Shown: positions 1 to 64,000 of the stretch, in pieces | Layout of the letters: every line of letters begins with the position of its first letter | Position numbering within the stretch: position 1 is the stretch's first letter | From: Sedimentisphaerales bacterium | GTDB taxonomy: Bacteria; Planctomycetota; Phycisphaerae; Sedimentisphaerales; SM23-30 | Assembly (NCBI GenBank): GCA_963666285.1 | Contig: OY762711.1 | Direction: 5' to 3' (one strand) | DNA length: 64,000 nt | Translations under genes and position numbers: made by a program | Notes under the pieces: model-generated | The model's input: only the letters and a program-made list of their open reading frames with translations | What the model was told of the DNA's origin: nothing | Database searches by the model: none

Positions 1-292
1 TTCTGTTATCGGAACCGTCAACGCCAAAACAAAGTGATAGATTGCCTGGCGAATCAGACGAGGTGTTAGTGCAGTATAACGGTGACCCATTATTGGAGTT
101 TGTAACAGTAAGGTGACATTCTAAAGCTCCTTTATCAATAATCCAGGCTTCGGTGGTGGGGGTTGTGCCGGTATTACCGTTATTATCGATACCTTCCTCA
201 AAATCATAGTAACTTAAAATGTCTGCAAAGCCTGGAGTTGATAGTGCAAGTCCGATAGCGAAAGATAGTAAGAATGTTTTATTAATTGTCAT
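1..292 (-). CDS. Secreted LamG-like domain protein, 5' part only (runs off the window); paralog of 1061, 2789 and 4494
   Basis: Not in the ORF track. Manual translation from ATG at 292: MTINKTFLLSFAIGLALSTPGFADILSYYDFEEGIDNNGNTGTTPTTEAWIIDKG...NSNNGSPLY...GNLSLCFGVDGSDNR. Signal peptide, the same YYDFEEG/NGSP/LSL.FG..GSDNR motifs as the neighbours, and AAGGA upstream. Confidence 0.9.
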   Translation of the reverse strand, partial: MTINKTFLLSFAIGLALSTPGFADILSYYDFEEGIDNNGNTGTTPTTEAWIIDKGALECHLTVTNSNNGSPLYCTNTSSDSPGNLSLCFGVDGSDNR

Positions 293-377
293 CCTGATTC
301 CTTATATTCTACTTTTCTCTTTTGAAAATGCTTTTGAATTAAGAACCTGTGTGTGATGTTTTCAGGTTATAATATTC

Positions 378-406
378 AGTATATCATTAATTATTATTAT
401 TGTAAA
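378..406 (-). promoter_or_regulatory. Sigma70-type promoter for the leftward LamG gene
   Basis: Minus strand TTTACA (406-401), 17-bp spacer, TATACT (383-378). Confidence 0.6.
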
Positions 407-410
407 GTAT

Positions 411-427
411 AAAATACAACAAGTATA
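411..427. promoter_or_regulatory. Candidate operator AAAATACAACAAGTATA
   Basis: 16/17 identical to 8247-8263; both lie in divergent promoter regions close to predicted -35 boxes. Confidence 0.45.
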
Positions 428-780
428 ATTGTGTGTGTGTTTGGCCAGGTGTGATTCATTTTAAGTTTTTGAGTGAATTTGTTGTATTATTAGGTGTTAT
501 GGCGTTTTAGGTTTAAGGCAGTTTTGAGTTATGTTTTGCATCTTTGCGATGCCACTGGTTGTTTGTAATCATTTTGTCATTATTTGTAAGATCTTTATTT
601 GTAGCTGGTTAAGTGTTTTAAGGTGGATGAGTGTAGAATAATTATAAAGGATGGGAAACGCAATGCAGGAAAATTGTATGGTTGGAATATGCTAGAGTAA
701 ATTTATTAAATGATACATATTGCAATATTTAGGTTAGTATTTTATTAGTGAAAAAAAATGTATTAATTGTGTATTTTTAC

Positions 781-809
781 TTGACAACGTGTAATAATAG
801 GTGTACACT
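781..809 (+). promoter_or_regulatory. Sigma70-type promoter for the rightward LamG genes
   Basis: TTGACA (781-786), 17-bp spacer, TACACT (804-809). Confidence 0.65.
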
Positions 810-1060
810 TGGTTATTGTCGAGTTGTAGTTATATTGAAAACTCGTTTTGGCATAAAATATTCATAAATTGCTTTTAATTTAGTTTGTTGATTCTTTGAA
901 AATTTGCATTGTTGTGTCAGTGTTGTTTTTACATATTTATATTTAAGTAATGTCTATCACCAGGCCCCAGTTGTGTAATTGGGTGATTTAGTCTCTTGTA
1001 AGTTTCAAAAATGAAATTTGGTGGTATTATATTTATAATTTAATTTTATGGAGGGTTAGC

Positions 1061-2722
1061 ATGACACCAAGATATTTCTTTTTTTTATTATTATTGGTTA
1101 GTGTTGGCATGGTTAAGGCAGAAGTTATAAGTTATTATGACTTTGAAGAAGGAAGTGATGGTTTTGGAAAAGCAGGTTCTGCTCCTACGCTATCAGGTTG
1201 GGTTCTAGATTCCGGTACTGTTGAAAATAATTTAACCGTTATCAATTCGGTTAACGGGAGTCCTTATTATAGTACGAATGTTTCTGTTTATTCTACTGGT
1301 AATTTGTCACTCGGTTTTGGCCTGAATGGTTCTGATAACAGATCTAATGCTGTTCAGCCGGTTTTAAATGATGAAAGTTTTCAGTGGTATGGTGAGCAGT
1401 CAAAGACAATGGAGTTTTTCGTCTCACGTGCTGGAGATGGATGGGATGGGAGTGCTACTGAGTATGTTTTCAGCAAGTCTTTTCTCTCTTGGGGTGGATG
1501 GGATATTACCTTCAATAGAGAAACAAAAACTATAAAATTCTCAATACGAGATCAGGCAATGTCTAGTACCACTTCATTTGAGAATAATGAATGGCATCAT
1601 GTTGCCGTAGTTCGCGATGTAGATACTAATACATATACATTATATGTTGATTATATTGCAGAAGCTTCTATTGAATATTCTTCAGGTTCGGTTAAAAACG
1701 AGCCTCTTGCAATTGGAGCAGGATATGGATGGACTAGTGCACGTAGTTTTTATGGTGCGATTGATGATTTGCGTATTTCTGATGAGAGTTTAGATCCAAA
1801 TGCATTTTTAAGAGATACTGTATATAAAGCAAATGAGCCAGTTCCGCATGATGGCGTACTTTCCGTTAAAAGTGATGCGACGCTAACCTGGTCAGCAGGA
1901 GACTATGCAGTAAGTCATAAGGTATATTTAGGATTGAGCTATGATGCAGTAGATGCCGCAGATGAAAATTCCCCTGAATATAAGGGTGAATTTGATAGTA
2001 TGGAGTATACTTCGACTTTAGCAGTTGGTAAAACCTATTATTGGCGTGTTGATGAAGTTAACTCTGAGTATGCAGGCAGTCCCTGGAAAGGAGATGTGTG
2101 GTCGTTTACGGTTAAGGATTATATAGCAATTGATGATTTTGAACAATATAATGAAGAGAATCCACTAGATTCTATTTGGAGCTTTTCTATTCCTGATCCA
2201 AATAATTTACAGTCAGCTAATTTTGATAATGGTGCGACAATGCACTTCAGCGGCAATAATAGTATGATGTTTGTTTATGATCTTGGTAGTGAAACTGAAG
2301 TTGACTACGCTCAGTGTACTCCTGAGATTACAGATTGGACGCAATCAGAAGTTAAAGCGTTGACTTTTGTTGTACGTGGTGACGAGGCTGATATACAGTT
2401 TGGTGTTGAGATTTCTGATAGTGTAAATTCTTCTGCCGTTACCTTTGAAGGTGAAGACAAAGTATTTGGTGTTGGATGGAAAATTGTTAGTGTAGCCCTG
2501 GATGATTTTACAGGTGTTGATCTGGCAAATGTTCAATCGCTTAAGTTTTTCGTTGCAAATGGTATTGGAGCCGGAAAAGTTTATGTTGACCTTATCGTTA
2601 TAAACCAGTCTAGATGTACTGAAAATCCAGAATCCGATTTTAATGGCGATTGTGTTGTTGATATCGAAGATTTTATTCAGTTAATATCAGAAGATTGGGC
2701 ATCATCAGGTATGTGGCCGTAA
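1061..2722 (+). CDS. Secreted LamG/ConA-like protein with FN3-like and CBM-like domains and a C-terminal dockerin-like motif
   Basis: Signal peptide; WHHVAVV...FYGAIDDLRIS (LamG); TYYWRVDE...GDVWSFT; IDDFE; C-terminal DFNGDCVVDIEDF; GGAGG RBS. Confidence 0.85.
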   Translation: MTPRYFFFLLLLVSVGMVKAEVISYYDFEEGSDGFGKAGSAPTLSGWVLDSGTVENNLTVINSVNGSPYYSTNVSVYSTGNLSLGFGLNGSDNRSNAVQPVLNDESFQWYGEQSKTMEFFVSRAGDGWDGSATEYVFSKSFLSWGGWDITFNRETKTIKFSIRDQAMSSTTSFENNEWHHVAVVRDVDTNTYTLYVDYIAEASIEYSSGSVKNEPLAIGAGYGWTSARSFYGAIDDLRISDESLDPNAFLRDTVYKANEPVPHDGVLSVKSDATLTWSAGDYAVSHKVYLGLSYDAVDAADENSPEYKGEFDSMEYTSTLAVGKTYYWRVDEVNSEYAGSPWKGDVWSFTVKDYIAIDDFEQYNEENPLDSIWSFSIPDPNNLQSANFDNGATMHFSGNNSMMFVYDLGSETEVDYAQCTPEITDWTQSEVKALTFVVRGDEADIQFGVEISDSVNSSAVTFEGEDKVFGVGWKIVSVALDDFTGVDLANVQSLKFFVANGIGAGKVYVDLIVINQSRCTENPESDFNGDCVVDIEDFIQLISEDWASSGMWP

Positions 2723-2788
2723 TCCATTATGTAATTTATTAAATTTAGTTATGAATAAAAATCAATCCTAAAATAATTGGAGGATAAA

Positions 2789-4432
2789 ATGATAAAAAAA
2801 ATCATATTTACATGTTTATTTCTGATGGCTGCAGGTGTTTATGCAGATACTATAGCATATATTTCATTTGAAGAAGGATCTGATGGTATGGGTTCGATTG
2901 GAGTATGTCCAGATATTGAACCTAATTATGTAGAGCCGGGATGGGTATTGAATCCGTATTCTGATGACAGCGGTTATCCGGTATTATCAGGGGATTTTCC
3001 GCAATATGTTGCTGATGTTTCAGAAGCTGCACCTGGAAATCTTGCAATGAGCTTTGGTGCATCACTCAACTGTGTTAAATTTGAAAATAGTTTGACTTTT
3101 GAATGGGAAGAGAATGCTTCTAAAACGATCGAATTTTTTCTTAAAAGAAATGGTGATGGCCCGGACCAGAGTTCGGCAGAGTTCATTTGTGTGAAAAATT
3201 TTCCTGATTATGGCTGGGGATTTAGTTTTGACAGAACCTCAGGATTGCTAAGATTTACTATTAAGGGCAATATGATTACCAGTACAACGGATTTTCGTGA
3301 TGGAGAATGGCATCATGTTGCAGTTACTCATGTAGCAAATTCAGCTCATTATGATTTATATGTTGATTATCGAAAAGAAGCAGAACTGAATGATTATTCT
3401 GGCGGTTCGATATCAGATGGAGATTTTTATCTTGGCTGTGGTTACGGTTGGACTTCGTATCGGGTGTTAAATGGTAGTATCGATGAGTTCAGGATATCAG
3501 ATGTAGCTTTGTCAACAGATGATTTTGTAATGGTTACCCAAGAAAAGGCATCGTTCCCAAATCCTAATACAGGTCGTTTGTTATCTTCTATGTTTGCTAC
3601 TCTTGAGTGGCAGCCTGGCGATCTTGCAATGTCTCATGATATATATTTTGGTACAGATCCTGATAATCTTGTATTTCAGGAAAATACTTATGAACTTAGC
3701 TGGCAATGTCCTCCGCTAGCCCCGTCTACTACTTATTACTGGAGAGTAGATGCAGTGGCATATGGTTTTCCGCAGAGTCCATGGGTTGGTGATGTATGGA
3801 CATTTTCAACTGTGGATTCTATATTGCTGGACGATTTTGAGGATTATGACGCAGAATCTGACCTTGATAAAGTCTGGAGCTTCTCTGAAAATGACCCTAA
3901 TACCAATGCCAATCTGCAGCATCCTGATCTGGTTGTTGATGGTGATGCAGTGTATTATGAAGGTAATAGAGGCATGAAGATAATTTATGATTTAGCTGTG
4001 GAGACAGAGGAGTCAACGGCAAGTTTTTCTCCAGAATATAAATACTGGTCTTCAGATGGAATAAAAGTATTGTCGATGTATGTTGCATTTGCACATGATA
4101 GTGTTGCCGATGTTAAGGTAACTTTGAATGATGGTGTAAATAGTTCTTCGTCAGTATATAGATATTCTGAATTGGGATGGAATGGTCAGTGGAATGAAGT
4201 TAATTTTGTGCTGTCGGATTTTGTCGGTATAGACCTAGGTAATATTGAACTTGTTACAGTTGCTGCCACGGGAGCTGTTGGTACCGGCAGGGTCTATATT
4301 GATGATCTTAAGCTAAATATATCCAGGTGTATGGCAGAGCTTAAAGGTGATCTGAACGGTGATTGTGCTGTTGATCTTAGTGATATTGCCAAGATGGCTT
4401 CAGAGTGGCAGGTTGATAATAATTGGCCTTAA
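2789..4432 (+). CDS. Secreted LamG/ConA-like protein with FN3-like and CBM-like domains and a dockerin-like motif (paralog of 1061)
   Basis: ATG at 2789 after GGAGG (the track starts at TTG 2777); WHHVAVT, GSIDEFRIS, TYYWRVD, GDLNGDCAVDLSD. Confidence 0.85.
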   Translation: MIKKIIFTCLFLMAAGVYADTIAYISFEEGSDGMGSIGVCPDIEPNYVEPGWVLNPYSDDSGYPVLSGDFPQYVADVSEAAPGNLAMSFGASLNCVKFENSLTFEWEENASKTIEFFLKRNGDGPDQSSAEFICVKNFPDYGWGFSFDRTSGLLRFTIKGNMITSTTDFRDGEWHHVAVTHVANSAHYDLYVDYRKEAELNDYSGGSISDGDFYLGCGYGWTSYRVLNGSIDEFRISDVALSTDDFVMVTQEKASFPNPNTGRLLSSMFATLEWQPGDLAMSHDIYFGTDPDNLVFQENTYELSWQCPPLAPSTTYYWRVDAVAYGFPQSPWVGDVWTFSTVDSILLDDFEDYDAESDLDKVWSFSENDPNTNANLQHPDLVVDGDAVYYEGNRGMKIIYDLAVETEESTASFSPEYKYWSSDGIKVLSMYVAFAHDSVADVKVTLNDGVNSSSSVYRYSELGWNGQWNEVNFVLSDFVGIDLGNIELVTVAATGAVGTGRVYIDDLKLNISRCMAELKGDLNGDCAVDLSDIAKMASEWQVDNNWP

Positions 4433-4493
4433 TTCAAATTCAGAATATAGTATGTCTGATTTTATATTAATTTTTTGTTATTGGAGATAGGAT

Positions 4494-5315
4494 ATGAAAA
4501 GAGTGACTTTAATGTGTTTTGTGTTATGTGCTTTTGCTTTTGGTGCTAAAGGTGCAGTTATAGGTTATTATGACTTTGAAGAAGGTGCTGATGGTAGTGG
4601 GGCGGTTGGAGCTGCTCCTACTGATATCGGCTGGATTCTTGATTCTGGTAGTACCGGAAATAATCTAACAGTATCTAATTCTGTTAATGGCAGCCCTTAT
4701 TACAGTACAGATGTTTCAGTTTATTCTTCTGGAAGTCTGTCACTTGGCTTTGGTGTTGATGGTGCTGACAATAGAGCAAATGCTGTTCAGCCGGTAACTA
4801 ATAGTGATAGTTTTCAGTGGTATGGCGAAGAGTCAAAGACTATGGAGTTCTTCATTTCGCGTGCTGGTGATGGATGGGATTCCAGTTCAACTGAATATAT
4901 ATTTAGTAAGTCATTTCTTTCCTGGGGCGGATGGGATATTACCTTTGATAAAAATACTAAAAATATAAAATTCTCAATTCGTGATCAGTCTATTTCAAGT
5001 ACTACTACCTTCGAGGATGATGAATGGCATCATGTTGCGGTTGTTCGTGATGCTGATGCCAATACCTATACATTATTTGTTGATTATATTGCTGAAGCTT
5101 CAATTGAATATTCTTCAGGTTCGGTTAAGAGCGAACCTCTTGCAATAGGGGCAGGATACGGTTGGACTAATCAACGAGGTTTTATTGGTGCGATTGATGA
5201 TCTGAGAATTTCAGATGAGGCTCTCGTTCCTTCCGAGTTCCTTGTACCTGAACCAGGTACTATGGCTTTGCTTGGGATTGGCAGCCTGTTGTTTTACAGG
5301 CGGAAAAATATGTAG
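4494..5315 (+). CDS. LamG-domain PEP-CTERM protein (exosortase substrate)
   Basis: Signal peptide; LamG domain nearly identical to that of 1061; C-terminus VPEPGTMALLGIGSLLFYRRKNM is a canonical PEP-CTERM. Confidence 0.92.
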   Translation: MKRVTLMCFVLCAFAFGAKGAVIGYYDFEEGADGSGAVGAAPTDIGWILDSGSTGNNLTVSNSVNGSPYYSTDVSVYSSGSLSLGFGVDGADNRANAVQPVTNSDSFQWYGEESKTMEFFISRAGDGWDSSSTEYIFSKSFLSWGGWDITFDKNTKNIKFSIRDQSISSTTTFEDDEWHHVAVVRDADANTYTLFVDYIAEASIEYSSGSVKSEPLAIGAGYGWTNQRGFIGAIDDLRISDEALVPSEFLVPEPGTMALLGIGSLLFYRRKNM

Positions 5316-5321
5316 TTGCTG

Positions 5322-5360
5322 AAAAAAGGCCCTGAGGAGACTTGGGGCCTTTTATTTTTA
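5322..5360 (+). terminator. Rho-independent terminator
   Basis: AAAAGGCCC...GGGCCTTTT stem followed by a T-rich tail just after the stop codon. Confidence 0.75.
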
Positions 5361-5540
5361 TAGGTTTATTTGTAAACATTTACAGTTTTAAGTTGCAATA
5401 AAGAAGCTCCCTTTGGTAAATTGCTTAAAGAGGGTTTTCTGCAACACCTTTCGCTTTTCACTATTCCTTTTTCACTTAATTGGTCCTGTTTTGGCCTTTA
5501 CGTGGAATGTTGAATTGTAAAAAGTGAGATACCGTATACT

Positions 5541-6869
5541 ATGAGAGAGCTTATAATGTTAAATATGAGATATTGTGCCGGCAATCGAATTAAACCAAAT
5601 TTTAGCCAGGTGCTTTTATTAGTGGTAATAGTTATGTCAACGCATGTTTTTGCAGAAAATATAGGCAGTGGGAAAAAACTAAAGTTTGATTTTGGAGCCT
5701 TAAAAGCGAATGAAGGATATATTCCAATTTCATGTGATATGTTTTATAATGAAGAACTTGGGTATGGATTTGAGCCTGGTTCCATTGTTGAACAGATTAG
5801 CCGTGTAGATGGTGATGGTATAAATAAAGATTTTATTACAAGTAACAGGCCATTTTTCTTTTCTGTAAAATTACCAGAAGGTAATTATAAACTTAAAATT
5901 GTGCTTGGTGATATGGAGAGGGAGACAAATACAACAGTAAAGGCTGAGTTGAGACGGGTGATGTTTGATAACGTAGCAACTAAGCCTGGAAAATTTGTTA
6001 CATGTGAGATAGTTGTTAATATCCGTACACCTGATTTGCCAGATGGGCAGCAGGTTAAATTGTTAGATCGTGAAAAAACAAATGAAGTTATTGCCTGGGA
6101 TGATAAGCTGACCTTGGAGTTTAATGGGAGCAGGCCATGTGTTTCTGCGCTGGAAATTGAACTTGTTGATGATATCCCTACCATATATATACTTGGAGAT
6201 TCGACAGTTTGTGACCAGCTCAACGAGCCATGGACCAGTTGGGGGCAGATGTTGACTAAATTTTTCAAGCCTGACATAGCTGTCGCGAATCATGCTGAAT
6301 CCGGTGAATCTGTTCGCAGTTCAATTGAGGCTAAGCGATTTGATAAAATATGGAGCTTGATAAAAAAAGGTGATTATCTTTTGATCCAGTATGGTCATAA
6401 TGATCAGAAATCAAAAGATGCGAACGCGTTAAGCGTCTACCGTGCAGATCTGTTAGATATTGTCAGAAAGACCAGGGAGTTGGGTGCTACGCCTGTGCTG
6501 ATAACAAGTGTTGAGCGGAAAGCAGGAGTGGCAAAAGATACTTTAGGTGAATATCCAGCTATTGTGAGAGATGTAGCTGAAAAAACTGAAACAGCTATGA
6601 TAGATTTGCATAAGAATAGTAAGGTGTTGTATAAGGCTTTAGGTGATGATATTGGAAAGGCTTTTCAAGATGGCACTCATCATAATGCTTATGGCAGTTG
6701 TCAGTTAGCACAATGTGTAGTGCAGGGGTTAATTGATAATAATCTTAAATTGAGCGTTAGCATAATTGATGATTTTGACGGCTATGACCCGGCAAAGCCA
6801 GATTCAGCGTATGCTTTTTTTGTGCCTGTAACTCCTAGAATTTCCTTTCAAAAACCATTAGGCAATTGA
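5541..6869 (+). CDS. Rhamnogalacturonan acetylesterase-like SGNH/GDSL esterase (CE12) with an N-terminal beta-sandwich
   Basis: SGNH blocks ILGDSTV, NHAESG, QYGHND, DGTHH; KFDFG N-terminal domain; signal peptide. The true start may be a later ATG (5556 or beyond). Confidence 0.85.
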   Translation: MRELIMLNMRYCAGNRIKPNFSQVLLLVVIVMSTHVFAENIGSGKKLKFDFGALKANEGYIPISCDMFYNEELGYGFEPGSIVEQISRVDGDGINKDFITSNRPFFFSVKLPEGNYKLKIVLGDMERETNTTVKAELRRVMFDNVATKPGKFVTCEIVVNIRTPDLPDGQQVKLLDREKTNEVIAWDDKLTLEFNGSRPCVSALEIELVDDIPTIYILGDSTVCDQLNEPWTSWGQMLTKFFKPDIAVANHAESGESVRSSIEAKRFDKIWSLIKKGDYLLIQYGHNDQKSKDANALSVYRADLLDIVRKTRELGATPVLITSVERKAGVAKDTLGEYPAIVRDVAEKTETAMIDLHKNSKVLYKALGDDIGKAFQDGTHHNAYGSCQLAQCVVQGLIDNNLKLSVSIIDDFDGYDPAKPDSAYAFFVPVTPRISFQKPLGN

Positions 6870-6900
6870 AAAAAAGGCAAGGTAACTTGTTAAAGCTAAA

Positions 6901-6946
6901 AAGCCATATATTGTATTTGTTATTTTACGGATATGATATATGGCTT
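6901..6946. terminator. Probable hairpin terminator between convergent genes
   Basis: AAGCCATATAT...ATATATGGCTT inverted repeat between the CE12 and GntR stop codons. Confidence 0.5.
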
Positions 6947-6986
6947 ATATAAGGTCTAGTTGGTTTAAAGTGACTCAAGGATTGCT

Positions 6987-8120
6987 TTAGTCTGATTCTC
7001 TAATAATCAGCTCAACGGGGAGCCATATATTTAGTGGAGCCTTAGTTTGACCGTTAATAAGTTGATGAAGTATTTTTGCGGCTTCTGCGCCTATTTGTTG
7101 CGGATTTTGCCTGACTGTTGTGAGCTCAGGTTTTAATAGTTTAGCAATGGGAGAATCGTCAAAACCAACAACAGCCAAGTCTTTTCCTATCGTTAGTTTA
7201 TTTTTATTAGCTACTTTGTAAAGACTGGCAGCAATATAGTCATTGGCACAGAAAATACTAGCCGGCATGTCGCAATTATTGATAAAATCCTCAATCATTG
7301 ACTGGCTTGATTCAACTTTTCTTTCGAAGGGCCAGTAAGTTGTGTCGTCAGAATGTATTTTGCTTTTTATTATTAAATTTTCAAAATTTTCAAAACCAGA
7401 GTGCTGCATGGCTAGTTTGTAGCCGTTTAGCCTGGCTGCAATGGATTCTTCGCAACAGGTTGTACCAAGGAAAAATACAGGTCTTTTATGTTTTTCGATA
7501 AGATGTAGGGTAGCCTGGTATGCGCCTCCAGAATTGTCTGATTCTACGGATGAGACCGGGAGGTTGTTAAAGTGCTGATCAACGAGTACGACCGGGAATT
7601 TATTCTTTACTAGCTTATTTAAGGCATTTTTGTAGCTGTCGAGAGGGTATGGGTATACTATTATGCCGTTTATGTTTGCCTGATTAATGTTTTGTAATGT
7701 GTTAAGTGCCAGGTCGTGGCTACTTGGAGAGACAAATAATTGTAAATCAAAATTGTTACTTTCGCAGTATTGGCGAATACCATCTTTAATATTGACGATT
7801 AGTGCATCGTCTGCTCCAGCGATAATTGTGCCAATGGTAATTTGTTTGTCGATTTTATTATGTGGTGCTTCATTGCCGAATGATTCGATTAGATCGTCTT
7901 TGACAACAACGCCTTTATAAGGTATGCGTTCAACAATTCCTTTATCCTCAAGGATTCCCAGTACTTTACGAACTGTGATCCTTGAAGTGTTGTATCTTGA
8001 TGCCAGAGAATTTTCTATGGGCATAAATTGACCTTTAGGGTATTTGCCGCCGCGAATATCCTGAAGCATGCCGTAGGCTACTTTGCTAACCTTATTGTTA
8101 TATTCAATTAAATCTTCCAT
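6987..8120 (-). CDS. Transcriptional regulator with GntR HTH and LacI-type sugar-binding domain (AraR-like architecture)
   Basis: N-terminal ENSLASRYNTSRITVRKVL...KG; C-terminal IFCANDYIA, VVGFDD, PELTTVRQ. Confidence 0.9.
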   Translation of the reverse strand: MEDLIEYNNKVSKVAYGMLQDIRGGKYPKGQFMPIENSLASRYNTSRITVRKVLGILEDKGIVERIPYKGVVVKDDLIESFGNEAPHNKIDKQITIGTIIAGADDALIVNIKDGIRQYCESNNFDLQLFVSPSSHDLALNTLQNINQANINGIIVYPYPLDSYKNALNKLVKNKFPVVLVDQHFNNLPVSSVESDNSGGAYQATLHLIEKHKRPVFFLGTTCCEESIAARLNGYKLAMQHSGFENFENLIIKSKIHSDDTTYWPFERKVESSQSMIEDFINNCDMPASIFCANDYIAASLYKVANKNKLTIGKDLAVVGFDDSPIAKLLKPELTTVRQNPQQIGAEAAKILHQLINGQTKAPLNIWLPVELIIRESD

Positions 8121-8127
8121 ATGACAT

Positions 8128-8156
8128 ATTGTAACAAAAAAAATACAGTATGTAAA
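8128..8156 (-). promoter_or_regulatory. Sigma70-type promoter of the GntR/LacI regulator (probably leaderless)
   Basis: Minus strand TTTACA (8156-8151), 17-bp spacer, TACAAT (8133-8128); the ATG begins 7 nt later; no SD. Confidence 0.55.
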
Positions 8157-8246
8157 GTTATTTTCGTTATTTATACAATCTAGTTTCTGTATCTCATCTT
8201 TTATCAGTACCTTACGATAGTTAGTAGCTTACAATTATTTTAATAA

Positions 8247-8263
8247 AAAATACGACAAGTATA
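8247..8263. promoter_or_regulatory. Candidate operator AAAATACGACAAGTATA
   Basis: Near-identical to 411-427. Confidence 0.45.
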
Positions 8264-8283
8264 TAAAAAATTACAAATTGTAC

Positions 8284-8312
8284 TTGTGTGGTATGCTAAT
8301 TTTCTGTATATT
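8284..8312 (+). promoter_or_regulatory. Possible sigma70 promoter of the SSS/glycosidase cluster
   Basis: TTGTGT, 17-bp spacer, TATATT. Confidence 0.4.
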
Positions 8313-8502
8313 GAATAAATAAAATGAATTAGGAAGGTGTTTTTGCCACTATTTCTAATGATTTAATTAACTTCAATGCGTATTGTGTAATTTGTATATT
8401 ATTACATAAGGCCTTTGGTAATAATGACATATGAGATATTTTTTAGCCGAAGTTTATTATTGAAATAACCATTTGTGGGTATTTCAATTCAGAGGAATTT
8501 AT

Positions 8503-10467
8503 ATGAGTTTAATTGATTGGATAATTGTCTTTAGTATAAATGCCGCAGTTATAGGCTTTGCTTACTGGAGTAAAAGATACAATCGCAGTGTAGCAGATTT
8601 TCTGGCTGCAAACAGATGTGGTGGCCGTTATATACTTGCTGTTGCTGAAGCAATGGCATTCTTTGGTGCTATTTCTTTTGTTGCTGATTTTGAAAAAAAC
8701 TATGTTGCTGCGTTTGCTCAAAAATATTGGGAATGGCTAACTGCACCTTTTGGCATATTAGTTACTATTTCAGGATGGGTAATCTATAGATTTCGTCAAA
8801 CAAAAGCGTTAACATTAGGCCAGTTTCTGGAAATGAGATACGGCCGAAAATTCAGGATTTTTGCTGGTTCGCTGGCTTTTCTTTCAGGTGTAATCAATTT
8901 CGGTATTTTCCCGGGTATGGGGGCCAGATTTTTTATATATTACTGTGGGTTACCACAGTCATTTGAAGTTTTTGGTTTTGAAATATCTACATTTATCTTT
9001 TTGATGTTGTTTTTATTATCTATTGCTACAGCTATTACAATCTGGGGTGGGCAGATATCTGTCATGGTAACTGATTTTGTGCAGGGCTTGCTAATGCTTT
9101 CTGTTATCCTCATGGTTGTTATGTTCTTTTTAAAGGATTACAGCCTGGATGTTGTTTTTTCAACTCTTCAGCAAAGAGAGCCGGGCAGATATCTTATTGA
9201 TCCATTCGATACAGGTAAACAGAGTTTTAATGTATGGTATGCCCTTGTTCTTCTTGTTGGCACATTTTATAATTATATGGGTTGGCAAAGTTCACAGGGT
9301 TATAATACTTCAGCTAAAAGTCCTCATGAAGCCAAAATGTCAAAAATAATAGGCTGGTTTCGAGGGGTGCCATATTTTATTTCAGTTCTTATTATTGCTG
9401 TTTGTGCTTATACTGCCATGCATAATCCTTCGTACAGTTCAGTTGCTGACGCTGTAAATAGTGAATTGTCGAATATCGATAGTGCTAAGTTACAGGGGCA
9501 AATGGTAGTGCCTGTTTTTCTGGGTAAAACCTTGCCGATAGGTTTGTTAGGTTTGTTTTTTGCAGTAATTGTGAGTGCCTTTATTTCAACTCATGACACA
9601 TTTCTGCATTCCTGGGGAAGTATTCTGGTACAGGACGTTTTGATTCCAATCCGCAATAAACCTCTTGATCCCAAACAGCATATAAGGTGGCTGAGGTTTT
9701 CTATTATTGGTGTAGCTGTATTTATATTTTTATGGAGCGTGTTTTTAAGGTTTGAAGATCACATTTTAATGTATTGGATGGTGACAGGAGCGATATTCCT
9801 GGGCGGTTCAGGTTCAGTTATTATTGGTGGTTTATACTGGAAACGCGGCACAACTGCCGGGGCGTTTTCGGCTATGGCGATAGGAAGTGTATTAGCGACT
9901 TCCGGATTAATTGTCCGAATGGTAAATCCAGAGTTTCCTATAGGCTCACAAATGATATTTACCATTTCCATGGCAGCTTCTGTTGCATCATATATTGTCA
10001 TTTCATTGTTGGGTAAGAAAACATTTAATCTTGACAAAATGCTGCATCGAGGTGCCTATTCAGAGAATGTCGAAAAAGAGAGCAAGCCTTTAACCTTCTG
10101 GAAGTCGATTAAAGAGCGGCTTGGAATTACGAAAGAATTTACACGGACAGACTTGTTTGTGTATTCTATTGTTCTTGGCCAGAGTGTTCTTTGGTTTATT
10201 ATCGGATGGGTAATATTTATTTTGTATACGATGGGTGACAAATGGGGTTTTGAATTGACTGATGATCATTGGTTTGGGATTTGGAAATTTGAAATTTATT
10301 TGTTCCTGGCTGTTTCATTTTTTGTTCTTTTCTGGTTTGCAATTGGTGGTTTTAAAGATATGAAATATTTATTCAAAAGCCTGTCAAATATCAAACGTGA
10401 TGTGAATGATGATGGATGGGTAAATGCTGATGAAAGTAATGAAGAACAAGAAGTATCTAATACTTAA
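8503..10467 (+). CDS. Sodium:solute symporter family transporter (probable sugar/oligosaccharide uptake)
   Basis: ATG at 8503 after AGAGGA; many transmembrane segments; DFLAANR, TLGQFLEMRY, V.VTDFVQG, GGLYWKRGT. Confidence 0.9.
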   Translation: MSLIDWIIVFSINAAVIGFAYWSKRYNRSVADFLAANRCGGRYILAVAEAMAFFGAISFVADFEKNYVAAFAQKYWEWLTAPFGILVTISGWVIYRFRQTKALTLGQFLEMRYGRKFRIFAGSLAFLSGVINFGIFPGMGARFFIYYCGLPQSFEVFGFEISTFIFLMLFLLSIATAITIWGGQISVMVTDFVQGLLMLSVILMVVMFFLKDYSLDVVFSTLQQREPGRYLIDPFDTGKQSFNVWYALVLLVGTFYNYMGWQSSQGYNTSAKSPHEAKMSKIIGWFRGVPYFISVLIIAVCAYTAMHNPSYSSVADAVNSELSNIDSAKLQGQMVVPVFLGKTLPIGLLGLFFAVIVSAFISTHDTFLHSWGSILVQDVLIPIRNKPLDPKQHIRWLRFSIIGVAVFIFLWSVFLRFEDHILMYWMVTGAIFLGGSGSVIIGGLYWKRGTTAGAFSAMAIGSVLATSGLIVRMVNPEFPIGSQMIFTISMAASVASYIVISLLGKKTFNLDKMLHRGAYSENVEKESKPLTFWKSIKERLGITKEFTRTDLFVYSIVLGQSVLWFIIGWVIFILYTMGDKWGFELTDDHWFGIWKFEIYLFLAVSFFVLFWFAIGGFKDMKYLFKSLSNIKRDVNDDGWVNADESNEEQEVSNT

Positions 10468-10628
10468 GGCAACCTCTGAAAATTCATTTTGAGCAACAAG
10501 TTTTACTTTTGCCTGCTGACATGCGTCACATAAAACAGTGAATATAGCACAATATGCACGGTTTCACGTTCCTTGTCAGCAAACAAAATCTTAAACTTTC
10601 GCATCAGAAGTAATTTCCAGAGGTCACC
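10468..10628. mobile_element. MITE/REPIN-like 161-bp imperfect palindrome with TTAA flanks
   Basis: Ends GGCAACCTCTGAAAATT and AATTTCCAGAGGTCACC are imperfect inverted repeats. Nested arms TTTTGCCTGCTGACA/TGTCAGCAAACAAAA and AAACAGTGAATAT/ATATGCACGGTTT. TTAA at 10464-10467 and 10629-10632. Confidence 0.7.
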
Positions 10629-10698
10629 TTAAAGTAACGATAGTGCTCAAGAATGAATTAAGCTAATTGCGATATAAAACTAATAGATAGAAATATAT

Positions 10699-11682
10699 AT
10701 GGAAATACTGAAGACAAATTGTATTTTAGGTGACATTGAGTCCTATATAAAACTTGACCAGACAAGTGATGGATGTTTTATAACTGGTTCTGATGGCATT
10801 GAAGCTGTATATACTCCACAGGATCGTAAAGTTGAATTTGTTGTATTTTCAGATAAAGTTTTTTGCCTGGTTAAGTCTGGTATGGGTTATCCTGCAATAT
10901 ATCCTATGGATGAAGTTTCTTTTGATCCCGGAGCTGAAGCTGTTTTGATGGATCTTGACGGTACCAGTGTTCATAGTGAACCTTTCTGGATGTGGATAAT
11001 AGAGCAGACTGTAGCGAGGTTGATTGATAATAAGAATTTTACACTTGAAGATGAAGATGAGCCACATGTATCAGGCCATTCTGTTTCCGAACATTTACAG
11101 TATTGTATCAATAAATATTGTCCGGATAAAACAGTTGAGGATGCCAGGTGTTATTATTTTGATATTACTCATTTTGAGATGGAAGAGATCTTAAAGGGGC
11201 GTGGCAGGCGGGATGCTTTTGTTCCGAGTCCGGGGTTAAAAGATTTTTTATATGAGTTAAAAGCAAATGATATTAAAATTGGGCTTGTAACTTCAGGTCT
11301 TTATGAAAAAGCCTGGCCGGAAATACTATCAGCATTTCGTACTTTAAATATGGGAGATCCTTTGGATTTTTACGATGCCATAATAAGTGCAGGCCATGCG
11401 ATAAAAAAAGGTCAGGCTGGAACTTTAGGTGAATTATCTCCCAAGCCTCACCCTTGGCTCTATGCTGAAACAGCACGTGTAGGATTAGGGCTGGATATGT
11501 CAAAAAGGGCCAAAGTGGTTGGTATAGAAGATTCCAGTGCCGGAGTTGTTTCAATCCGTCTTGCCGGTTTTGCTTCTATTGGTATTTCCGGTGGCAATAT
11601 TAGCAAGGGCGGTACCAGCTCTTTACTATTGGACAATTTTGATAACTTGACAGAAGCATTACCGTTGATATTAGGCAAATAA
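10699..11682 (+). CDS. HAD-superfamily phosphatase (beta-PGM/YqaB-like) with an N-terminal extension
   Basis: Motif I MDLDGT, motif II LVTSG, motif III PKPHP, motif IV IEDS. Confidence 0.85.
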   Translation: MEILKTNCILGDIESYIKLDQTSDGCFITGSDGIEAVYTPQDRKVEFVVFSDKVFCLVKSGMGYPAIYPMDEVSFDPGAEAVLMDLDGTSVHSEPFWMWIIEQTVARLIDNKNFTLEDEDEPHVSGHSVSEHLQYCINKYCPDKTVEDARCYYFDITHFEMEEILKGRGRRDAFVPSPGLKDFLYELKANDIKIGLVTSGLYEKAWPEILSAFRTLNMGDPLDFYDAIISAGHAIKKGQAGTLGELSPKPHPWLYAETARVGLGLDMSKRAKVVGIEDSSAGVVSIRLAGFASIGISGGNISKGGTSSLLLDNFDNLTEALPLILGK

Positions 11683-11692
11683 GGAGCCTACT

Positions 11693-11983
11693 TTGAATTA
11701 CATAAAAATACAATTGATATTCTGGGTTGCTATTTCTGGATCGTTGGCGTGTGCTAATATTCAGATGCCCTCAATTTTTGATGATAATATGGTATTGCAG
11801 CAAGATACATATGTGTCTGTCTGGGGAACTGCCCAGCCGAGTGAAAAGGTCTCTGTTAGCGGCAGCTGGCACAACTCTTCAAGAGAAGCAGTAAAAGCAG
11901 GTTGTGATGGCAAATGGCTCGTTAAAACAAAAACTACCAAAGCCGGTTTGCCGGCATCACCTTTCCGGACAGATAGCTATTAA
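11693..11983 (+). pseudogene. Internally deleted sialate O-acetylesterase remnant
   Basis: Signal peptide plus MPSIFDDNMVLQQ...VWGTA (family N-terminus) joined directly to KAGLPASPFRTD (family C-terminus); the SGNH catalytic core is absent. Confidence 0.8.
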
Positions 11984-11995
11984 ATATTGGTACAA

Positions 11996-14746
11996 ATGAA
12001 ATCAGATATAAAACAAATCAAAGTTGTATCTAATACTCATTGGGATCGTGAATTCCGTATGAGTTTCGAGAAGACTCGACGTCGTCTCTTGGATATGCTG
12101 GATATAACTATGGATATTCTAGAACAGGATCCAAAGTATCACTCGTTTACTATGGACGGCCACTCAATAATGATAGATGACTATCTGGAAATGAGACCGG
12201 AACGAACTGAATTGGTAAATAAGCTTATAAAGTCAGGCAGATTGATCATAGGGCCGTATTATACCCTGGCAGAACAGTTTAGTATAGGTCATGAAGCTAT
12301 GGTTCGCAACCTGATGTGGGGCCAAAAGACCGTAAACAGATATGGCGGAAATATGCCGACGGTGGCCTATACTCCGTCTTCATGGGGCCAGACCGGTCAG
12401 TTACCTCAGATACTCAAAGATTTTGGTATTGATACCATGATGTTCTATCGCGGCATATCCCATCACGAATCTGATGCAGAATGGGTGTGGCAGTCACCAG
12501 ATGGTTCAGAAGTTCTAGCCAGCCGTTTTGCTGTATATGCTCGTTATAACTGGTACTACCAAGTGCATCGTGCAGTTACACGCGATAAAGTCTTTGATAA
12601 GGGCTATGACTGGGAACAAAATAATGAGATACCATTTCGTGTTTCCGATTCATTAGCAGCTGAAGATAACAGTTTTGAATTACTTGACCCTGCTCTGGAT
12701 TATGACAAGACCAGGCTTCGTCAAGCCATTGAGGATATGATAGATCGTGAAGGTGACCATTTTACCAGTGAAATCTTTCTGGCAATGCACGGTCATGATA
12801 TATCAGTGGCACATCCGCTGGAATCCCAGATTATCGAAGATGCCCAGAAAGAATTTAATGGCCAATACGAAATAACTCATACTGACCTGGAAAATTTCTG
12901 GCATGAATTCAGGAAAAAAGCAGACATTAGCTCTCTTTCAGTGTTAAAAGGTGAGAGAAGAGCTAATTTGAAAGAAGGTATGTGGACTTTTCTGTTTCCA
13001 GCTACTATAAGTGCCAGGACATATCTTAAGCAGCAGGATTTTGACGCCACAGCCAAATTGGTATATTCGGCAGAGCCTCTTGCCAGTCTTGCATATTGGT
13101 TAGGTATGAAATATCCCAAGGGGTATCTGGATAGGGCATGGCAGTATTTACTATCTAATCATACTCATGATGCCAATGGCGGCTGTGCTCCTGATGCGGT
13201 ATGTCTTGACATGGAATACCGCTATCGTAAAGTTAAGGATATTGCAGATATCGTTGTTAACGATTCGTTGGCGTATATAGCTAAGAATCTGAAAGCAGAT
13301 GAGGGAAATAGAGCCCAGTTGATAGTGTTTAACTCGTTGCCGGTTCGAAGAGATGAAATAATAGAGCTGGACCTGGAAATACCTGTTAGTTTGCACGCTA
13401 ATTCTATTAAGCTTACCTCCAAAGATGGTTCACAGGTGAAATTGCAGGCAATAAGTATGGAAAAGTCCAGCTCATTTATCGATAATATCTGGGATGTGCC
13501 GACAATCCTTGAAACAACCAGGCAGCGATATTATGCCAGGTTTATCAGTTTGCCGGCATTGGGATATCGGACATACGTAATTGAGCCGTGTTCGACAGAG
13601 CTTCGTAATTACGGCAGTTTAGTGACCGGACCATTATCGATGGAGAATGAAAATCTTAAAGTCAGGGTTAATAATGATGGTACAATTGATGTATTGAATA
13701 AGTTGACAAATAAGCATTATTATAATCTTAATTATCTTAGCGACCAGGGTGAATGCGGTAATGCGTGGAAACACATGTCACCGGTTTATGACAGGAAATA
13801 TGTCAGTTTAGGTGTTGATGCCAATATATCAATAATTGAAAATGGTCCACTGGTTAGCAGGATACAGGCAGAGTATAATTTTGCCGTTCCTGCTGACTAT
13901 GCTGATGGTCTAAGCAGGAATAAAAAGCTTGTCGATTTGCCGGTAAAGGTAATTTATACCCTAAAAGATGGAGCAGAGCAGGTAGAGGTAAAGATAACCG
14001 TGGAAAATAATGCTAAAGACCATTGGTTGAGAGCGAATTTCCCAACTGGTATTGACACTGATTATACTTCAGCTGACAGCCATTATGATGTGGTAGATCG
14101 CAAAATCAAGCTGCCTGACTCATCCGGATGGGTTGAGCCGGCTACCGGTACGCATCCTTTACGAACTTTTATAAGTATGAGTGACCATAAAGACGGTTTT
14201 TCGCTATTTACTAAGGGTGTTTTTGAATATGAAGCTTTTGATGATGAGGACAATACACTTGCAATAACTTTGATTCGGGCATGTCGGATCAAACTGGCGG
14301 TAAGCGAGGAAAAACTTACCGAACTGTCGGATAGAGGTATCCAGTGTCCCGGCAGGCAGGTATTTGAATATGCGATTAATGTTCATGAAGGTAACTGGCA
14401 GCAGGCAGGTACTATCAATGTCGCGGCAAAATACTATACACCGGTGCGGGCCGTTATGGCTGGCAGCGGCAAAGGTGAGTTTCCGCATGAGCAGTCATTG
14501 CTGGAAATCGATAATCCGAATATCCATATCAGTTGTATTAAGAAAGCAGAAGATAGTGATGATATTATAGTAAGGATGTTTAATCCAACTGAATCTGAGC
14601 AGGTGGTTGAGGTAGAACAAGAGTATAAAAAGGTTACAATGGCAGAAGGGCCATTATGTAAAAAAAACAGCGATGTCCTTAGTTTAGGTAAGAAAAAAAT
14701 AATTACAATTTTAATGGATAATTTACGATTACATACTTGTGAATGA
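11996..14746 (+). CDS. GH38 alpha-mannosidase (MngB/mannosylglycerate hydrolase-like branch)
   Basis: NTHWDREF, FTMDGH, IGPYY, WQSPDGSEV, NHTHDANGGC, LSDQGECGN; no signal peptide. ATG at 11996 (track starts at TTG 11987). Confidence 0.88.
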   Translation: MKSDIKQIKVVSNTHWDREFRMSFEKTRRRLLDMLDITMDILEQDPKYHSFTMDGHSIMIDDYLEMRPERTELVNKLIKSGRLIIGPYYTLAEQFSIGHEAMVRNLMWGQKTVNRYGGNMPTVAYTPSSWGQTGQLPQILKDFGIDTMMFYRGISHHESDAEWVWQSPDGSEVLASRFAVYARYNWYYQVHRAVTRDKVFDKGYDWEQNNEIPFRVSDSLAAEDNSFELLDPALDYDKTRLRQAIEDMIDREGDHFTSEIFLAMHGHDISVAHPLESQIIEDAQKEFNGQYEITHTDLENFWHEFRKKADISSLSVLKGERRANLKEGMWTFLFPATISARTYLKQQDFDATAKLVYSAEPLASLAYWLGMKYPKGYLDRAWQYLLSNHTHDANGGCAPDAVCLDMEYRYRKVKDIADIVVNDSLAYIAKNLKADEGNRAQLIVFNSLPVRRDEIIELDLEIPVSLHANSIKLTSKDGSQVKLQAISMEKSSSFIDNIWDVPTILETTRQRYYARFISLPALGYRTYVIEPCSTELRNYGSLVTGPLSMENENLKVRVNNDGTIDVLNKLTNKHYYNLNYLSDQGECGNAWKHMSPVYDRKYVSLGVDANISIIENGPLVSRIQAEYNFAVPADYADGLSRNKKLVDLPVKVIYTLKDGAEQVEVKITVENNAKDHWLRANFPTGIDTDYTSADSHYDVVDRKIKLPDSSGWVEPATGTHPLRTFISMSDHKDGFSLFTKGVFEYEAFDDEDNTLAITLIRACRIKLAVSEEKLTELSDRGIQCPGRQVFEYAINVHEGNWQQAGTINVAAKYYTPVRAVMAGSGKGEFPHEQSLLEIDNPNIHISCIKKAEDSDDIIVRMFNPTESEQVVEVEQEYKKVTMAEGPLCKKNSDVLSLGKKKIITILMDNLRLHTCE

Positions 14747-14820
14747 ATAATAACTGATGCTAGAAAAAGATCAATTACTGAACATATACATATTTGTTTT
14801 TACGAAACAGGACTAAATAT

Positions 14821-16965
14821 ATGATGATAAAAAAACTTCTATTTATTATATTATGCTTACAAGGCTTTGCTTGCGCATCTGTAATTGATTTTGTAGATGT
14901 GTTTGTAGGAACCCAGGGAGATCATGGCCAGTTGTATCCCGGAGCGACTTTGCCGTTTGGCTTGGTTAAACTCAGCCCTGATACGACAGGAAGCGGACAT
15001 GCCGGGTATGATTATTCAGATGTAGAAATAGAAGGTTTTTCACATACCCGCCTGGGAGGAGTCGGGTGTAATGGTGCCGGCGGGGATATTAAAGTCAAGC
15101 CGGCTTTGGGGAAGGTCAAAGTTGATCAATTAGATAAGAGTACCGAAACCGGTCATCCCGGATATTATTCTGTTTGTTTTTCTAATGGCATAAAAGCTGA
15201 ATTTACGGTGTCGTATCGAGTTGGTTTTCATAAATATTTGTTTCCTGAATCAAAGGATAATATTTACATTTATATTGATCCATCGCAAAGTTATGCCGGT
15301 TGTATGGAGTCCAAATGGTTTCAGGTCGGAGATAACACTTTAGCAGGGTATATCAAAGGGAAAAACGTTTGTGGCAAAGAGTATTATAAGCTTTATTATG
15401 CAGTGCAGTTTGATTCGCCGTATCGATCTGTAGAATCTGATGGTAGTGCAGTATGGTGCAGGTTTAGTTCAAACGAACATAGTTCTACCGAAATTAAGGT
15501 AAAAGTTAGTTTATCCCCGATTAGTTCAGATCAGGCATTATTTGAATGTGAAAATGATATCCCCGGCTGGAATTTTGAGTCGGCCAGGAGTTGTGCTGAA
15601 CAGACATGGGAAGATATTCTGGGAAAGGTTGAAATCAGAAATGTTCCCGAAGATTTGGAAGAGTTTAGAGATTTGTTTTATACCTGTTTATATCGCTGTT
15701 TCTTACTGCCTCATAACCTTACTAGCAGTACGGGCGAATATCGCATGGCCGGTGATGAACAGACAATACGTTCTACCAATAAAATATCAGAAGATTTTAC
15801 TTATTATTGTGGCTGGAGCGTGTGGGATGATTATCGAAAATTCAGTCTGATTTCTTTGCTGGCTCCTGATATATCTAAAGATATTACTCGTTCTATAATA
15901 GAGTGGTTTAAGGAAGGAAATACTCCGGCCTGGGCAGGCGGATATTGGCCTTGCCCGTCAGTTAGAAATGAATTTATCAATACTGTTGTATTAGATGCAT
16001 ATCAAAAAGGTTTGATAGATTACGATATTGAAAAAGCCTATGCCGGTCTTGTATCTTCTGTGCAGGGAAATGAACAGGTTGAAAAGCCATATCAGAATTA
16101 TATTGTTATGAAGTTTGCAGAGCTTCTTGGTAAAACTGAAGAAGCAGAAATGTTTAGAAATAAAGCCATGGCATATAAAAAATACTGGGTCCAAGGCCAG
16201 GTTGATGGTGAAGGGTTTCGGCGAGGGTTCTTTACTGCTGATGGCCGTAATGTACCTCAGGAAAAGGTTAATGAAGTTGACGCGGTGTTTTATGAGGGGA
16301 ATCTATGGCATTACAGATTCTTTGTACCTCATGATATACATGGTTTGGCAAATTTGAGAGGTAGTCGGGATTTACTGGCTGATGATCTTGAGTATTACTT
16401 TGAGACTAATCAGCATATGCCTTTGAATGAACCTCCGCTGGCATATCCGTTCTTGTTCAATTATCTGGGCAGACCAGACAGAACTCAATATTGGAGCAGA
16501 GTATTTATTACCGATATTGTCAATAATATATATCATAACCATGGCAAATTTGATACTCCAGTTTTGAGCAGAGTGTATCAGAAGCAGCCGGACGGCTGGC
16601 TGCCGACTATGGATGATGATACCGGGGCAATGTCAAGTCAGTTTGTCTTTTCAGCCCTTGGATTATATCCGGCCTGTATGGGCGATCCTTATTATGTGAT
16701 TGGTTCACCGCTGTTTCCCGAAGTTGTTCTTCACTTGAGAGATGGTGATTTTGTTATACGGGCAAATAATAGTACACTTGCTAACAAATATCTTCAATCG
16801 ATAGAGTTAAACGGTTCAGATTATGAAAAGAACTGGATCAGTTATGATCAGATAAAAAATGGTGGAAAGCTGTCAATGGAAATGGGATGTAAACCTAACC
16901 TTGAATTGATAAGAGATGCTGATTCTTTACCGCCTTCTCTGTCTGAATTGGAGAATGCTAAATAA
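14821..16965 (+). CDS. GH92 alpha-mannosidase, secreted
   Basis: PGATLPFGLVKLSPDT, GFSHTRLGG, SVWDDYR, YEGNLWHYRFFVPHD, NEP, DDDTGAMS...GLYP; signal peptide from ATG 14821. Confidence 0.9.
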   Translation: MMIKKLLFIILCLQGFACASVIDFVDVFVGTQGDHGQLYPGATLPFGLVKLSPDTTGSGHAGYDYSDVEIEGFSHTRLGGVGCNGAGGDIKVKPALGKVKVDQLDKSTETGHPGYYSVCFSNGIKAEFTVSYRVGFHKYLFPESKDNIYIYIDPSQSYAGCMESKWFQVGDNTLAGYIKGKNVCGKEYYKLYYAVQFDSPYRSVESDGSAVWCRFSSNEHSSTEIKVKVSLSPISSDQALFECENDIPGWNFESARSCAEQTWEDILGKVEIRNVPEDLEEFRDLFYTCLYRCFLLPHNLTSSTGEYRMAGDEQTIRSTNKISEDFTYYCGWSVWDDYRKFSLISLLAPDISKDITRSIIEWFKEGNTPAWAGGYWPCPSVRNEFINTVVLDAYQKGLIDYDIEKAYAGLVSSVQGNEQVEKPYQNYIVMKFAELLGKTEEAEMFRNKAMAYKKYWVQGQVDGEGFRRGFFTADGRNVPQEKVNEVDAVFYEGNLWHYRFFVPHDIHGLANLRGSRDLLADDLEYYFETNQHMPLNEPPLAYPFLFNYLGRPDRTQYWSRVFITDIVNNIYHNHGKFDTPVLSRVYQKQPDGWLPTMDDDTGAMSSQFVFSALGLYPACMGDPYYVIGSPLFPEVVLHLRDGDFVIRANNSTLANKYLQSIELNGSDYEKNWISYDQIKNGGKLSMEMGCKPNLELIRDADSLPPSLSELENAK

Positions 16966-16996
16966 ACGGAAATGTTTTGTTGTGCAAGTTATTATT

Positions 16997-19699
16997 ATGA
17001 ATTATTTACTACTACAAATTCGAGTATGTTTATTATTGATTGTTTTTTCAGTCTACTTCAGCAGTTATATTTTTGCTGTATCAGAGGGTGAAAAAATATA
17101 TCTTGATCCGTCGTATAGTTTCGAAGTCAGGGCAGATGACCTTGTAAGCCGGATGACACTTGAAGAAAAGATTTCTCAGTTAGGTGATCGGTCCTCAGGG
17201 ATAGAGAGACTTGGCATTCTCCCTTATAACTGGTGGAATGAATGTTTGCATGGGGTTGCCCGTGCAGGTGTTGCAACTGTTTTTCCCCAGCCGATTGGTA
17301 TGGCGGCATCATTTGATAGGGAATTGATGTATGAAACAGCTTGTGCTATTAGTGATGAGGCAAGGGCCAAGCATCACGAGGCGATAAGAAACGAGGATTA
17401 CAGACGTTATCGGGGGCTAACCTACTGGTCACCAAATATAAATATTTTACGTGATCCTAGATGGGGGCGTGGCCATGAAACTTATGGTGAAGATCCTTAT
17501 CTTACCGGGCAATTGGGGATTCAATTTGTGCGTGGTTTGCAGGGGGATAACCCCAGGTATCTAAAACTTGTAGCTACTGCCAAACATTTTGCGGTTCATA
17601 GCGGTCCTGAACCTGGGAGAAATGCTTTCAATGTTGTGCCAAACGCACGAGATCTTTGGGAGACATATCTGCCGGCTTTTTATGATTTGGTTGTAACAGG
17701 TAAAGTATATTCTGTAATGGGGGCGTATAATAGAATTGATGGTGAGGCTGCTTCTGCCAGTTGGATGCTGCTAGAGGATATTTTGCGTAATCGTTGGAAT
17801 TTTGATGGTTATGTTGTCTCTGATTGTGGTGCGATACATAATATTTTTGCATATCATAACATTGTTGATACAGCAGAGGAAGCAGCAGCTATAGGGATTA
17901 GAAGAGGTTGTGATCTTGACTGTGGTAGTGTCTATTTGGAATTTCTTTTGGAATCAGTTAAAGAAGGATTAATTGGAGAGGATGAAATTGATCTTGCTGT
18001 ATATAGACTTATGCTGGCGCGTATGAAGTTGGGCATGTTTGATCCGCCCGAAATGGTGCCATATGCACAAATTCCTTATGAGGTCAATGACTGCCAAAAA
18101 CATAGTGATCTAGCATTGGAAATGGCACAAAAGTCGATGGTCTTGTTAAAAAATGACGGGTTGCTGCCTTTTGATTGTAGTAAACTAAAGACAATTGCTG
18201 TTGTGGGGCCGAATGCTGATAGTGTGGCTGCATTACGTGGTAATTATTATGGAACTGCTCCAAATCCTGTAACAGTATTGGAAGGTATTCGACATGCAGT
18301 TGGCAGCAATGTTGAAGTTTTATATTCTGAAGGTTGTTCGTTAGTAGAAAACAGTGAAAAAATTATTAGTTCGACTTATTTATCTACTATCGATCAGAAC
18401 GGTCAGGAGGTCGAGGGATTAATGGGGCAGTATTTTAGAGGGATAGAACTACAGGGGCAGCCGGTATTGACCAGGGTTGACCGCAAAATTCAGATGGATT
18501 GGGGGGTGAATTCACCAACTGAGACAGAAGTAGCTCAGGGTATCCTTACTAATGAACAGGGACTTGGTGGCGATAATTTCTCTGCTCGCTGGACAGGTAA
18601 GCTGCTGGCACCTGTTACCGGTACTTATAAAATAGGACTTGTAGCTGATGATGGATGCAGGTTGTTTATAAATGGTAAAAAGATTGCAGAAGGCTGGTAT
18701 GGCCATGGCATGGAAGAATTTTCTGCTAATATGGATTTTGTGCAGGGCAAGTATTATGATATAAAAATAGAATACTATGAGGGCATTCTTGGTGCCGGTA
18801 TTCAATTGATTTGGGAGCTTCCAAAGACTAAGGACGGAGTTGGTGGCAGAATTTTAGCAAAGACCATTGATGATGTACAAAAATCTGATGTTGCCATTTT
18901 TGTAGGTGGACTTGATGCTGAATGGGAAGGCGAAGAAATGAAAGATAAAACTGAAGTCGAAGGGTTTGATCTTGGCGACAGGACTAATCTCGAATTGCCT
19001 ATGGTTCAGATAGAAACAATTAAAGCATTGCAGCAGACCGGAACCCCTGTTGTATTTGTTTTGTTAGCCGGGGGTTCGATAGCATTTGATGAAATCATGG
19101 ATGATTTGCCGGCGATATTGATGGGATGGTATCCCGGCCAGCGTGGCGGTGATGCAGTTGCTGACGTGTTGTTTGGCGATTATAACCCGTCTGGAAGGTT
19201 ACCGGTTACTTTCTACTCTTCAACTGCTGATTTAGGTGATTTTAAGGATTATAATATGAGTTCCGGTAATGGCAGAACCTATAGGTATTATCAGGGTAGT
19301 CCGTTATATCCGTTTGGTTATGGCTTGAGTTATACCAGTTTTGCTTATTCTGATATTGTTATTGATAGAGATATTATTTCGGTGAATGATACTGTTACCG
19401 TGTCAGTGAAAGTTAAAAATACTGGTAGCAGAACGGGAGATGAGGTTGTTCAGCTTTATGTCAGGGATATTGAATCTACCATGCCTATGCCTGTCAAGCA
19501 GCTGCGAGGTTTCGAGATGGTAAATCTAAAACCAGGTGAGCAAAAAGAAGTTACATTTGAATTAAAACCTTCTGTTGATATGCGATATTATAATGCCAGG
19601 AAAAAGGATTATGATGTTGAGCCAGGCGATTTTGAGATTCAAATCGGCTCGTCGAGCAGCCACATTCATCAAAAAGGTGTAATTACGGTTCAGGATTAA
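16997..19699 (+). CDS. GH3 beta-glucosidase/beta-xylosidase with PA14 insert and FN3-like domain
   Basis: WWNECLHG, RDPRWGRGHETYGEDP, AKHFA, VSDCGA, PA14 motif NFSARWTG...DDGCRL, YPFGYGLSYT, EVVQLY. Probable ATG at 16997. Confidence 0.93.
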   Translation: MNYLLLQIRVCLLLIVFSVYFSSYIFAVSEGEKIYLDPSYSFEVRADDLVSRMTLEEKISQLGDRSSGIERLGILPYNWWNECLHGVARAGVATVFPQPIGMAASFDRELMYETACAISDEARAKHHEAIRNEDYRRYRGLTYWSPNINILRDPRWGRGHETYGEDPYLTGQLGIQFVRGLQGDNPRYLKLVATAKHFAVHSGPEPGRNAFNVVPNARDLWETYLPAFYDLVVTGKVYSVMGAYNRIDGEAASASWMLLEDILRNRWNFDGYVVSDCGAIHNIFAYHNIVDTAEEAAAIGIRRGCDLDCGSVYLEFLLESVKEGLIGEDEIDLAVYRLMLARMKLGMFDPPEMVPYAQIPYEVNDCQKHSDLALEMAQKSMVLLKNDGLLPFDCSKLKTIAVVGPNADSVAALRGNYYGTAPNPVTVLEGIRHAVGSNVEVLYSEGCSLVENSEKIISSTYLSTIDQNGQEVEGLMGQYFRGIELQGQPVLTRVDRKIQMDWGVNSPTETEVAQGILTNEQGLGGDNFSARWTGKLLAPVTGTYKIGLVADDGCRLFINGKKIAEGWYGHGMEEFSANMDFVQGKYYDIKIEYYEGILGAGIQLIWELPKTKDGVGGRILAKTIDDVQKSDVAIFVGGLDAEWEGEEMKDKTEVEGFDLGDRTNLELPMVQIETIKALQQTGTPVVFVLLAGGSIAFDEIMDDLPAILMGWYPGQRGGDAVADVLFGDYNPSGRLPVTFYSSTADLGDFKDYNMSSGNGRTYRYYQGSPLYPFGYGLSYTSFAYSDIVIDRDIISVNDTVTVSVKVKNTGSRTGDEVVQLYVRDIESTMPMPVKQLRGFEMVNLKPGEQKEVTFELKPSVDMRYYNARKKDYDVEPGDFEIQIGSSSSHIHQKGVITVQD

Positions 19700-19719
19700 T
19701 TGTGTTTTTGGAGTTTATT

Positions 19720-22476
19720 ATGAAATATAAATACCTATTATTGATAGTATTGTTTTTTGCTATGTGTACTAATACAATTGTGTATGCAGTAGCAGACAGC
19801 TCTATGTCAGCAGAGGAATTAAGATGTGAGTACAGGGTTAATCCCGAAGGTATAGATGTTATGTCTCCTCGACTTAGCTGGCAGGTAGTTTCAAGTCAAA
19901 GATGTCAAATGCAAACTGCCTATCAAATTATCGTATCTTCCGGTATCAATGATTTGGATGCATGTATTGGCGATCTTTGGGATACCGGCAAGGTAGTTTC
20001 TGATAATACTTTGCATATAGAGTATAATGGCCTTTCCTTGTCTTCTTACCAACAGTGTTGGTGGAAAGTAAGAGTATGGGATAAAGATGGTCAGGTATCT
20101 GCCTGGAGTAATGCAGGGTACTGGTCAATGGGTATTCTTTCAGAGGACGAATGGAAAGGGCAATGGCTGGGATACGTTCAGTCATATGATGGAAAAGATA
20201 TTGATATTAAAGGATCGTGGAGACAGCAAGCTCCATCTCCAGTTTTTCGCAAGGAATTTCCTGTTACAAAACAGGTTAAGCGTGCTTCGCTGTATATTTG
20301 CGGTCTGGGCTATCATGAAGCGTATATTAATGGATTAAAAGTCGGAGATCATACCCTTGACCCTGCTTTTACCAGGTATGATTACAGCTGTTTGTATGTG
20401 ACTCACGATGTTACCAGTCAACTGATCAAAGGTGATAATGCAATCGGTGTTATGCTTGGTAATGGGTGGTTTAATGTGTTTTCTGATGCTGCCTGGGATT
20501 TTAATGAGGCTCCCTGGCGTGGTAAGCCCAGAATGTTGGCTCAGATTTTGATTGAGTACGCAGATGGAACATCGGAAATTATTGCCAGTAATAATACCTG
20601 GAAGGCTGCGACCGGTCCTGTATTTATGGATGGTATTCGCCAGGGTGAATATTATGATGCCTGCAGAGAGATGCCCGGGTGGACCAATTCCGGTTTTGAT
20701 GATAGCGGTTGGCATAAGCCCGAGATTATGACCGCTCCCGGAGGTAAGTTGCACGCACAAATGGTAGCTCCAGTCAGGGTAACTAAATCAATTAAACCTG
20801 TAACTCTGACAGAACCTGAAAGTGGTGTATATGTCTTCGATTTAGGACAAAATATTGCAGGCAGAGCTCAATTGAAAGTTTCTGGGCCGGCAGGCACAAA
20901 AGTTCAGATGCGATATAGCGAGGTTCTTGACAAGAGCGGTAGGGCCGACCAGACTGCAATTAAAAAGCATAATTATGATGATGTTTTTCAAACCGATACA
21001 TATATTTTGAAAGGAGATGGTGTAGAAACATGGGAACCCAGGTTTGTTTACCATGGATTTCGATATATTGAAGTGACGGGTTTACCTGAATGCCCGGCAT
21101 TGGATACGGTAATTGGCAGATTTGTACATACCGATTTTGCAAAGACTGGTCAGTTTAACTGTTCTAATGAGGTTATAAATAAAATGCAGAGCTGCATACT
21201 TTGGGCGTATTGCAGTAATTTTGTAGGCTATCCAACCGATTGCCCGCAGCGGGAAAAGAATGGATGGACCGGAGACGCTCATCTTGCCGCTGAACAGGCG
21301 ATGTACAACTGGGCTAATGGCAGTGGGTATACAAAATGGCTTTTAGATATGAAAGAGGCTCAATTGGATTCTGGAGAATTTCCAGGTATTGTTCCCTCCG
21401 GCGGCTGGGGATATAATGATGGTGAACACGGTCCGGGTTGGGATAGTGCGTATTTCATTATTCCATGGTTTATGTATTGTTATTATGGCGATATCAGAAT
21501 ACTGGAAACTCATTATGAGGGATTTAAACGCTATCTTGAGTACGCCGGACAAAAGACCAAAGACAATATTGCCTCTTTTGGATTAGGCGACTGGGTTCCG
21601 GCTAAAACACATACATTGAATAATGTTACCTCGACTGCATTCTATTATATGGATACAGTTATCACAGCAAAAGCTGCAAAATTGCTTGGATATGATTCTG
21701 ATGCCGAAAAATACACTAGGAAAGCTGAAGAGATAAAGCAATCTTATAATGATTATTTCTATAAAGGTCAGGGGATTTATGCTAACGGTAGCCAAACAGC
21801 ATTGAGTTTCCCTGTGTATAGCGGTTTAGTACCTGTCGATAGAATACAATCGGTTATGGATGCACTTATTTGCAATATTAAGTCTCAGGAAAATCATGTT
21901 GATACTGGTATTTTGGGAGCAAAAGCCATCTACAATGTTTTATCAGAAAATGGGTATCACAACCTTGCATATAAGATGGTGTTAAACCCGACAAAACCAT
22001 CTTATGCGGATTGGATCAATCAGGGGTGTACTACTTTTTGGGAATCATGGGATGGCACAGCTTCTCGAAACCATATCATGTTCGGTGATATTGGAGCGTG
22101 GTTTTATAAAAATATTGCTGGTATTTGCCTGGATCCGATTTCGGCTGACAGTATAGCATTCAAGCAATTTATTTTACGACCGAGACTTACTGATGGTATG
22201 ACTTGGACAAATGCTGCTTACAATTCGGTTCGTGGCAAAATTGTCAGTAATTGGGTCACTGAGAATACTACGTTTAACTGGAATATTCAAATTCCCGCTA
22301 ATACTACTGCTACTGTATTTGTTCCTTCAAGTGATGCTGAAACTGTTATGGAATCTGGAATTTCAGCCGGAAGTGCGGAGGGCGTATCATATGTGGATTA
22401 CAGTAATGGATATTCTATTTATTTGGTAGGTTCAGGTAATTATAAATTTATTTCCAAAATCTCGTTAAATCAGTAA
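19720..22476 (+). CDS. GH78 alpha-L-rhamnosidase, secreted
   Basis: LRCEY..NP.GID...PRLSW, GLGYHE, FDLGQNIAG, YHGFRY, PTDCPQREKNGWTGD, TTFWESW, SRNHIMFG; ATG at 19720 after GGAG. Confidence 0.92.
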   Translation: MKYKYLLLIVLFFAMCTNTIVYAVADSSMSAEELRCEYRVNPEGIDVMSPRLSWQVVSSQRCQMQTAYQIIVSSGINDLDACIGDLWDTGKVVSDNTLHIEYNGLSLSSYQQCWWKVRVWDKDGQVSAWSNAGYWSMGILSEDEWKGQWLGYVQSYDGKDIDIKGSWRQQAPSPVFRKEFPVTKQVKRASLYICGLGYHEAYINGLKVGDHTLDPAFTRYDYSCLYVTHDVTSQLIKGDNAIGVMLGNGWFNVFSDAAWDFNEAPWRGKPRMLAQILIEYADGTSEIIASNNTWKAATGPVFMDGIRQGEYYDACREMPGWTNSGFDDSGWHKPEIMTAPGGKLHAQMVAPVRVTKSIKPVTLTEPESGVYVFDLGQNIAGRAQLKVSGPAGTKVQMRYSEVLDKSGRADQTAIKKHNYDDVFQTDTYILKGDGVETWEPRFVYHGFRYIEVTGLPECPALDTVIGRFVHTDFAKTGQFNCSNEVINKMQSCILWAYCSNFVGYPTDCPQREKNGWTGDAHLAAEQAMYNWANGSGYTKWLLDMKEAQLDSGEFPGIVPSGGWGYNDGEHGPGWDSAYFIIPWFMYCYYGDIRILETHYEGFKRYLEYAGQKTKDNIASFGLGDWVPAKTHTLNNVTSTAFYYMDTVITAKAAKLLGYDSDAEKYTRKAEEIKQSYNDYFYKGQGIYANGSQTALSFPVYSGLVPVDRIQSVMDALICNIKSQENHVDTGILGAKAIYNVLSENGYHNLAYKMVLNPTKPSYADWINQGCTTFWESWDGTASRNHIMFGDIGAWFYKNIAGICLDPISADSIAFKQFILRPRLTDGMTWTNAAYNSVRGKIVSNWVTENTTFNWNIQIPANTTATVFVPSSDAETVMESGISAGSAEGVSYVDYSNGYSIYLVGSGNYKFISKISLNQ

Positions 22477-22551
22477 TAGCACTTTTAACTTAATGAATCA
22501 TATTATTTTTCATAATCGAGAAAAATATGAAAAAATAGGAGAACGCAAGTA

Positions 22552-24219
22552 ATGAAATATATGTTTGATATGGTACACCATAATCCTGGAGAAAAGCTAA
22601 TTGAATCTTCTTTTAGTAACCCAAAGAAACTGAAATCTTTAGGTTATAACGGCCAGGTATTTAAACATATTGATAATGTTGCGACATATAGAAATTCTGG
22701 GCATGATATTTGGCCGGAAGGATCGGAGCAGGAGAAATGGCTGAAAGCCGCTTCTCAAAAAATGGTAGTTGAGATTCTTAAAGCCAAAGCAGAGGGGTTG
22801 GATGTTTTTTATCATATCGACTTATTTGTATTTCCACAAAAGCTGGTGGAAATATTTCATGACGAGATCTGCGGGGAAGATGGGAGAATATCTATTGATA
22901 AGCCAAAAACTCTTGAATTATGCAGGATAATGCTTGATGAGATAATTAATAGCTTCCCTGAGATTGATGGATTTATTATTAGAGTTGGTGAGACATATTT
23001 ATATGATGCCCCTTATCATGTAGGTAACGGAGCTGTATCCTATGATTCTGCTGAGGGGGGCCAAGTAGAAAAGCAGCAGTTTGTTAGGCTTATCAACTTT
23101 TTGAGGAAAGAAATATGTGTTAAGCATAGCAAATGTTTGTTTTTCAGGACATGGGATTGTTTTCCTGATAAGTTTCATGCTGATCTGGGCTATTATCTGG
23201 ATATAACTAATGAAGTCAGCCCGCATGAAAAGTTGTTTTTCTCCATTAAGCATACCAAGCTGGATTTTTGGAGGTATGTAGAGTTCAATCCATGTATAGC
23301 TCAAGGCAGTCATCAACAGGTTATAGAAATTCAATGCCAGAGAGAGTATGAAGGTAAAGGAGCATATCCTTCTTATGCAATGAGTGGTGTTATTGACGGA
23401 TTTGATGAATTTAAAAATAAAAAAGGTCTAAAAGATGTATTGAACCATCCTAATGTAAAGGGGATATATACCTGGTCAAGAGGGGGCGGATGGTACGGAC
23501 CTTATATAAAAAATGAATTCTGGCCTGAGTTAAACTTATCTGTTATAGCTTCCTATTATGCAAAGTCAGGCTTGTCTGAACCTGAAGTATTTATTGAATA
23601 TTGTGTTAAGACTTTGGGATTGGATTTGGAATCAGCCCTAAAATTCCGTAGAATCTGTGAGTTATCATCTCAGGTTGTTCTAAAGGGGCGATATTGTGGG
23701 CCGTATGACAAGATGCTTGATGGGAAACTCATGCCTTGTTGTAACTGGATGAGAGATAACAGGCTAGGTGGTTATAGTGAACTTAACGACTTATTTGAAT
23801 GTCTCTATGAAGAGAATTTGTTTGATGAGGCTTTAGCTGAAAAAAAGGAAGCTATGGAATTATGTCTGGAAATCGAAGACATATTTAGCGAAATAAAATT
23901 TCCTGATGAGCTACTTTCTGATTTCATTCAAACTTCAATTGAATATGGAAAATATTTATTTGGAATAGTCTATTATGGCTGGAAAATTATGGTTGAAGGT
24001 TTCAAAAAGCAAAAAGGAGTACATGTTGATAAGGTAGTATTGGAGCAGGACTATCAAGTTTACCTTGATTTGTGGCAAAAATATAAAGAATTGCATGCAA
24101 ATTCTGATTCTTGTTCTTCTTTATATGAAGATGTCGCATTTCAGATGCCTGAAAAAGAAAGATCTCCCGGTATGGGGGAATCGGTTAAACAAGTTATGCA
24201 GAGTCTGAAAGATTGCTGA
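22552..24219 (+). CDS. Uncharacterised cytoplasmic protein; putative TIM-barrel glycoside hydrolase, distantly GH67-like
   Basis: 555-aa ORF with GGAG RBS inside a glycosidase cluster; PEIDGFIIRVGE, FFRTWD, SIKHT..DF, EIQCQREYEG. The CDS is secure; the function is inferred. Confidence 0.7.
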   Translation: MKYMFDMVHHNPGEKLIESSFSNPKKLKSLGYNGQVFKHIDNVATYRNSGHDIWPEGSEQEKWLKAASQKMVVEILKAKAEGLDVFYHIDLFVFPQKLVEIFHDEICGEDGRISIDKPKTLELCRIMLDEIINSFPEIDGFIIRVGETYLYDAPYHVGNGAVSYDSAEGGQVEKQQFVRLINFLRKEICVKHSKCLFFRTWDCFPDKFHADLGYYLDITNEVSPHEKLFFSIKHTKLDFWRYVEFNPCIAQGSHQQVIEIQCQREYEGKGAYPSYAMSGVIDGFDEFKNKKGLKDVLNHPNVKGIYTWSRGGGWYGPYIKNEFWPELNLSVIASYYAKSGLSEPEVFIEYCVKTLGLDLESALKFRRICELSSQVVLKGRYCGPYDKMLDGKLMPCCNWMRDNRLGGYSELNDLFECLYEENLFDEALAEKKEAMELCLEIEDIFSEIKFPDELLSDFIQTSIEYGKYLFGIVYYGWKIMVEGFKKQKGVHVDKVVLEQDYQVYLDLWQKYKELHANSDSCSSLYEDVAFQMPEKERSPGMGESVKQVMQSLKDC

Positions 24220-24262
24220 TATTTATTCTGTATTTTCTAGAGATAGTGTAAGGTGTATTTTT

Positions 24263-27200
24263 ATGTCATATTGCCATTTTAGTTACAAAGATGAATTTGA
24301 AAAACCTCGCAAAGAAATTGAAGGTGCGATATATACGCATGTTTCATTGCTTGATATAGTCGCTTGGGTCACTCCAGAGCCGGTTAGCTTTGCAGAAAGA
24401 ATGTCTGGAAAGAAACTCACTCTAAAGGAGAATGAAAAATGGGCCCAAAACGAGTTCGAGTGCGGCTGGTTTAACTTCAAGGGGAAAGTACCTTCTGAAT
24501 GTGAGGATAAGCATGTCGTTTTGCTTTTGGATGTAAATGGTGAGATGTGTGTCTTTGACACAAACGGCTCTCCGATAAGAGGGCTGACAAATGGTAGTTC
24601 CACATTTGAGTTTACATATGGTGAGCCTGGCAAAAGAGTTTTCCAGTTTACTGATCATTGCAAAGGTGGAGAGATAGTTGATATTTGGGCAGAGGCCGGA
24701 AGTAATGATCTATTCGGCAAGCTTTGTGGAGATTCAAAAGTTAAGGATGCAAAAATTGCTGTTTGTAATGACAATATGCGATGTTTATACTATGATTTTG
24801 AAGCTCTTTTAGAGATATTAAAGGTTTTGCCCGAAAAATCAGCTCGTTCTCATCAAATAAAAACAAAGTTGAGAGAAGTTTTACTATTATTAAATGAATA
24901 TACAGAACAAGATGCCATTAAATGTATTGAGGTGCTCAAGCCGTTATTTAATAGAAATGGCAGCAAATCGTCTCTTACTATCTCGGCAATTGGTCATGCT
25001 CATTTAGACATTGCCTGGCTTTGGCCTATTAGAGAGACTGTACGCAAGGGAGCCAGGACTTTTGCCACAGCATTAGATATGATGGATAGATACCCTGAAT
25101 ATGTTTTTGGAGCAAGCCAACCTCAATTATATGAATGGATAAAGACTGCTTATCCCAAATTGTATGACAGGATAAAGGGTAAAGTTCATGAAGGACGATG
25201 GGAAGTGCAGGGAGGGATGTGGGTTGAACCTGATACCAATGTCCCTTCGGGCGAATCCCTGGTAAGGCAAATATTATATGGCAAAAGATTTTACCGGGAG
25301 GAGTTTGGCGTTGATGTCAAAACTGTCTGGCTGCCAGATGTATTTGGTTATTCGGGCGCTTTACCTCAGATAATTCGTAAATCCCAGTGCAAATATTTTA
25401 TGACACAAAAGTTGTCATGGAATTCCATAAATAAATTTCCATACCATACTTTTATCTGGAAGGGTATTGACGGAAGTGAAGTTCTTGTTCACATGTTGCC
25501 GGAAGAAACATATAATAGCAGTGTCAAGCCGACGGCAGTTGTTGCTACAGAAGAAAACTTTAAGGAAAAAGCTGTTTCAGATAATTGTCTTATGCTTTTT
25601 GGCATAGGCAATGGTGGCGGCGGGCCCGGAGCCGAGCATTTGGAACGGATAAAAAGAGTGAATCGCTTTTCTGAGTTGCCTGAAGTAAAACAGGAAAAAA
25701 GTTCTGATTTCTTTGATCGAATTGCCGAAGATATTTCCTGTTATAAGCAATGGGCTGGGGAGTTATACCTTGAATGTCATAGAGGAACATACACCACACA
25801 GGCACATAGCAAGAGATATAATCGCAAGCTTGAGTTTGCTCTACGTGAGCTTGAAATGTTGTTAACATTTATTGATATTGATTCCGATGTTGGATATCCG
25901 AAATCTGATATAGAAAAGATTTGGAAAGAAGTACTTTTGTACCAGTTTCATGATATCTTGCCTGGAACTTCAATAAACAGAGTGTATGATGAGTCTTTAG
26001 CTCGGTATGAGATTCTGATGTTGAATGTTGAGCAGTTAATTGAGGAAGCTAAAAAGACTATGACAGAAAAATGTGATTCTGCAAGTCTTAAAGAACCTGG
26101 AATGGTTTTTAATTCTCTTTCCTGGTGTCGAAACGAATGGGTTAAAGCAGGGCAAAAGTGGTTTAGTGTAAAAGTTCCTGCATTGGGATACAGTTTACTT
26201 GATATGCAGGAATCAGAAGAGTGTGCCGAACAATTATTTGCTGACGAAGCCAGACTTGAGAATTCGTTAATACGTGTTATCTTTGACCAAAATGGAACTA
26301 TTAATTCTATTTATGACAAAGAATGTGAGCGTGAGATAATACCAGAAGGGGTGTCAGCTAATGTGCTGCGTGTATATCGTGATAAAGGAGATGCCTGGGA
26401 TATCTCGGTAGATTATGCAGATAAAATAATTGGAACTTTCAAATTGAGTTCAAGTGAAGCCTTTATTGATGGTCCTTGTGCAATATTAAGAAATGTCTAT
26501 AGTTTTAAGGATTCTAACCTGACCCAGGATGTTGTTGTTACTGCCGGAAGTAAAAGGATTGATTTTAGAACCTGGGTTGACTGGTATCAATCCGACCAGA
26601 TGCTGCGAACATCTTTTCCTGTTGATATACTGGCCACAGAAGCTACTTGTGATATCCAGTTTGGTAGTATAAAACGGCCTACCCATAAAAATACCAGTTG
26701 GGATTGGGCAAAATATGAAATTTGCGCACACAAATGGGTCGATATCTCTCAAAGAGATTATGGCGTTGCATTACTGAATGATTGTAAATATGGCTACAAG
26801 GTTTTTGGCAATATTCTGGACCTGAATCTCCTTAGAAGTACTAACTATCCCGGAACCTGCATTGATCGGGGGTATCATGATTTTACTTATTCATTGTTGC
26901 CGCATTCTGGCGACCATATTGTAGGTGGTGTTATTCGGGAGGGGTATAACCTGAATCAGCCTTTATCTATGTTGCCTGTAGCAAATAACAAATCCGGTGA
27001 TGAGTCTGGTAGCAGTTTTGTGCAGATTGATGAGGAGAATATCATAGTTGAAACTATAAAACAGGCAGAAGATTCAGATGGAATTATTGTCAGGCTTTAC
27101 GAGGCTCATGGAGCTTCTGTCAGGGCTGGATTGGAATTTTGCCATAGCTATAGTCTCATAAGTGAAGTAGACTTGATGGAAGAAAATCCAAAACAACTTG

Positions 27201-27271
27201 CTGTTGATAACAATTCTGTTGTAGTTGAATTTAAGCCGTATGAGATTAAAACATTACTTTTGAGTCGATAG
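24263..27271 (+). CDS. GH38 alpha-mannosidase (cytosolic Man2C1/Ams1-like branch)
   Basis: GHAHLDIAWLW, GGMWVEPD, WLPDVFGYS, GELYLECHRGTYT, QFHDILPG, LLNDCKYG. Confidence 0.93.
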   Translation: MSYCHFSYKDEFEKPRKEIEGAIYTHVSLLDIVAWVTPEPVSFAERMSGKKLTLKENEKWAQNEFECGWFNFKGKVPSECEDKHVVLLLDVNGEMCVFDTNGSPIRGLTNGSSTFEFTYGEPGKRVFQFTDHCKGGEIVDIWAEAGSNDLFGKLCGDSKVKDAKIAVCNDNMRCLYYDFEALLEILKVLPEKSARSHQIKTKLREVLLLLNEYTEQDAIKCIEVLKPLFNRNGSKSSLTISAIGHAHLDIAWLWPIRETVRKGARTFATALDMMDRYPEYVFGASQPQLYEWIKTAYPKLYDRIKGKVHEGRWEVQGGMWVEPDTNVPSGESLVRQILYGKRFYREEFGVDVKTVWLPDVFGYSGALPQIIRKSQCKYFMTQKLSWNSINKFPYHTFIWKGIDGSEVLVHMLPEETYNSSVKPTAVVATEENFKEKAVSDNCLMLFGIGNGGGGPGAEHLERIKRVNRFSELPEVKQEKSSDFFDRIAEDISCYKQWAGELYLECHRGTYTTQAHSKRYNRKLEFALRELEMLLTFIDIDSDVGYPKSDIEKIWKEVLLYQFHDILPGTSINRVYDESLARYEILMLNVEQLIEEAKKTMTEKCDSASLKEPGMVFNSLSWCRNEWVKAGQKWFSVKVPALGYSLLDMQESEECAEQLFADEARLENSLIRVIFDQNGTINSIYDKECEREIIPEGVSANVLRVYRDKGDAWDISVDYADKIIGTFKLSSSEAFIDGPCAILRNVYSFKDSNLTQDVVVTAGSKRIDFRTWVDWYQSDQMLRTSFPVDILATEATCDIQFGSIKRPTHKNTSWDWAKYEICAHKWVDISQRDYGVALLNDCKYGYKVFGNILDLNLLRSTNYPGTCIDRGYHDFTYSLLPHSGDHIVGGVIREGYNLNQPLSMLPVANNKSGDESGSSFVQIDEENIIVETIKQAEDSDGIIVRLYEAHGASVRAGLEFCHSYSLISEVDLMEENPKQLAVDNNSVVVEFKPYEIKTLLLSR

Positions 27272-27299
27272 TTATAGTTTGGAACTTTAACGAACGGAT

Positions 27300-28608
27300 A
27301 CTTCTACTGTCGAAGATCCGCCTAAAGCGGACTCTCCTGTCAACTTTCCAGCGACCTTCCATCGCTCGGCGTAGCCGTTTAAAATAGGTCGCGCAGCGAC
27401 ACCTTAATTTTTCACTTCGAATTATTCATTTTTCATTTAGCAAAGCTCGCAGCTGACTGCTGATTTCCGGTAGCCCCCGGTTTCAACCGGGGGACTAAAC
27501 AAACTCCCCATTATTTTAAAAGCATCCTCGCCGCCAGGCGATACCTTTTTTTCTTCTATCTCTTCTCATCTTTCAGATGCCTAATTTTGATATAATCTTT
27601 ACTCCCGCGTCAGCTTTAAAATAAGTCGTCCGCGAATGCGGACACCGCTTTTTTTCATCCTTTATACCTCATCCTTCAGGTGCCGTTTCACGGCACCTGT
27701 CTGGTCTGCCCACAATTCAAAAACAACAACTTACATCAATTCACGAAAAATCCCCTCCCCGCCGCACTACCTCCGCAACCCGCCTCGCACTCGTTCTTAT
27801 ATCCCAGCACTCTTCTATTTCTTACCGATTTTTAACCCATCCTTCACCCCGTCACTCTCACTTAATATGATAATTAGTCTTGCCGAACCCGTTTAAAATG
27901 AGTCGCGTAAACGACACCTTCACATCATTGGACTTGTCCAATGATGTGCCAGTGTGCGTAGCACGAATTTATCTTCCTACTGTTCTACTGCTCTCCTGTC
28001 AACTTTCCAGCGACCTTCCGTCGCTCGGCGTTAGCCGTTTAAAATAAGATGTCCGCGAAGCGGACACCTCAACTCTTACCTTTTACCTCATACCTCTTAC
28101 CTATGTTCGCGTTCCCGTCCGTATACCGCCGTATGCATTCAACGTTCCGCCGTATACTGTCCGCAGCCCGCAATTCACCGCCGCTCAAATCCATTTGCCT
28201 TTTTGCCTCCGTCCACCCGCCGCGCTGACCCGTACATATCCCGCACACCTCCCGTCACCCATCAATTAGCCGCGAGCGGTAGCGAGCAACCTTCCCTGGT
28301 ATCTGAAACCTGATACCTGACCACTGATTTTCTTGAAATAATCACCGCGTTTTTACAACCACCAAATCGCGAAAATCCAAAATCTTCAAAATTTTTATCC
28401 CGCTTACCCCCAACGCCTTACAAACTTCCAAGCCAACCAGCCCGCCCAAAAAATCAGCGCACTTTTGACATACCATCCAACAGTAGAGAGCTGACAAAAA
28501 AGCGAACCAACAAAAAAACAGCTCTCGATAAAACATAACAACGACGAAAACTTCGTCTTTTATATATATTTTGCTCTATTACAAATAAATATTTGACTCA
28601 ATTTGTCA
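27300..28608 (+). repeat. Modular non-coding repeat element, copy 1 (C-rich strand is +)
   Basis: Inverted homology to 60280-61676; five (CCG)TTTAAAA-hairpin-ACC(T) units at about 27375, 27515, 27614, 27889 and 28035; heptamer runs; internal duplication 27332-27386 vs 27991-28046. Outer boundary approximate. Confidence 0.9.
27921..27948. repeat. 28-bp palindrome CACATCATTGGAC-TT-GTCCAATGATGTG
   Basis: Perfect 13-bp arms; identical inverted copies at 61136-61163 and 61540-61567. Confidence 0.9.
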
Positions 28609-28970
28609 GTTAAAAATGTAATAATTTATGTCTCCAAATAATATTCATTGATAATTTATTAGAGGTGTTCTTGATTTAAACATAATGGATAAAATCTGAT
28701 GTAAAGTAATAAAACACAATCTTTTATGATGAAATAAAACACATTTCCTGATTTTACTGCCATACTTGCCTGTTATCTGATTACTTTCAAATTCACTGGT
28801 GTTATTAAGTATTTTTATAAAATTAGTTACATATATCCATTATCGAATTACAACCATCTATTGAATATATTTGTTATTTCTGATATTTTAGTATTTGTTT
28901 TTGTACATTGGAATATGATATTGTCATCAAAACTGCAAATTAAATATTTTACTTTTATCTAGGAATCATC

Positions 28971-30377
28971 ATGGATCGACGGACATTTCTCAAAAATTCT
29001 ACTTTAGTTATTGGTGCTGCTTCTGTAGGTGGTTGTAGTGCTTCATCAGTTGGTAAAATTAACCTGAATTCAAATATGTCTGGTTATTGCGCTCCTAAAA
29101 TACCGACTGTTAGAGTTGGTTTTATTGGTCTTGGAATGAGAGGCCCCGGTGCCGTAAAACGTATGACTCATATTGATGGCGTTGAAATTACAGCTATCTG
29201 TGATAAACGTAAATCTTGTACTGACAAAGTAGAAAAAATGCTTGCCGACATAGGCTTCCCAAAACCTGCAGTATATACTGATAGTGAAGATGCCTGGAAA
29301 AAAATGGTTCAAAGAGATGATCTTGACCTGATATATATCGCTACCCCTTGGGAATTTCATACCCCGATGGCTGTTTATGCTATGGAACATGGCAAACACG
29401 CTGCAACCGAAGTTCCGGCAGCTACTACAATGGAAGAATGCTGGAAACTGGTGGAGACATCTGAACGTACCAGAAAACATTGTGTTATGTTGGAAAACTG
29501 CTGCTACGACTTCTTTGAAATGCTTACCCTTAATATGATTCGGCAAGGTATGTTCGGCGAAGTTATTCATGGCGAAGGTGCCTATATCCATAATCTGGTT
29601 GGCTTGAATTTCAATAAAAATGGTTATGCTGATATGTGGCGTCTGAAACATAATGCAAAGAGAAATGGTAACTTGTATCCAACTCATGGGTTAGGGCCGG
29701 TTTGCCAATGCATGGATATCAATCGCGGCGACAAGATGGAATATCTCACCAGTATGTCAAGTAATGATTTTACCATGAATGTTGAAGCTAGGAAACGAGC
29801 TGAAAAAGACGATTTTTATAAACAGTTTGTTGATAAGCCATATCGTGGCAATATGAATACAACTATGGTCAGAACAGCAAAAGGCAGAACTATCAAAATT
29901 CAGCATGATGTCAGTTCACCAAGGCCGTATTCTCGTATCCATTTGGTTTCAGGCACAAAGGCTTTTGCCCAGAAGTGGCCTAAAACTCATATTGCTCTTG
30001 GCCATTCTGCGGTTAGTGAAGAAGAATTGCAGAAAATGTACGATCAGTATTCACCTGAGATAGTGGTGAAGATCGGCGAAATGGCTAAGCAGGTTGGCGG
30101 CCATGGAGGTATGGATTTCCTTATGGATTGGTCGTTGATAAATTCGCTTAGAAACGGGCTGCCTGTCGATATGGATTGTTATGATGCCGCTTTATGGTCC
30201 TGCATAACACCGCTGTCTATCAAATCTGTTGCTAACAGGTCTAATTCTGTTGATATACCTGACTTTACCAGGGGTAACTGGAAAACAAATACACCGGTAT
30301 CTCTGGAACTGAAAGCTATCAATGGTGTAAGAGCTATAAATAAAGCAGACTCAAGCGGCCAGCTTAAAGTCGAATAA
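28971..30377 (+). CDS. GH109 NAD+-dependent glycosidase (Gfo/Idh/MocA family), Tat-exported, possibly a lipoprotein
   Basis: MDRRTFLK twin-arginine motif and VGGC; GFIGLGMRG; ATPWEFH; ATEVPA; LENCCYD; YPTHG; GGHGGMDF. Confidence 0.9.
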   Translation: MDRRTFLKNSTLVIGAASVGGCSASSVGKINLNSNMSGYCAPKIPTVRVGFIGLGMRGPGAVKRMTHIDGVEITAICDKRKSCTDKVEKMLADIGFPKPAVYTDSEDAWKKMVQRDDLDLIYIATPWEFHTPMAVYAMEHGKHAATEVPAATTMEECWKLVETSERTRKHCVMLENCCYDFFEMLTLNMIRQGMFGEVIHGEGAYIHNLVGLNFNKNGYADMWRLKHNAKRNGNLYPTHGLGPVCQCMDINRGDKMEYLTSMSSNDFTMNVEARKRAEKDDFYKQFVDKPYRGNMNTTMVRTAKGRTIKIQHDVSSPRPYSRIHLVSGTKAFAQKWPKTHIALGHSAVSEEELQKMYDQYSPEIVVKIGEMAKQVGGHGGMDFLMDWSLINSLRNGLPVDMDCYDAALWSCITPLSIKSVANRSNSVDIPDFTRGNWKTNTPVSLELKAINGVRAINKADSSGQLKVE

Positions 30378-30428
30378 TTTCATATAGAATCCTGGTTTCA
30401 TAAATTGAAATTGAAAGTTCTGTTTAAT

Positions 30429-31886
30429 ATGCGAAATATCAATATGTTGAGAGCAAACAGGTTGTTATTTGCGGTATTGTTTGTTTGTGGTACATGTTCG
30501 ATCATTGACGCAAATCCTGTTGAGAAGCCAAATATTATAATTATATATTTGGATGACAGCGGGTGGGGGGATTATTCTCACAACGGTAATCCCACTATAA
30601 ATACTCCCAATATTTCTTTGCTAAAGCAGGACGGGATGTGTTTCACCCAGTTTTATGTTACCTCTCCTGCGTGTTCTGCTTCACGTTACTCACTGCTTAC
30701 TGGGCGATATCCCGGACGTTCTGGTTTTGGTAATTGGGTACTGAACCCAAATGAAAAAAAGCATCTTCATGATAAAGAGATTACAATTGCTGAAGGGTTG
30801 AAGTCAAAAGGCTATGTTACAGGCATATTTGGAAAATGGCATCTGGGTAGCCCCAATAAGAATAATAATTATGCACCGAAGAGTCTGCCGTTAGCTCATG
30901 GCTTTGATACCTGGATTGGAACAAATGTATCACACGATTATAACGACGCAAAACTGATGAAATCCGACCCGAAAGGTAGTGATCCAATTGCAGGGTATAG
31001 TACTATTGCTGTTAATCTGCCTTCAAATGCTAAAATCTGTGAGACTCTAACCGGTCGTTATACCGATGCTGCTGTGAATTTCATCAAGCAGAATAAAGAT
31101 AGACCGTTTTTTGCCTATATTCCGCATAATATGCCGCACTTGGGCATATATGCCAGTGATGAGTTTAAAGGACGTTCTCGTCGTGGGTTGCTTGGCGATG
31201 TAATGGAAGAGATTGATGATTCGGTAGGGCGTATTCGAAAAGCGGTTGAAGAGGCAGGCCTGAAAGAAAAAACGGTGATAATCTTTTCTTCTGATAATGG
31301 GCCATGGGTTAAATTCAGGGATTTGAAATATTCTCAGCATCAAAAATATGGCGAAGCCAGGATGAATGTCGGTTATGCAACACCATTTCGCGATGGTAAA
31401 GGCTCAACCTGGGAAGGCGGACACAGGGTTGCCGGCATATTCTGTTGGCCCGGTATGATACCTGCTAATATAATCGAGCAAAGACCTGCAAGTACACTTG
31501 ATATTTTGCCGACAGTCTTTAAGCTGGCTGGTGTTGAGATACCTGCTGATAGAGAGATTGACGGTAGGGATATTAGAATAATACTTATGCCTGATAAATT
31601 TAAGGGTGAACTGAGCACTTTTAGTTTTATGTATAGCTATTTTGACAATAAACCATCTGCATTTCGACAAGGGCCATGGAAGTTACATATACGAATTGGT
31701 TCGCAAACTGGAAATGATTATGGCTTTAAGGCTTCACGCCAGACGCCGCTGCTTTTCCAGGTAGAGCATGATTTAGGTGAACGTATAGATCGTGCTGCAG
31801 AGCTGCCAGAGATTGTTAAACAAATGCTTAATAAGTTGGAAACACTTGAAAATAAAATAGATAGTGAAGGTTCGTTTTGGGATTGA
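30429..31886 (+). CDS. Formylglycine-dependent (S1) sulfatase, secreted
   Basis: KPNIIIIYLDDSGWGD, CSASRYSLLTGRY, GKWHLG, SSDNGP, GKGSTWEGGHRV. Start may be 30429 or 30444. Confidence 0.92.
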   Translation: MRNINMLRANRLLFAVLFVCGTCSIIDANPVEKPNIIIIYLDDSGWGDYSHNGNPTINTPNISLLKQDGMCFTQFYVTSPACSASRYSLLTGRYPGRSGFGNWVLNPNEKKHLHDKEITIAEGLKSKGYVTGIFGKWHLGSPNKNNNYAPKSLPLAHGFDTWIGTNVSHDYNDAKLMKSDPKGSDPIAGYSTIAVNLPSNAKICETLTGRYTDAAVNFIKQNKDRPFFAYIPHNMPHLGIYASDEFKGRSRRGLLGDVMEEIDDSVGRIRKAVEEAGLKEKTVIIFSSDNGPWVKFRDLKYSQHQKYGEARMNVGYATPFRDGKGSTWEGGHRVAGIFCWPGMIPANIIEQRPASTLDILPTVFKLAGVEIPADREIDGRDIRIILMPDKFKGELSTFSFMYSYFDNKPSAFRQGPWKLHIRIGSQTGNDYGFKASRQTPLLFQVEHDLGERIDRAAELPEIVKQMLNKLETLENKIDSEGSFWD

Positions 31887-31914
31887 GCCAATGAAATTAG
31901 CAAGGGGTAGAGAA

Positions 31915-31951
31915 AAAAAAGATGCTGTATCAATTGATCAGCATCTTTTTT
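31915..31951. terminator. Bidirectional terminator between the sulfatase and phosphomannose isomerase genes
   Basis: AAAAAAGATGCTG...CAGCATCTTTTTT. Confidence 0.75.
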
Positions 31952-31988
31952 ACATGGAGGTGAGTTAAAATGATTCGGGTTGTGTCTT

Positions 31989-33008
31989 TTATGGTTTTTC
32001 GTAGCCCGGACATGTAACCAGTAGTTTTGAGCCGGGAGCCATTTCTATTTTACCGGATTCCATTGCCGGGATAAGGAACGATTCGCCTATTTTGAACTCG
32101 ACAATATCGTCCGGAATATTTGTGTTATAAACTTTTCCACTGCCTGCGACAGTCATTATGATCATAGGAGCTTCAGAACTGAAAGCGGCTGGGCTGTCCT
32201 TCGCGGTGACTTCTGCGACAGTGTAGAACGGACACTGGGTAAGCAATTTTGCTTCGCCTAGCTTTGAGCAGGCGTCCATCAATGGTTTGCTAACTGGATA
32301 TTCAGCATCTTCATTATAAATTTTCTTGTTTGAGAAGTTGATTGAATCCATTGATTCCTGGATATGCAGTTCACGGCTGTTTCCATCTTTATCGAGCCTG
32401 TTCCAGTCAAAAACGCGGTATGTCGTGTCTGACTGTGTGCCGATTTCAGCTGTTAAGGTGCCGGTTCCAAGGGCATGGATACGTCCGGCTGGTATCTGGA
32501 AGAAATCACCTGATTTGACAGGTATTTCAACTAAAGTGTCTTTGACTGTACCATCTTTGATAGCTTTTTCAAATTCATCTTTAGTAACACCGTCTCTCAG
32601 GCCGTTAAAAATGGTAGCACCTTCCTCGGCATGCATTATGTACCAGCATTCTGTTTTGGATCGTGCCTGGGGGTAAATTTTGCAGGTTTCGCTGTCAGGA
32701 TGTACCTGAACACTTAATTTATCCGCTGCGTCAATGAATTTGATGAGCAGGCCAAAATGCTCTTCTGACTGAATTTCGTTAAAACCCAGGTTCTTACCGT
32801 GCTTGTTGAGTAGCTCTCTAAAGGTAAGCTTATCGAACATGCCGCCGGAGATAATGGTTTGCTCTTCCGGCAGGTCAACAAGTTCCCAGCATTCACCAAT
32901 TGGTAGCTGGTCTTGTGGCAGTTCCTTGGCAAAGATAGTTCCAATTTTTTCACCGCCCCAAAGACGATGTTTTAAGATTGACTGAAATTTTACAGGTGGT
33001 ATTTGCAT
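31989..33008 (-). CDS. manA: Type I phosphomannose isomerase
   Basis: LWGG, IGECWE, LLIKFIDA...LSVQVHP, KTECWY, IPAGRIHA, SDTTYRVFDW; ATG at 33008 after AAGGA. Confidence 0.92.
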   Translation of the reverse strand: MQIPPVKFQSILKHRLWGGEKIGTIFAKELPQDQLPIGECWELVDLPEEQTIISGGMFDKLTFRELLNKHGKNLGFNEIQSEEHFGLLIKFIDAADKLSVQVHPDSETCKIYPQARSKTECWYIMHAEEGATIFNGLRDGVTKDEFEKAIKDGTVKDTLVEIPVKSGDFFQIPAGRIHALGTGTLTAEIGTQSDTTYRVFDWNRLDKDGNSRELHIQESMDSINFSNKKIYNEDAEYPVSKPLMDACSKLGEAKLLTQCPFYTVAEVTAKDSPAAFSSEAPMIIMTVAGSGKVYNTNIPDDIVEFKIGESFLIPAMESGKIEMAPGSKLLVTCPGYEKP

Positions 33009-33113
33009 TCTACTTTCCTTAGTGTAATTTATAAACCTTATACTTTTATATGTATACTCCATATTAATCAGCAATTAGCTGATTAATATGGAGTTAGAAT
33101 CTTTTATACTTGC

Positions 33114-34553
33114 TTAAATATTGCTGATTTTTAATATCTCAGGATGTTCATTATAAACTTTGATAATCAGCTCGCCAAACAGGGTGTTAGCCCAGGCAAA
33201 CCAGCTTCTTGAAAAGTTATTTGGGTTATCCTTGTTAAAGGATTCGTGCATAAATCCGGTTCCGGCATGAGTATTTTTCAACATGTGCAGACATAGCTGA
33301 ATCTCTTTCGGATCGGTACTGGTCAGAGCACGAAGAATAATGCCCATTGGCCAGATAGTATTGGGCCCGGTGTGAGGGCTTCCGGCACCTTCCGCATATT
33401 TGCCTCTGAGATACCATGGGTTGTCATCGCTAAGCAAATATTTACGGGTTCTGACATAGATATCGTCAGTTGGTTTATGGATTCCAAGGTAGCCAAGCGA
33501 AAGCAGGCTAGGCACATTTGCATCATCCATGAACAGGCAGTTACCAAAGCCATCAGTTTCGTAAGCATAGATTTTACCGTAACTAAGGTGGTCTTCTACT
33601 GCATATTTATTGATTGCGGACATCACCTCATCAGCAAATTCACTGCATTTCCTGGCAAATGCCTGATCTTTATAAATATCAGAATAGAAAGCTGCCATTT
33701 GCTTCATACTTTGAACAGCAAACAGGTTTGACGGTACCAGGAATGACAAGTTAGTAGCATCGTCAGAAGGGCGGAAGGATGAACAGATCAGTCCAACCGG
33801 CTTGATCGGACGGCCCACACCGTTGTGAACCGGTGCGTCAGTCATTCTATCAGTTGAACGAGCGAAACGATATGGAGTATCGTGGTTGCCGCCTTTTCGC
33901 TGTTCCTGTCTGAATACCTTGATAATAGTACGCATGGCTTTATCAAAATCAGCGTCGAAAATAGTCTTATCGCCGGTTGATTCATAGTAATAATTAGCCA
34001 GACGAACTACATAGCAGAGAGAGTCGATTTCCCATTTGCGTTCGTGTACTCCATCAATCGGAGCCGGTCTGTCAGATGCCCACTCAGTTTCCTTGGTCTT
34101 GTCCTTATAGAAGGCATTAGCATACGGATCCAGGTTAACGCACTTGATTTGGCGATTTACCAGGCCTTTTACCAGATTCTTCAACTTGGCATCATCATTT
34201 AACAGGGGCATATACGGCCATACCTGGGCAGTTGAGTCACGCAGCCACATGGCGTCAATATCACCGGTAATAATCACAGTATCCGGTTTTCCATCAATGA
34301 CTTCATAATCAACTGTAGTATCCAGAGTATTTGGATAGCAATTTTCGAACATCCAGGCCAGCTCAGGGTCTTTCATAAAGCTTTTAACTTCTTTAATCTT
34401 CTTTTCTACGCCCTCACTGATAAAAGTACGTTTGTTTACAGGCGGACGCTGAGATTTGAATTTGTCAGAAGTCTGGGCAAGTAAGGTACTTGCAATGCCT
34501 AATGACAAGGCCAGAGCTAAGCTAATTTTAGCTGTATTTTTTCTTCTTATCAT
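33114..34553 (-). CDS. GH125 exo-alpha-1,6-mannosidase, secreted
   Basis: FENCYPNTLDTT, TGDIDAMWLRDS, HERKWEIDSL, FRPSDD, MDDANVPSLL, MHESF, WFAWAN. Confidence 0.93.
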   Translation of the reverse strand: MIRRKNTAKISLALALSLGIASTLLAQTSDKFKSQRPPVNKRTFISEGVEKKIKEVKSFMKDPELAWMFENCYPNTLDTTVDYEVIDGKPDTVIITGDIDAMWLRDSTAQVWPYMPLLNDDAKLKNLVKGLVNRQIKCVNLDPYANAFYKDKTKETEWASDRPAPIDGVHERKWEIDSLCYVVRLANYYYESTGDKTIFDADFDKAMRTIIKVFRQEQRKGGNHDTPYRFARSTDRMTDAPVHNGVGRPIKPVGLICSSFRPSDDATNLSFLVPSNLFAVQSMKQMAAFYSDIYKDQAFARKCSEFADEVMSAINKYAVEDHLSYGKIYAYETDGFGNCLFMDDANVPSLLSLGYLGIHKPTDDIYVRTRKYLLSDDNPWYLRGKYAEGAGSPHTGPNTIWPMGIILRALTSTDPKEIQLCLHMLKNTHAGTGFMHESFNKDNPNNFSRSWFAWANTLFGELIIKVYNEHPEILKISNI

Positions 34554-34585
34554 AGGAAAATACTCCTTTAATGTTGCATATTTTT

Positions 34586-35686
34586 TTAACTGTCTAACTG
34601 GTTTAGTGCAAAAGCATAAGCACCAACAGAAATAGCATAGCTTGTATCTAAAGCAGCTTTGCCAATACCAATTCTCTTAAGTGAATCGTATTTGACTACT
34701 TTATCAGTACCAGGTACCGTAATATCTTTTACTTCTCCTTTGATAAATTCCTTGCATGCATTTTCATTTTCCAGGTCAAAGGTTTTCAGGGGTATTCTTG
34801 GCAGCTTATCGCCGCTATAACTTTCGATGGTACCGTTCATTTCAGCCAGAATAGCATCAATGAACATTGGATAAGCATTTGCCAGGCCACCGCCAACAAC
34901 AATTACACCGTCAAGAAGGGTAATGGCATTTGCCAGAGCGTCGCCAATAACTTCGCCCATTTCAGCAAAAGCAGTCTTTGCAGCTTCAACATTACCTTCC
35001 TGCTGACCTTGAGCGATAGCAAAAATGTCCTTTGGTTCCGGGGTATCAGCAAAGTCCATACCGGTGATCCTGGCATAAGTGCCTTTTACAGCTCGGATTG
35101 CAACTCCTTCTTCAGCAAAGCATTTAGGGTGACGTTTGTTCCTGGTAATCCATATTTCACCGGCACAGGAGTTGTCGCCGATGTGCAATTTGCCGTCAGA
35201 AACAATACCGCCGCCAAAACCGGTGCCAAGAGTGATACCAAATAGCTTGTTGAACCGCTTTGGGGAACCGGCCTTTTCCAGCATTTCATTGACTTTAGGA
35301 AGGAATCCGGCCATTGCTTCGCCGTAAACGAATAAGTCGCCATCGTTATTGATGAATACCGGAATGTTGAACTTGCTTTCCAGGAATGGTCCTAATGCTA
35401 CATTATGAAATGCAGGCATATTCGGCGGGGTGCCGATAATACCGTTTGGATAGTCAGCAGGACCTGGGAAGGCAAAGCTGATAGCTACTGGTTTATCGTC
35501 AAGTTTGTCAATAACCTGGGTGAAACCGGCGATTAAAGTTTCAAGACATTTGTCCAGATCTTTAGGCTCAGTCGCCAAACGAACAGGTTCTACGATTTCT
35601 TTCATGCCCTGAATGGCAGAGAATACCAGGTTGGTACCTCCAACATCAAGGGTGAGTACTATTCTTTTATCTGATTTATAATCCAT
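34586..35686 (-). CDS. ROK-family sugar kinase (probable manno/glucokinase)
   Basis: TLDVGGT, FPGP, INND, TLGTGFGGG, GE.W; no HTH. Confidence 0.88.
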   Translation of the reverse strand: MDYKSDKRIVLTLDVGGTNLVFSAIQGMKEIVEPVRLATEPKDLDKCLETLIAGFTQVIDKLDDKPVAISFAFPGPADYPNGIIGTPPNMPAFHNVALGPFLESKFNIPVFINNDGDLFVYGEAMAGFLPKVNEMLEKAGSPKRFNKLFGITLGTGFGGGIVSDGKLHIGDNSCAGEIWITRNKRHPKCFAEEGVAIRAVKGTYARITGMDFADTPEPKDIFAIAQGQQEGNVEAAKTAFAEMGEVIGDALANAITLLDGVIVVGGGLANAYPMFIDAILAEMNGTIESYSGDKLPRIPLKTFDLENENACKEFIKGEVKDITVPGTDKVVKYDSLKRIGIGKAALDTSYAISVGAYAFALNQLDS

Positions 35687-35712
35687 TTTTTATCCTTTCA
35701 AAACACAAAATT

Positions 35713-36897
35713 TTAGTTTGTTTCTTCAGCTGAAGTATTGTTGACAAGTGGATGTTTTGCTACAACAAACCCAATAATTAGGATGTATGCGATTGCTGCT
35801 AGCGGGACAAGGAAGCTTATTAAAACTGAAGCTTTGTCAGCAACAAAACCTCGCAAAGGAGGTAAGAATGCGCCACCGACAATAGCAGTTACCATCAGGC
35901 CGGAAATTTCATTTGCTCTTTTCGGCATTGCATCAACAGTAATAGAAAAAACAAGTGGGAAAATATTTGCAAAACCAAGCCCCATGAGGAAGAAAGATGC
36001 AATACCAACAGCTTTAGATGGAATAGCCAGTCCGGCTATGCCGACAATAGACAGTATTGCTGTAAGTATTAGAAAAGTTTTTGGTTTCATCCAGTTTAAG
36101 ATCATACCACCAGAAAAGCGACCTATAGTTAATGCTGCAAAAAACAAACCAGTACCAGCAACCAGGCCAAGCTTTTCCACGTCAACTTCATATTGTTCTT
36201 TTAGAAAACCAGCAGCCGCAGAACCTACGCTGCATTCGGCACCAACATATAAGAAAATACCGAATACCATCATAGCAATAAATGGGTCTGAAAGCAGTTT
36301 GATACAAGAACCGAATGAAGCCGGTGTATCGCCAGTTTCTTTGTGCTCATTGACTTTTAAAAGGCCTACTGCGATTGCTGTGATTGAAACGCAAATAGCG
36401 TATACAGGGAACAGAACAGTCCAATCTTTCGTAAAATATCTGGTTGCAATAACAGGTATAATTGCACCAGATAATGTACCAATAGCTTTAACAAACTGTC
36501 CAAAAGAAAGGTTACGTGAATATTTTCCTTCAGCTGAAACATCTCTCATGATTGGATTGCCTGATACCTGAAGAATAGTTGCACCGGCGCCGAGAACCAA
36601 AATAGAGCATATTAAGGTTGCATATTTATCCAATCCAATAATTACAGGAATAATCAGTCCAATAAATGCAGTAACTAAACCAATCATCAGAGTAAACTTT
36701 TTCCCTTTTCTATCCTGGAATAAGCCCATTGGGACAGAAAGTAATCCAAACATGATAAATCCGGCACTAGGTATTAAGCTGGCTTCAAAGCCAGTCAAGT
36801 TAAATTGTTTCTTTGCTAATTCTACCAATGGGTTTACTACATCACCGAATCCCATACATAGAAAAGTAAGAAAAATAGGTAAAGTTTTTAGTTTCAT
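35713..36897 (-). CDS. MFS sugar:H+ symporter (FucP/GluP-like)
   Basis: About 12 hydrophobic helices; LQVSGNP, IFLYVGAE, AIVGGAFLP; ATG at 36897 after AAGGA. Confidence 0.88.
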   Translation of the reverse strand: MKLKTLPIFLTFLCMGFGDVVNPLVELAKKQFNLTGFEASLIPSAGFIMFGLLSVPMGLFQDRKGKKFTLMIGLVTAFIGLIIPVIIGLDKYATLICSILVLGAGATILQVSGNPIMRDVSAEGKYSRNLSFGQFVKAIGTLSGAIIPVIATRYFTKDWTVLFPVYAICVSITAIAVGLLKVNEHKETGDTPASFGSCIKLLSDPFIAMMVFGIFLYVGAECSVGSAAAGFLKEQYEVDVEKLGLVAGTGLFFAALTIGRFSGGMILNWMKPKTFLILTAILSIVGIAGLAIPSKAVGIASFFLMGLGFANIFPLVFSITVDAMPKRANEISGLMVTAIVGGAFLPPLRGFVADKASVLISFLVPLAAIAYILIIGFVVAKHPLVNNTSAEETN

Positions 36898-37002
36898 TTG
36901 AATTTCCTTTGACAAAAGCACAATCGTTAATAAGTTTTTGTCCGCACGAGCAGACAAAAACTTACATAACATTACTACTATTAATTTTTTAATTATATAC
37001 TA

Positions 37003-39309
37003 CTATTTTGATTCTTTAGACATAGAATATGGAGCATCTTCCGGAGCTGATCCCCAGTTTGGATTTGGTTCTGGCCCCATATTGAATGTGATTTTACCGC
37101 CATTGGTAATCTGTTCGTGAGTCAGGTATGTCTTGGTATAATTTTTGAAGAATCCAGTCTTAGCAGACTGAATGTAGATGTTTTCGGCGGAGTTTTTAGG
37201 AGCGTTGATAACAAACTTCTTGCCGTCAGCAAGGTTTATGGTCGCTTTTTTGAACAGAGGGGCACCGATAATGTACTCGTTAGATGCTGGGCATACAGGG
37301 TAGAAGCCCATAGCACTGAAAACATACCAGGCAGAAGTCTGGCCGTTGTCTTCATCGCCGCAAAGTCCGTCCGGAGTAGGCAGGTAAAGTTTTTCCATTA
37401 CAGTTCTAACCCATTTCTGAGCTTTGTACGGTGCTCCGGCGTAGTCATACAAATATATCATATGCTGAATAGGCTGATTGCCGTGAGCGTACTGGCCGAG
37501 ATCCATTACAAGCATTTCAGTGATTTCATGAATCTGACTGCCATAGTAAGAGTCATCAAAGTCTGGCGGGCTGGAGAATACTGCGTCGAGTTTGGCAATA
37601 AACACATCTGGTCCGCCCATGAGGTCTATCAAGCCTTGCGGATCCTGGAAAACTGACCAGGTATAATGCCAGGCACAACCTTCGGTGAAATCACCACCCC
37701 ATTTTTCAGGGACAAACGGAGTTGCCCAGGAGCCGTCTTTGTTGCGGCCCCGCATGAAGTTAGTAGAAGCATCGAATACATTTCGATAATTCTGGGCACG
37801 TTTAGCAAAGAGGTCGATTTCTTCCTGGGGGCGGCCAAGCTCTTTGGCGAGCTGCCAGATACAGTAATCTGCATATGCATATTCCAGTGTACGGGCAGTG
37901 TTTTCTCTGAAGCCCATATCATTACTTGGGACATAGCCGAGTTTGTTATAGGCTTCTGCACCGGCACGACCAACTGAAGTCATCGGGCCGATACTTTTTG
38001 TGTTTTTGATGATAGCTTCGTATAGAGTTTCGATGTCATAATCGCGATTGCCTTTCATGTATGAATCAGCAATAATCGAAGCTGAATTTGAACCGATCAT
38101 GCAGTTTCTGTGGCCCGGACTGGCCCATTCCGGCAGCCATCCGCTTTCACGGTAGGCATTTGCCAGGCCTTCCATCATCAGGCTGTTCAACTCTGGATAC
38201 ATCAGGGCATTTAAAGGGAATGCAGATCGGAAAGTATCCCAGAACCCGTTATCTGTGTACATTGGTCCAGGCAGTATTTGACCATTATATGGGCTGTAAT
38301 GCATCATTTTACCGTCTTTATCAAATTCGTGCAAGGTGCGCGGGAATAAAATTGAACGATATAGAGCTGTGTAGAAGTTACGGTATTGAGTCTCTGTTCC
38401 GCCTTCTACTTCAATGCGTCCAAGTTCCCTGTTCCAGGTATCTTTTGCCTTTTGACAGGTAGTATCAAAGCAGTCATCACCAATTTCTCTGGTCAGGTTA
38501 AGCTTTGCCTGTTCCGGGCTGATAAAAGACGAGGCAACTTTCATATTTACTACCTGATCTTTTGTCGTTTTGAACTTAACTACAGCACCAACGTGGTTGC
38601 TTTCTTCGGATTTGCTGCCCATGGTAACGTTCCAGTCTTTCCATGTTCCAACTTCTTCAAAGTCTGTATCAAATACAGCAATAAAGTAGTTATGGAAGTT
38701 GCCCGGCACGCCACCGCTATTATTGCGGCAATATCCGATAATAGTGCGTTCTTCCGGGATAATCTGGACCTTTGAACCTTTGTTAAATGCATCAAGCAAA
38801 ACATAGGCTGAATCTGATTTGGGGAATGTGAAGCGGAACTGGGCAGCCCTTTCTGTCGGCGTAATTTCAGTAGTTATATCATGGTCTGCCAAATAGACGC
38901 TATAGTAATATGGTTTGGCAATTTCCGCTTTGTGGGAGAACCATGACTCCCTTTCTTCTTCCCGAACTTTCAGATCACCAACGATAGGCATAAACAGGAA
39001 AGCAGCATAGTCATTGATCCATGGACTGGGCTGATGTGTTTGTTTAAAACCTTTGATTTTATAGGCATCATACTGGTATCCCCAGCCGTTGCCCATGTTG
39101 TTTGTCATTGGTGTCCAGAAGTTCATACCCCATGGCAGGGCAATAGCGGGATAGGTATTGCCGCTGGAAAGTTTGAATTCTGAATCTGTACCCACCAGCG
39201 GGTTAACATAATCTGCATAAGAGATTTTGTCAGCTGACAGGGCATTACTGCTAAGTAACGCAGAACAAATAAGAATTACTAATGAGATAAACTTTTGCTT
39301 TTTAATCAT
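37003..39309 (-). CDS. GH92 alpha-1,2-mannosidase, secreted
   Basis: YVNPLVGT, GNTYP..ALPWGMNFW, THQPSPWINDY, GFWDTFR, TEG.AWHY, HGNQP, GDEDNGQTSAW. Confidence 0.93.
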   Translation of the reverse strand: MIKKQKFISLVILICSALLSSNALSADKISYADYVNPLVGTDSEFKLSSGNTYPAIALPWGMNFWTPMTNNMGNGWGYQYDAYKIKGFKQTHQPSPWINDYAAFLFMPIVGDLKVREEERESWFSHKAEIAKPYYYSVYLADHDITTEITPTERAAQFRFTFPKSDSAYVLLDAFNKGSKVQIIPEERTIIGYCRNNSGGVPGNFHNYFIAVFDTDFEEVGTWKDWNVTMGSKSEESNHVGAVVKFKTTKDQVVNMKVASSFISPEQAKLNLTREIGDDCFDTTCQKAKDTWNRELGRIEVEGGTETQYRNFYTALYRSILFPRTLHEFDKDGKMMHYSPYNGQILPGPMYTDNGFWDTFRSAFPLNALMYPELNSLMMEGLANAYRESGWLPEWASPGHRNCMIGSNSASIIADSYMKGNRDYDIETLYEAIIKNTKSIGPMTSVGRAGAEAYNKLGYVPSNDMGFRENTARTLEYAYADYCIWQLAKELGRPQEEIDLFAKRAQNYRNVFDASTNFMRGRNKDGSWATPFVPEKWGGDFTEGCAWHYTWSVFQDPQGLIDLMGGPDVFIAKLDAVFSSPPDFDDSYYGSQIHEITEMLVMDLGQYAHGNQPIQHMIYLYDYAGAPYKAQKWVRTVMEKLYLPTPDGLCGDEDNGQTSAWYVFSAMGFYPVCPASNEYIIGAPLFKKATINLADGKKFVINAPKNSAENIYIQSAKTGFFKNYTKTYLTHEQITNGGKITFNMGPEPNPNWGSAPEDAPYSMSKESK

Positions 39310-39373
39310 TATTGCTCCTTTATTGTTACGTAAATACTTATTATTTCAAATATTTTTGTATAATATAGCCGAA

Positions 39374-41917
39374 CTAACCGGAAAGTTCCAGTTGTTCTCT
39401 GAGATATTTTACAATAGTGGTTTTATCCTCGATGCTTTTGAGCTGATTTCTAAAGCTTTTATGCACAATATTTCTGGCAAGTCTGGAGAATATATTCATA
39501 TGTGCGTTGCCGGCACCCTGGTTTTCCCTGATGGTCATAGCAATAACGATATTTACAGGCTCGCTGTCGATAGATTGCCATTCTATGGGTTTTTTCAGTC
39601 GGAAAACACAGATAGAATTTTTTGAGATGTGTGATGTTTTACAGTGTGGGATAGCAAAGCCATGGCCCAGTCCGGTAGAGTAAATTTCTTCTCTTTTCCA
39701 GAAATCTTCTTCGAGTTTTATATAGTTATTGGTTCTCTGGTCCAGGAACAGGGTGTCAACAATATGCTTAATAACTTCTTCTTTATTGTTACAATCAACA
39801 TCAAGGTCGATAAGTTCGGTTTCTATGATACTTTTTTCGGTATTATATAAGCTGTATCCGGCTAGAATTTCAGATACCTGATCAATAGAACTGCATTTGA
39901 TAATATTTTTTAACATATCATAGCAGATATGGCTGTTATGCAAAGACGTAGCAGCCTTAATTCTGCTGATAAACGGTATAGATACACTCAGAGAATCAAT
40001 ACCTGCTCCAATTAGAAGAGGCAAATATTGATCGCTATTGGCCATTTCACCACAAACACAGACATATAAATTTTTATTGTGGGCTTCTGAAATAATCCTG
40101 GAAACAAGGTTCAGGAAAGCCGGGTGGTGGTCAGGATACTTGGAATAAACCTGCTGGTTTTCCCTGTCAGCGGCAAAATAATACTGTTTTAGGTCGTTAG
40201 TGCCGATGTTGATAAAGTCTATTAAATCGGCTAACTGGTCAATAATAAAAAGAACGGAGGGGACCTCAGCCATTATTCCCAGCTTGATATCTTTATCGTA
40301 ATTTATGGAATTGGAATCAAGTTCCTGTTTTACTTTGTTAAGAATTGTACAGACATACAAGACTTCATCGTAAGACGTTACCATAGGGATAACAATCTGA
40401 ATGGGGCCAAAAGCCGAAGCTCTCAATATAGCACTTAGCTGTGTATGCAATAATTCCTTATGTTTCTGATACACCCTTACACCTCTATATCCGAGGGTTG
40501 GGTTTTTTTCATCAGCAATAGGGATAAAATCAATATTTTTGTCGCCGCCGATATCAAAGGTTCTGATTGTGACCGATTTGCCATTTGCCAGAACAGTAGA
40601 TTTCTTATATTCTTCGAAGAGCTCCTGTTCGGCCGGGCAACAATCGCGTCCCATCAGCATAATTTCTGTTCGGAAAAGTCCAATTCCATCGGCTCCATTT
40701 TCGATAGCAGTTTCGACTTCCGAGGCCATGGCTATATTAGCCATGACCTTGAAAGTCTTTTTGTCTTGTGTTGTTGCGGGTTTAGAAATAAATTCTGCCA
40801 TATTACTGCTATAAAAACTACTTTTTTTCTTTTCTCGATCATAAAAACGGTTTACTTGTTCGTTGATCTCGGTTAAAAGGAAACCATAATTAGAATCAAT
40901 GATTACTTGTTGACCTTCTGGCAGATTGAAGTCAACATATTGCACGTCGGTAATAATTGGAATATTGCATGAACGAGCTAAAATAACGATATGAGAAGTA
41001 GGTCCTACCTCCTTCAGGATTAATCCTTTTAAGAATGTTTTATCTAATGAAATAAAATCAGATGGTGACATACTGTCTGCAACACATATTGATGGTTTGT
41101 CCAGACAGATTTTTGTCATTACCTGATTGCCGTATATGAAATTAAGTAATTGATTTCGTATGTCCTGCAAGTCTGAAATTCTGTCACGAATCAGTTGGCT
41201 TTGTGCCTTGCAGAGAATTTCAGAGAAATATTTAAATGCTGTTATAATAGCTTTGGCAGCATTATATTTATTCTCGATAATGAAAAATTTGATTTTATCT
41301 TTCAGCTCTGAATCATTAATAATAGATTTGTGCGCCTGTAATATTTGTCTTTCGACGGTGCTTAACGATAATGTTGCAGCTTTTGCCTTTAGCGAATCAG
41401 CAATGTGGTCGAAGGCATTTTCAATTAAGGCCAGTTCATCCTGAGAATTTAGATATTCAGAATTTATCAGGGTTTCAGGCAGTTTAATATCATCAATGTG
41501 AACTATATGACCTATGCCAAAACCTGAAGTAACTGGTTTGGCAGGGTAAACTTTTACGCCTGCATTCCTGATTACAGGAGAAATGTATGCTCCGTTATAG
41601 TTTTCAGATTCCACGATAGCATCGTCATCAATTATCGGCAGCTCTTTTTCGATGAATTGAGTCAGTTCCTTATACGCAAGGTCAGAGTCATCACCGGTAA
41701 TTTTAAGCAGACATTTATCGTCTACTTTTACATCTGCAGCGATTAGTGAAAGTATGCTTCTGGCATTAGCGGATTTTCCATTCTGCAGATTTTCAATAAT
41801 AATCTGGCTGGAATATCCAGAAGCAATCTGTTCCAGTCTGTTTGCAGGGCGGGCATGAAGACCGTTGATTGCAGGACAGGTAAACTGGTATTCAATTATA
41901 TTATTAATGTCTGCCAA
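39374..41917 (-). CDS. ptsA: Multiphosphoryl transfer protein HPr-EI-EIIA(Fru), PtsA/FryA-like
   Basis: HPr NGLHARPA; EI GPTSHIVILAR, GIGLFRTE, RTFDIGGDK, IGTNDL.QY, CVCGEMA; C-terminal EIIA REE..STGLG.GFAIPHCK. Confidence 0.92.
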   Translation of the reverse strand: MADINNIIEYQFTCPAINGLHARPANRLEQIASGYSSQIIIENLQNGKSANARSILSLIAADVKVDDKCLLKITGDDSDLAYKELTQFIEKELPIIDDDAIVESENYNGAYISPVIRNAGVKVYPAKPVTSGFGIGHIVHIDDIKLPETLINSEYLNSQDELALIENAFDHIADSLKAKAATLSLSTVERQILQAHKSIINDSELKDKIKFFIIENKYNAAKAIITAFKYFSEILCKAQSQLIRDRISDLQDIRNQLLNFIYGNQVMTKICLDKPSICVADSMSPSDFISLDKTFLKGLILKEVGPTSHIVILARSCNIPIITDVQYVDFNLPEGQQVIIDSNYGFLLTEINEQVNRFYDREKKKSSFYSSNMAEFISKPATTQDKKTFKVMANIAMASEVETAIENGADGIGLFRTEIMLMGRDCCPAEQELFEEYKKSTVLANGKSVTIRTFDIGGDKNIDFIPIADEKNPTLGYRGVRVYQKHKELLHTQLSAILRASAFGPIQIVIPMVTSYDEVLYVCTILNKVKQELDSNSINYDKDIKLGIMAEVPSVLFIIDQLADLIDFINIGTNDLKQYYFAADRENQQVYSKYPDHHPAFLNLVSRIISEAHNKNLYVCVCGEMANSDQYLPLLIGAGIDSLSVSIPFISRIKAATSLHNSHICYDMLKNIIKCSSIDQVSEILAGYSLYNTEKSIIETELIDLDVDCNNKEEVIKHIVDTLFLDQRTNNYIKLEEDFWKREEIYSTGLGHGFAIPHCKTSHISKNSICVFRLKKPIEWQSIDSEPVNIVIAMTIRENQGAGNAHMNIFSRLARNIVHKSFRNQLKSIEDKTTIVKYLREQLELSG

Positions 41918-41919
41918 TT

Positions 41920-42225
41920 TTACTTAACGTCCTTAGCAAAAATACTTTCAGGATCTTTCAGGGCCATCTGGATTGGAACTTCGATTTTTGGGATATCATC
42001 GAATCGTTCCATTTTTTCTACCATAATGTCAACTGCCAGGATTAAGGCATCGGCATTTCTGACATCATCAGCTGTCAGTTCGTTTTCTATACCCATTGCG
42101 CCTTGGGTTTCAACTTTAATTTCGTGACCAAGTTTTTTGGCAGTCTTTTCAAGGTTTTCAGCTGCCATGTAAGTATGTGCGATGCCGGTCGGGCATGCTG
42201 TAACTGCAATATATTTCACTTTCAA
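41920..42225 (-). CDS. frwB: PTS fructose-family EIIB (FrwB-like)
   Basis: AVTACPTGIAHTYMAAE, KVETQGA; overlaps the IIC stop codon (start TTG 42225 or GTG 42219). Confidence 0.9.
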   Translation of the reverse strand: MKVKYIAVTACPTGIAHTYMAAENLEKTAKKLGHEIKVETQGAMGIENELTADDVRNADALILAVDIMVEKMERFDDIPKIEVPIQMALKDPESIFAKDVK

Positions 42226-43301
42226 GATTCCGTTTTTAAAGTTAACTTTTTAACAATGTTGATTGATATAGCGGTAACAAACGAGCCAATAACAATAGCA
42301 AGAATGTACATTATGCGATTATCAATCACCAACAATACTATAGGTCCACCGTGTGGTGCGTGGTTTCCAACACTGCCAAGCATGGCTGTAACAGAGGCTG
42401 CCATTGAACCAATGATAATACAAGGTATGACTTTTATTGGGTCAGCAGCTGCAAAGGGGATAGCGCCTTCTGTAATGCCGATCATCCCCATACCAAACGC
42501 GGCAATACCGCTTTCACGCTGCTCTTCTGTCCAGAGTTTTTTCTGCAGCATAGTTGCCAGACCCAGTCCAAGCGGAGGGGTACAGATAGCTGCAGCTACA
42601 GCGCCCATGATCTGGTAATTGCCCTGGTTAATCATAGAAGCACCAAAGAAAAATGCAGCTTTATTTACCGGTCCGCCCATGTCAAAAGCTATCATAGCGC
42701 CAAGAGCCATAGCAAGCACAATAGCACTGGAATTTTGCATTTCAGAAAGACATCCTTGAAGACTAACCATTATCTGAGCAACTGGCATACTGACAAATAT
42801 CATCAATGTTCCAACGATAACAGCTGAAACTATAGGAATGATTAAAATAGGCATGATTGGCCTTATCATTTTATGAACAGGCCACTTCTTGATCCAGTTT
42901 ACTATGTGACCAGCTACAATACCGGCTAGCAGTGCACCAAGAAAACCGGCGTTTGCTGATTGGTCGCCAATTTTTTGAGGTAAATCTGCAAAATAGCCTC
43001 CAATGAAACCGGCAACAAGGCCAGGTTTACCAGCCATTGCATAAGCGATGTAGCCGGCCAGTATAGGAAGCATAAGTTTAAAAGCTGAGGATCCTATTGT
43101 TAAAAGATGGCTAAGGATTTGTATTTTTGTTTTCATGAATTGTGAATAATCATCATGAATCGAAAAATCAGGACCACCTTCTCCCATGGGGGCAAAGCCA
43201 ATTGCAAATGCAATCAATATACCGCCGCAAGCAATAAACGGTATGGCGAAAGATACACCGCTTAGCAAATATTGTTTGTGTTTATCTATGATTGCTTTCA
43301 T
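42222..43301 (-). CDS. frwC: PTS fructose-family EIIC (FrwC-like)
   Basis: LSGVSFAIPF...GG.LIA, KPGL, AFDMGGPVNKAA, GITEGAIPFAAADP, APHGG; ATG at 43301. Confidence 0.9.
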   Translation of the reverse strand: MKAIIDKHKQYLLSGVSFAIPFIACGGILIAFAIGFAPMGEGGPDFSIHDDYSQFMKTKIQILSHLLTIGSSAFKLMLPILAGYIAYAMAGKPGLVAGFIGGYFADLPQKIGDQSANAGFLGALLAGIVAGHIVNWIKKWPVHKMIRPIMPILIIPIVSAVIVGTLMIFVSMPVAQIMVSLQGCLSEMQNSSAIVLAMALGAMIAFDMGGPVNKAAFFFGASMINQGNYQIMGAVAAAICTPPLGLGLATMLQKKLWTEEQRESGIAAFGMGMIGITEGAIPFAAADPIKVIPCIIIGSMAASVTAMLGSVGNHAPHGGPIVLLVIDNRIMYILAIVIGSFVTAISINIVKKLTLKTES

Positions 43302-43561
43302 ATTTATCAGGATAAGAAGAAGTAATAAAAATGTAATAATATCCAATGTTTATAGCTATATTATATATAAGTGTTGATTGGCGACCAATAGGAATAAAGA
43401 ACCAAATGTAGTACAATTATCGCATGGAAGTGGCGGGTGAGTGGTGTTTTGTGCTATGCGGTAAAAAAATATTTATATCTAAATGTAGTTAATGTAGATG
43501 TTTATATTTTTTGTGAAATAATCTACTTTGAAATGAAATGTGATTTTAGTAACATGTAATC

Positions 43562-44398
43562 GTGGAAGCAACGCAAAAGATATTGAAAAGTCTTAATCAG
43601 TTCATTGAAACAAACAGTATTGAAGACGTCTTTTTTGCCGGCAATCGGTTTCCAGCCCCTATGTTTGCCTTTGCCGTGCATTTTCCCCGTCTTTCTGTGC
43701 CGTTGGAAGGTGAGTATCGCACTCAGATTGAGCAGGGAAACGAGATAGTCGATTTAGAGTTAGCTCCCGGTAAAGCTGTTTTTATACCTCCTAACTGTTG
43801 GGATAAGCCTGATATGGCTTCAAAATCGCAAACTCTCCATTTTCTTTTTGGTGTCAGGCAGACCGGAATAAGCCTGGTTTCTTCACAGGAAGATGTCAAA
43901 GCCGAAAAAATTGCTGTACAGAGGGTAATTACCGAGCCTGAGCAGCGTATTCTGGATATTATTCTGGATTTTAATCGCAGGAAAATTGATTATCCGGCTT
44001 TTGGTCATTTGATTACTTCTCTGCTGGCATGCTTTATCAAAAGGCTGGAAGAGTACGACAAGCCGGTTAAATCTCATTCAAAGTATTTATTCCAGGAAAT
44101 ATGCACTTATATTCAGGAAAATTTTCAGAATGACATCTCACGGTCTTCGGTAGCAGAGGTTTTTGATATAACACCAAACCACCTGTCACGGGTTTTCAGG
44201 AACGAAGGTTATATGAAGTTCTGTGACTATGTTAATTATGTACGAATTAACAGGGCAAAGTTTCTATTACAAAATTATGATTTGCCATTATATCAGATAG
44301 CGAGCAGGTGTGGATATAACGATGTGGTTTATTTCTGCAGGATTTTTAAAAAAATCACCAAGAAGACTGCCAAGGAATATCGGGCAGGTCTTAATTAA
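43562..44398 (+). CDS. AraC-family regulator, YijO-like, divergent from the PTS operon
   Basis: N-terminal FPRLSVPLEG...W..P...LFG..Q.G.S recalls E. coli YijO; C-terminal SVAEVFDITPNHLSRVF...IASRCGY...YFCRIFKK. Confidence 0.88.
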   Translation: MEATQKILKSLNQFIETNSIEDVFFAGNRFPAPMFAFAVHFPRLSVPLEGEYRTQIEQGNEIVDLELAPGKAVFIPPNCWDKPDMASKSQTLHFLFGVRQTGISLVSSQEDVKAEKIAVQRVITEPEQRILDIILDFNRRKIDYPAFGHLITSLLACFIKRLEEYDKPVKSHSKYLFQEICTYIQENFQNDISRSSVAEVFDITPNHLSRVFRNEGYMKFCDYVNYVRINRAKFLLQNYDLPLYQIASRCGYNDVVYFCRIFKKITKKTAKEYRAGLN

Positions 44399-44706
44399 GC
44401 TTTGCTTACATAGTACATCAAGTTACTTTTCATAAGAGGTCAGGATATTTCATTTGCAGTTAGATAGTTTTTCCTATGGCGTAATATGGCTATAAGTGGC
44501 AAGTTTCCGGTTGGGGACAAGTAATGTTTAGTGTAAAATATTATTTTTAACTTATTGCTATGTAATGCTTTGTGGATTTAATTGTAAATTTTTAGTTTAA
44601 AATAATCTATTATCTAACATATATATTGACGATTAACTTTAATAGTATTTTAAGTAGATAATATGTAACCTGACAACATGGTTTTGTAATTTTTAAGCCA
44701 ATAAAG

Positions 44707-45246
44707 ATGCCCATAGAGAATAGTAGAGAAAGTAATCACCATAATGTCGAAGCCTTTGTTTCGCTTTTGACAGATAACCAGGCCAGGATTTATAGTTATG
44801 TCCTGTCATTGGTCCCAAACTTCAATGATGCTGACGATATCCTGCAGGAGACAACTAAGCTGATGTGGGAAAAGTTTGGACAGTATAAGTTTGGAACAGA
44901 TTTTTTGGCATGGGGCAGGCGGATAGCTTATTTTCTGATTTTGGAGTATTATCGAAAGAAAAAGAAAGATAACAGTTTTTATTATGATGAGCAATTGATA
45001 AAAAAACTTGAGAAGAATACAGAGAAATTTTCAGATTCTTCGAAAGAGTATATGCTGCATCTAAACAGTTGTATGAAGAAACTTAAAGAACATGATAGGA
45101 ATCTGTTAAAGTTAAAATATTTTGAAAACAAGAAAGTAAAGGATCTCGCTTCTCGATTTGGATGTTCTGTCCAGTATGTGTACAGGAATTTTTCACGTAT
45201 TCACCAGTTATTATTAGCGTGTATTGAGAGGCAGCTTAAGTACTAG
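44707..45246 (+). CDS. ECF sigma-70 factor (Rhodopirellula/Verrucomicrobium type)
   Basis: FVSLLT..Q.RIYSYV.SLV, DADDILQET, GTDFLAWG..IA, L..C..KL...DR.LL.L.Y, SRIH..L..CIE. Confidence 0.9.
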   Translation: MPIENSRESNHHNVEAFVSLLTDNQARIYSYVLSLVPNFNDADDILQETTKLMWEKFGQYKFGTDFLAWGRRIAYFLILEYYRKKKKDNSFYYDEQLIKKLEKNTEKFSDSSKEYMLHLNSCMKKLKEHDRNLLKLKYFENKKVKDLASRFGCSVQYVYRNFSRIHQLLLACIERQLKY

Positions 45247-45256
45247 GATTGTGTTT

Positions 45257-46912
45257 ATGTCTTTAGAGCAAAAGACAAAAAAAATAATAATGGATATACT
45301 TGTCATGTCTTTGGAAGGGCAAGCCGGTAAAGAAGATTTAGAAATGCTCAAGAGTATTCTTGACGGTTCTGAAGTTGCGCGTGATTATTATTGTAGAGCT
45401 GTTTCGGTTGCGGAGTATATCAGAAAAAAAGATTGGAAAGCTGACGGAATACAAGAGTCCGGATGCGATAAGATTTTGAGTACTGATTTATGGCATGCTC
45501 TTGCTGGGCAGGAAGAGGATGCTGAATCCATTATTGTTGAGACGCCATGTGTGATAAATTCAAAGGAGGCTGAATGTGGCCTCGGCAAAAGGAATAAGCT
45601 GATATTCAATTCAGCAATACTGGTAACAGCAGCCTGTCTGTTATTTGCATTTGTTCTTTATTTTACGGCAGATGATTTTCAGAAAGATGCGGCAACACTC
45701 GCAGATTGCTATAATGCCAAGTGGGCTGATGGTGGAATTCAGAAAGGTGATCGTATTTTATTTCGTTCCGGCGTACATAGTTTAGAAGAAGGATATGCCA
45801 GTCTTGTATTTGATAATAATGTAAGGGTGGCTTTTGAATCTCCGTGCAGTTTTGAAATTTTATCTGAAGATAGAATTCGGTTAGATTATGGCGTTCTTTA
45901 TTCACGTGTACCGTCAGAATCCATTGGTTTTTCGGTTGTGACTCCTAAGTGTTTGGTTGTCGACCTGGGAACGGAGTTTGGTGTTAAGGTTGAATATGAT
46001 GGCACAACTGAGCTTCACGTTAATCATGGAAAGACAATGCTGCTTGCAGGCAATAAGACCAGTATTGAGGTTTCTGAAGGATATGCCAGGAAAATATATG
46101 ATCCGGGAAGCGTTACAGAGATTCCTTGTGAAAGTGATTATTTTGTAAGAGAGATTAATTCTGAAACCGGTATGATCTGGCGTGGTGATACGCATTTTTC
46201 TCTAGCTGATGTAGTGGGAGGAGGGAATGGCTGGGGAACAGGTAATCAGGAATCAGGCATTGAGCCGACGACTGGAGAGCGTATAAATTATTTGTCTTAT
46301 AATCGAGAGGGAGAAGGAAAATATGTTTCAGTTTCTCCTGATAAATATTCATATATTGATGGAGTTTTTGTTCCTTGTGGTCCTACTCAGATTGTAAGTA
46401 GTCATGGGCATATATTTAGCGATTGTCCGATAACAAATAATATATATTATACTGATATAATATCTGGTGCTGGTAGCGGTATTAATGACTATAACGACAG
46501 GGCGGGCAAATACCTGCTTGGTGGTAAGAGGTATGGTGTTAAAGGAAATCCATCGATATTTATGCATGCTAATTTGGGGATAACTTATGATTTGGATGCA
46601 ATTCGGGCAGATATGCCAATGAATGATATTGTAAGTTTTGTCTCTAGTGCAGGATTGTCTTCTGATTTGCCCAGAATTGGTAATGCGACAGTATGGGTAT
46701 TGATTGATGGTAATGCCAGATTTAAGATGCAGGTGGATCAGCCCGGTGCTGCAGTATCAATTGAAGTTGATATTCATGATACTGACAGGTTTTTATCTCT
46801 TGTCACGACAGATGGTGAGGACCCTGATATGTATGGCGATTCTAATCTCAGGGCTACTGATTCTGACTGGTGTGTTTTTTCCAGCCCGGAACTTATTTTT
46901 TCGGTCAAATGA
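45257..46912 (+). CDS. FecR-like membrane anti-sigma factor with a C-terminal NPCBM/NEW2-like domain
   Basis: Single TM ending in AAC-containing helix; GF.V.TP...VVDLGTEFGV; SLADVVGGGNG; HANLGITYDL; RFLSLVTTDG. ATG at 45257. Confidence 0.85.
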   Translation: MSLEQKTKKIIMDILVMSLEGQAGKEDLEMLKSILDGSEVARDYYCRAVSVAEYIRKKDWKADGIQESGCDKILSTDLWHALAGQEEDAESIIVETPCVINSKEAECGLGKRNKLIFNSAILVTAACLLFAFVLYFTADDFQKDAATLADCYNAKWADGGIQKGDRILFRSGVHSLEEGYASLVFDNNVRVAFESPCSFEILSEDRIRLDYGVLYSRVPSESIGFSVVTPKCLVVDLGTEFGVKVEYDGTTELHVNHGKTMLLAGNKTSIEVSEGYARKIYDPGSVTEIPCESDYFVREINSETGMIWRGDTHFSLADVVGGGNGWGTGNQESGIEPTTGERINYLSYNREGEGKYVSVSPDKYSYIDGVFVPCGPTQIVSSHGHIFSDCPITNNIYYTDIISGAGSGINDYNDRAGKYLLGGKRYGVKGNPSIFMHANLGITYDLDAIRADMPMNDIVSFVSSAGLSSDLPRIGNATVWVLIDGNARFKMQVDQPGAAVSIEVDIHDTDRFLSLVTTDGEDPDMYGDSNLRATDSDWCVFSSPELIFSVK

Positions 46913-47049
46913 AGTTTATTGAAAAAATACACTAAAAATTGCATTTTTAAAAAAATTATGGTCAAAAAAACACATCTCAGGACACTTAACTACATAAGCA
47001 TTAATTCCATATAATATTATATTTGACATCAAAGTGTAAAAAAATAGTT

Positions 47050-47095
47050 AAGTAGATTAAGTAGATATTTTTAAAAGAGAAGTAGATAAGTAGAT
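47050..47095 (+). repeat. Four AAGTAGAT direct repeats upstream of the LamG gene
   Basis: Copies at 47050, 47059, 47080 and 47088; one more at 44652, upstream of the ECF sigma gene. Confidence 0.55.
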
Positions 47096-47180
47096 AACTC
47101 ACCGCAAATTATGAGGGCAAAAGAGAATCGTTCTCTACAGGTAAAGGCCCTGGAGATTCACCATTTATAAGGAGAAAGAC

Positions 47181-49568
47181 ATGAAAAAAATTATTTGTTT
47201 GTTTGGTATGTTAGCTATTCAGCTCATGCTGCAAGTTAGCCTTGAAGCAGGAACTGTAGCTTATTGGCGGTTTGAAGATGGTGTCGATTATACCAATCTT
47301 GAGCATACAGCAGATAATGGTGTATATGGTGCTGACGTGGCTGATGTATCGAACAACGGTAATGATTTATCAGTTTGGCAAACTGGCGATGGCGGCGGAT
47401 ATGGATACCGTGCCAACGTTGCAACTGAAAACATACCGTATACAGGTCAGGCTAATACTCTAAGTGTGAAAAACACTGGAGGCGGTCCGGCTATGTGGTG
47501 TGCTACTCAGGCAATGCAGACAATGACGCCTTCTGAATTTACTATCGAAGTTACAACTAAGCTTGAAACTGGCGGCTGGAAAACTATTATTGGTCGTGAC
47601 AGTATTGGTACTGCTACAACTAATAGTGATCTTGCGGCATTATACCTGCAGGTTACTCCTGGTAATGGCTATGCAATAAAGTTTTGTGACGTTTCAGGGT
47701 ACTGGCATGACGCGACTTCTGCAGATGGTTTACATGCCGGTTTTGATTATGGCTCAGATCCTGATGGCAATCTTGCACCATGGACAACTCTGGCAGCGGT
47801 TTCAGATGGTTCAACCCTGTCGCTTTACATGCTTCAGCATGGCAGAGACAATGGATATACCCTGATTGCACAGACAGACCTTTTAGTTGGTGGCAGCCCA
47901 GATACAAGATTGACAGCCGGAGCTGGTGATGGCGGAGACTGGGATGCGGGTAGCTGGACGGTAGGTCGTGGCCTTTACGGTGGAGGTCATGAAGACCGTG
48001 CTTATGGTTATGTTGATGAAGTTCGCATCAGCGATACTGCTTTGGCTCCAACAGAATTTCTTTATGGCCCAGATCCATATTACCCTGAAGTAGCTCAAGT
48101 TGCAGATACTGTAAATGGTGATGTAGATGTTGCATTCAGCTGGCAGGCAGCCAGTGATCCAAATGTTGCAACAACCGGTAATGCTGTACTCGACAAGATT
48201 GTTGATCAGTATGTATTTGTAAGAGACACATCTTCAGAAGACACTGCTTTCTACTATGTTGGTTCTGCCGGTGATCCTGGTACTGTTGATCCTGAATCTG
48301 CACTTACGGCAAATCTTGCTTTTGATGCTTACTACGAATGGGTAGTATTTGAATCATTTGAGTTATTGACCCTGACTGAATCCAGTACTTTGGATGATGT
48401 TGCTTCAGGTCTTACCGGTCCGGTTTGGTCTTTCCAGGCACTGTATTCTATTCCTGTAATTGCATCTCAGCCGGCTGATATGCTGATGGCAGCAGGTGAA
48501 GGTCCTGATTCTTTGAGTATCGAAGTTGAAAGCCTTAGTGATAATATTTCATATTCATGGTACAAGACAGATAGTCTGAGTAATGACAATGCTAATGGTA
48601 CCGATACTCTTGTATATAGTGTGGAAAATACTGATTCAAGAACGAACAGCCTGGTAATTAATGATCTTAGTGCATCAAACGATGGCTTCTACTACTGTGT
48701 TGTTACTAATGACAGTGGTGTTGATGTTGTTTCTGATGTTGCTATGCTGGAAGTAGAAAGACTGGTTGCTTATTATGAATTTGAAGAAAGCATTCTTGAT
48801 TCTGAAAATGATAATGACGGCTGGTTAAGTGTTGGTGATCCTAATCAGACTATTGCCTATTCTGCTGGTAAAGTTGGTATGGGTGCAAGTCTTAACGGAG
48901 TGGATACTTCTGTTTCAGTTCCACGTACGCTAACAAACAGTATGACAATTGAATTCTGGGTAAAGACAACTCAAGTTGGTACTGTTGGAAACGGCTGGTT
49001 TGATGGTATTGGTCTTGTTGACGCTGAAGTATCCGGTTATAATAGAGCTGATTTTGGTGTATCTCTTCGTGGCGGTAAGGTGACATTTGGTGTCAGCAGT
49101 CTGGCTGGTCCATACACTAGCCTTGATTCAGTAAGTGCCGTTAATGACGGCATCTGGCACTATTGTGCGGTAACTCGTGATGCTGATACCGGGGAGATCA
49201 AGGTTTATGTTGATGGTATTCATGAGTCAACCGCAACAGCTCCTCTTGGCAGAGAAGTTACCCCGACATCAATACGTATAGGTGCTATTGGTGTGGATGG
49301 TGTTACTGCGGATGGAACTGTAATTGAAACCGGTATTTCACGTAACCTGCTTGGCGAAATTGACGAAGTTAAACTTTACAATTATGCTTTGGATGAGTTG
49401 GCTATTGCAGGCAACTATGTTGCAGTTGAAGGCGGCAATGTGTGTGTTGCTTCAATGCGTCCTGAAAGCAAGTATGATTTAAATGGTGACTGTAAAGTTG
49501 ACCTGGAAGATTTTGCTGATTTTGCATCTGGCTGGCTGACATGCGGTTACTATCCTGTATGTGAATAA
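47181..49568 (+). CDS. Secreted protein with two LamG domains, an Ig-like domain and a C-terminal dockerin-like motif
   Basis: Signal peptide; VAYWRFE...GYVDEVRISD; QP...Y.W...DGFYYCVVTN; VAYYEFE...WHYCAVT...GEIDEVKLY; YDLNGDCKVDLEDF; AAGGAG RBS. Confidence 0.88.
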   Translation: MKKIICLFGMLAIQLMLQVSLEAGTVAYWRFEDGVDYTNLEHTADNGVYGADVADVSNNGNDLSVWQTGDGGGYGYRANVATENIPYTGQANTLSVKNTGGGPAMWCATQAMQTMTPSEFTIEVTTKLETGGWKTIIGRDSIGTATTNSDLAALYLQVTPGNGYAIKFCDVSGYWHDATSADGLHAGFDYGSDPDGNLAPWTTLAAVSDGSTLSLYMLQHGRDNGYTLIAQTDLLVGGSPDTRLTAGAGDGGDWDAGSWTVGRGLYGGGHEDRAYGYVDEVRISDTALAPTEFLYGPDPYYPEVAQVADTVNGDVDVAFSWQAASDPNVATTGNAVLDKIVDQYVFVRDTSSEDTAFYYVGSAGDPGTVDPESALTANLAFDAYYEWVVFESFELLTLTESSTLDDVASGLTGPVWSFQALYSIPVIASQPADMLMAAGEGPDSLSIEVESLSDNISYSWYKTDSLSNDNANGTDTLVYSVENTDSRTNSLVINDLSASNDGFYYCVVTNDSGVDVVSDVAMLEVERLVAYYEFEESILDSENDNDGWLSVGDPNQTIAYSAGKVGMGASLNGVDTSVSVPRTLTNSMTIEFWVKTTQVGTVGNGWFDGIGLVDAEVSGYNRADFGVSLRGGKVTFGVSSLAGPYTSLDSVSAVNDGIWHYCAVTRDADTGEIKVYVDGIHESTATAPLGREVTPTSIRIGAIGVDGVTADGTVIETGISRNLLGEIDEVKLYNYALDELAIAGNYVAVEGGNVCVASMRPESKYDLNGDCKVDLEDFADFASGWLTCGYYPVCE

Positions 49569-49600
49569 TCCAATTATCAATTTTATATTTAATCTATACC

Positions 49601-49632
49601 CAGATGGAGGGACTTGTGCCCTCCATCTGTTT
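49601..49632 (+). terminator. Rho-independent terminator
   Basis: CAGATGGAGGG-loop-CCCTCCATCTG-TTT. Confidence 0.7.
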
Positions 49633-50206
49633 ATATAGAAAGCAAATGAGAGTGGTGAGTCGAAATGATACAAATCTTTGGTTTATATAGGTATAAAGTG
49701 AATATCTGTTCTAGTGGCAATTGCGATTAAGCCTCAAAACATGAGCAATTGAATGTCTTTGGAGAGCAATTCTCCAAAATACAGCAAGCTGCTGTTTTTA
49801 CAGGAGTTCGATAAGGTCAAATATGTAAGCATAGTGATATTTTTCAAATCTAATCATTGAATATTTCATAGAGTCTGCTTATAATTACTTATCGATACTT
49901 TGGATGGACAGGTGAAAATTTTATCCTGGCTGTGCATAGCTAAAAAGTTGTGATCTGGCATATTGCCAGAGGATATAATAATTTCTGTTTTTTTTAATAA
50001 TATTCTCTTAAACACAGGATTTTATTTTCTGAAAATTTAATTTAATATCAGTATGAATTTCACAGTTCTATATTTTCTGACAGTTAATAACTTCTGGTAT
50101 GGAAAGAGAAAAGGATTTTGTAGTTTAATATTGTTTTAAGTTTTTTATTGTCTAGTGAAGATTGTTGTACGCAGCATGGATTCACAAAATATTATTGGAG
50201 ACTAAT

Positions 50207-52813
50207 ATGAAGTTAAAAAGTATTGTAAAGTTGATTCTTTGTGCTTGTGTTGCCGGATTGACTATTTCCGGGCCGGTTTCTGCTGTGACTGAAACTATTA
50301 CACCGCCTGCGATTCCGCTGGTGGCTTGTGACCCATATTTTAGTATCTGGTCAAATACCGATGCTCTTAATGAAGGTGTAACAAGGCACTGGACAGGAAG
50401 GCCGCATCCGATTACATCATTAGTAAGTGTTGATGGCAAAGCTTTTCGCCTTATGGGTGAAAAGCCGTCTGCATTAGATGCCATGAAACAGGTTGCAGTT
50501 GAAGTTCTTCCAACGCAGACTATTTACACCTTTGAAGGTGCCGGTGTAAGCGTCAAGATGACTTTTCTTCAGGCTGCATTACCGGATGATATTGATCTGA
50601 TGAGTCGACCTGTTGTGTATCTTACCTGGGATATAAGCTCTCTGGATAAGAAAAAGCATCAGGTTTCGGTTTATTTTGATGCAGCAATGGATCTGGTTGT
50701 AAACGATCAGGCTCAGCGTGTATCATGGGGCGAAGAAAAAATTTGGGGGATGAAAACCTTAAAAGCTGGTTCTGTAAGTCAGAATATTCTTGGCCGAAAA
50801 GGTGATAATGTTCGTATCGACTGGGGTTATTTCTATCTTTCATCAGCTAATAATCAAAAAGCAGACGCTACAATAGCCAGACCGGAAACATGTCGTGACA
50901 GTTTTGTTAGCGGTTCTGATATGCCGGAGCAGATTTCTTATATTGAAGAGTGTACAGTTGAAGATGACAGCTGTCCGGTAATGGCAATGCAGTTTAGCAG
51001 AAAAGTAAAGTCTTCCGGTACTCAGTCCTGCCAGGTCATATTGGCCTATGATGATCTTGAGTCTGTATTATATTTTGGCCAGAATCTTTCTGCGTACTGG
51101 AAAAAAGATGGAAAAACAATAGATAAGGTTATCAGAGAAGCGTCAAAGGACTACAGGTCAATAGCTCGTCGCTGTGCTGCATTTGATGCCGAACTTATTG
51201 AAGATTTGAAAGCTGCAGGGGGCGATGATTATGTTATTATTGGTAACCTGGCATATCGTCAGGCTTTAGCTGCCAATAAGATTGTTGCAGATAAAAAAGG
51301 CATGCCTCTGATGTTCAGCAAGGAAAACTTCAGTAACGGCTGTATGGGGACTGTAGATGTATTCTATCCATTTGCACCTCAGGTGCTGCTGCTGAACCCA
51401 ACTCTGGCTAAGGCTTCATTTGTGCCAATTCTGGAATATGGTCGCTCTGAACGCTGGAGGTTTCCATTTGCTCCACATGATATTGGTACTTATCCTCATG
51501 CTATGGGTCAGGTATACGGTGGTGGAGAACGCACTGAAGATAACCAGATGCCGGTTGAAGAATGCGGCAATATGATCCTGCTGGTTGGTGCTGTTGTTCA
51601 GGCTGAAAATGATATCAAATTTGCCCGTCAGTACTGGGATGTTTTGACCGTTTGGGCAGAATACCTGAAGAGCAAAGGATTGGATCCGGAAAATCAGCTC
51701 TGTACTGACGATTTTGCCGGTCATCTTGCTCACAATGTAAACCTTTCCGTTAAAGCTATTGTTGCCCTTGGTGCTTATGCCAAGATGGCTGTTATGATGG
51801 GTGAAACTGAAACCGCAAAATCTTACCGCAACACAGCAGAACAATACACAAAACAGTGGATGGAAATGGCTGATGATGGTGATCATTACCGTTTGGCTTT
51901 TGATAAGCCGGGTACTTGGAGCCAGAAATACAATCTGGTTTGGGATCGGCTGTTAGGGCTTAAACTGTTTCCGGAATCTGTTGCCAAAAAGGAAATGGCT
52001 TATTATAGAAAAGTTCAGAATGAGTACGGTCTGCCTCTGGACAACCGCAGCAAGTACACAAAACTTGACTGGATCATCTGGACCGCTTCAATTACCGGTA
52101 ATAAAGATGACTTTGAAGCATTAGCAGCTCCGATTGTTAAATTTCTTGATAAAACTCCTGACAGGGTGCCTATGACTGACTGGTACTGGACTCATGATGC
52201 AAGACATCGCGGTTTCCAGGCTCGTCCGGTTGTCGGTGGTGTATTTATTCGTCTTATGGATAATGCTAAAGTCTGGAATAAATGGGTTAAACGTGCTGAT
52301 TCTGTTGACGGTACATGGGCTAAGCTGCCAAAACCTCCAAAGATAGTTGATATAGTTCCTATGTCAATTGATGAACATTATGACTGGTTCTATACTTTTG
52401 ATGCTCCAAAAGATAACAACTGGTTTGCTGCAGATTTTGATCCGGCAGCTGCCGGATGGAAAACCGGTAAGGCTGGTTTTGGTACCAATGGAACTCCTGG
52501 TGCCTACCTTGGTACTGAATGGAACTCATCGGATATCTGGGTTACCAGGAAATTTGAACTTGGCAAGCTGGCTTGTCGTCCAATGCTGCTGGCTCACCAT
52601 GATGAAGATGCAGAAGTTTACATAAACGGTATTTTAGCTGCAAAACTGCTTGGATTCACCGGTTCTGGGCAACCGTTTAAGCTAACAGATAAAGCGTACA
52701 AGTCTTTGAAAGAAGGTACTAATACGATTTCAATTCATTGTCATCAGACAACCGGCGGACAGTATATTGATGCCGGTTTAGTTGAAGTTATTCCTCAAAA
52801 GCAGGATGATTAG
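50207..52813 (+). CDS. Glutaminase A (GtaA)-like protein (DUF4965/DUF5127-type) with C-terminal beta-sandwich; probable glycoside hydrolase
   Basis: PA.PL...DPYFSIWS, FSKENFSNGC..TVDV, HDIGTYP, MPVEECGNM, QLCTDDFAG, WSQKYNL.WD, GLPLDNR, ARPVVGG; ATG at 50207 after GGAG. Confidence 0.82.
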   Translation: MKLKSIVKLILCACVAGLTISGPVSAVTETITPPAIPLVACDPYFSIWSNTDALNEGVTRHWTGRPHPITSLVSVDGKAFRLMGEKPSALDAMKQVAVEVLPTQTIYTFEGAGVSVKMTFLQAALPDDIDLMSRPVVYLTWDISSLDKKKHQVSVYFDAAMDLVVNDQAQRVSWGEEKIWGMKTLKAGSVSQNILGRKGDNVRIDWGYFYLSSANNQKADATIARPETCRDSFVSGSDMPEQISYIEECTVEDDSCPVMAMQFSRKVKSSGTQSCQVILAYDDLESVLYFGQNLSAYWKKDGKTIDKVIREASKDYRSIARRCAAFDAELIEDLKAAGGDDYVIIGNLAYRQALAANKIVADKKGMPLMFSKENFSNGCMGTVDVFYPFAPQVLLLNPTLAKASFVPILEYGRSERWRFPFAPHDIGTYPHAMGQVYGGGERTEDNQMPVEECGNMILLVGAVVQAENDIKFARQYWDVLTVWAEYLKSKGLDPENQLCTDDFAGHLAHNVNLSVKAIVALGAYAKMAVMMGETETAKSYRNTAEQYTKQWMEMADDGDHYRLAFDKPGTWSQKYNLVWDRLLGLKLFPESVAKKEMAYYRKVQNEYGLPLDNRSKYTKLDWIIWTASITGNKDDFEALAAPIVKFLDKTPDRVPMTDWYWTHDARHRGFQARPVVGGVFIRLMDNAKVWNKWVKRADSVDGTWAKLPKPPKIVDIVPMSIDEHYDWFYTFDAPKDNNWFAADFDPAAAGWKTGKAGFGTNGTPGAYLGTEWNSSDIWVTRKFELGKLACRPMLLAHHDEDAEVYINGILAAKLLGFTGSGQPFKLTDKAYKSLKEGTNTISIHCHQTTGGQYIDAGLVEVIPQKQDD

Positions 52814-52898
52814 AATAATCTGCTTTGAGGTTTGTCAGGAATGATTGAATCGTTAAGGCGATATTACTGAATGATAAGTTAATATAGTTAAAAAAGCA

Positions 52899-52942
52899 TA
52901 AGGGTGGACTTTCTGATATTGCAGATCGTCCGCCCTTAATTT
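52899..52942 (+). terminator. Probable terminator
   Basis: TAAGGGTGGAC...GTCCGCCCTTA inverted repeat downstream of the stop codon. Confidence 0.5.
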
Positions 52943-53165
52943 GTTAAATTATCCTAACAAGAAACAAGTAAAAAAACGTATATATACATTATGTAATAGT
53001 TTATGCTGGAGGAAGTAACTGATATCTAGTAAACAATTAAACTGTATGAAAAAAGCAGATTATGTTGGCAAAAGAATTTATTGAGCTGATACGGATGAAT
53101 TAAAACCATAAGTAGTGTAATTTTAGTGAAAGTTGCAGTAAGAAGAATTAGATTAGGAGTCTAAA

Positions 53166-55610
53166 ATGAAAACAACAAGAATGATTTTGGTTTTTTTTGT
53201 GTTAATGGCAAGTTCTATGGCATATTCTGCCCAGAATGTAAAAGTTGATATCTTTACTAAACAGGTGGGACCTGATTTGAGTCCTGAACTGTACGGCCTG
53301 TTTTTTGAAGATATTAATTTTGCCGCAGATGGTGGTCTTTATGCTGAGTTAGTCCAGAACAGGTCTTTTGAATATTACCCGGTAGAAGGTGGAAACAGGC
53401 TTAGCAGGCAATATCAACCTCTATTTGCCTGGGAAAAGGTTGAAAAAGGTGGTGGCCGCTGTAGTTTGCAGGTTGATAAAATAATACCACTGAATCGGAA
53501 TAACCCAAATTATCTTGTTATAAGAATAGAGCAGCCGGGTGATGGCGTAGGGGTAAAGAATAGCGGTTTTCAGGGAATTTGTTTGGATAAAGGGGAAAAA
53601 TATGATTTTTCATTTTATGCCCGCAGAACCGGCCGTGGCGGAGCTCCAGTCAGTGTAAGCCTGGTTGATGGAGAAGGAAATGAATGTGGTTCCGTATCTT
53701 TTGATCGTATCATAAATGACTGGCGTAAATATGAGGCGGTTATTACTTCTGATAAAACTGTTGATGATGCATCTTTAGTAATCACAACTAAAGGTAATGG
53801 CACTCTTTATCTCGATATGGTGTCATTGTTTCCTCAGAAAACGTATAATAACAGGAAAAATGGGCTGAGAGCGGACCTGGTACAGGCACTGAAGGATTTG
53901 AATCCTAAGTTCTTCCGCTTTCCGGGAGGCTGTATTGTTCACGGTCATGGTCTGGAAAATGCATATCGCTGGAAAGACAGTGTAGGGGATGTTGCCGAGA
54001 GAAAAGGAAACTGGAACCGCTGGGGCTACCATCAGACATATGGTTTGGGTTACTTTGAATATATGCAGTTATGCGAAGATATTGGTGCGACTCCATTGCC
54101 TGTACTGCCGGTTGGTGTGTCCTGTGGCTTTAATGATCCGTATCAGTGTGTGCCGATGGATGAGCTTCAGCCATGGATTGATGATGCTGTTGACCTGATA
54201 GAATTTGCCAATGGTCCAACCACGAGTAAATGGGGTAAACTTCGTAGTAAAATGGGCCATCCTGAACCATTTAATCTGAAATATATTTGTCTGGGAAATG
54301 AAGAGCATGACAGGCGTGAATTCCATGAACGAATGCCTTTGTTTGTAGAAGCGGTAAGAAAAGCCCATCCGGAGATCAAAATACTCGGTACTTCGGGCCT
54401 TAGTGCCAATATTCCGATGTATTCTTTTATGAAAGATCTAGGAGTTTACAGCTCAGATGAACATTATTATGAAAGCCCTGAATGGTTTATCAATAATGCC
54501 AGAAGGTTTGACTCATTTGACAGAAGCGGGCCTAAAATATTTGTTGGTGAATATGCCTCGCATTCAAATATGGGTAATGCCATGTATAATGCTGTTTCAG
54601 AAGCAGCGTTTCTTACCGGTGTTGAGAGAAATGGTGATATCGTTGATATGACCTGCTATGCTCCGCTTTTTGCCAAGTATGAGCGTACTCAATGGGCGGC
54701 AGCGGATTTGATCTGGTTTACTAATCGTGAAGTGGTAAAAACGCCAAGCTATTATGTTCAGCAGATGTTTGGCTGCAATAAAGGAGATATGTATCTGCCG
54801 ACTAAGATTTCTAAGATGGCTTCTGCGGCACCTGAAACTGTTTCAGGTTGGGTTGGCATAGCCACATGGAGCACATCTATTGAAGTTGAAAGTGCTTATG
54901 TACAGGATAATAAAATTGATTTTAACAACATCAAAGTTTTGAGTGGCGATTTTGTGTTCAAGGTAAAAAATCTAGCTCAAATGAACCCAGATATTCAGCC
55001 GGCAATGGGTGTTTTTCCTGACAAATATGATTCTGATATTGTTGTTTACAAAGTCAGGGCTAAAAAGCTGCGTGGCGATGAAGGGTTTCTAATAGTTTTT
55101 GGCTATGAAAATGATAACAACTATTACTGGTGGAATGTTGGTGGTTGGAATAATACCCAGCATGCGATTGAAAAAGCTGTTGATGGTCAAAAATCAACTT
55201 TAATATCAAGAAACGGTTCTATCGAGACTGGCAAATGGTATGACCTTAGGGTAGAGCTTTCGCCTGGAAGGATTAAATGCTTTATTGATGACCAAATAAT
55301 TCACGATTGTGAACTTGAAAGACCGGAAATTTTTGCCGGATCAGCAATAGATAAAAAGAATAATGCTGTAATTGTTAAACTGGTAAATCCAACAGAAGAA
55401 GATGTTACTGCAAAGATTAACCTGGATGGTGTTCGTGAGTCTGATATGTCTGCAAAAGTACTTGAATTGACAGGTAAACGCAGTGATATCAATAACCTGG
55501 AGAATCCGGATAATGTTAAGACGCAAGAAAGTAGCATAAAAGTAGGCAGTCAGTTTGAAAGTCCGCTGCCGGCATGTTCAGTAAAGATGATAATAGTTGA
55601 TTTGAAATAA
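53166..55610 (+). CDS. GH51 alpha-L-arabinofuranosidase, secreted
   Basis: YGLFFEDIN.AADGGLYAELVQNRSFE, RFPGGC, LGNEE, DEHYY, FVGEYA, YAPLF. Confidence 0.93.
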   Translation: MKTTRMILVFFVLMASSMAYSAQNVKVDIFTKQVGPDLSPELYGLFFEDINFAADGGLYAELVQNRSFEYYPVEGGNRLSRQYQPLFAWEKVEKGGGRCSLQVDKIIPLNRNNPNYLVIRIEQPGDGVGVKNSGFQGICLDKGEKYDFSFYARRTGRGGAPVSVSLVDGEGNECGSVSFDRIINDWRKYEAVITSDKTVDDASLVITTKGNGTLYLDMVSLFPQKTYNNRKNGLRADLVQALKDLNPKFFRFPGGCIVHGHGLENAYRWKDSVGDVAERKGNWNRWGYHQTYGLGYFEYMQLCEDIGATPLPVLPVGVSCGFNDPYQCVPMDELQPWIDDAVDLIEFANGPTTSKWGKLRSKMGHPEPFNLKYICLGNEEHDRREFHERMPLFVEAVRKAHPEIKILGTSGLSANIPMYSFMKDLGVYSSDEHYYESPEWFINNARRFDSFDRSGPKIFVGEYASHSNMGNAMYNAVSEAAFLTGVERNGDIVDMTCYAPLFAKYERTQWAAADLIWFTNREVVKTPSYYVQQMFGCNKGDMYLPTKISKMASAAPETVSGWVGIATWSTSIEVESAYVQDNKIDFNNIKVLSGDFVFKVKNLAQMNPDIQPAMGVFPDKYDSDIVVYKVRAKKLRGDEGFLIVFGYENDNNYYWWNVGGWNNTQHAIEKAVDGQKSTLISRNGSIETGKWYDLRVELSPGRIKCFIDDQIIHDCELERPEIFAGSAIDKKNNAVIVKLVNPTEEDVTAKINLDGVRESDMSAKVLELTGKRSDINNLENPDNVKTQESSIKVGSQFESPLPACSVKMIIVDLK

Positions 55611-55631
55611 TAGTATTGTGGAGATTATGTA

Positions 55632-57710
55632 ATGAAAAAAATGTTATTGTTTGTATTACTTCTGATTTTTTCAGCGTCGCTGCCTGCCCAGACAGGCGGC
55701 GATGCATTATATCTTTTTAATCGGGCACCTTTACTTGATAAGCCCTATACAGAGCTGCCTTTAGGGTCAGTTTCGCCTGAAGGCTGGCTGGAAGATGAGC
55801 TAAAACGTATGGCAAATGGTATGACCGGCCATCTGGATGAATGGTACCCGGAGGTTTGTGGTCCGCGAAATGCGTGGCTGGGTGGTGATGGTGATACCTG
55901 GGAAAGAGGTCCATACTGGATCGATGGTTTATATCCGCTGGCTAAACTGCTGAAAGATAAAGAGCTTGAGCAGAAAGCTCAGAAATGGGTAGATTGGACA
56001 TTGAATAACCAGCGTGAAGATGGTTATATTGGTCCAAGGCCGTTTGGTCCAGACGGCCCTCCAAAGAATCCGCCAAGAGGAGCCCAGGTGGAAGAGCCGG
56101 AAGACTGGTGGCCGAGAATGGTCATGCTGAAAATACTGCAGCAGCATTATATGGCGACCGGAGACAAGCGTGTAATTGACGTTATGACTAAGTATTTCCG
56201 TTACCAGCTTGAGCATTTGCCGGATGAACCTTTGGAAGCTCCTCGTGGTGGTAAAGGCGGCAGCTGGTGGGCTCGCCAGCGTGGCGGCGATAACCTTATG
56301 TCAGTATTGTGGTTGTATAATGTAACAGGTGATAAGTTTCTTCTCGAACTGGCAGATATCCTGTATAAACAGACATTACCCTGGACAGATTTATTTCTTG
56401 AAGGCGAAATTCTGGCTGTTCAAATGGAGTCACCGGCAGACCCGTACGGAAGGCATGTACTACACTGTGTAAATCTTGCCCAGGGTATAAAAACCCCGGC
56501 TATCCGATATCAGCAGGATAAATCCCCAGTTCAGCTAGATGCGTTAAAAAAAGCATTTAATGATATTCATGCGTATCACGGACAGCCGACAGGTTTGTAT
56601 GGTGGTGATGAAGAAATGCATGGTCCCGGACTTGATAGAGGTTCGGAATTCTGTACAGCAGTTGAGATGATGTTTTCGCTGGAAAAGATGATAGAAATTA
56701 CCGGTGATGTTCAGTTTGCTGATCACCTGGAGAAAATAGCTTATAATGCTTTGCCAACCCAGGCGAGCGATGATTATTATACCCGTCAGTATTTTCAGCA
56801 GTCTAACCAGGTATTGATTACCGCCGGTGACAGATCATTTGAAGATGATGGCGGATATAGAAATGTAAGCGGGCTGTTGCAGGGCTACCCGTGTTGTACT
56901 TGTAATTTTCATCAGGGCTGGCCAAAGTTTATCCAGCATATGTGGATGGCTTCGATTGACAGGGGGCTGGCAGCGATGGCGTATGGTCCAAGTACCATAA
57001 CAGCAAAAGTATCGAACGGGCAGGAAGTTACGATAAAAGAAGAAACTTACTATCCGTTTGAAGATACTATAAGGTTTACGGTCAGTGCCGGGGGAGAAGT
57101 TAAATTCCCGTTACATCTGCGAGTACCAGGCTGGTGTAATAATTCCAGGATAACAGTAAACGGTAAAGTTATGCCGCAGACTAAAGCAGGCCAGATAGCA
57201 ATTTTGAAGCGTACCTGGCAAGATGGTGATACGGTAGTGGTAACTTTGCCAATGGAGCTTAGAAAATCATACTGGTACCACCGTTCTGCTGCGATAGAGC
57301 GTGGTCCGCTGGTGTATGCCCTGCGAGTTGAGGAAGACTGGTCAGAGATATATCAGCCTGCTCCTGAAGGTGTTCCGGCAGATGGTATGCATCGCGGTTA
57401 TCGTGAATGCAGACCGGGTACGCCCTGGAATTATGCTTTGCTGAGAGATACACTGGATAACCTGGACAATAAAGTCAAGGTTATCGAGACAGGTAAAACG
57501 GAAGCTAACCCATGGAATCTTGAGAATGCCCCGATTGAGCTGGAAGTACCCGGGATAAGGCTGCCATACTGGACGATTTATAACAATTCAGCCGGTCCGG
57601 TACCGCTGTGTCCGGTAGAAAAGCCGGCAAATGCAGAATTAGAGACAATTAAGCTGGTTCCATATGGTTGTACTACATTGCGAATAAGTGGTTTTCCATG
57701 GATATGGTAA
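55632..57710 (+). CDS. GH127/GH146-like beta-L-arabinofuranosidase (Cys/Zn type), secreted
   Basis: P.GWL...L...A.G.TGHL, WER.PYW.DG, HCVN, GSEFCTAVE, LEKIAYNALP, YPCCTCN, ERGPLVYAL. Confidence 0.87.
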   Translation: MKKMLLFVLLLIFSASLPAQTGGDALYLFNRAPLLDKPYTELPLGSVSPEGWLEDELKRMANGMTGHLDEWYPEVCGPRNAWLGGDGDTWERGPYWIDGLYPLAKLLKDKELEQKAQKWVDWTLNNQREDGYIGPRPFGPDGPPKNPPRGAQVEEPEDWWPRMVMLKILQQHYMATGDKRVIDVMTKYFRYQLEHLPDEPLEAPRGGKGGSWWARQRGGDNLMSVLWLYNVTGDKFLLELADILYKQTLPWTDLFLEGEILAVQMESPADPYGRHVLHCVNLAQGIKTPAIRYQQDKSPVQLDALKKAFNDIHAYHGQPTGLYGGDEEMHGPGLDRGSEFCTAVEMMFSLEKMIEITGDVQFADHLEKIAYNALPTQASDDYYTRQYFQQSNQVLITAGDRSFEDDGGYRNVSGLLQGYPCCTCNFHQGWPKFIQHMWMASIDRGLAAMAYGPSTITAKVSNGQEVTIKEETYYPFEDTIRFTVSAGGEVKFPLHLRVPGWCNNSRITVNGKVMPQTKAGQIAILKRTWQDGDTVVVTLPMELRKSYWYHRSAAIERGPLVYALRVEEDWSEIYQPAPEGVPADGMHRGYRECRPGTPWNYALLRDTLDNLDNKVKVIETGKTEANPWNLENAPIELEVPGIRLPYWTIYNNSAGPVPLCPVEKPANAELETIKLVPYGCTTLRISGFPWIW

Positions 57711-57810
57711 AGTTATAAAAGACTTTACAAAGTATATGTGACATTTATAGAATATAAAGTATTGTTTTTGCTACAACTTAATGCAACATTGAAAAAGTAC
57801 GGAGATCGAA

Positions 57811-60189
57811 ATGAATTTTAGAACTTTGATTGCGGTATTTGTATTGTTTTTGACAATTTCATTAAATTCAGTTCAGGCCCAGGTTGGACAGGAATTTGCC
57901 GGTAACCCGGTCTTTCCAGGCTGGTATGCCGATCCGGAGGTGATAATCTACGGAGATGAATACTGGATTTATCCAACATATTCAGCCCCGTATAATGAGC
58001 AGTTATTCTTTGACTGTTTTTCGTCAAAAAATCTGGTGGATTGGACCAGGCATTCCAAGATCCTGACTAATAAAGAGGTAAAATGGGCCTGGCGTGCGAT
58101 GTGGGCGCCAGGAGTTATATCGAAAGATGGTAAATATTACCTGTTTTTTACCGCTAATGATGTTCATCCGAACGAGATCGGCGGGATTGGCGTAGCAGTA
58201 GCCGATAGTCCGGGCGGTCCGTTTAAGGACCATATTGGCAAGCCCCTGATCAATCATATAGTGAATGGTGCTCAGCCTATTGACCAGTATATTTTCCTTG
58301 ATGATGATGGTACGTATTATATGTACTACGGCGGCTGGCGTCATTGTAATATAGTTAAACTAAACGAAGATTTTACCGGGCTGGTACCTTTTGATGATGG
58401 TCTGACCTACCGGGAAGTAACGCCGGATAACTATGTTGAAGGCCCATTCATGTTCAAAAGGGATGGCAAATATTACTTCATGTGGTCAGAAGGCGGCTGG
58501 ACAGGTCCGGATTATTCGGTAGCGTATGCAATAGCAGATTCGCCGTTTGGCCCGTTTAAACGAGAGGGAAAGATACTCAAGCAAGATCCGGAAATTGCGA
58601 CCGGAGCAGGTCATCATTCCTGTTTTAATATACCGGGAACAGACAAATGGTATATAGTTTATCATCGTCGTCCGCTAACAGAAACAGACGGCAACAGCAG
58701 GGTGACATGTATTGATGAGATGCATTTTGATGATAATGGTAAAATACTGCCGGTAAAAATGACAAATAAGGGTGTTAAATGGCAGACTATTGATGCTGTT
58801 GGAAAAGTATCGCAGGAAGGCGGTGCTGACTGGTCGACGTTTAAATATCCTGAAGTAATAATAGTTGATAAGGATAACGGTCAGAGTGAAGGTTCCAAGC
58901 TGGTAAAGAAGATGATTCCTGACCTAGAATCATTTATTAAAGATATTTCTTTGGGTGTCTGTAAAACCCTGTATAAATCGCCTGATGAAGTTCCGGCTTT
59001 TGAAACTCTGGTTTTTGAGTTAGAAGATACCGATGGTGTAGCTTATAAAATGGGTAATAACCCCAAGATCAAGATTCATATGAGTACCAGGTATCTTGCC
59101 GATCAGTATCGCAGGATGGGTGATGAAGCGATAACATATGAGATTGCCGGTATTAACTGGCATGAGCTGACCCATGCGTATCAACATTCTCCGAGAGCGA
59201 AAAGCCGAGAAGATCATTTTGGTGCAATTGAAGGTATGGCAGATGCTGTCAGGATAACAGCCGGTTATCATAAGACAAGAAAGCCTAGGCCGGGCGGTAA
59301 CTGGAACAGCGGCTATACAACAACCGGTTTCTTTATGGAGTGGTTACAAAATACCTATGATAAGGATTTTGTCTATAAGTTTAACCAATCATGCCGGGAT
59401 ATGAGGCCATGGAGCTGGGATAAGGCGTGTAATTCTATTGCAGGAAAAGGCATACAGTTGTTGTGGAATGAGTATCAGTGGCATCTGAAAGGCGGCGGCA
59501 GTGAGGCTGTGGCCCAATTTACAGTAAATAAAAACATTGTTGGTAAGGGCCAGGAAATAAAGCTGGAGAATACATCTTTTAATGAGCCGGAATCATACAA
59601 ATGGGAATTTCCAGGTGCGACCCCATCATCAAGTACAGATAAATCACCGGTAATAAAATATAATGCTGCCGGTCAGTATGATATAACCTTGTCAGCGACA
59701 AATAAAGATGGGAGTACCACCCAGACAGAAAAGGGATGTGTACTGGTTTTGGAAGAGAACGGTTCGATAGTAAGTCTGGCATCGATACGGGAAGGCATTT
59801 CGTGTGTGCCAGAGCGGGCGATGCCACGTGAAGGGGTAAGAAACCTGGTTGATGGTAATCCCGAGACGAAATATTGTACCCAGTCCAGGGCGTCACAGAT
59901 AATATATTCGCTGACAAAGCCGGCCCAGTTGTATGTGTATTCGATAACTTCTGCTAATGATGCACCTGGCAGGGATCCTGCCAGCTGGACACTTGAAGGA
60001 TCAAACGATAACAGCATCTGGGAGCCGATTGATACTCAAAAAGATGTTACTTTTGCCGGCAGGTATCAGAAGAAGCAGTTTTTAGTTAAGGGCAACAGTA
60101 AGAAATATACATATTACAGGTTAGATATGAGGTCTAAGAGTGATCCGATTTTTCAGTTTGCCGACCTTGAGCTTATAGGAGCATTCTAA
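57811..60189 (+). CDS. Fusion of GH43, BSP-family zinc metallopeptidase, PKD and discoidin/CBM32-like domains
   Basis: GH43 YADPE, WAP, QPIDQ, YVEGP, GHH; WHELTHAYQ...IEGMADAVR; PKD SYKWEFPG...GQYDITL; YSITSANDAPGRDPASWTLEGSND. Confidence 0.88.
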   Translation: MNFRTLIAVFVLFLTISLNSVQAQVGQEFAGNPVFPGWYADPEVIIYGDEYWIYPTYSAPYNEQLFFDCFSSKNLVDWTRHSKILTNKEVKWAWRAMWAPGVISKDGKYYLFFTANDVHPNEIGGIGVAVADSPGGPFKDHIGKPLINHIVNGAQPIDQYIFLDDDGTYYMYYGGWRHCNIVKLNEDFTGLVPFDDGLTYREVTPDNYVEGPFMFKRDGKYYFMWSEGGWTGPDYSVAYAIADSPFGPFKREGKILKQDPEIATGAGHHSCFNIPGTDKWYIVYHRRPLTETDGNSRVTCIDEMHFDDNGKILPVKMTNKGVKWQTIDAVGKVSQEGGADWSTFKYPEVIIVDKDNGQSEGSKLVKKMIPDLESFIKDISLGVCKTLYKSPDEVPAFETLVFELEDTDGVAYKMGNNPKIKIHMSTRYLADQYRRMGDEAITYEIAGINWHELTHAYQHSPRAKSREDHFGAIEGMADAVRITAGYHKTRKPRPGGNWNSGYTTTGFFMEWLQNTYDKDFVYKFNQSCRDMRPWSWDKACNSIAGKGIQLLWNEYQWHLKGGGSEAVAQFTVNKNIVGKGQEIKLENTSFNEPESYKWEFPGATPSSSTDKSPVIKYNAAGQYDITLSATNKDGSTTQTEKGCVLVLEENGSIVSLASIREGISCVPERAMPREGVRNLVDGNPETKYCTQSRASQIIYSLTKPAQLYVYSITSANDAPGRDPASWTLEGSNDNSIWEPIDTQKDVTFAGRYQKKQFLVKGNSKKYTYYRLDMRSKSDPIFQFADLELIGAF

Positions 60190-60279
60190 TAATGAGCAAG
60201 GTTATAGCCTTGACCAGAACCCGGAGACGAATAGAAACTGTAATGTCTAATGACCGTTAATTCTGAGCGGATAGGCCCT

Positions 60280-61676
60280 TGACAAATCGTTTTATATTCA
60301 ATTATTCAAAGAGCAAAATTTATTATTAAGACGAAGTTTTCGTCGTTGTTAAGTTTTAGAGAGAGCTGATTTTTATTGGTTCTCTTTTTTTGTTAGCTCT
60401 CTACTGTTGGATGGTATGTCGCAAGTGCGCTGATTTTTTGGGCGGGATGGTTGGTTTGGAAGCTTGTAAGGTGTTGGGGGTAAAGTGGATAATAATTTTG
60501 GAGAATTTGGATTTTCGCGATTTGGTGGTTGTAAAAACGCGGTGATTTTTTCGAGAAAATCAGTGGTCAGGTATCAGGTTTCAGATGCCAGGGAAGGTTG
60601 CTCGCTACCGCTCGCGGGTAATTGATGGGGGACGGAGGGAGTGCGGCATATATACGGGACATCGCGGCGGTAGGACGGCGGCGAAAAGGGAAACGGATTT
60701 GAGCGGCGGCGAATTGCGGGCTGCGGACAGTATACGGCGGAACGTTGAATGGGTGCGGCGGTATACGGACGGGAACGAAGCGGAGATGGGAAGGCAGGTA
60801 AAAAGTAATAGGTAAAAGGTAAGAGTTGAGGTGTCTTGTACCGTACGGTACAAGACCTTATTTTAAACGGCTGGCGGCGAACGACCAAAGGTCGTTAGAG
60901 ATTAGAGCAGATGAGCAGTAGAACAGGCAATCAGCTACGAGCAACGAGCGGCCAGCGGCCAGCAAGCAGCCAAGCTGCTAGAGATTAGAGGAGATGAGCA
61001 GCTAAACAGCAACGAGCGACCAGCGGCCAGCGGCCAGCAAGCAGCCAAGCTGCTAGAGATTAGAGGAGATGAGCAGCTAAACAGCAACGAGCGACCAGCG
61101 GCCAGTGAAGAGGAAATACGTGCTACGCACTGGGGCACATCATTGGACAAGTCCAATGATGTGAAGGTGTCGCTTACGCGACCTTTTTTAAACGGTTACG
61201 GGGTGTGAAGGAGGGGTAAAAAAACGGAATGAAATAGAAGAGTGGGGGGATATAAGGAAGAGTGCATGGCGGGTTTGGGAAAGTGTGCGGCGGTGAGGGG
61301 ATTTTGCGAGAATTGTTGTAAGTTATTGTTTTTTGATTGTGGGCGGACCAGAAAATAAGTGATGAGTGAAGAGTTAATAGTGAAGAATTGAGGTGTTCGC
61401 CTAACGGCTCATGACTTGTTTTAAAGCTGATGCCGAACGACCAAAGGTCGTTAGAGATTAGAGCAGGTGAGCAGTTGAACAGGCAATCAGCTACGAGCTA
61501 CGAGCGGCCAGTACATTAACTTCGTGCTGCGCACTGGGGCACATCATTGGACAAGTCCAATGATGTGAAGGTATCGCCTGGCGGCGATGGTATTTTTGTG
61601 TACTGATGCGAAAGTGTGGGTGATTTGCGAAAAGGTGTCTCTACGCGACAGCTAGGGTATGTTCATTTAAACGGTA
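60280..61676 (-). repeat. Modular non-coding repeat element, copy 2 (inverted relative to copy 1)
   Basis: Reverse complement aligns with 27300-28608; units at 60829-60870, 61165-61195, 61391-61430, 61569-61598 and 61633-61674; internal duplications 60877-60955 vs 61433-61511 and 61119-61168 vs 61523-61572. Confidence 0.9.
60948..61105. repeat. 75-bp tandem duplication (two full units plus a partial unit)
   Basis: Identical units begin at 60948 and 61023 (GCGGCCAGCGGCCAGCAAGCAGCCAAGCTGCTAGAG...). Confidence 0.9.
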
Positions 61677-61779
61677 CAGCTATTTGGGATAAAATACCCA
61701 GATTTGACAGTAATATATATGTTGCAGGTAATGATAGACTATTATGTTGAGTTGAAAATCAGAAATTTAGCTGATAGGC

Positions 61780-61820
61780 AAAAGAAAAACCCCGGGACAG
61801 GTTGTTCTATGCCGGGGTTT
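61780..61820 (-). terminator. Rho-independent terminator of the rightmost gene
   Basis: AAACCCCGG...CCGGGGTTT stem with a minus-strand T tract, about 25 nt after the stop codon. Confidence 0.65.
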
Positions 61821-61844
61821 GGATAATTTTAAAGGTAATAATAC

Positions 61845-64000
61845 TTATTCGCCGTAAACAGCCGGGTTTGTTCCGTCAGAAACCTCAGTCCCGTCGTTAG
61901 TGCCGTCTTCGTCTGTGTCTGCTTTGTCGGCTCTCAGGTGGTTTTCGTATTCATAGAGGTTGGTCAGTCCGTCACCATCAAGGTCGCCCAGACTGTCGTC
62001 TATAAGCGGGTTCATGCCGCAGGCAATTTCATAGCCGTCAGAAATGGTATCACCATCGGTATCAGATACAAGCGGGTTGGAATCTGTTTGAGAATTATAA
62101 GATATTGTGCCGTCAAAAGCCACTTCTTCATAGTCGGTGGCACCGTCACTATCGGTATCGGTTTCGTCAACAGATGTGCCAAGCACTATTTCCAGATGGT
62201 CGGCCAGGCCATCGCCATCGGTATCAGTTGCAGCGAAATCAGCGGCGGTGTAGGCGGTTGTAGTGTAATCATCTGTGTCAGAGATAACTGTGCCGGCATT
62301 CGGGTCTAGTACCTGGATATCAGTTATAGTGAATGGCCCATCCGTGGCGTTATCAAATATCTTTTCTGATGAAAATTCCAGTGTAACGGTTATTTGGCCG
62401 GTTCCAGCCATCCAGTTTTGGGCGATAGCGTCCAGATCGGCAAGGTCAACTGTGCCGGACTCATCCAGATCGTAAGCATTACATGGGTAATCTTCGACCA
62501 GGCAGTGAATCTCGCCCCAGAAGTTTGCCAATAGAGCAAAGTCGATCAGGTTGACTTCTTTATCGCCATTAAAATCACCGCTGACTGATTCAAAAGTAAC
62601 AACTTCAGAACCATCGGTATCGATAATATTGCCGGAGCTGTCGGTAAGATTACCTATAACCATAAAGTCAGTTGGTTCTGATATGTCAACAGGGATGGTA
62701 ACTTGCAAAGATTCATATATGCCGTCATTGTCTGAATCGATAGCTGAATCAGACATTCCGCCGGAAATGTTAATGTTGGCAGAAGATATAGTAAAGCTGT
62801 CGAAGGCGGTTCTCTGGAAAGAGCCGTCTGCTGCATTTGCGGTTAATGTGACATAGTATGTGCCGATTTGAGTAGTATCGGCAAAGTCCAGCATGAAAAC
62901 GCCGTCACCTGCGGCAGAATCGCTGCCTGTACCATCGTCGGTTAATGTGTATTGTGTTGTGGTTTGGTCAGGGTATGTAATGTCTGCGATAATTTCAACA
63001 TCTGTAATTGCAGTATCATTGTCAGAGACGGAAGCATAGACGGTAATATTGTCATTTACATTTGCCCACTGGTCTGAGTATATTGTCATTGAGATAGTTT
63101 CATCATCGAATACTGTGATGCCGTAGTTTTGTTTATCTTCGGAATCTGTGGAGAACGATGCTGTCCATGGGCCTGACTGAGGGTTTGTAATCGTGTAGTT
63201 GAAATAGCCATCATCTGAAGCTGAATATGTGACAGAAGAATCTGAGGTTTCCGGAGTGTAAACTGTGCCATCCGGAGCAGACAAATTCAATAGATTTATC
63301 GCAGCTGTATCTGAAGCATAAGCAAATACTTTAAGGGTTTCACAGGTTGCGATACTGAATTGGTATTCAACCGGTGAACTGCTGTCGAAAATACCGCTGT
63401 CAGAGCCGATAAAACAAGTATTTTGTGATGTTTCTTCCTCTGTGTCTGTAGTTGATAACGCTAAAGGTTCAATTGAAGAAGTAGAAGTGCTGGAAGATAT
63501 ATCTAGCCATTCAATTATTTTATTTAGAACATTTGGATGTCTGAAGCATGAATAATGATCTAATCCGGAATTATAAAAAGAGCAAATATCAACGGCCTGA
63601 TATTCATGTTTCTTCTCTAGTTTGTCATTTTTCCTATCATAGTACCAGCCTAAGATAACGCCTTTAGCTGAATTATAAGGAACTGCCCCATCATTTTCAG
63701 AATAATGGCTCATACCGCTTTTTGCATATAGTAAAGCACCTGAGGCAGTTAAGCTCAATGTATGAAGAACATTTTGATTTTTTTTACTGTATGTTGCATA
63801 AATAGGCAAATCGCATTTTATTCTTTGGTTAAAACTTTCCAGATAATCAGTAGCCAGGCATTGTGTTGCTTCATTATCTTTTTTGGGGTTAAATTCTGAA
63901 AGAGGACTTCCTGTGTGTGGTGTTTGAGCACAAAATATTTTCAATACTCTATCCTGATGGTCATAGGCATATTGGCGAGAGATCAATCCTCCCATGCTGT
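61845..64000 (-). CDS. Alpha/beta-hydrolase (lipase/esterase-like) with Ig-like domains, an internal dockerin and Ca-binding DxDxDG repeats; 5' end outside the window
   Basis: The frame is open to the window edge and reads (H)SMGGL, a nucleophile elbow; TPHTGS, NDGAVP; LTDDGTGSDSAAGDGVF; GDFNGDKEVNLIDF...DLDESGTVDLADL; DTDGDG repeats. Confidence 0.82.
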   Translation of the reverse strand, partial: SMGGLISRQYAYDHQDRVLKIFCAQTPHTGSPLSEFNPKKDNEATQCLATDYLESFNQRIKCDLPIYATYSKKNQNVLHTLSLTASGALLYAKSGMSHYSENDGAVPYNSAKGVILGWYYDRKNDKLEKKHEYQAVDICSFYNSGLDHYSCFRHPNVLNKIIEWLDISSSTSTSSIEPLALSTTDTEEETSQNTCFIGSDSGIFDSSSPVEYQFSIATCETLKVFAYASDTAAINLLNLSAPDGTVYTPETSDSSVTYSASDDGYFNYTITNPQSGPWTASFSTDSEDKQNYGITVFDDETISMTIYSDQWANVNDNITVYASVSDNDTAITDVEIIADITYPDQTTTQYTLTDDGTGSDSAAGDGVFMLDFADTTQIGTYYVTLTANAADGSFQRTAFDSFTISSANINISGGMSDSAIDSDNDGIYESLQVTIPVDISEPTDFMVIGNLTDSSGNIIDTDGSEVVTFESVSGDFNGDKEVNLIDFALLANFWGEIHCLVEDYPCNAYDLDESGTVDLADLDAIAQNWMAGTGQITVTLEFSSEKIFDNATDGPFTITDIQVLDPNAGTVISDTDDYTTTAYTAADFAATDTDGDGLADHLEIVLGTSVDETDTDSDGATDYEEVAFDGTISYNSQTDSNPLVSDTDGDTISDGYEIACGMNPLIDDSLGDLDGDGLTNLYEYENHLRADKADTDEDGTNDGTEVSDGTNPAVYGE

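Follow-up and report, generated by a model that had tools for sequence, protein, structure and literature searches.

The genome analyzed here carries an oriented repeat unit, or "arm", that consists of an A/T run (TTAAA), a short spacer, a hairpin "cap", an invariant ACACC and, usually, a G-poor run of heptamers. Arms occur dispersed in intergenic regions, in head-to-tail series within 30 composites, and inside a 190-bp MITE. Six to nine families supply their caps, which recur and shift from one set of flanks to another; the composite backbone is a mosaic on a fine scale. In other bacteria, arms form inverted doublets, some of which enclose a four-helix-bundle gene. On balance, we favor the explanation that arms are selfish, oriented, single-stranded DNA (ssDNA) hairpin repeats that spread by hitch-hiking, exchange short tracts with one another, occasionally gain insertions at cap loops or feet, and are acted on by a putative hairpin-directed factor.

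The window, i.e., the whole 64-kb stretch of DNA that was analyzed, had been described in a sequence-only reading as containing a repeat at 27375..28069 with five hairpins on a shared scaffold, and a second, reverse-complement copy. These are 2 of 30 copies (one truncated) of a ~1.3-kb composite on contig C1 of this genome. The sequence at 27375..28069 is indeed repeated, but the composite runs beyond it, to about 28595; the hairpin scaffolds are the variable part of this lineage-specific composite. The five hairpins claimed for copy 1, starting at 27388, 27528, 27628, 27902, and 28051, are all present, as are the five of copy 2 on the minus strand (61649-61637, 61587-61574, 61412-61395, within 61192-61166, and 60856-60833). 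The scaffold is degenerate in some units, as had been noticed, namely those at 27528, 61587, and 61649. The features of the window are as follows:

27290..28595, plus strand: composite copy 1, flanked by a GH38 and a GH109 gene; the left end is ragged among copies.
27310..27331, plus strand: 22-nt insert with a TCCGC..GCGGA hairpin, from sequence and alignment; the module recurs without the insert at junction 27990/27991.
27378..27440, plus strand: unit 1, with TTTAAAA, cap H1 at 27388-27400 (GCA loop), ACACC, and a degenerate heptamer run; a small GTA-loop hairpin lies immediately upstream.
27514..27546, plus strand: unit 2, with a degenerate scaffold, cap TCGCC-GCCA-GGCGA at 27528-27541, then ACCT.
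27615..27697, plus strand: unit 3, with cap H2 at 27628-27643, ACACC, a short pyrimidine run, and a distal hairpin at 27679-27697.
27700..27880, plus strand: conserved backbone block B, present in 22 of 27 aligned copies.
27892..27948, plus strand: unit 4, with cap H1 carrying one broken pair (27902-27915), then ACACC and, where heptamers would otherwise stand, a 28-nt palindrome module (27921-27948).
28038..28101, plus strand: unit 5, with cap H2 at 28051-28065 (GAA loop), ACACC, and a CTCTTAC-type heptamer run; in other copies this slot holds H1, H2, H3, H5b, or H6.
28105..28595, plus strand: conserved backbone block A, a recombinational mosaic without a conserved ORF or covarying fold; it holds another tandem-G.A hairpin with ACC and heptamers at 28272-28330.
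60290..61700, minus strand: composite copy 2, with five caps, the last of which (60856-60833) is H6.
From 61352 and 60771-60329, minus strand: block B and block A, respectively, of the copy 2 backbone.

The genes adjoining copy 1 encode unrelated sugar enzymes. Positions 1061-60189 of the window form a carbohydrate-active gene cluster (GH38, GH109, sulfatase, GH127, GH43), and a gene for a dockerin/TSP3 protein lies at 61845-63995. Block B of both copies contains a putative IHF-site-like 13-mer (27721-27733, plus strand; 61319-61331, minus strand). Searches for homologs of the composite returned one weak 32-nt match among 40 relatives, none in 250 genomes of the class, none in phages, none in metagenome contigs (searched with the exact motif), and one 35-nt match in a plasmid collection. 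No target duplication or terminal inverted repeat was found for the composite, whose left ends could not be fixed. Block A was rejected as a pseudogene (no codon periodicity, at 0.124/0.128/0.112, and stops in all frames) and as a structured RNA (no covarying fold and few double-sided changes). In the composite copy at C1 ~2347229, block A is bracketed by inverted arms from both sides, with an inserted transposase gene adjacent.

The motif is not isolated, as the genome scan proposed in the sequence-only reading makes clear: nine cap-family patterns identify 286 anchors on contig C1, compared with 12 on the reversed sequence, and the unit is one arm of a cross-phylum heptamer/hairpin repeat family. 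Within the 64-kb window, the strict scaffold (TTTAAA-N-hairpin-ACACC) has five matches, against none in each of 100 dinucleotide shuffles. A permissive scan of the contig for hairpins with an upstream TTAAA-type word and ACC after them returned 173, versus 17 and 27 in two shuffles; GNA or GNNA loops occur in 103 of the 173, versus 2 and 2. Removing 27 hairpins that had no family-like stem or no close anchor left a curated set of 146 units. An early pattern, with 82 matches versus 36–44 in shuffled sequence, was judged too loose.

Excess 7-periodicity follows the anchor in 77 of the 146 units at a lenient cut, compared with 38 of 2000 intergenic controls, and 39 units pass a strict cut. The heptamer runs keep identical ordered variants between copies, which means that they are copied as blocks rather than freshly written. 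A second small GNA/GNNA hairpin lies closely upstream in 61 units. Standalone units have no replication-strand bias (56:44), and a search of this genome for ORFs bracketed by arrays found no consistent gene family. Short-read contigs from one sample match 27388-27612 without difference and at single-copy depth, so this combination of modules is not an assembly artifact. No short-read contig spanned the whole composite, and no switching at one locus was observed among contigs, which cannot tell alleles from paralogs.

The six main cap families have 46, 30, 25, 13, 12, and 11 copies. Exchange of whole hairpins between matching flanks, the central claim of the sequence-only reading, is visible in the alignment at the unit 5 slot (28051 vs 60833-60856) and in many further copies. 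Eight copies with identical upstream and downstream modules carry different caps (H2 in four, H6 in three, H1 in one); nine copies with a second flank set carry H5 (five), H1 (two), H3, and H6. Linkage between cap and flank is partly retained, with NMI of 0.57 and 0.42 versus 0.16 and 0.12 when permuted. Exchange is independent of backbone ancestry: at the slot next to block A, the cap changes 17 times on the block A tree of 27 copies, compared with a shuffled mean of 17.0, this tree being weakly resolved (2 of 24 branches starred).

Is this exchange targeted to hairpins, as had been suggested? Caps do swap between flanks, but the process is not hairpin-specific, since backbone without hairpins likewise recombines, at intervals of a few tens of bases. 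In hairpin-free block A, four-gamete incompatibility, a value open to inflation by recurrent mutation, is 0.22 at ≤5 nt, 0.55 at 11–20 nt, 0.72 at 21–40 nt, and 0.89 at 161–320 nt. Distances in block A and block B are uncorrelated (rho 0.10), and the closest pair of block A sequences is 8.6% apart, yet alleles are common to copies. Because the hairpin-free backbone is also a mosaic of ~20–40-nt tracts, cap swapping looks like general short-tract exchange, and we infer that it is mostly the visible case of such exchange among paralogs.

The swapped hairpins had been called unrelated. This is true of the long caps, H5 and H6, which are 7–12 edits from all other caps, but not of the GTCGC and GTCCGC caps (H1 and H2; 3 edits) or the two GTGAG families (H3 and H4; 4 edits). 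These short distances, the single cluster that takes in 119 of 146 units at 4 edits, and the occurrence of hybrid caps are what one would expect if, without any exchange, point mutation and hairpin-templated repair had turned a single stem into all of the caps. Gradual point mutation, which the earlier reading had named as grounds for its own rejection, nonetheless accounts for only part of the cap alphabet. In addition to the distance of H5 and H6 from the rest, the same cap families occur in different slots and host elements, identical caps sit on unrelated flanks, and cap type ignores the backbone tree. An origin of all caps by mutation alone is, in our judgment, highly improbable.

Selection for structure, also proposed from the sequence, is supported by the stems. 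Among H1-like units picked by sequence distance alone, 35 are unchanged and 13 have one broken pair, which is the outermost in 8; of 18 doubly changed stems, 8 have pairing fully restored by compensation, although these comprise only three distinct stems (chance ~4%, by our own arithmetic).

RNA prefers GNRA loops. The 146 units have GNA (30), GNYA (57), GNRA (15), GNAB (21), or other (23) loops, with no case of the reverse-strand form, and a C-G pair closes all 102 GNA/GNNA loops. When only the 59 distinct caps are counted, 8 are GNA, 16 GNYA, and 3 GNRA; among cross-taxon loops, 56 of 123 fit no class. The d(GNA) loop with C:G closure is described as unusually stable in DNA in the accessible part of PMC3201870, where a cited title names cGNNAg and cGNABg as stable DNA tetraloops. 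The cGNAg and cGNYAg loops are suggestive of single-stranded DNA rather than RNA; because the copies are related, this evidence is suggestive and not statistical proof. Folding energies from ViennaRNA do not discriminate between the two (37:5 vs 33:8).

The loops bear on whether arms are RNA elements kept by the host, serving as terminators, RNase III or stability signals, or translation signals. The location of the arms is in keeping with such a role: 141 of the 146 units are intergenic by approximate gene calls and, between co-directional genes, the pyrimidine strand with its DNA-type loops is antisense in 47 of 65 pairs (a sense-orientation bias of 47:18). The purine strand of the unit reads heptamers-AGGTG-hairpin-TTTTAAA. 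Inverted arms form rRNA intervening sequences (IVS), and the accessible text of PMC4990558 has RNase III excising heptamer-bearing IVS; for TAACTGA repeats, MacGregor proposes translational regulation (PMC4679880, in part). However, GNYA and GNA loops outnumber GNRA loops 87:15, and the transcribed strand mostly reads their complements. The Rfam and covariance checks suggested earlier gave no Rfam match in the window or in six MITE loci and no covarying fold in block A, the part tested; 20 cross-taxon loci matched only 23S rRNA and, below threshold, miRNA/sRNA families. The arms are also patchy in relatives, with the pattern in 8 of 25 genomes of the family and 5 of 91 clostridial genomes. We therefore regard a host RNA function as quite unlikely.

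Beyond exchange, there are genuine small insertions, which supports the earlier suggestion that tiny hairpins insert at targeted positions. First, a 22–23-nt hairpin insert lies within the loops of at least three cap types (41 matches: 19, 10, and 6, plus 6 unclassified), and the window contains a filled/empty pair (27310-27331 vs 27990). Second, a 27–29-nt hairpin has 79 copies, 63 of them directly before ACACC, behind four cap types. Caps are also portable beyond the TTAAA/ACACC scaffold: in the congener G001, three tRNA-Asn-derived repeats that adjoin small GIY-YIG genes have had 6 nt replaced by cap H5, and two other caps occur in a comparable tRNA-derived repeat of this genome (G000). The latter repeat is tRNA-like, lacks the scaffold, and follows a small GIY-YIG gene (91 aa, at C1:2936076); the closest of the 146 curated units is 42 kb from this gene. 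Two loci, L311 (G001:C1:2016800-2018700) and L310, consist of tRNA-Asn and then tandem small GIY-YIG genes split by tRNA-derived repeats, in which a hairpin cap takes the place of part of the anticodon arm.

Such insertions could be the work of a dedicated site-specific nuclease or recombinase that cuts the cap foot and writes in another cap, the scaffold being a cassette acceptor. Four observations argue for this: ACC at the foot is constant (ACC being part of the search pattern) and is followed by T in 82% of the 146 units; the 27–29-nt hairpin lies just before ACACC behind four cap types; caps replace a fixed stretch of tRNA-derived repeats near small GIY-YIG genes in both G001 and G000; and the anchor is conserved across phyla. 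Against it, the hairpin-free backbone is equally mosaic, a single insert origin followed by ordinary recombination could yield the same foot pattern, and no candidate enzyme tracks arms among the genomes compared. A dedicated cassette enzyme is thus unlikely. A wider reading is possible, if doubtful: a cross-phylum system in which DNA hairpins of 13–29 nt would be autonomous-looking mobile caps, written at ACACC, and also into other hairpins and tRNA-derived repeats, by a trans enzyme that recognizes the fold. In the same doubtful reading, the candidate enzyme would be a small GIY-YIG nuclease, or a reverse transcriptase (RT) together with an Avd-like four-helix-bundle protein.

No mobilizing enzyme was found among the candidates tested, which were RAYT, DUF559, GxxExxY, a DGR-type RT, and a 504-aa protein. 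The genome has five Y1 matches, four IS200-like and one RAYT-like that scores below the NCBIfam cut-off; RAYT was rejected with the RAYT-like gene, at C1:3258144, lying 101 kb from the nearest of the 146 units and no Y1 match in the clostridial genomes G071 and G086. DUF559 was rejected with matches in none of five genomes; in G071 and G086, which are incomplete, there was no DUF559 match, and the only GIY-YIG proteins were large ones. GxxExxY has no match in this genome. There are four RVT_1 matches, and group II intron maturases, not DGR-type RTs, are the best-scoring class for both RT types tested. The 504-aa protein, which falls in unnamed clusters in the Atlas, has no Pfam or NCBIfam match and occurs in none of five other arm-bearing genomes. 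It is encoded by an IS-like element with three copies (L309:307-1821; C1 ~4257800, ~4636500, ~5957100), each in the same heptamer/hairpin module. The genome listing includes 20 tyrosine recombinase matches, and a search for IS91-type Y2 proteins was uninformative, being silent in the controls. Two group II intron RT genes, at C1:911203 and 5396784 (L287), belong to elements within or beside heptamer/arm modules.

Arms do have vehicles. A ~190-bp MITE family has 150 cores and 100 full copies (e.g., C1 579236, 583648, and 324871; L299-L304). Its terminal repeats are imperfect, and 40 copies show a 5-bp duplication; 69 of the 100 full copies follow the leading strand. The interior holds an arm in 43 full copies and an alternative hairpin module in 49, so that carriage inside the MITE is one way in which arms multiply. 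Judging from its ends, which match those of the MITE, a 1427-bp IS701-family element (8 copies, 7 complete, with 5-bp duplications; C1:67160, L308:168-1460) is the likely partner.

Arms also receive visitors. Of 13 left ends of an IS3-family element, 6 fall at the anchor by rule (7 by eye) and 10 lie behind a heptamer run. All insertions at or next to the GGTG anchor share one orientation, and those that retain both ends have 3-bp duplications (C1:422897, 781472, 1431485, 3047324, 4688708, 5851639, and 342279). Copies of three IS110-family elements often lie within AACCACGAA-type repeat modules beside arms (C1:714619, 3961308, 4025431, 5746293, 3804322, and others).

The H1 scaffold occurs in 8 of 25 genomes of the family, compared with one match in the control. 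A scan of species genomes found at least 120 scaffold loci, including in Oscillospiraceae, other Clostridia, Patescibacteria, Methylococcaceae, and Campylobacter. Among the matches listed, a heptamer run follows the scaffold in 49 of 120, and many others resemble chance matches, terminators, or other repeats. In Clostridia, the scaffold frequently makes up the right-hand arm of an inverted doublet, and in a Falkowbacteria contig (L058, 700-1600), several inverted heptamer/hairpin doublets interrupt the 23S rRNA gene. The 73 tested ORFs that adjoin cross-taxon loci are miscellaneous host genes. At four Methylococcaceae loci (L042, L063, L077, L084), the scaffold sits on another upstream repeat family, without heptamer runs; the PF05635 profile had no match in the one Methylococcaceae genome tested.

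PF05635 describes the four-helix-bundle genes with which arms are sometimes associated. Inverted flanks occur at 36 of 63 PF05635 genes, against 1 of 63 and 1 of 200 for two control sets, and a recognizable cap-ACC arm, by a narrow pattern, at 8 of 63, versus 5 of 200. In this genome, single arms precede two four-helix-bundle genes (TIGR02436; C1:5096210 and C1:8296). One arm-plus-four-helix-bundle-gene combination precedes ybaB, at a site that is no more than a short gap in 3 of 3 congeners; the gene upstream of this insertion is presumably dnaX. At C1:45310-46043, there are tandem near-identical four-helix-bundle genes and a truncated third copy, with 11-nt repeats between them, and the nine PF05635 genes that score above cut-off all fall in the interval from 5.09 Mb to 46 kb, which is origin-proximal as judged by GC skew. 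The PF05635 gene is present in all 8 pattern-positive genomes of the family but also in 12 of 17 pattern-negative genomes, so that co-occurrence does not discriminate. Of 91 clostridial genomes, 5 have the pattern, 13 a PF05635 gene, and 2 both; the arm-rich G071 and G086 (10 and 18 arms; incomplete) have no PF05635 match.

These genes raise the idea of an RNA route, in which an RT and an Avd-like four-helix-bundle protein would make cDNA of arm transcripts by template switching, to be pasted at ACACC. The TIGR02436 family, which arms flank, is one that we take to be related to the Avd of DGRs. The orientation of the pyrimidine strand with DNA-type loops (antisense in the 47 of 65 gene pairs, and to 23S rRNA in L058) would fit, as would block A copies that share alleles without ever being closer than 8.6%. 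On the other side are the group II intron type of both RT proteins tested, DNA-type loops on both strands of doublets, heptamer runs copied as ordered blocks rather than newly written, and the absence of a PF05635 match from the two arm-rich, incomplete clostridial genomes. Taken together, an RNA route is decidedly unlikely.

In the openly accessible literature, we found no description of the TTAAA-cap-ACACC scaffold. The unit works like BIME, REPIN, SDR, and NTS repeats but does not belong to REP or SRM repeats by the tests that define them. For the Nostoc small dispersed repeats (SDR), Elhai et al. in 2008 reportedly described structured units of 20–30 nt (21–27 nt when more narrowly defined), with compensatory changes, that are precisely inserted; they are said to occur among heptamer repeats, in mini-transposons/MITEs, and nested in one another. 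By this description, the 22–23-nt and 27–29-nt inserts resemble SDRs, whereas the lineage differs, and a fixed TTAAA...ACACC scaffold with whole-cap exchange is not known to be a feature of SDRs. SDRs receive a one-line mention in the accessible parts of PMC2884548 and PMC4390886.

Like REP, BIME, and REPIN sequences, as portrayed in parts of PMC2817692, PMC3116915, and PMC3184786, arms are extragenic, GC-rich hairpins in more than 100 copies that form mosaic clusters and inverted doublets. Inverted copies bracket a small gene in both, and both are preferred IS targets (IS621 and IS1397, the latter targeting REPs according to the accessible text of PMC3184786, for those repeats; IS3-family here). 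Identity with a known REP/BIME family, which the sequence-only reading held would refute it, was not found, as arms have no REP head and no cognate RAYT. By base counts, no GT(A/G)G head precedes the stem, the fixed word lying 3′ of it instead, and the top GTAG/GGAG-headed 16-mers of the genome are not these caps. Unlike in BIMEs, the composites of this genome string their units in one orientation instead of alternately, the units carry heptamer runs, and whole caps swap; the bracketed gene here encodes a four-helix-bundle protein rather than a Y1 transposase.

Three further systems share parts of the design. NTS/SRM repeats (Chenal 2025, PMC11893778, in the part accessible) are also oriented hairpins with a conserved flank and a free loop, in hundreds of copies; NTS acts as ssDNA on one strand only and a small gene is flanked by the repeats, traits that the arms may share. 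There, the SsnA GIY-YIG ssDNA nuclease needs the stem sequence, whereas stems here are exchangeable; none of the 146 units overlaps the SRM motif, which has 18 matches genome-wide versus 9, 15, and 12 in shuffled sequence. The 23S rRNA IVS of the S23p/PF05635 type, known from Coxiella (PMC4990558, in part), combines a four-helix-bundle gene, terminal inverted repeats, and heptamers, and the scaffold itself lies in inserts of the Falkowbacteria 23S gene (L058). By contrast, the window units are outside rRNA, gene-less, and co-oriented, with no PF05635 gene in the window copies, and the same part of PMC4990558 describes no hairpin cap or ACACC anchor for the Coxiella IVS. Lastly, TAACTGA repeats (MacGregor 2015, PMC4679880, likewise in part) are intergenic, oriented heptamer runs with a patchy distribution across phyla; no hairpin anchor was found in that text, whereas here many heptamers hang on one anchor.

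In the explanation that we favor, i.e., selfish ssDNA-hairpin arms, caps would swap mainly through short-tract conversion or template switching among hundreds of paralogs, with crossovers probably placed in the common TTAAA and GACACC anchors, and true insertion of 22–29-nt hairpins at the cap loop or foot would be occasional. The cap would act as a folded ssDNA hairpin, given its cGNAg/cGNNAg loops and tandem G.A pairs, and a putative hairpin-directed trans factor may nick or bind it, by analogy with REP/RAYT and NTS/Ssn. Exposure of the cap as ssDNA would also explain why insertion sequences land there. Overall, the arms make most sense as selfish, BIME-like repeat DNA and not as a host regulatory switch.

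The origin and movement of very small structured bacterial repeats is a long-standing open question. This genome offers clean material, with ~290 anchors, filled/empty pairs, and an anchor kept as far as Clostridia and Patescibacteria, together with the IS701 MITE as a vehicle, an anchor-targeting IS3 element, and two candidate proteins that can be put to the test. The unit links heptamer repeats, rRNA intervening sequences, and nested mini-hairpins, and offers oligo substrates for assays. If swapping is paralog conversion only, the arms are a well-documented new BIME-like family of moderate interest. If the reading of caps as mobile DNA is true, it would supply both an enzyme and a rule of targeting for the smallest mobile DNA of bacteria, and would assign PF05635 a function.

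Follow-up and report, generated by a model that had tools for sequence, protein, structure and literature searches.

Gene-less elements facing each other across a glycan-utilisation locus of a Sedimentisphaerales bacterium share a motif with a phage-derived capsid operon

What are the two inverted, gene-less elements that face each other across 31.7 kb of glycan-use genes in this window (the whole 64,000-nucleotide stretch of DNA that was analysed), and do they serve those genes? A preliminary description had proposed that 27300-28608 and 60280-61676 are homologous in inverted orientation, and these elements, hereafter copies A and B, indeed align at 85% identity over 618 columns (27980-28577 against 60310-60926), with a second aligned block at 75% over 271 columns (27700-27970 against 61114-61352). 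Homology and inversion stand; the two copies are, however, colinear in the two conserved blocks only, and the strings of modules between those blocks differ. The roughly six mismatches that had been counted by eye in 28281-28400 proved to be exactly six, with zero gaps, and the same end, a sharp one, points inward in both copies as described. Also as described, neither copy holds a credible gene, ORFs of at least 60 aa reaching just 64-104 aa. A coding remnant was rejected as the identity of the element: 3-base periodicity is absent from the variation among the 30 copies introduced below, which indicates that copies A and B are non-coding, and stops occur in nearly all frames. In read-derived contigs each of the two copies is connected to unique flanking DNA at a depth (~25) typical of single-copy sequence, and thus the copies are not an assembly artefact; no contig spans a copy, and contig depth summed over the core rises to ~1100. 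Copies A and B, a pair with 87.6% identity (rank 51 of 435 pairs) and a longest identical run of 42 nt, are not each other's special partners.

Both belong to a family of 30 copies in the chromosome, 15 per strand, in agreement with the earlier suggestion of a dispersed, gene-less element. The suggestion that the family is lineage-specific also holds, given that the full 540-nt core has no long match in 40 relatives, where the two hits are 32-33 bp in length. Exact-pattern scans for the core gave 0 matches in each of the viral, genome and metagenome collections, from which records near the source genome were possibly excluded. Each copy, 1.1-1.8 kb long, combines a core with a fixed length of 540 nt and heptamer and hairpin modules in shuffled order; a second block of 200 nt is usual and was found in 28 of the 30. 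The outer ~170 bp of the core contain two direct repeats, 110-112 bp apart, flanking an IHF-like site, and two anchors lie 187-189 nt from each other in every one of the 30 copies (Table 1). The first IHF-like site departs by 1-3 mismatches, mostly 2-3, from the IHF consensus, and the boxA-like word comes within 0-1 mismatch of the boxA consensus in only 10 of the 30. On the family consensus, the CGG words are phased more regularly than 20 randomly placed words would be (P=0.002). Linkage among copies falls from an r2 of 0.40 to ~0.1 beyond 10 nt, with four-gamete violations up to 0.9. As for replichore bias, the count is 19 of 30 copies, which is not notable. The repeat at ~4.13-4.16 Mb differs in sequence from the family. 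Readings of parts of the element as Xer/dif, attC, sigma-54 or sigma-70 sites were judged by eye against the consensuses and dropped.

Table 1. Coordinates of the two copies, their parts and the enclosed genes.
Feature	Position	Strand	Remarks
Copy A, whole element	27300..28595	+	sharp outer end ~28595, inner end ragged
Copy A, ragged tail: hairpin and heptamer modules	27300..27700	.	GTAG-tagged palindrome 27470-27493
Copy A, second conserved block	27700..27870	-	IHF-like site 27720-27734
Copy A, variable middle: heptamer runs and GC hairpins	27870..28100	.	includes 28-bp palindrome 27921-27948
Copy A, CGG-word array, ~10.2 bp phasing	28100..28285	-	family consensus
Copy A, capsid-operon motif, read outward	28335..28492	+	85/162 bases identical, ungapped, to DNA upstream of the portal gene; profile test
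Copy A, motif parts			distal repeat R2 28341-28353; A/T tract; IHF-like site 28412-28423
Copy A, motif parts, continued			proximal repeat R1 28450-28462; conserved GTAGAG box 28483-28488
Copy A, leader-like end	28493..28595	+	hairpin, palindrome 28543-28557, boxA-like word near 28572-28592
Enclosed glycan-use genes, 31.7 kb	28609..60279	.	GC 0.409 vs 0.412 for the chromosome
Copy B, whole element, inverted	60283..61620	-	outer end toward the stop codon of a GH43 gene
Copy B, capsid-operon motif	60395..60552	-	79/162 bases identical, ungapped, to DNA upstream of the portal gene
Copy B, motif parts			box 60399-60404; R1 60425-60437; IHF-like site 60464-60475; R2 60534-60546
Copy B, phased CGG array	60600..60790	+	approximate coordinates, taken from alignment
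Copy B, variable middle	60790..61170	.	three 75-nt units, palindrome 61136-61163
Copy B, second conserved block	61175..61352	+	IHF-like site 61318-61332

The main feature of the family, absent from the preliminary description, is a motif common to the copies and a capsid operon. The outer ~170 bp of the core are also present upstream of the single chromosomal portal-scaffold-capsid operon, which encodes a portal protein, a scaffold protein and the major capsid protein. When trained on the 30 copies alone, a profile scores 65.5 bits at a diverged copy, 56.1 bits at a truncated copy and 51.5 bits upstream of the portal gene, against 28.9 bits at the next-best site, which is inside a gene, and a maximum of 24.5 bits in the reversed-genome control; a local profile search by itself did not find the portal site of the source genome. 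The same copies-only profile scores 40.3 bits upstream of the portal gene of a congener. The source genome and congener G003 have the same genes next to portal. In the source genome an IS-like ORF lies between the scaffold and capsid genes, and the operon showed no tail gene. Of the 151 genomes of the order, 118 have a portal gene, at one locus among the matches listed. When 30 portal upstream regions were searched, a motif profile built from relatives matched 13, all on the same strand and one of them in the training set; a direct repeat at 100-122 bp spacing was found in 14, compared with 6, 5 and 2 at control spacings, and the copies-only profile exceeded 25 bits in only 3. The motif was absent upstream of the terminase-like gene in the six of six cases tried, and the divergent large-terminase gene is unlinked to the scaffold and capsid genes. 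We found no published description of the phage-derived capsid operon of this order in a literature search that left subscription journals mostly uncovered.

The motif is present in 106 of the 151 genomes of the order according to a model, used instead of a strict IHF-like-block pattern that was too narrow (6 of 151). Relatives gave 47 motif loci, 39 of them distinct; these are best hits and in some cases served to train the model. Among the 39, the box adjoins an HNH-AP2 gene in 13, a gene for a protein with the STGP motif in three and a portal gene in two, and all 18 of these recognisable neighbours read away from the motif. The remainder comprises 14 decamer arrays and seven loci with something else. 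In genomes chosen for the motif, HNH-AP2 matches number 9-23 per genome in four of five and 3-29 in seven of eight, and the motif lies upstream of 19 of the 28 HNH-AP2 genes that have room upstream. Free-standing HNH-AP2 homing endonuclease genes are known from phages. Like those genes, the ones in relatives occur as many diverged, partly broken copies in unrelated places; here, in contrast, they are chromosomal and tied to the motif of a host capsid operon, and the copies in the source genome are gene-less. Neither HNH-AP2 nor STGP genes were found in the source genome, nor HNH-AP2 genes in G003, and the mover is therefore missing. The protein with the STGP motif belongs to no family in Pfam, PHROGs or Atlas, and so a small-terminase role for it is only a guess.

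The number of copies, their anatomy and constant spacing, the sharing of their motif with the portal gene, and the multicopy cassettes of motif and HNH-AP2 in relatives are established. The copies are likely to be selfish DNA carried along by a domesticated system of virus-like particles, rather than brackets made for the sugar genes. More specifically, we give about an even chance to the reading that they are selfish, non-autonomous derivatives of motif cassettes, wherein the motif would be an activator-dependent promoter of a particle system resembling a gene transfer agent (GTA). Under this proposal one protein would bind both repeats, a DNA-bending protein would loop R1 and R2 together, and transcription would run out of the sharp end. 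A promoter-bearing cassette would be switched on along with the particle genes, and its endonuclease would cut new sites, with the repair copied from an existing copy. In relatives such cassettes still carry the HNH-AP2 endonuclease gene behind the motif. Given that this gene is undetectable in the source genome, the copies there are probably relics that frequent short-tract recombination keeps alike, and they are now targets for IS110 and IS3-type elements. Descent from HNH cassettes is only putative for the body of these copies, with its CGG array and second block. Particle production by the capsid operon is putative. The source genome has only one gene of the HU/IHF family, and by eye no standard -35/-10 pair fits at the motif. 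The promoter model leaves facing pairs of copies 32-35 kb apart, described below, unexplained. Should the motif prove to be a promoter, the copies would be selfish DNA riding the particle regulon of the host, and the motif would provide a handle for a regulator search. A large unexplained repeat family is tied here to a capsid operon of phage origin that most genomes of an entire order have kept.

A known system offers a close comparison. In the part of the published account available to us, an upstream activator site and IHF drive the GTA cluster and ~18 scattered promoters of Caulobacter crescentus (PMC11150451). As far as that part of the account goes, these GafY/IHF-controlled promoters have several traits in common with the present motif: each belongs to a particle operon of phage origin that the host has kept, each combines an upstream site with an IHF-like site and a box close to the gene, and in each case the signal is scattered across the chromosome (PMC11150451). 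The source genome has the same motif upstream of particle genes, namely the portal operon, and its head and packaging genes appear to be host-kept and vertically inherited, as judged from occurrence. Relative to the same part of the account, the present candidate system differs in having no domain of the GafZ/GafA type (a PF20057 search gave no match in the source genome, whereas the Caulobacter control does match), two direct repeats rather than one short element, mostly gene-less mosaics of 1.1-1.8 kb of which 17 of 30 face gene ends, and an operon in which no tail gene was seen.

The modules listed in the preliminary description are backed by Pfam (GH109, sulfatase, PMI/GH125/ROK/MFS/GH92/PTS, an ECF sigma with a weak FecR partner, and GH51-type, GH127 and GH43). 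However, glycan genes (GH38, GH92, GH3 and rhamnosidase) also fill 11987-27271 beyond the left copy, so that copies A and B do not mark the limits of this region. Three other facing pairs enclose, respectively, groEL, dnaJ and tRNA-synthetase-like genes; glycosyltransferases; and mixed genes, as named by eye from translations. Because glycan genes continue outside and the other facing pairs enclose housekeeping genes, the proposal that the elements are joints for glycan loci was abandoned. Six gaps between copies measure 35 kb or less where 4.6 would be expected (P=0.30), and 71% of random placements produce one or more facing pairs at such a distance. The flanking of glycan genes by two copies is mostly chance. 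The interval is only a candidate for a mobile or invertible unit. What survives of the bracket idea is the 32-35 kb spacing common to four facing pairs.

That spacing enters the main rival of the promoter reading. Here the motif would be a pac- or cos-like packaging signal used by the domesticated terminase and capsid; the scattered copies would initiate packaging of the neighbouring chromosome and be spread in particles, and two facing copies separated by about one headful would delimit a cargo unit. We consider this unlikely, although several observations favour it. Phased 10-bp arrays adjoin the motif, and the divergent large-terminase gene is conserved, being 44-50% identical to those of five relatives. 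With its pair of repeats flanking an IHF-like bend, the motif is reminiscent of lambda cosB, which in the portion of the source available has its IHF site between R3 and R2 (PMC4669245). On the evidence of partial accounts, protein-binding repeats on either side of an IHF-like bend beside packaging genes, and multiple chromosomal copies, are common to our elements and to cosB and phage pac or pseudo-pac sites, but the repeats in the source genome are direct, whereas lambda R2 is opposite to R3, and ours are long elements, not chance look-alikes, in which neither a nick site nor a small terminase was recognised (PMC4669245; PMC10996546). The four facing pairs are 31,967, 32,690, 34,129 and 34,643 bp apart (scan P ~0.03); for this spacing P is 0.0006-0.007 given the window pair and 0.03 without it. 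In three genomes of one other genus, 6 of 10 facing pairs fall within 24-40 kb as against 2 of 16 other pairs (permutation P 0.004), but that distance range was derived from the source genome, and the three genomes, for which the lists are incomplete, are kin. Among HNH-AP2 cassettes listed from eight genomes, 0 of 9 facing and 7 of 39 other pairs lie in the same range, and neither clustering of copies in all orientations (P 0.16) nor a periodogram (P 0.115) is significant. The 18 of 18 recognisable neighbours that read away from the motif are promoter-like, and there is no evident route by which packaging would yield an inverted copy one headful away. Somewhat smaller still is the chance we give to the broadest form of this idea, that a Planctomycetota order has a domesticated phage head and terminase and chromosomes seeded with selfish cassettes that bear the signal of this system and direct packaging of adjacent DNA. 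The 31.7-kb glycan block would then be one transferable unit, because facing pairs 32-35 kb apart would mark headful-sized cargo, and a GTA-like particle with non-autonomous parasites of its own would perform site-directed gene transfer. Were the motif a packaging signal, gene transfer would have fixed starting points, unlike in known GTAs, where packaging is mostly random.

Three further explanations fare less well. The copies could be promoter cassettes domesticated by the host, placing neighbours such as the GH109-sulfatase pair under the particle regulator. Motif and spacing are conserved in 30 of 30 copies, and copy A is directed at GH109, which starts 371 nt beyond its end and is transcribed away from it. 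We nonetheless regard this as improbable, given that recombination among copies could also explain the conservation, that just 13 of the 30 copies point at a gene start while 17 face a gene end, that G003 has two motif matches and G001 none, and that IS3-type ORF pairs lie in or beside five copies and IS110-type ORFs beside five. The original idea that copies A and B are a substrate for recombination or inversion, by which the glycan locus is assembled or flipped, is the least credible. In its favour are the inverted orientation and 85% identity of the copies, the free short-range recombination of the family, and the GH109 of the interval, which was not found in three congeners; against this, there are several such pairs, others of which enclose housekeeping genes, the glycan genes extend beyond the left copy, no identical run exceeds 42 nt, and GC skew inside the interval has the same sign as in the flanks. 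Moreover, none of 20 tyrosine-recombinase matches (14 checked directly, the rest by coordinates) lies within 22 kb of a copy. The suggested search for RAYT/HUH, tyrosine-recombinase or four-helix-bundle genes next to other copies gave none: these genes, reverse transcriptases and Y1 transposases are present beside no copy, a PF13366 search gave no match, and in place of a cognate mover only IS110 and IS3-type passengers recur.

An ordinary MITE, a REPIN/BIME-type repeat or a large structured RNA gene is very improbable, and membership of these classes is largely refuted. REP-like hairpins, one GTAG-tagged palindrome, heptamer runs resembling those by four-helix-bundle genes, and the existence of Y1-type transposase genes in the genome speak for such an origin. 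However, terminal inverted repeats have a mean best match of 13.2 of 20 in the 30 copies against 12.2 in controls, target duplications are 7.2 nt against 7.0 nt, and the inner end is ragged. The RNA fold of the consensus is weak: that of one strand (-114.5 against -106.5+-5.2 for shuffled columns) has 82 of 128 pairs broken, and that of the other (-65.1 against -55.9+-3.9) has 2 two-sided pairs; Rfam gave 0 matches in the window at gathering score, and nothing approaching such a score when searched both by gathering score and by E-value. The 1.1-1.8 kb unit is not a doublet of inverted REPs, none of the five Y1 matches in the genome adjoins a copy, and the printed flanks of two Y1 genes have no shared repeat by eye. 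In the part of the literature on REP/BIME and REPIN repeats available to us, an intergenic and multicopy nature, small hairpins and targeting by the IS110 family are in common with our elements, which are far longer, with ordered, length-fixed blocks and no RAYT gene beside copies (PMC3116915). Runs of a 7-base unit are likewise shared with intergenic heptamer direct repeats such as TAACTGA, as described in the available part of that report, but here they are mere filler between conserved blocks (PMC4679880). GTAG-tagged palindromes number five in the chromosome, one of them near a copy.

The inverted stretches of the window, copies A and B, were suspected from the sequence to belong to a dispersed family, and a BLAST search of the genome with a 541-nt core bears this out, with 39 matches of which 30 are long. 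The outer blocks of the two copies are 85% identical over 618 columns and the inner blocks 75% over 271 columns, the 6 mismatches counted by eye in a 120-nt stretch of copy A against copy B are correct, and both copies are indeed non-coding. Read-derived contigs connect both to unique flanking DNA. This element family is real and apparently undescribed; literature listings on the order or phylum with GTA, capsid or repeat topics, mostly from outside subscription journals, gave no description of the family, its motif or the capsid operon treated below. The family is a variation on known kinds (a dispersed mosaic repeat and a GTA-type regulon), and what is new here is the order-wide range of the motif, its HNH-AP2 endonuclease gene partner and the spacing of facing pairs.

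Read from its sharp outer end, the element has a leader-like 100 nt and then a 170-bp motif, behind which CGG words form an array with a phase of ~10.2 bp (P=0.002). Next come heptamer and hairpin modules in a string that varies between copies, a second block (present in 28 of 30 copies) and a ragged tail, and the whole reaches 1.1-1.8 kb with insertions excluded. The anchor-to-anchor distance is fixed at 187-189 nt in all 30 copies, and the larger indels noted by eye, of 10, 11, 12 and 21 nt, are close to whole helical turns. Mean identity among copies is 83%, with alleles shuffled within 10-20 nt, a pattern indicative of frequent recombination over short tracts. Five copies have IS3-type ORF pairs within or next to them, and five have IS110-type ORFs next to them. 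Terminal inverted repeats and target duplications at the copies did not exceed controls, and no RNA fold of the element was convincing. Contigs C2, C3 and C4 of the genome (~65-66 kb each) each carry a tyrosine recombinase and are free of element copies.

Features of the genome G000 (C1, chromosome) and of extracted loci (L)
Feature	Coordinates (strand)	Remarks
Copy A	window 27300..28595 (+)	
Copy B	window 60283..61620 (-)	
Fused PTS chain	window 39374-41917 (-)	Combines HPr, enzyme I and EIIA domains; mannose-use operon
Second, more diverged element pair	C1:1250023-1250515 and 1254763-1255400	Inverted, ~5 kb apart; phased CGG arrays, same tail modules
RHS-repeat-like coding fragment	near C1:2513400	Short; inside tail of copy at 2513619 (by eye)
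Four-helix-bundle (PF05635) genes	C1:45310-46043, 8296, 42099, 5096210, 5876409	Flanked by same heptamer/hairpin modules; at one locus, two copies in tandem plus the start of a third
Capsid operon	C1:64914-70510 (L086:9915-15511)	Portal, scaffold, major capsid, 210-aa gene of no family; IS-like ORF between scaffold and capsid
Large-terminase-like gene	C1:5592979	Conserved; apart from capsid operon
Terminase gene group	C1:5592979-5598102 (L130)	This large-terminase gene, which is divergent, behind ABC-ATPase-like, acetyltransferase-like and 140-aa genes
STGP-motif proteins	L034:1675-2340, L078:903-1451, L080:826-1503	Directly behind motif; no known family
CRISPR-like array	L032 (G075:C181)	Short; 36-base repeats, ~320 nt past motif on inner side

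The gene content between copies A and B is as first described, but glycan genes also occupy 11987-27271, outside the left copy. The proposal that the pair is a dedicated bracket for glycan loci must be abandoned, because close facing pairs (neighbouring inverted copies with sharp outer ends inward) are common by chance, others enclose genes of other kinds, and A and B are not closest relatives. The long copies split evenly by strand (15 and 15), gaps of at most 35 kb number 6 against 4.6 expected (P=0.30), and 71% of random placements yield at least one facing pair that close. In the other facing pairs, the genes between the copies, named by eye, are of chaperonin, tRNA-synthetase, glycosyltransferase or mixed types. 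The A-B identity ranks 51 among 435 pairs, with closer relatives of B elsewhere in the genome. Of the 30 copies, 13 have the outer end turned toward the start of a gene and 17 toward the end of one.

A facing-pair spacing of 32-35 kb is suggestive. Motif-to-motif distances in four facing pairs, the window pair included, are 31,967, 32,690, 34,129 and 34,643 bp; given the window pair, three further such pairs have P 0.0006-0.007 depending on window width, and tests of spacing gave P 0.16 (all-gap scan), 0.03 (best orientation class) and 0.115 (periodogram). Among pairs listed for three genomes of one other genus, distances of 24-40 kb occur in 6/10 facing versus 2/16 other pairs (P 0.004), a comparison in which the size window was taken from G000, the supporting genomes are kin and the pair lists are incomplete. 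For HNH-AP2 cassettes listed in 8 genomes, however, with short AP2-only matches excluded, the counts are 0/9 facing versus 7/39 other.

Long BLAST matches to the core are absent from 40 relatives, and when the outer 275 nt were modelled from sequence only, 9 of 150 other genomes gave weak matches. When aligned, these share two direct repeats 110-112 bp apart, with a TAA-N3-TT word and A/T tract between them, and an outer conserved box. A second model found the motif in 106/151 genomes of the order, many with at least 15 sites, and in 3/151 of a phylum-wide sample, one of these outside the order. Of 47 loci given for relatives, 39 were distinct after duplicates were dropped, and the box-side neighbour is HNH-AP2 in 13, an STGP-motif gene in 3, portal in 2, decamer arrays in 14 and other in 7; the three gene classes are all transcribed away from the motif. 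HNH-AP2 genes, in genomes picked for having the motif, are multicopy, diverged and partly broken, and 19/28 have the motif upstream. Searches of G000 for HNH-AP2 and STGP-motif genes found neither. Atlas look-alikes of STGP-motif proteins are unnamed clusters from Planctomycetota, Acidobacteriota and viruses. In another family of the order (L033, L042, L044-L047, L051-L053), the motif is paired with 10-base-repeat arrays, which may fill the role of the G000 CGG arrays; their spurious translations resemble NKPN/KTNP.

In a congener, one motif match lies upstream of the portal gene, and the G000 ortholog at C1:64914 has the same upstream motif, its upstream DNA matching copy A at 85/162 bases, ungapped. 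A profile trained solely on the 30 copies gives this site 51.5 bits, where the highest control score is 24.5, and the only higher-scoring sites outside the family are one diverged and one truncated copy. The portal gene was found in 118/151 genomes of the order. The relatives' profile matches 13 of 30 portal upstream regions, all on one strand, and the copies-only profile exceeds 25 bits in 3 of them. A direct repeat at motif spacing is present in 14 of the 30, versus 6, 5 and 2 at control spacings. The repeat sequence drifts across lineages, and the two repeats within one locus stay alike. The chromosomal portal-scaffold-major capsid operon is conserved across the order, with no tail gene seen; among the matches listed, those closest to the capsid protein (67-70%) are two Sedimentisphaerales records and a third labelled Pirellulales, so Sedimentisphaerales is the probable order of the host.

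Because its orientation to downstream genes is consistent, we favour reading the motif as a promoter. Its layout matches that reported for the Caulobacter GTA cluster (PMC11150451). It does not belong to that system: no GafZ/GafA-type domain was found in G000, which has one HU/IHF gene. The motif might instead be a packaging signal, given its likeness to lambda cosB, but the cosB repeats are opposed (PMC4669245). If the motif is a promoter, cassettes carrying it would be switched on together with the particle genes, HNH-AP2 could spread them through cut-and-repair, and the G000 copies may be gene-less descendants of such cassettes.

The motif is absent upstream of the terminase gene in 6/6 regions. 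Transcription of the terminase gene group runs away from a CI/LexA-like repressor gene, whose product may regulate the particle system.
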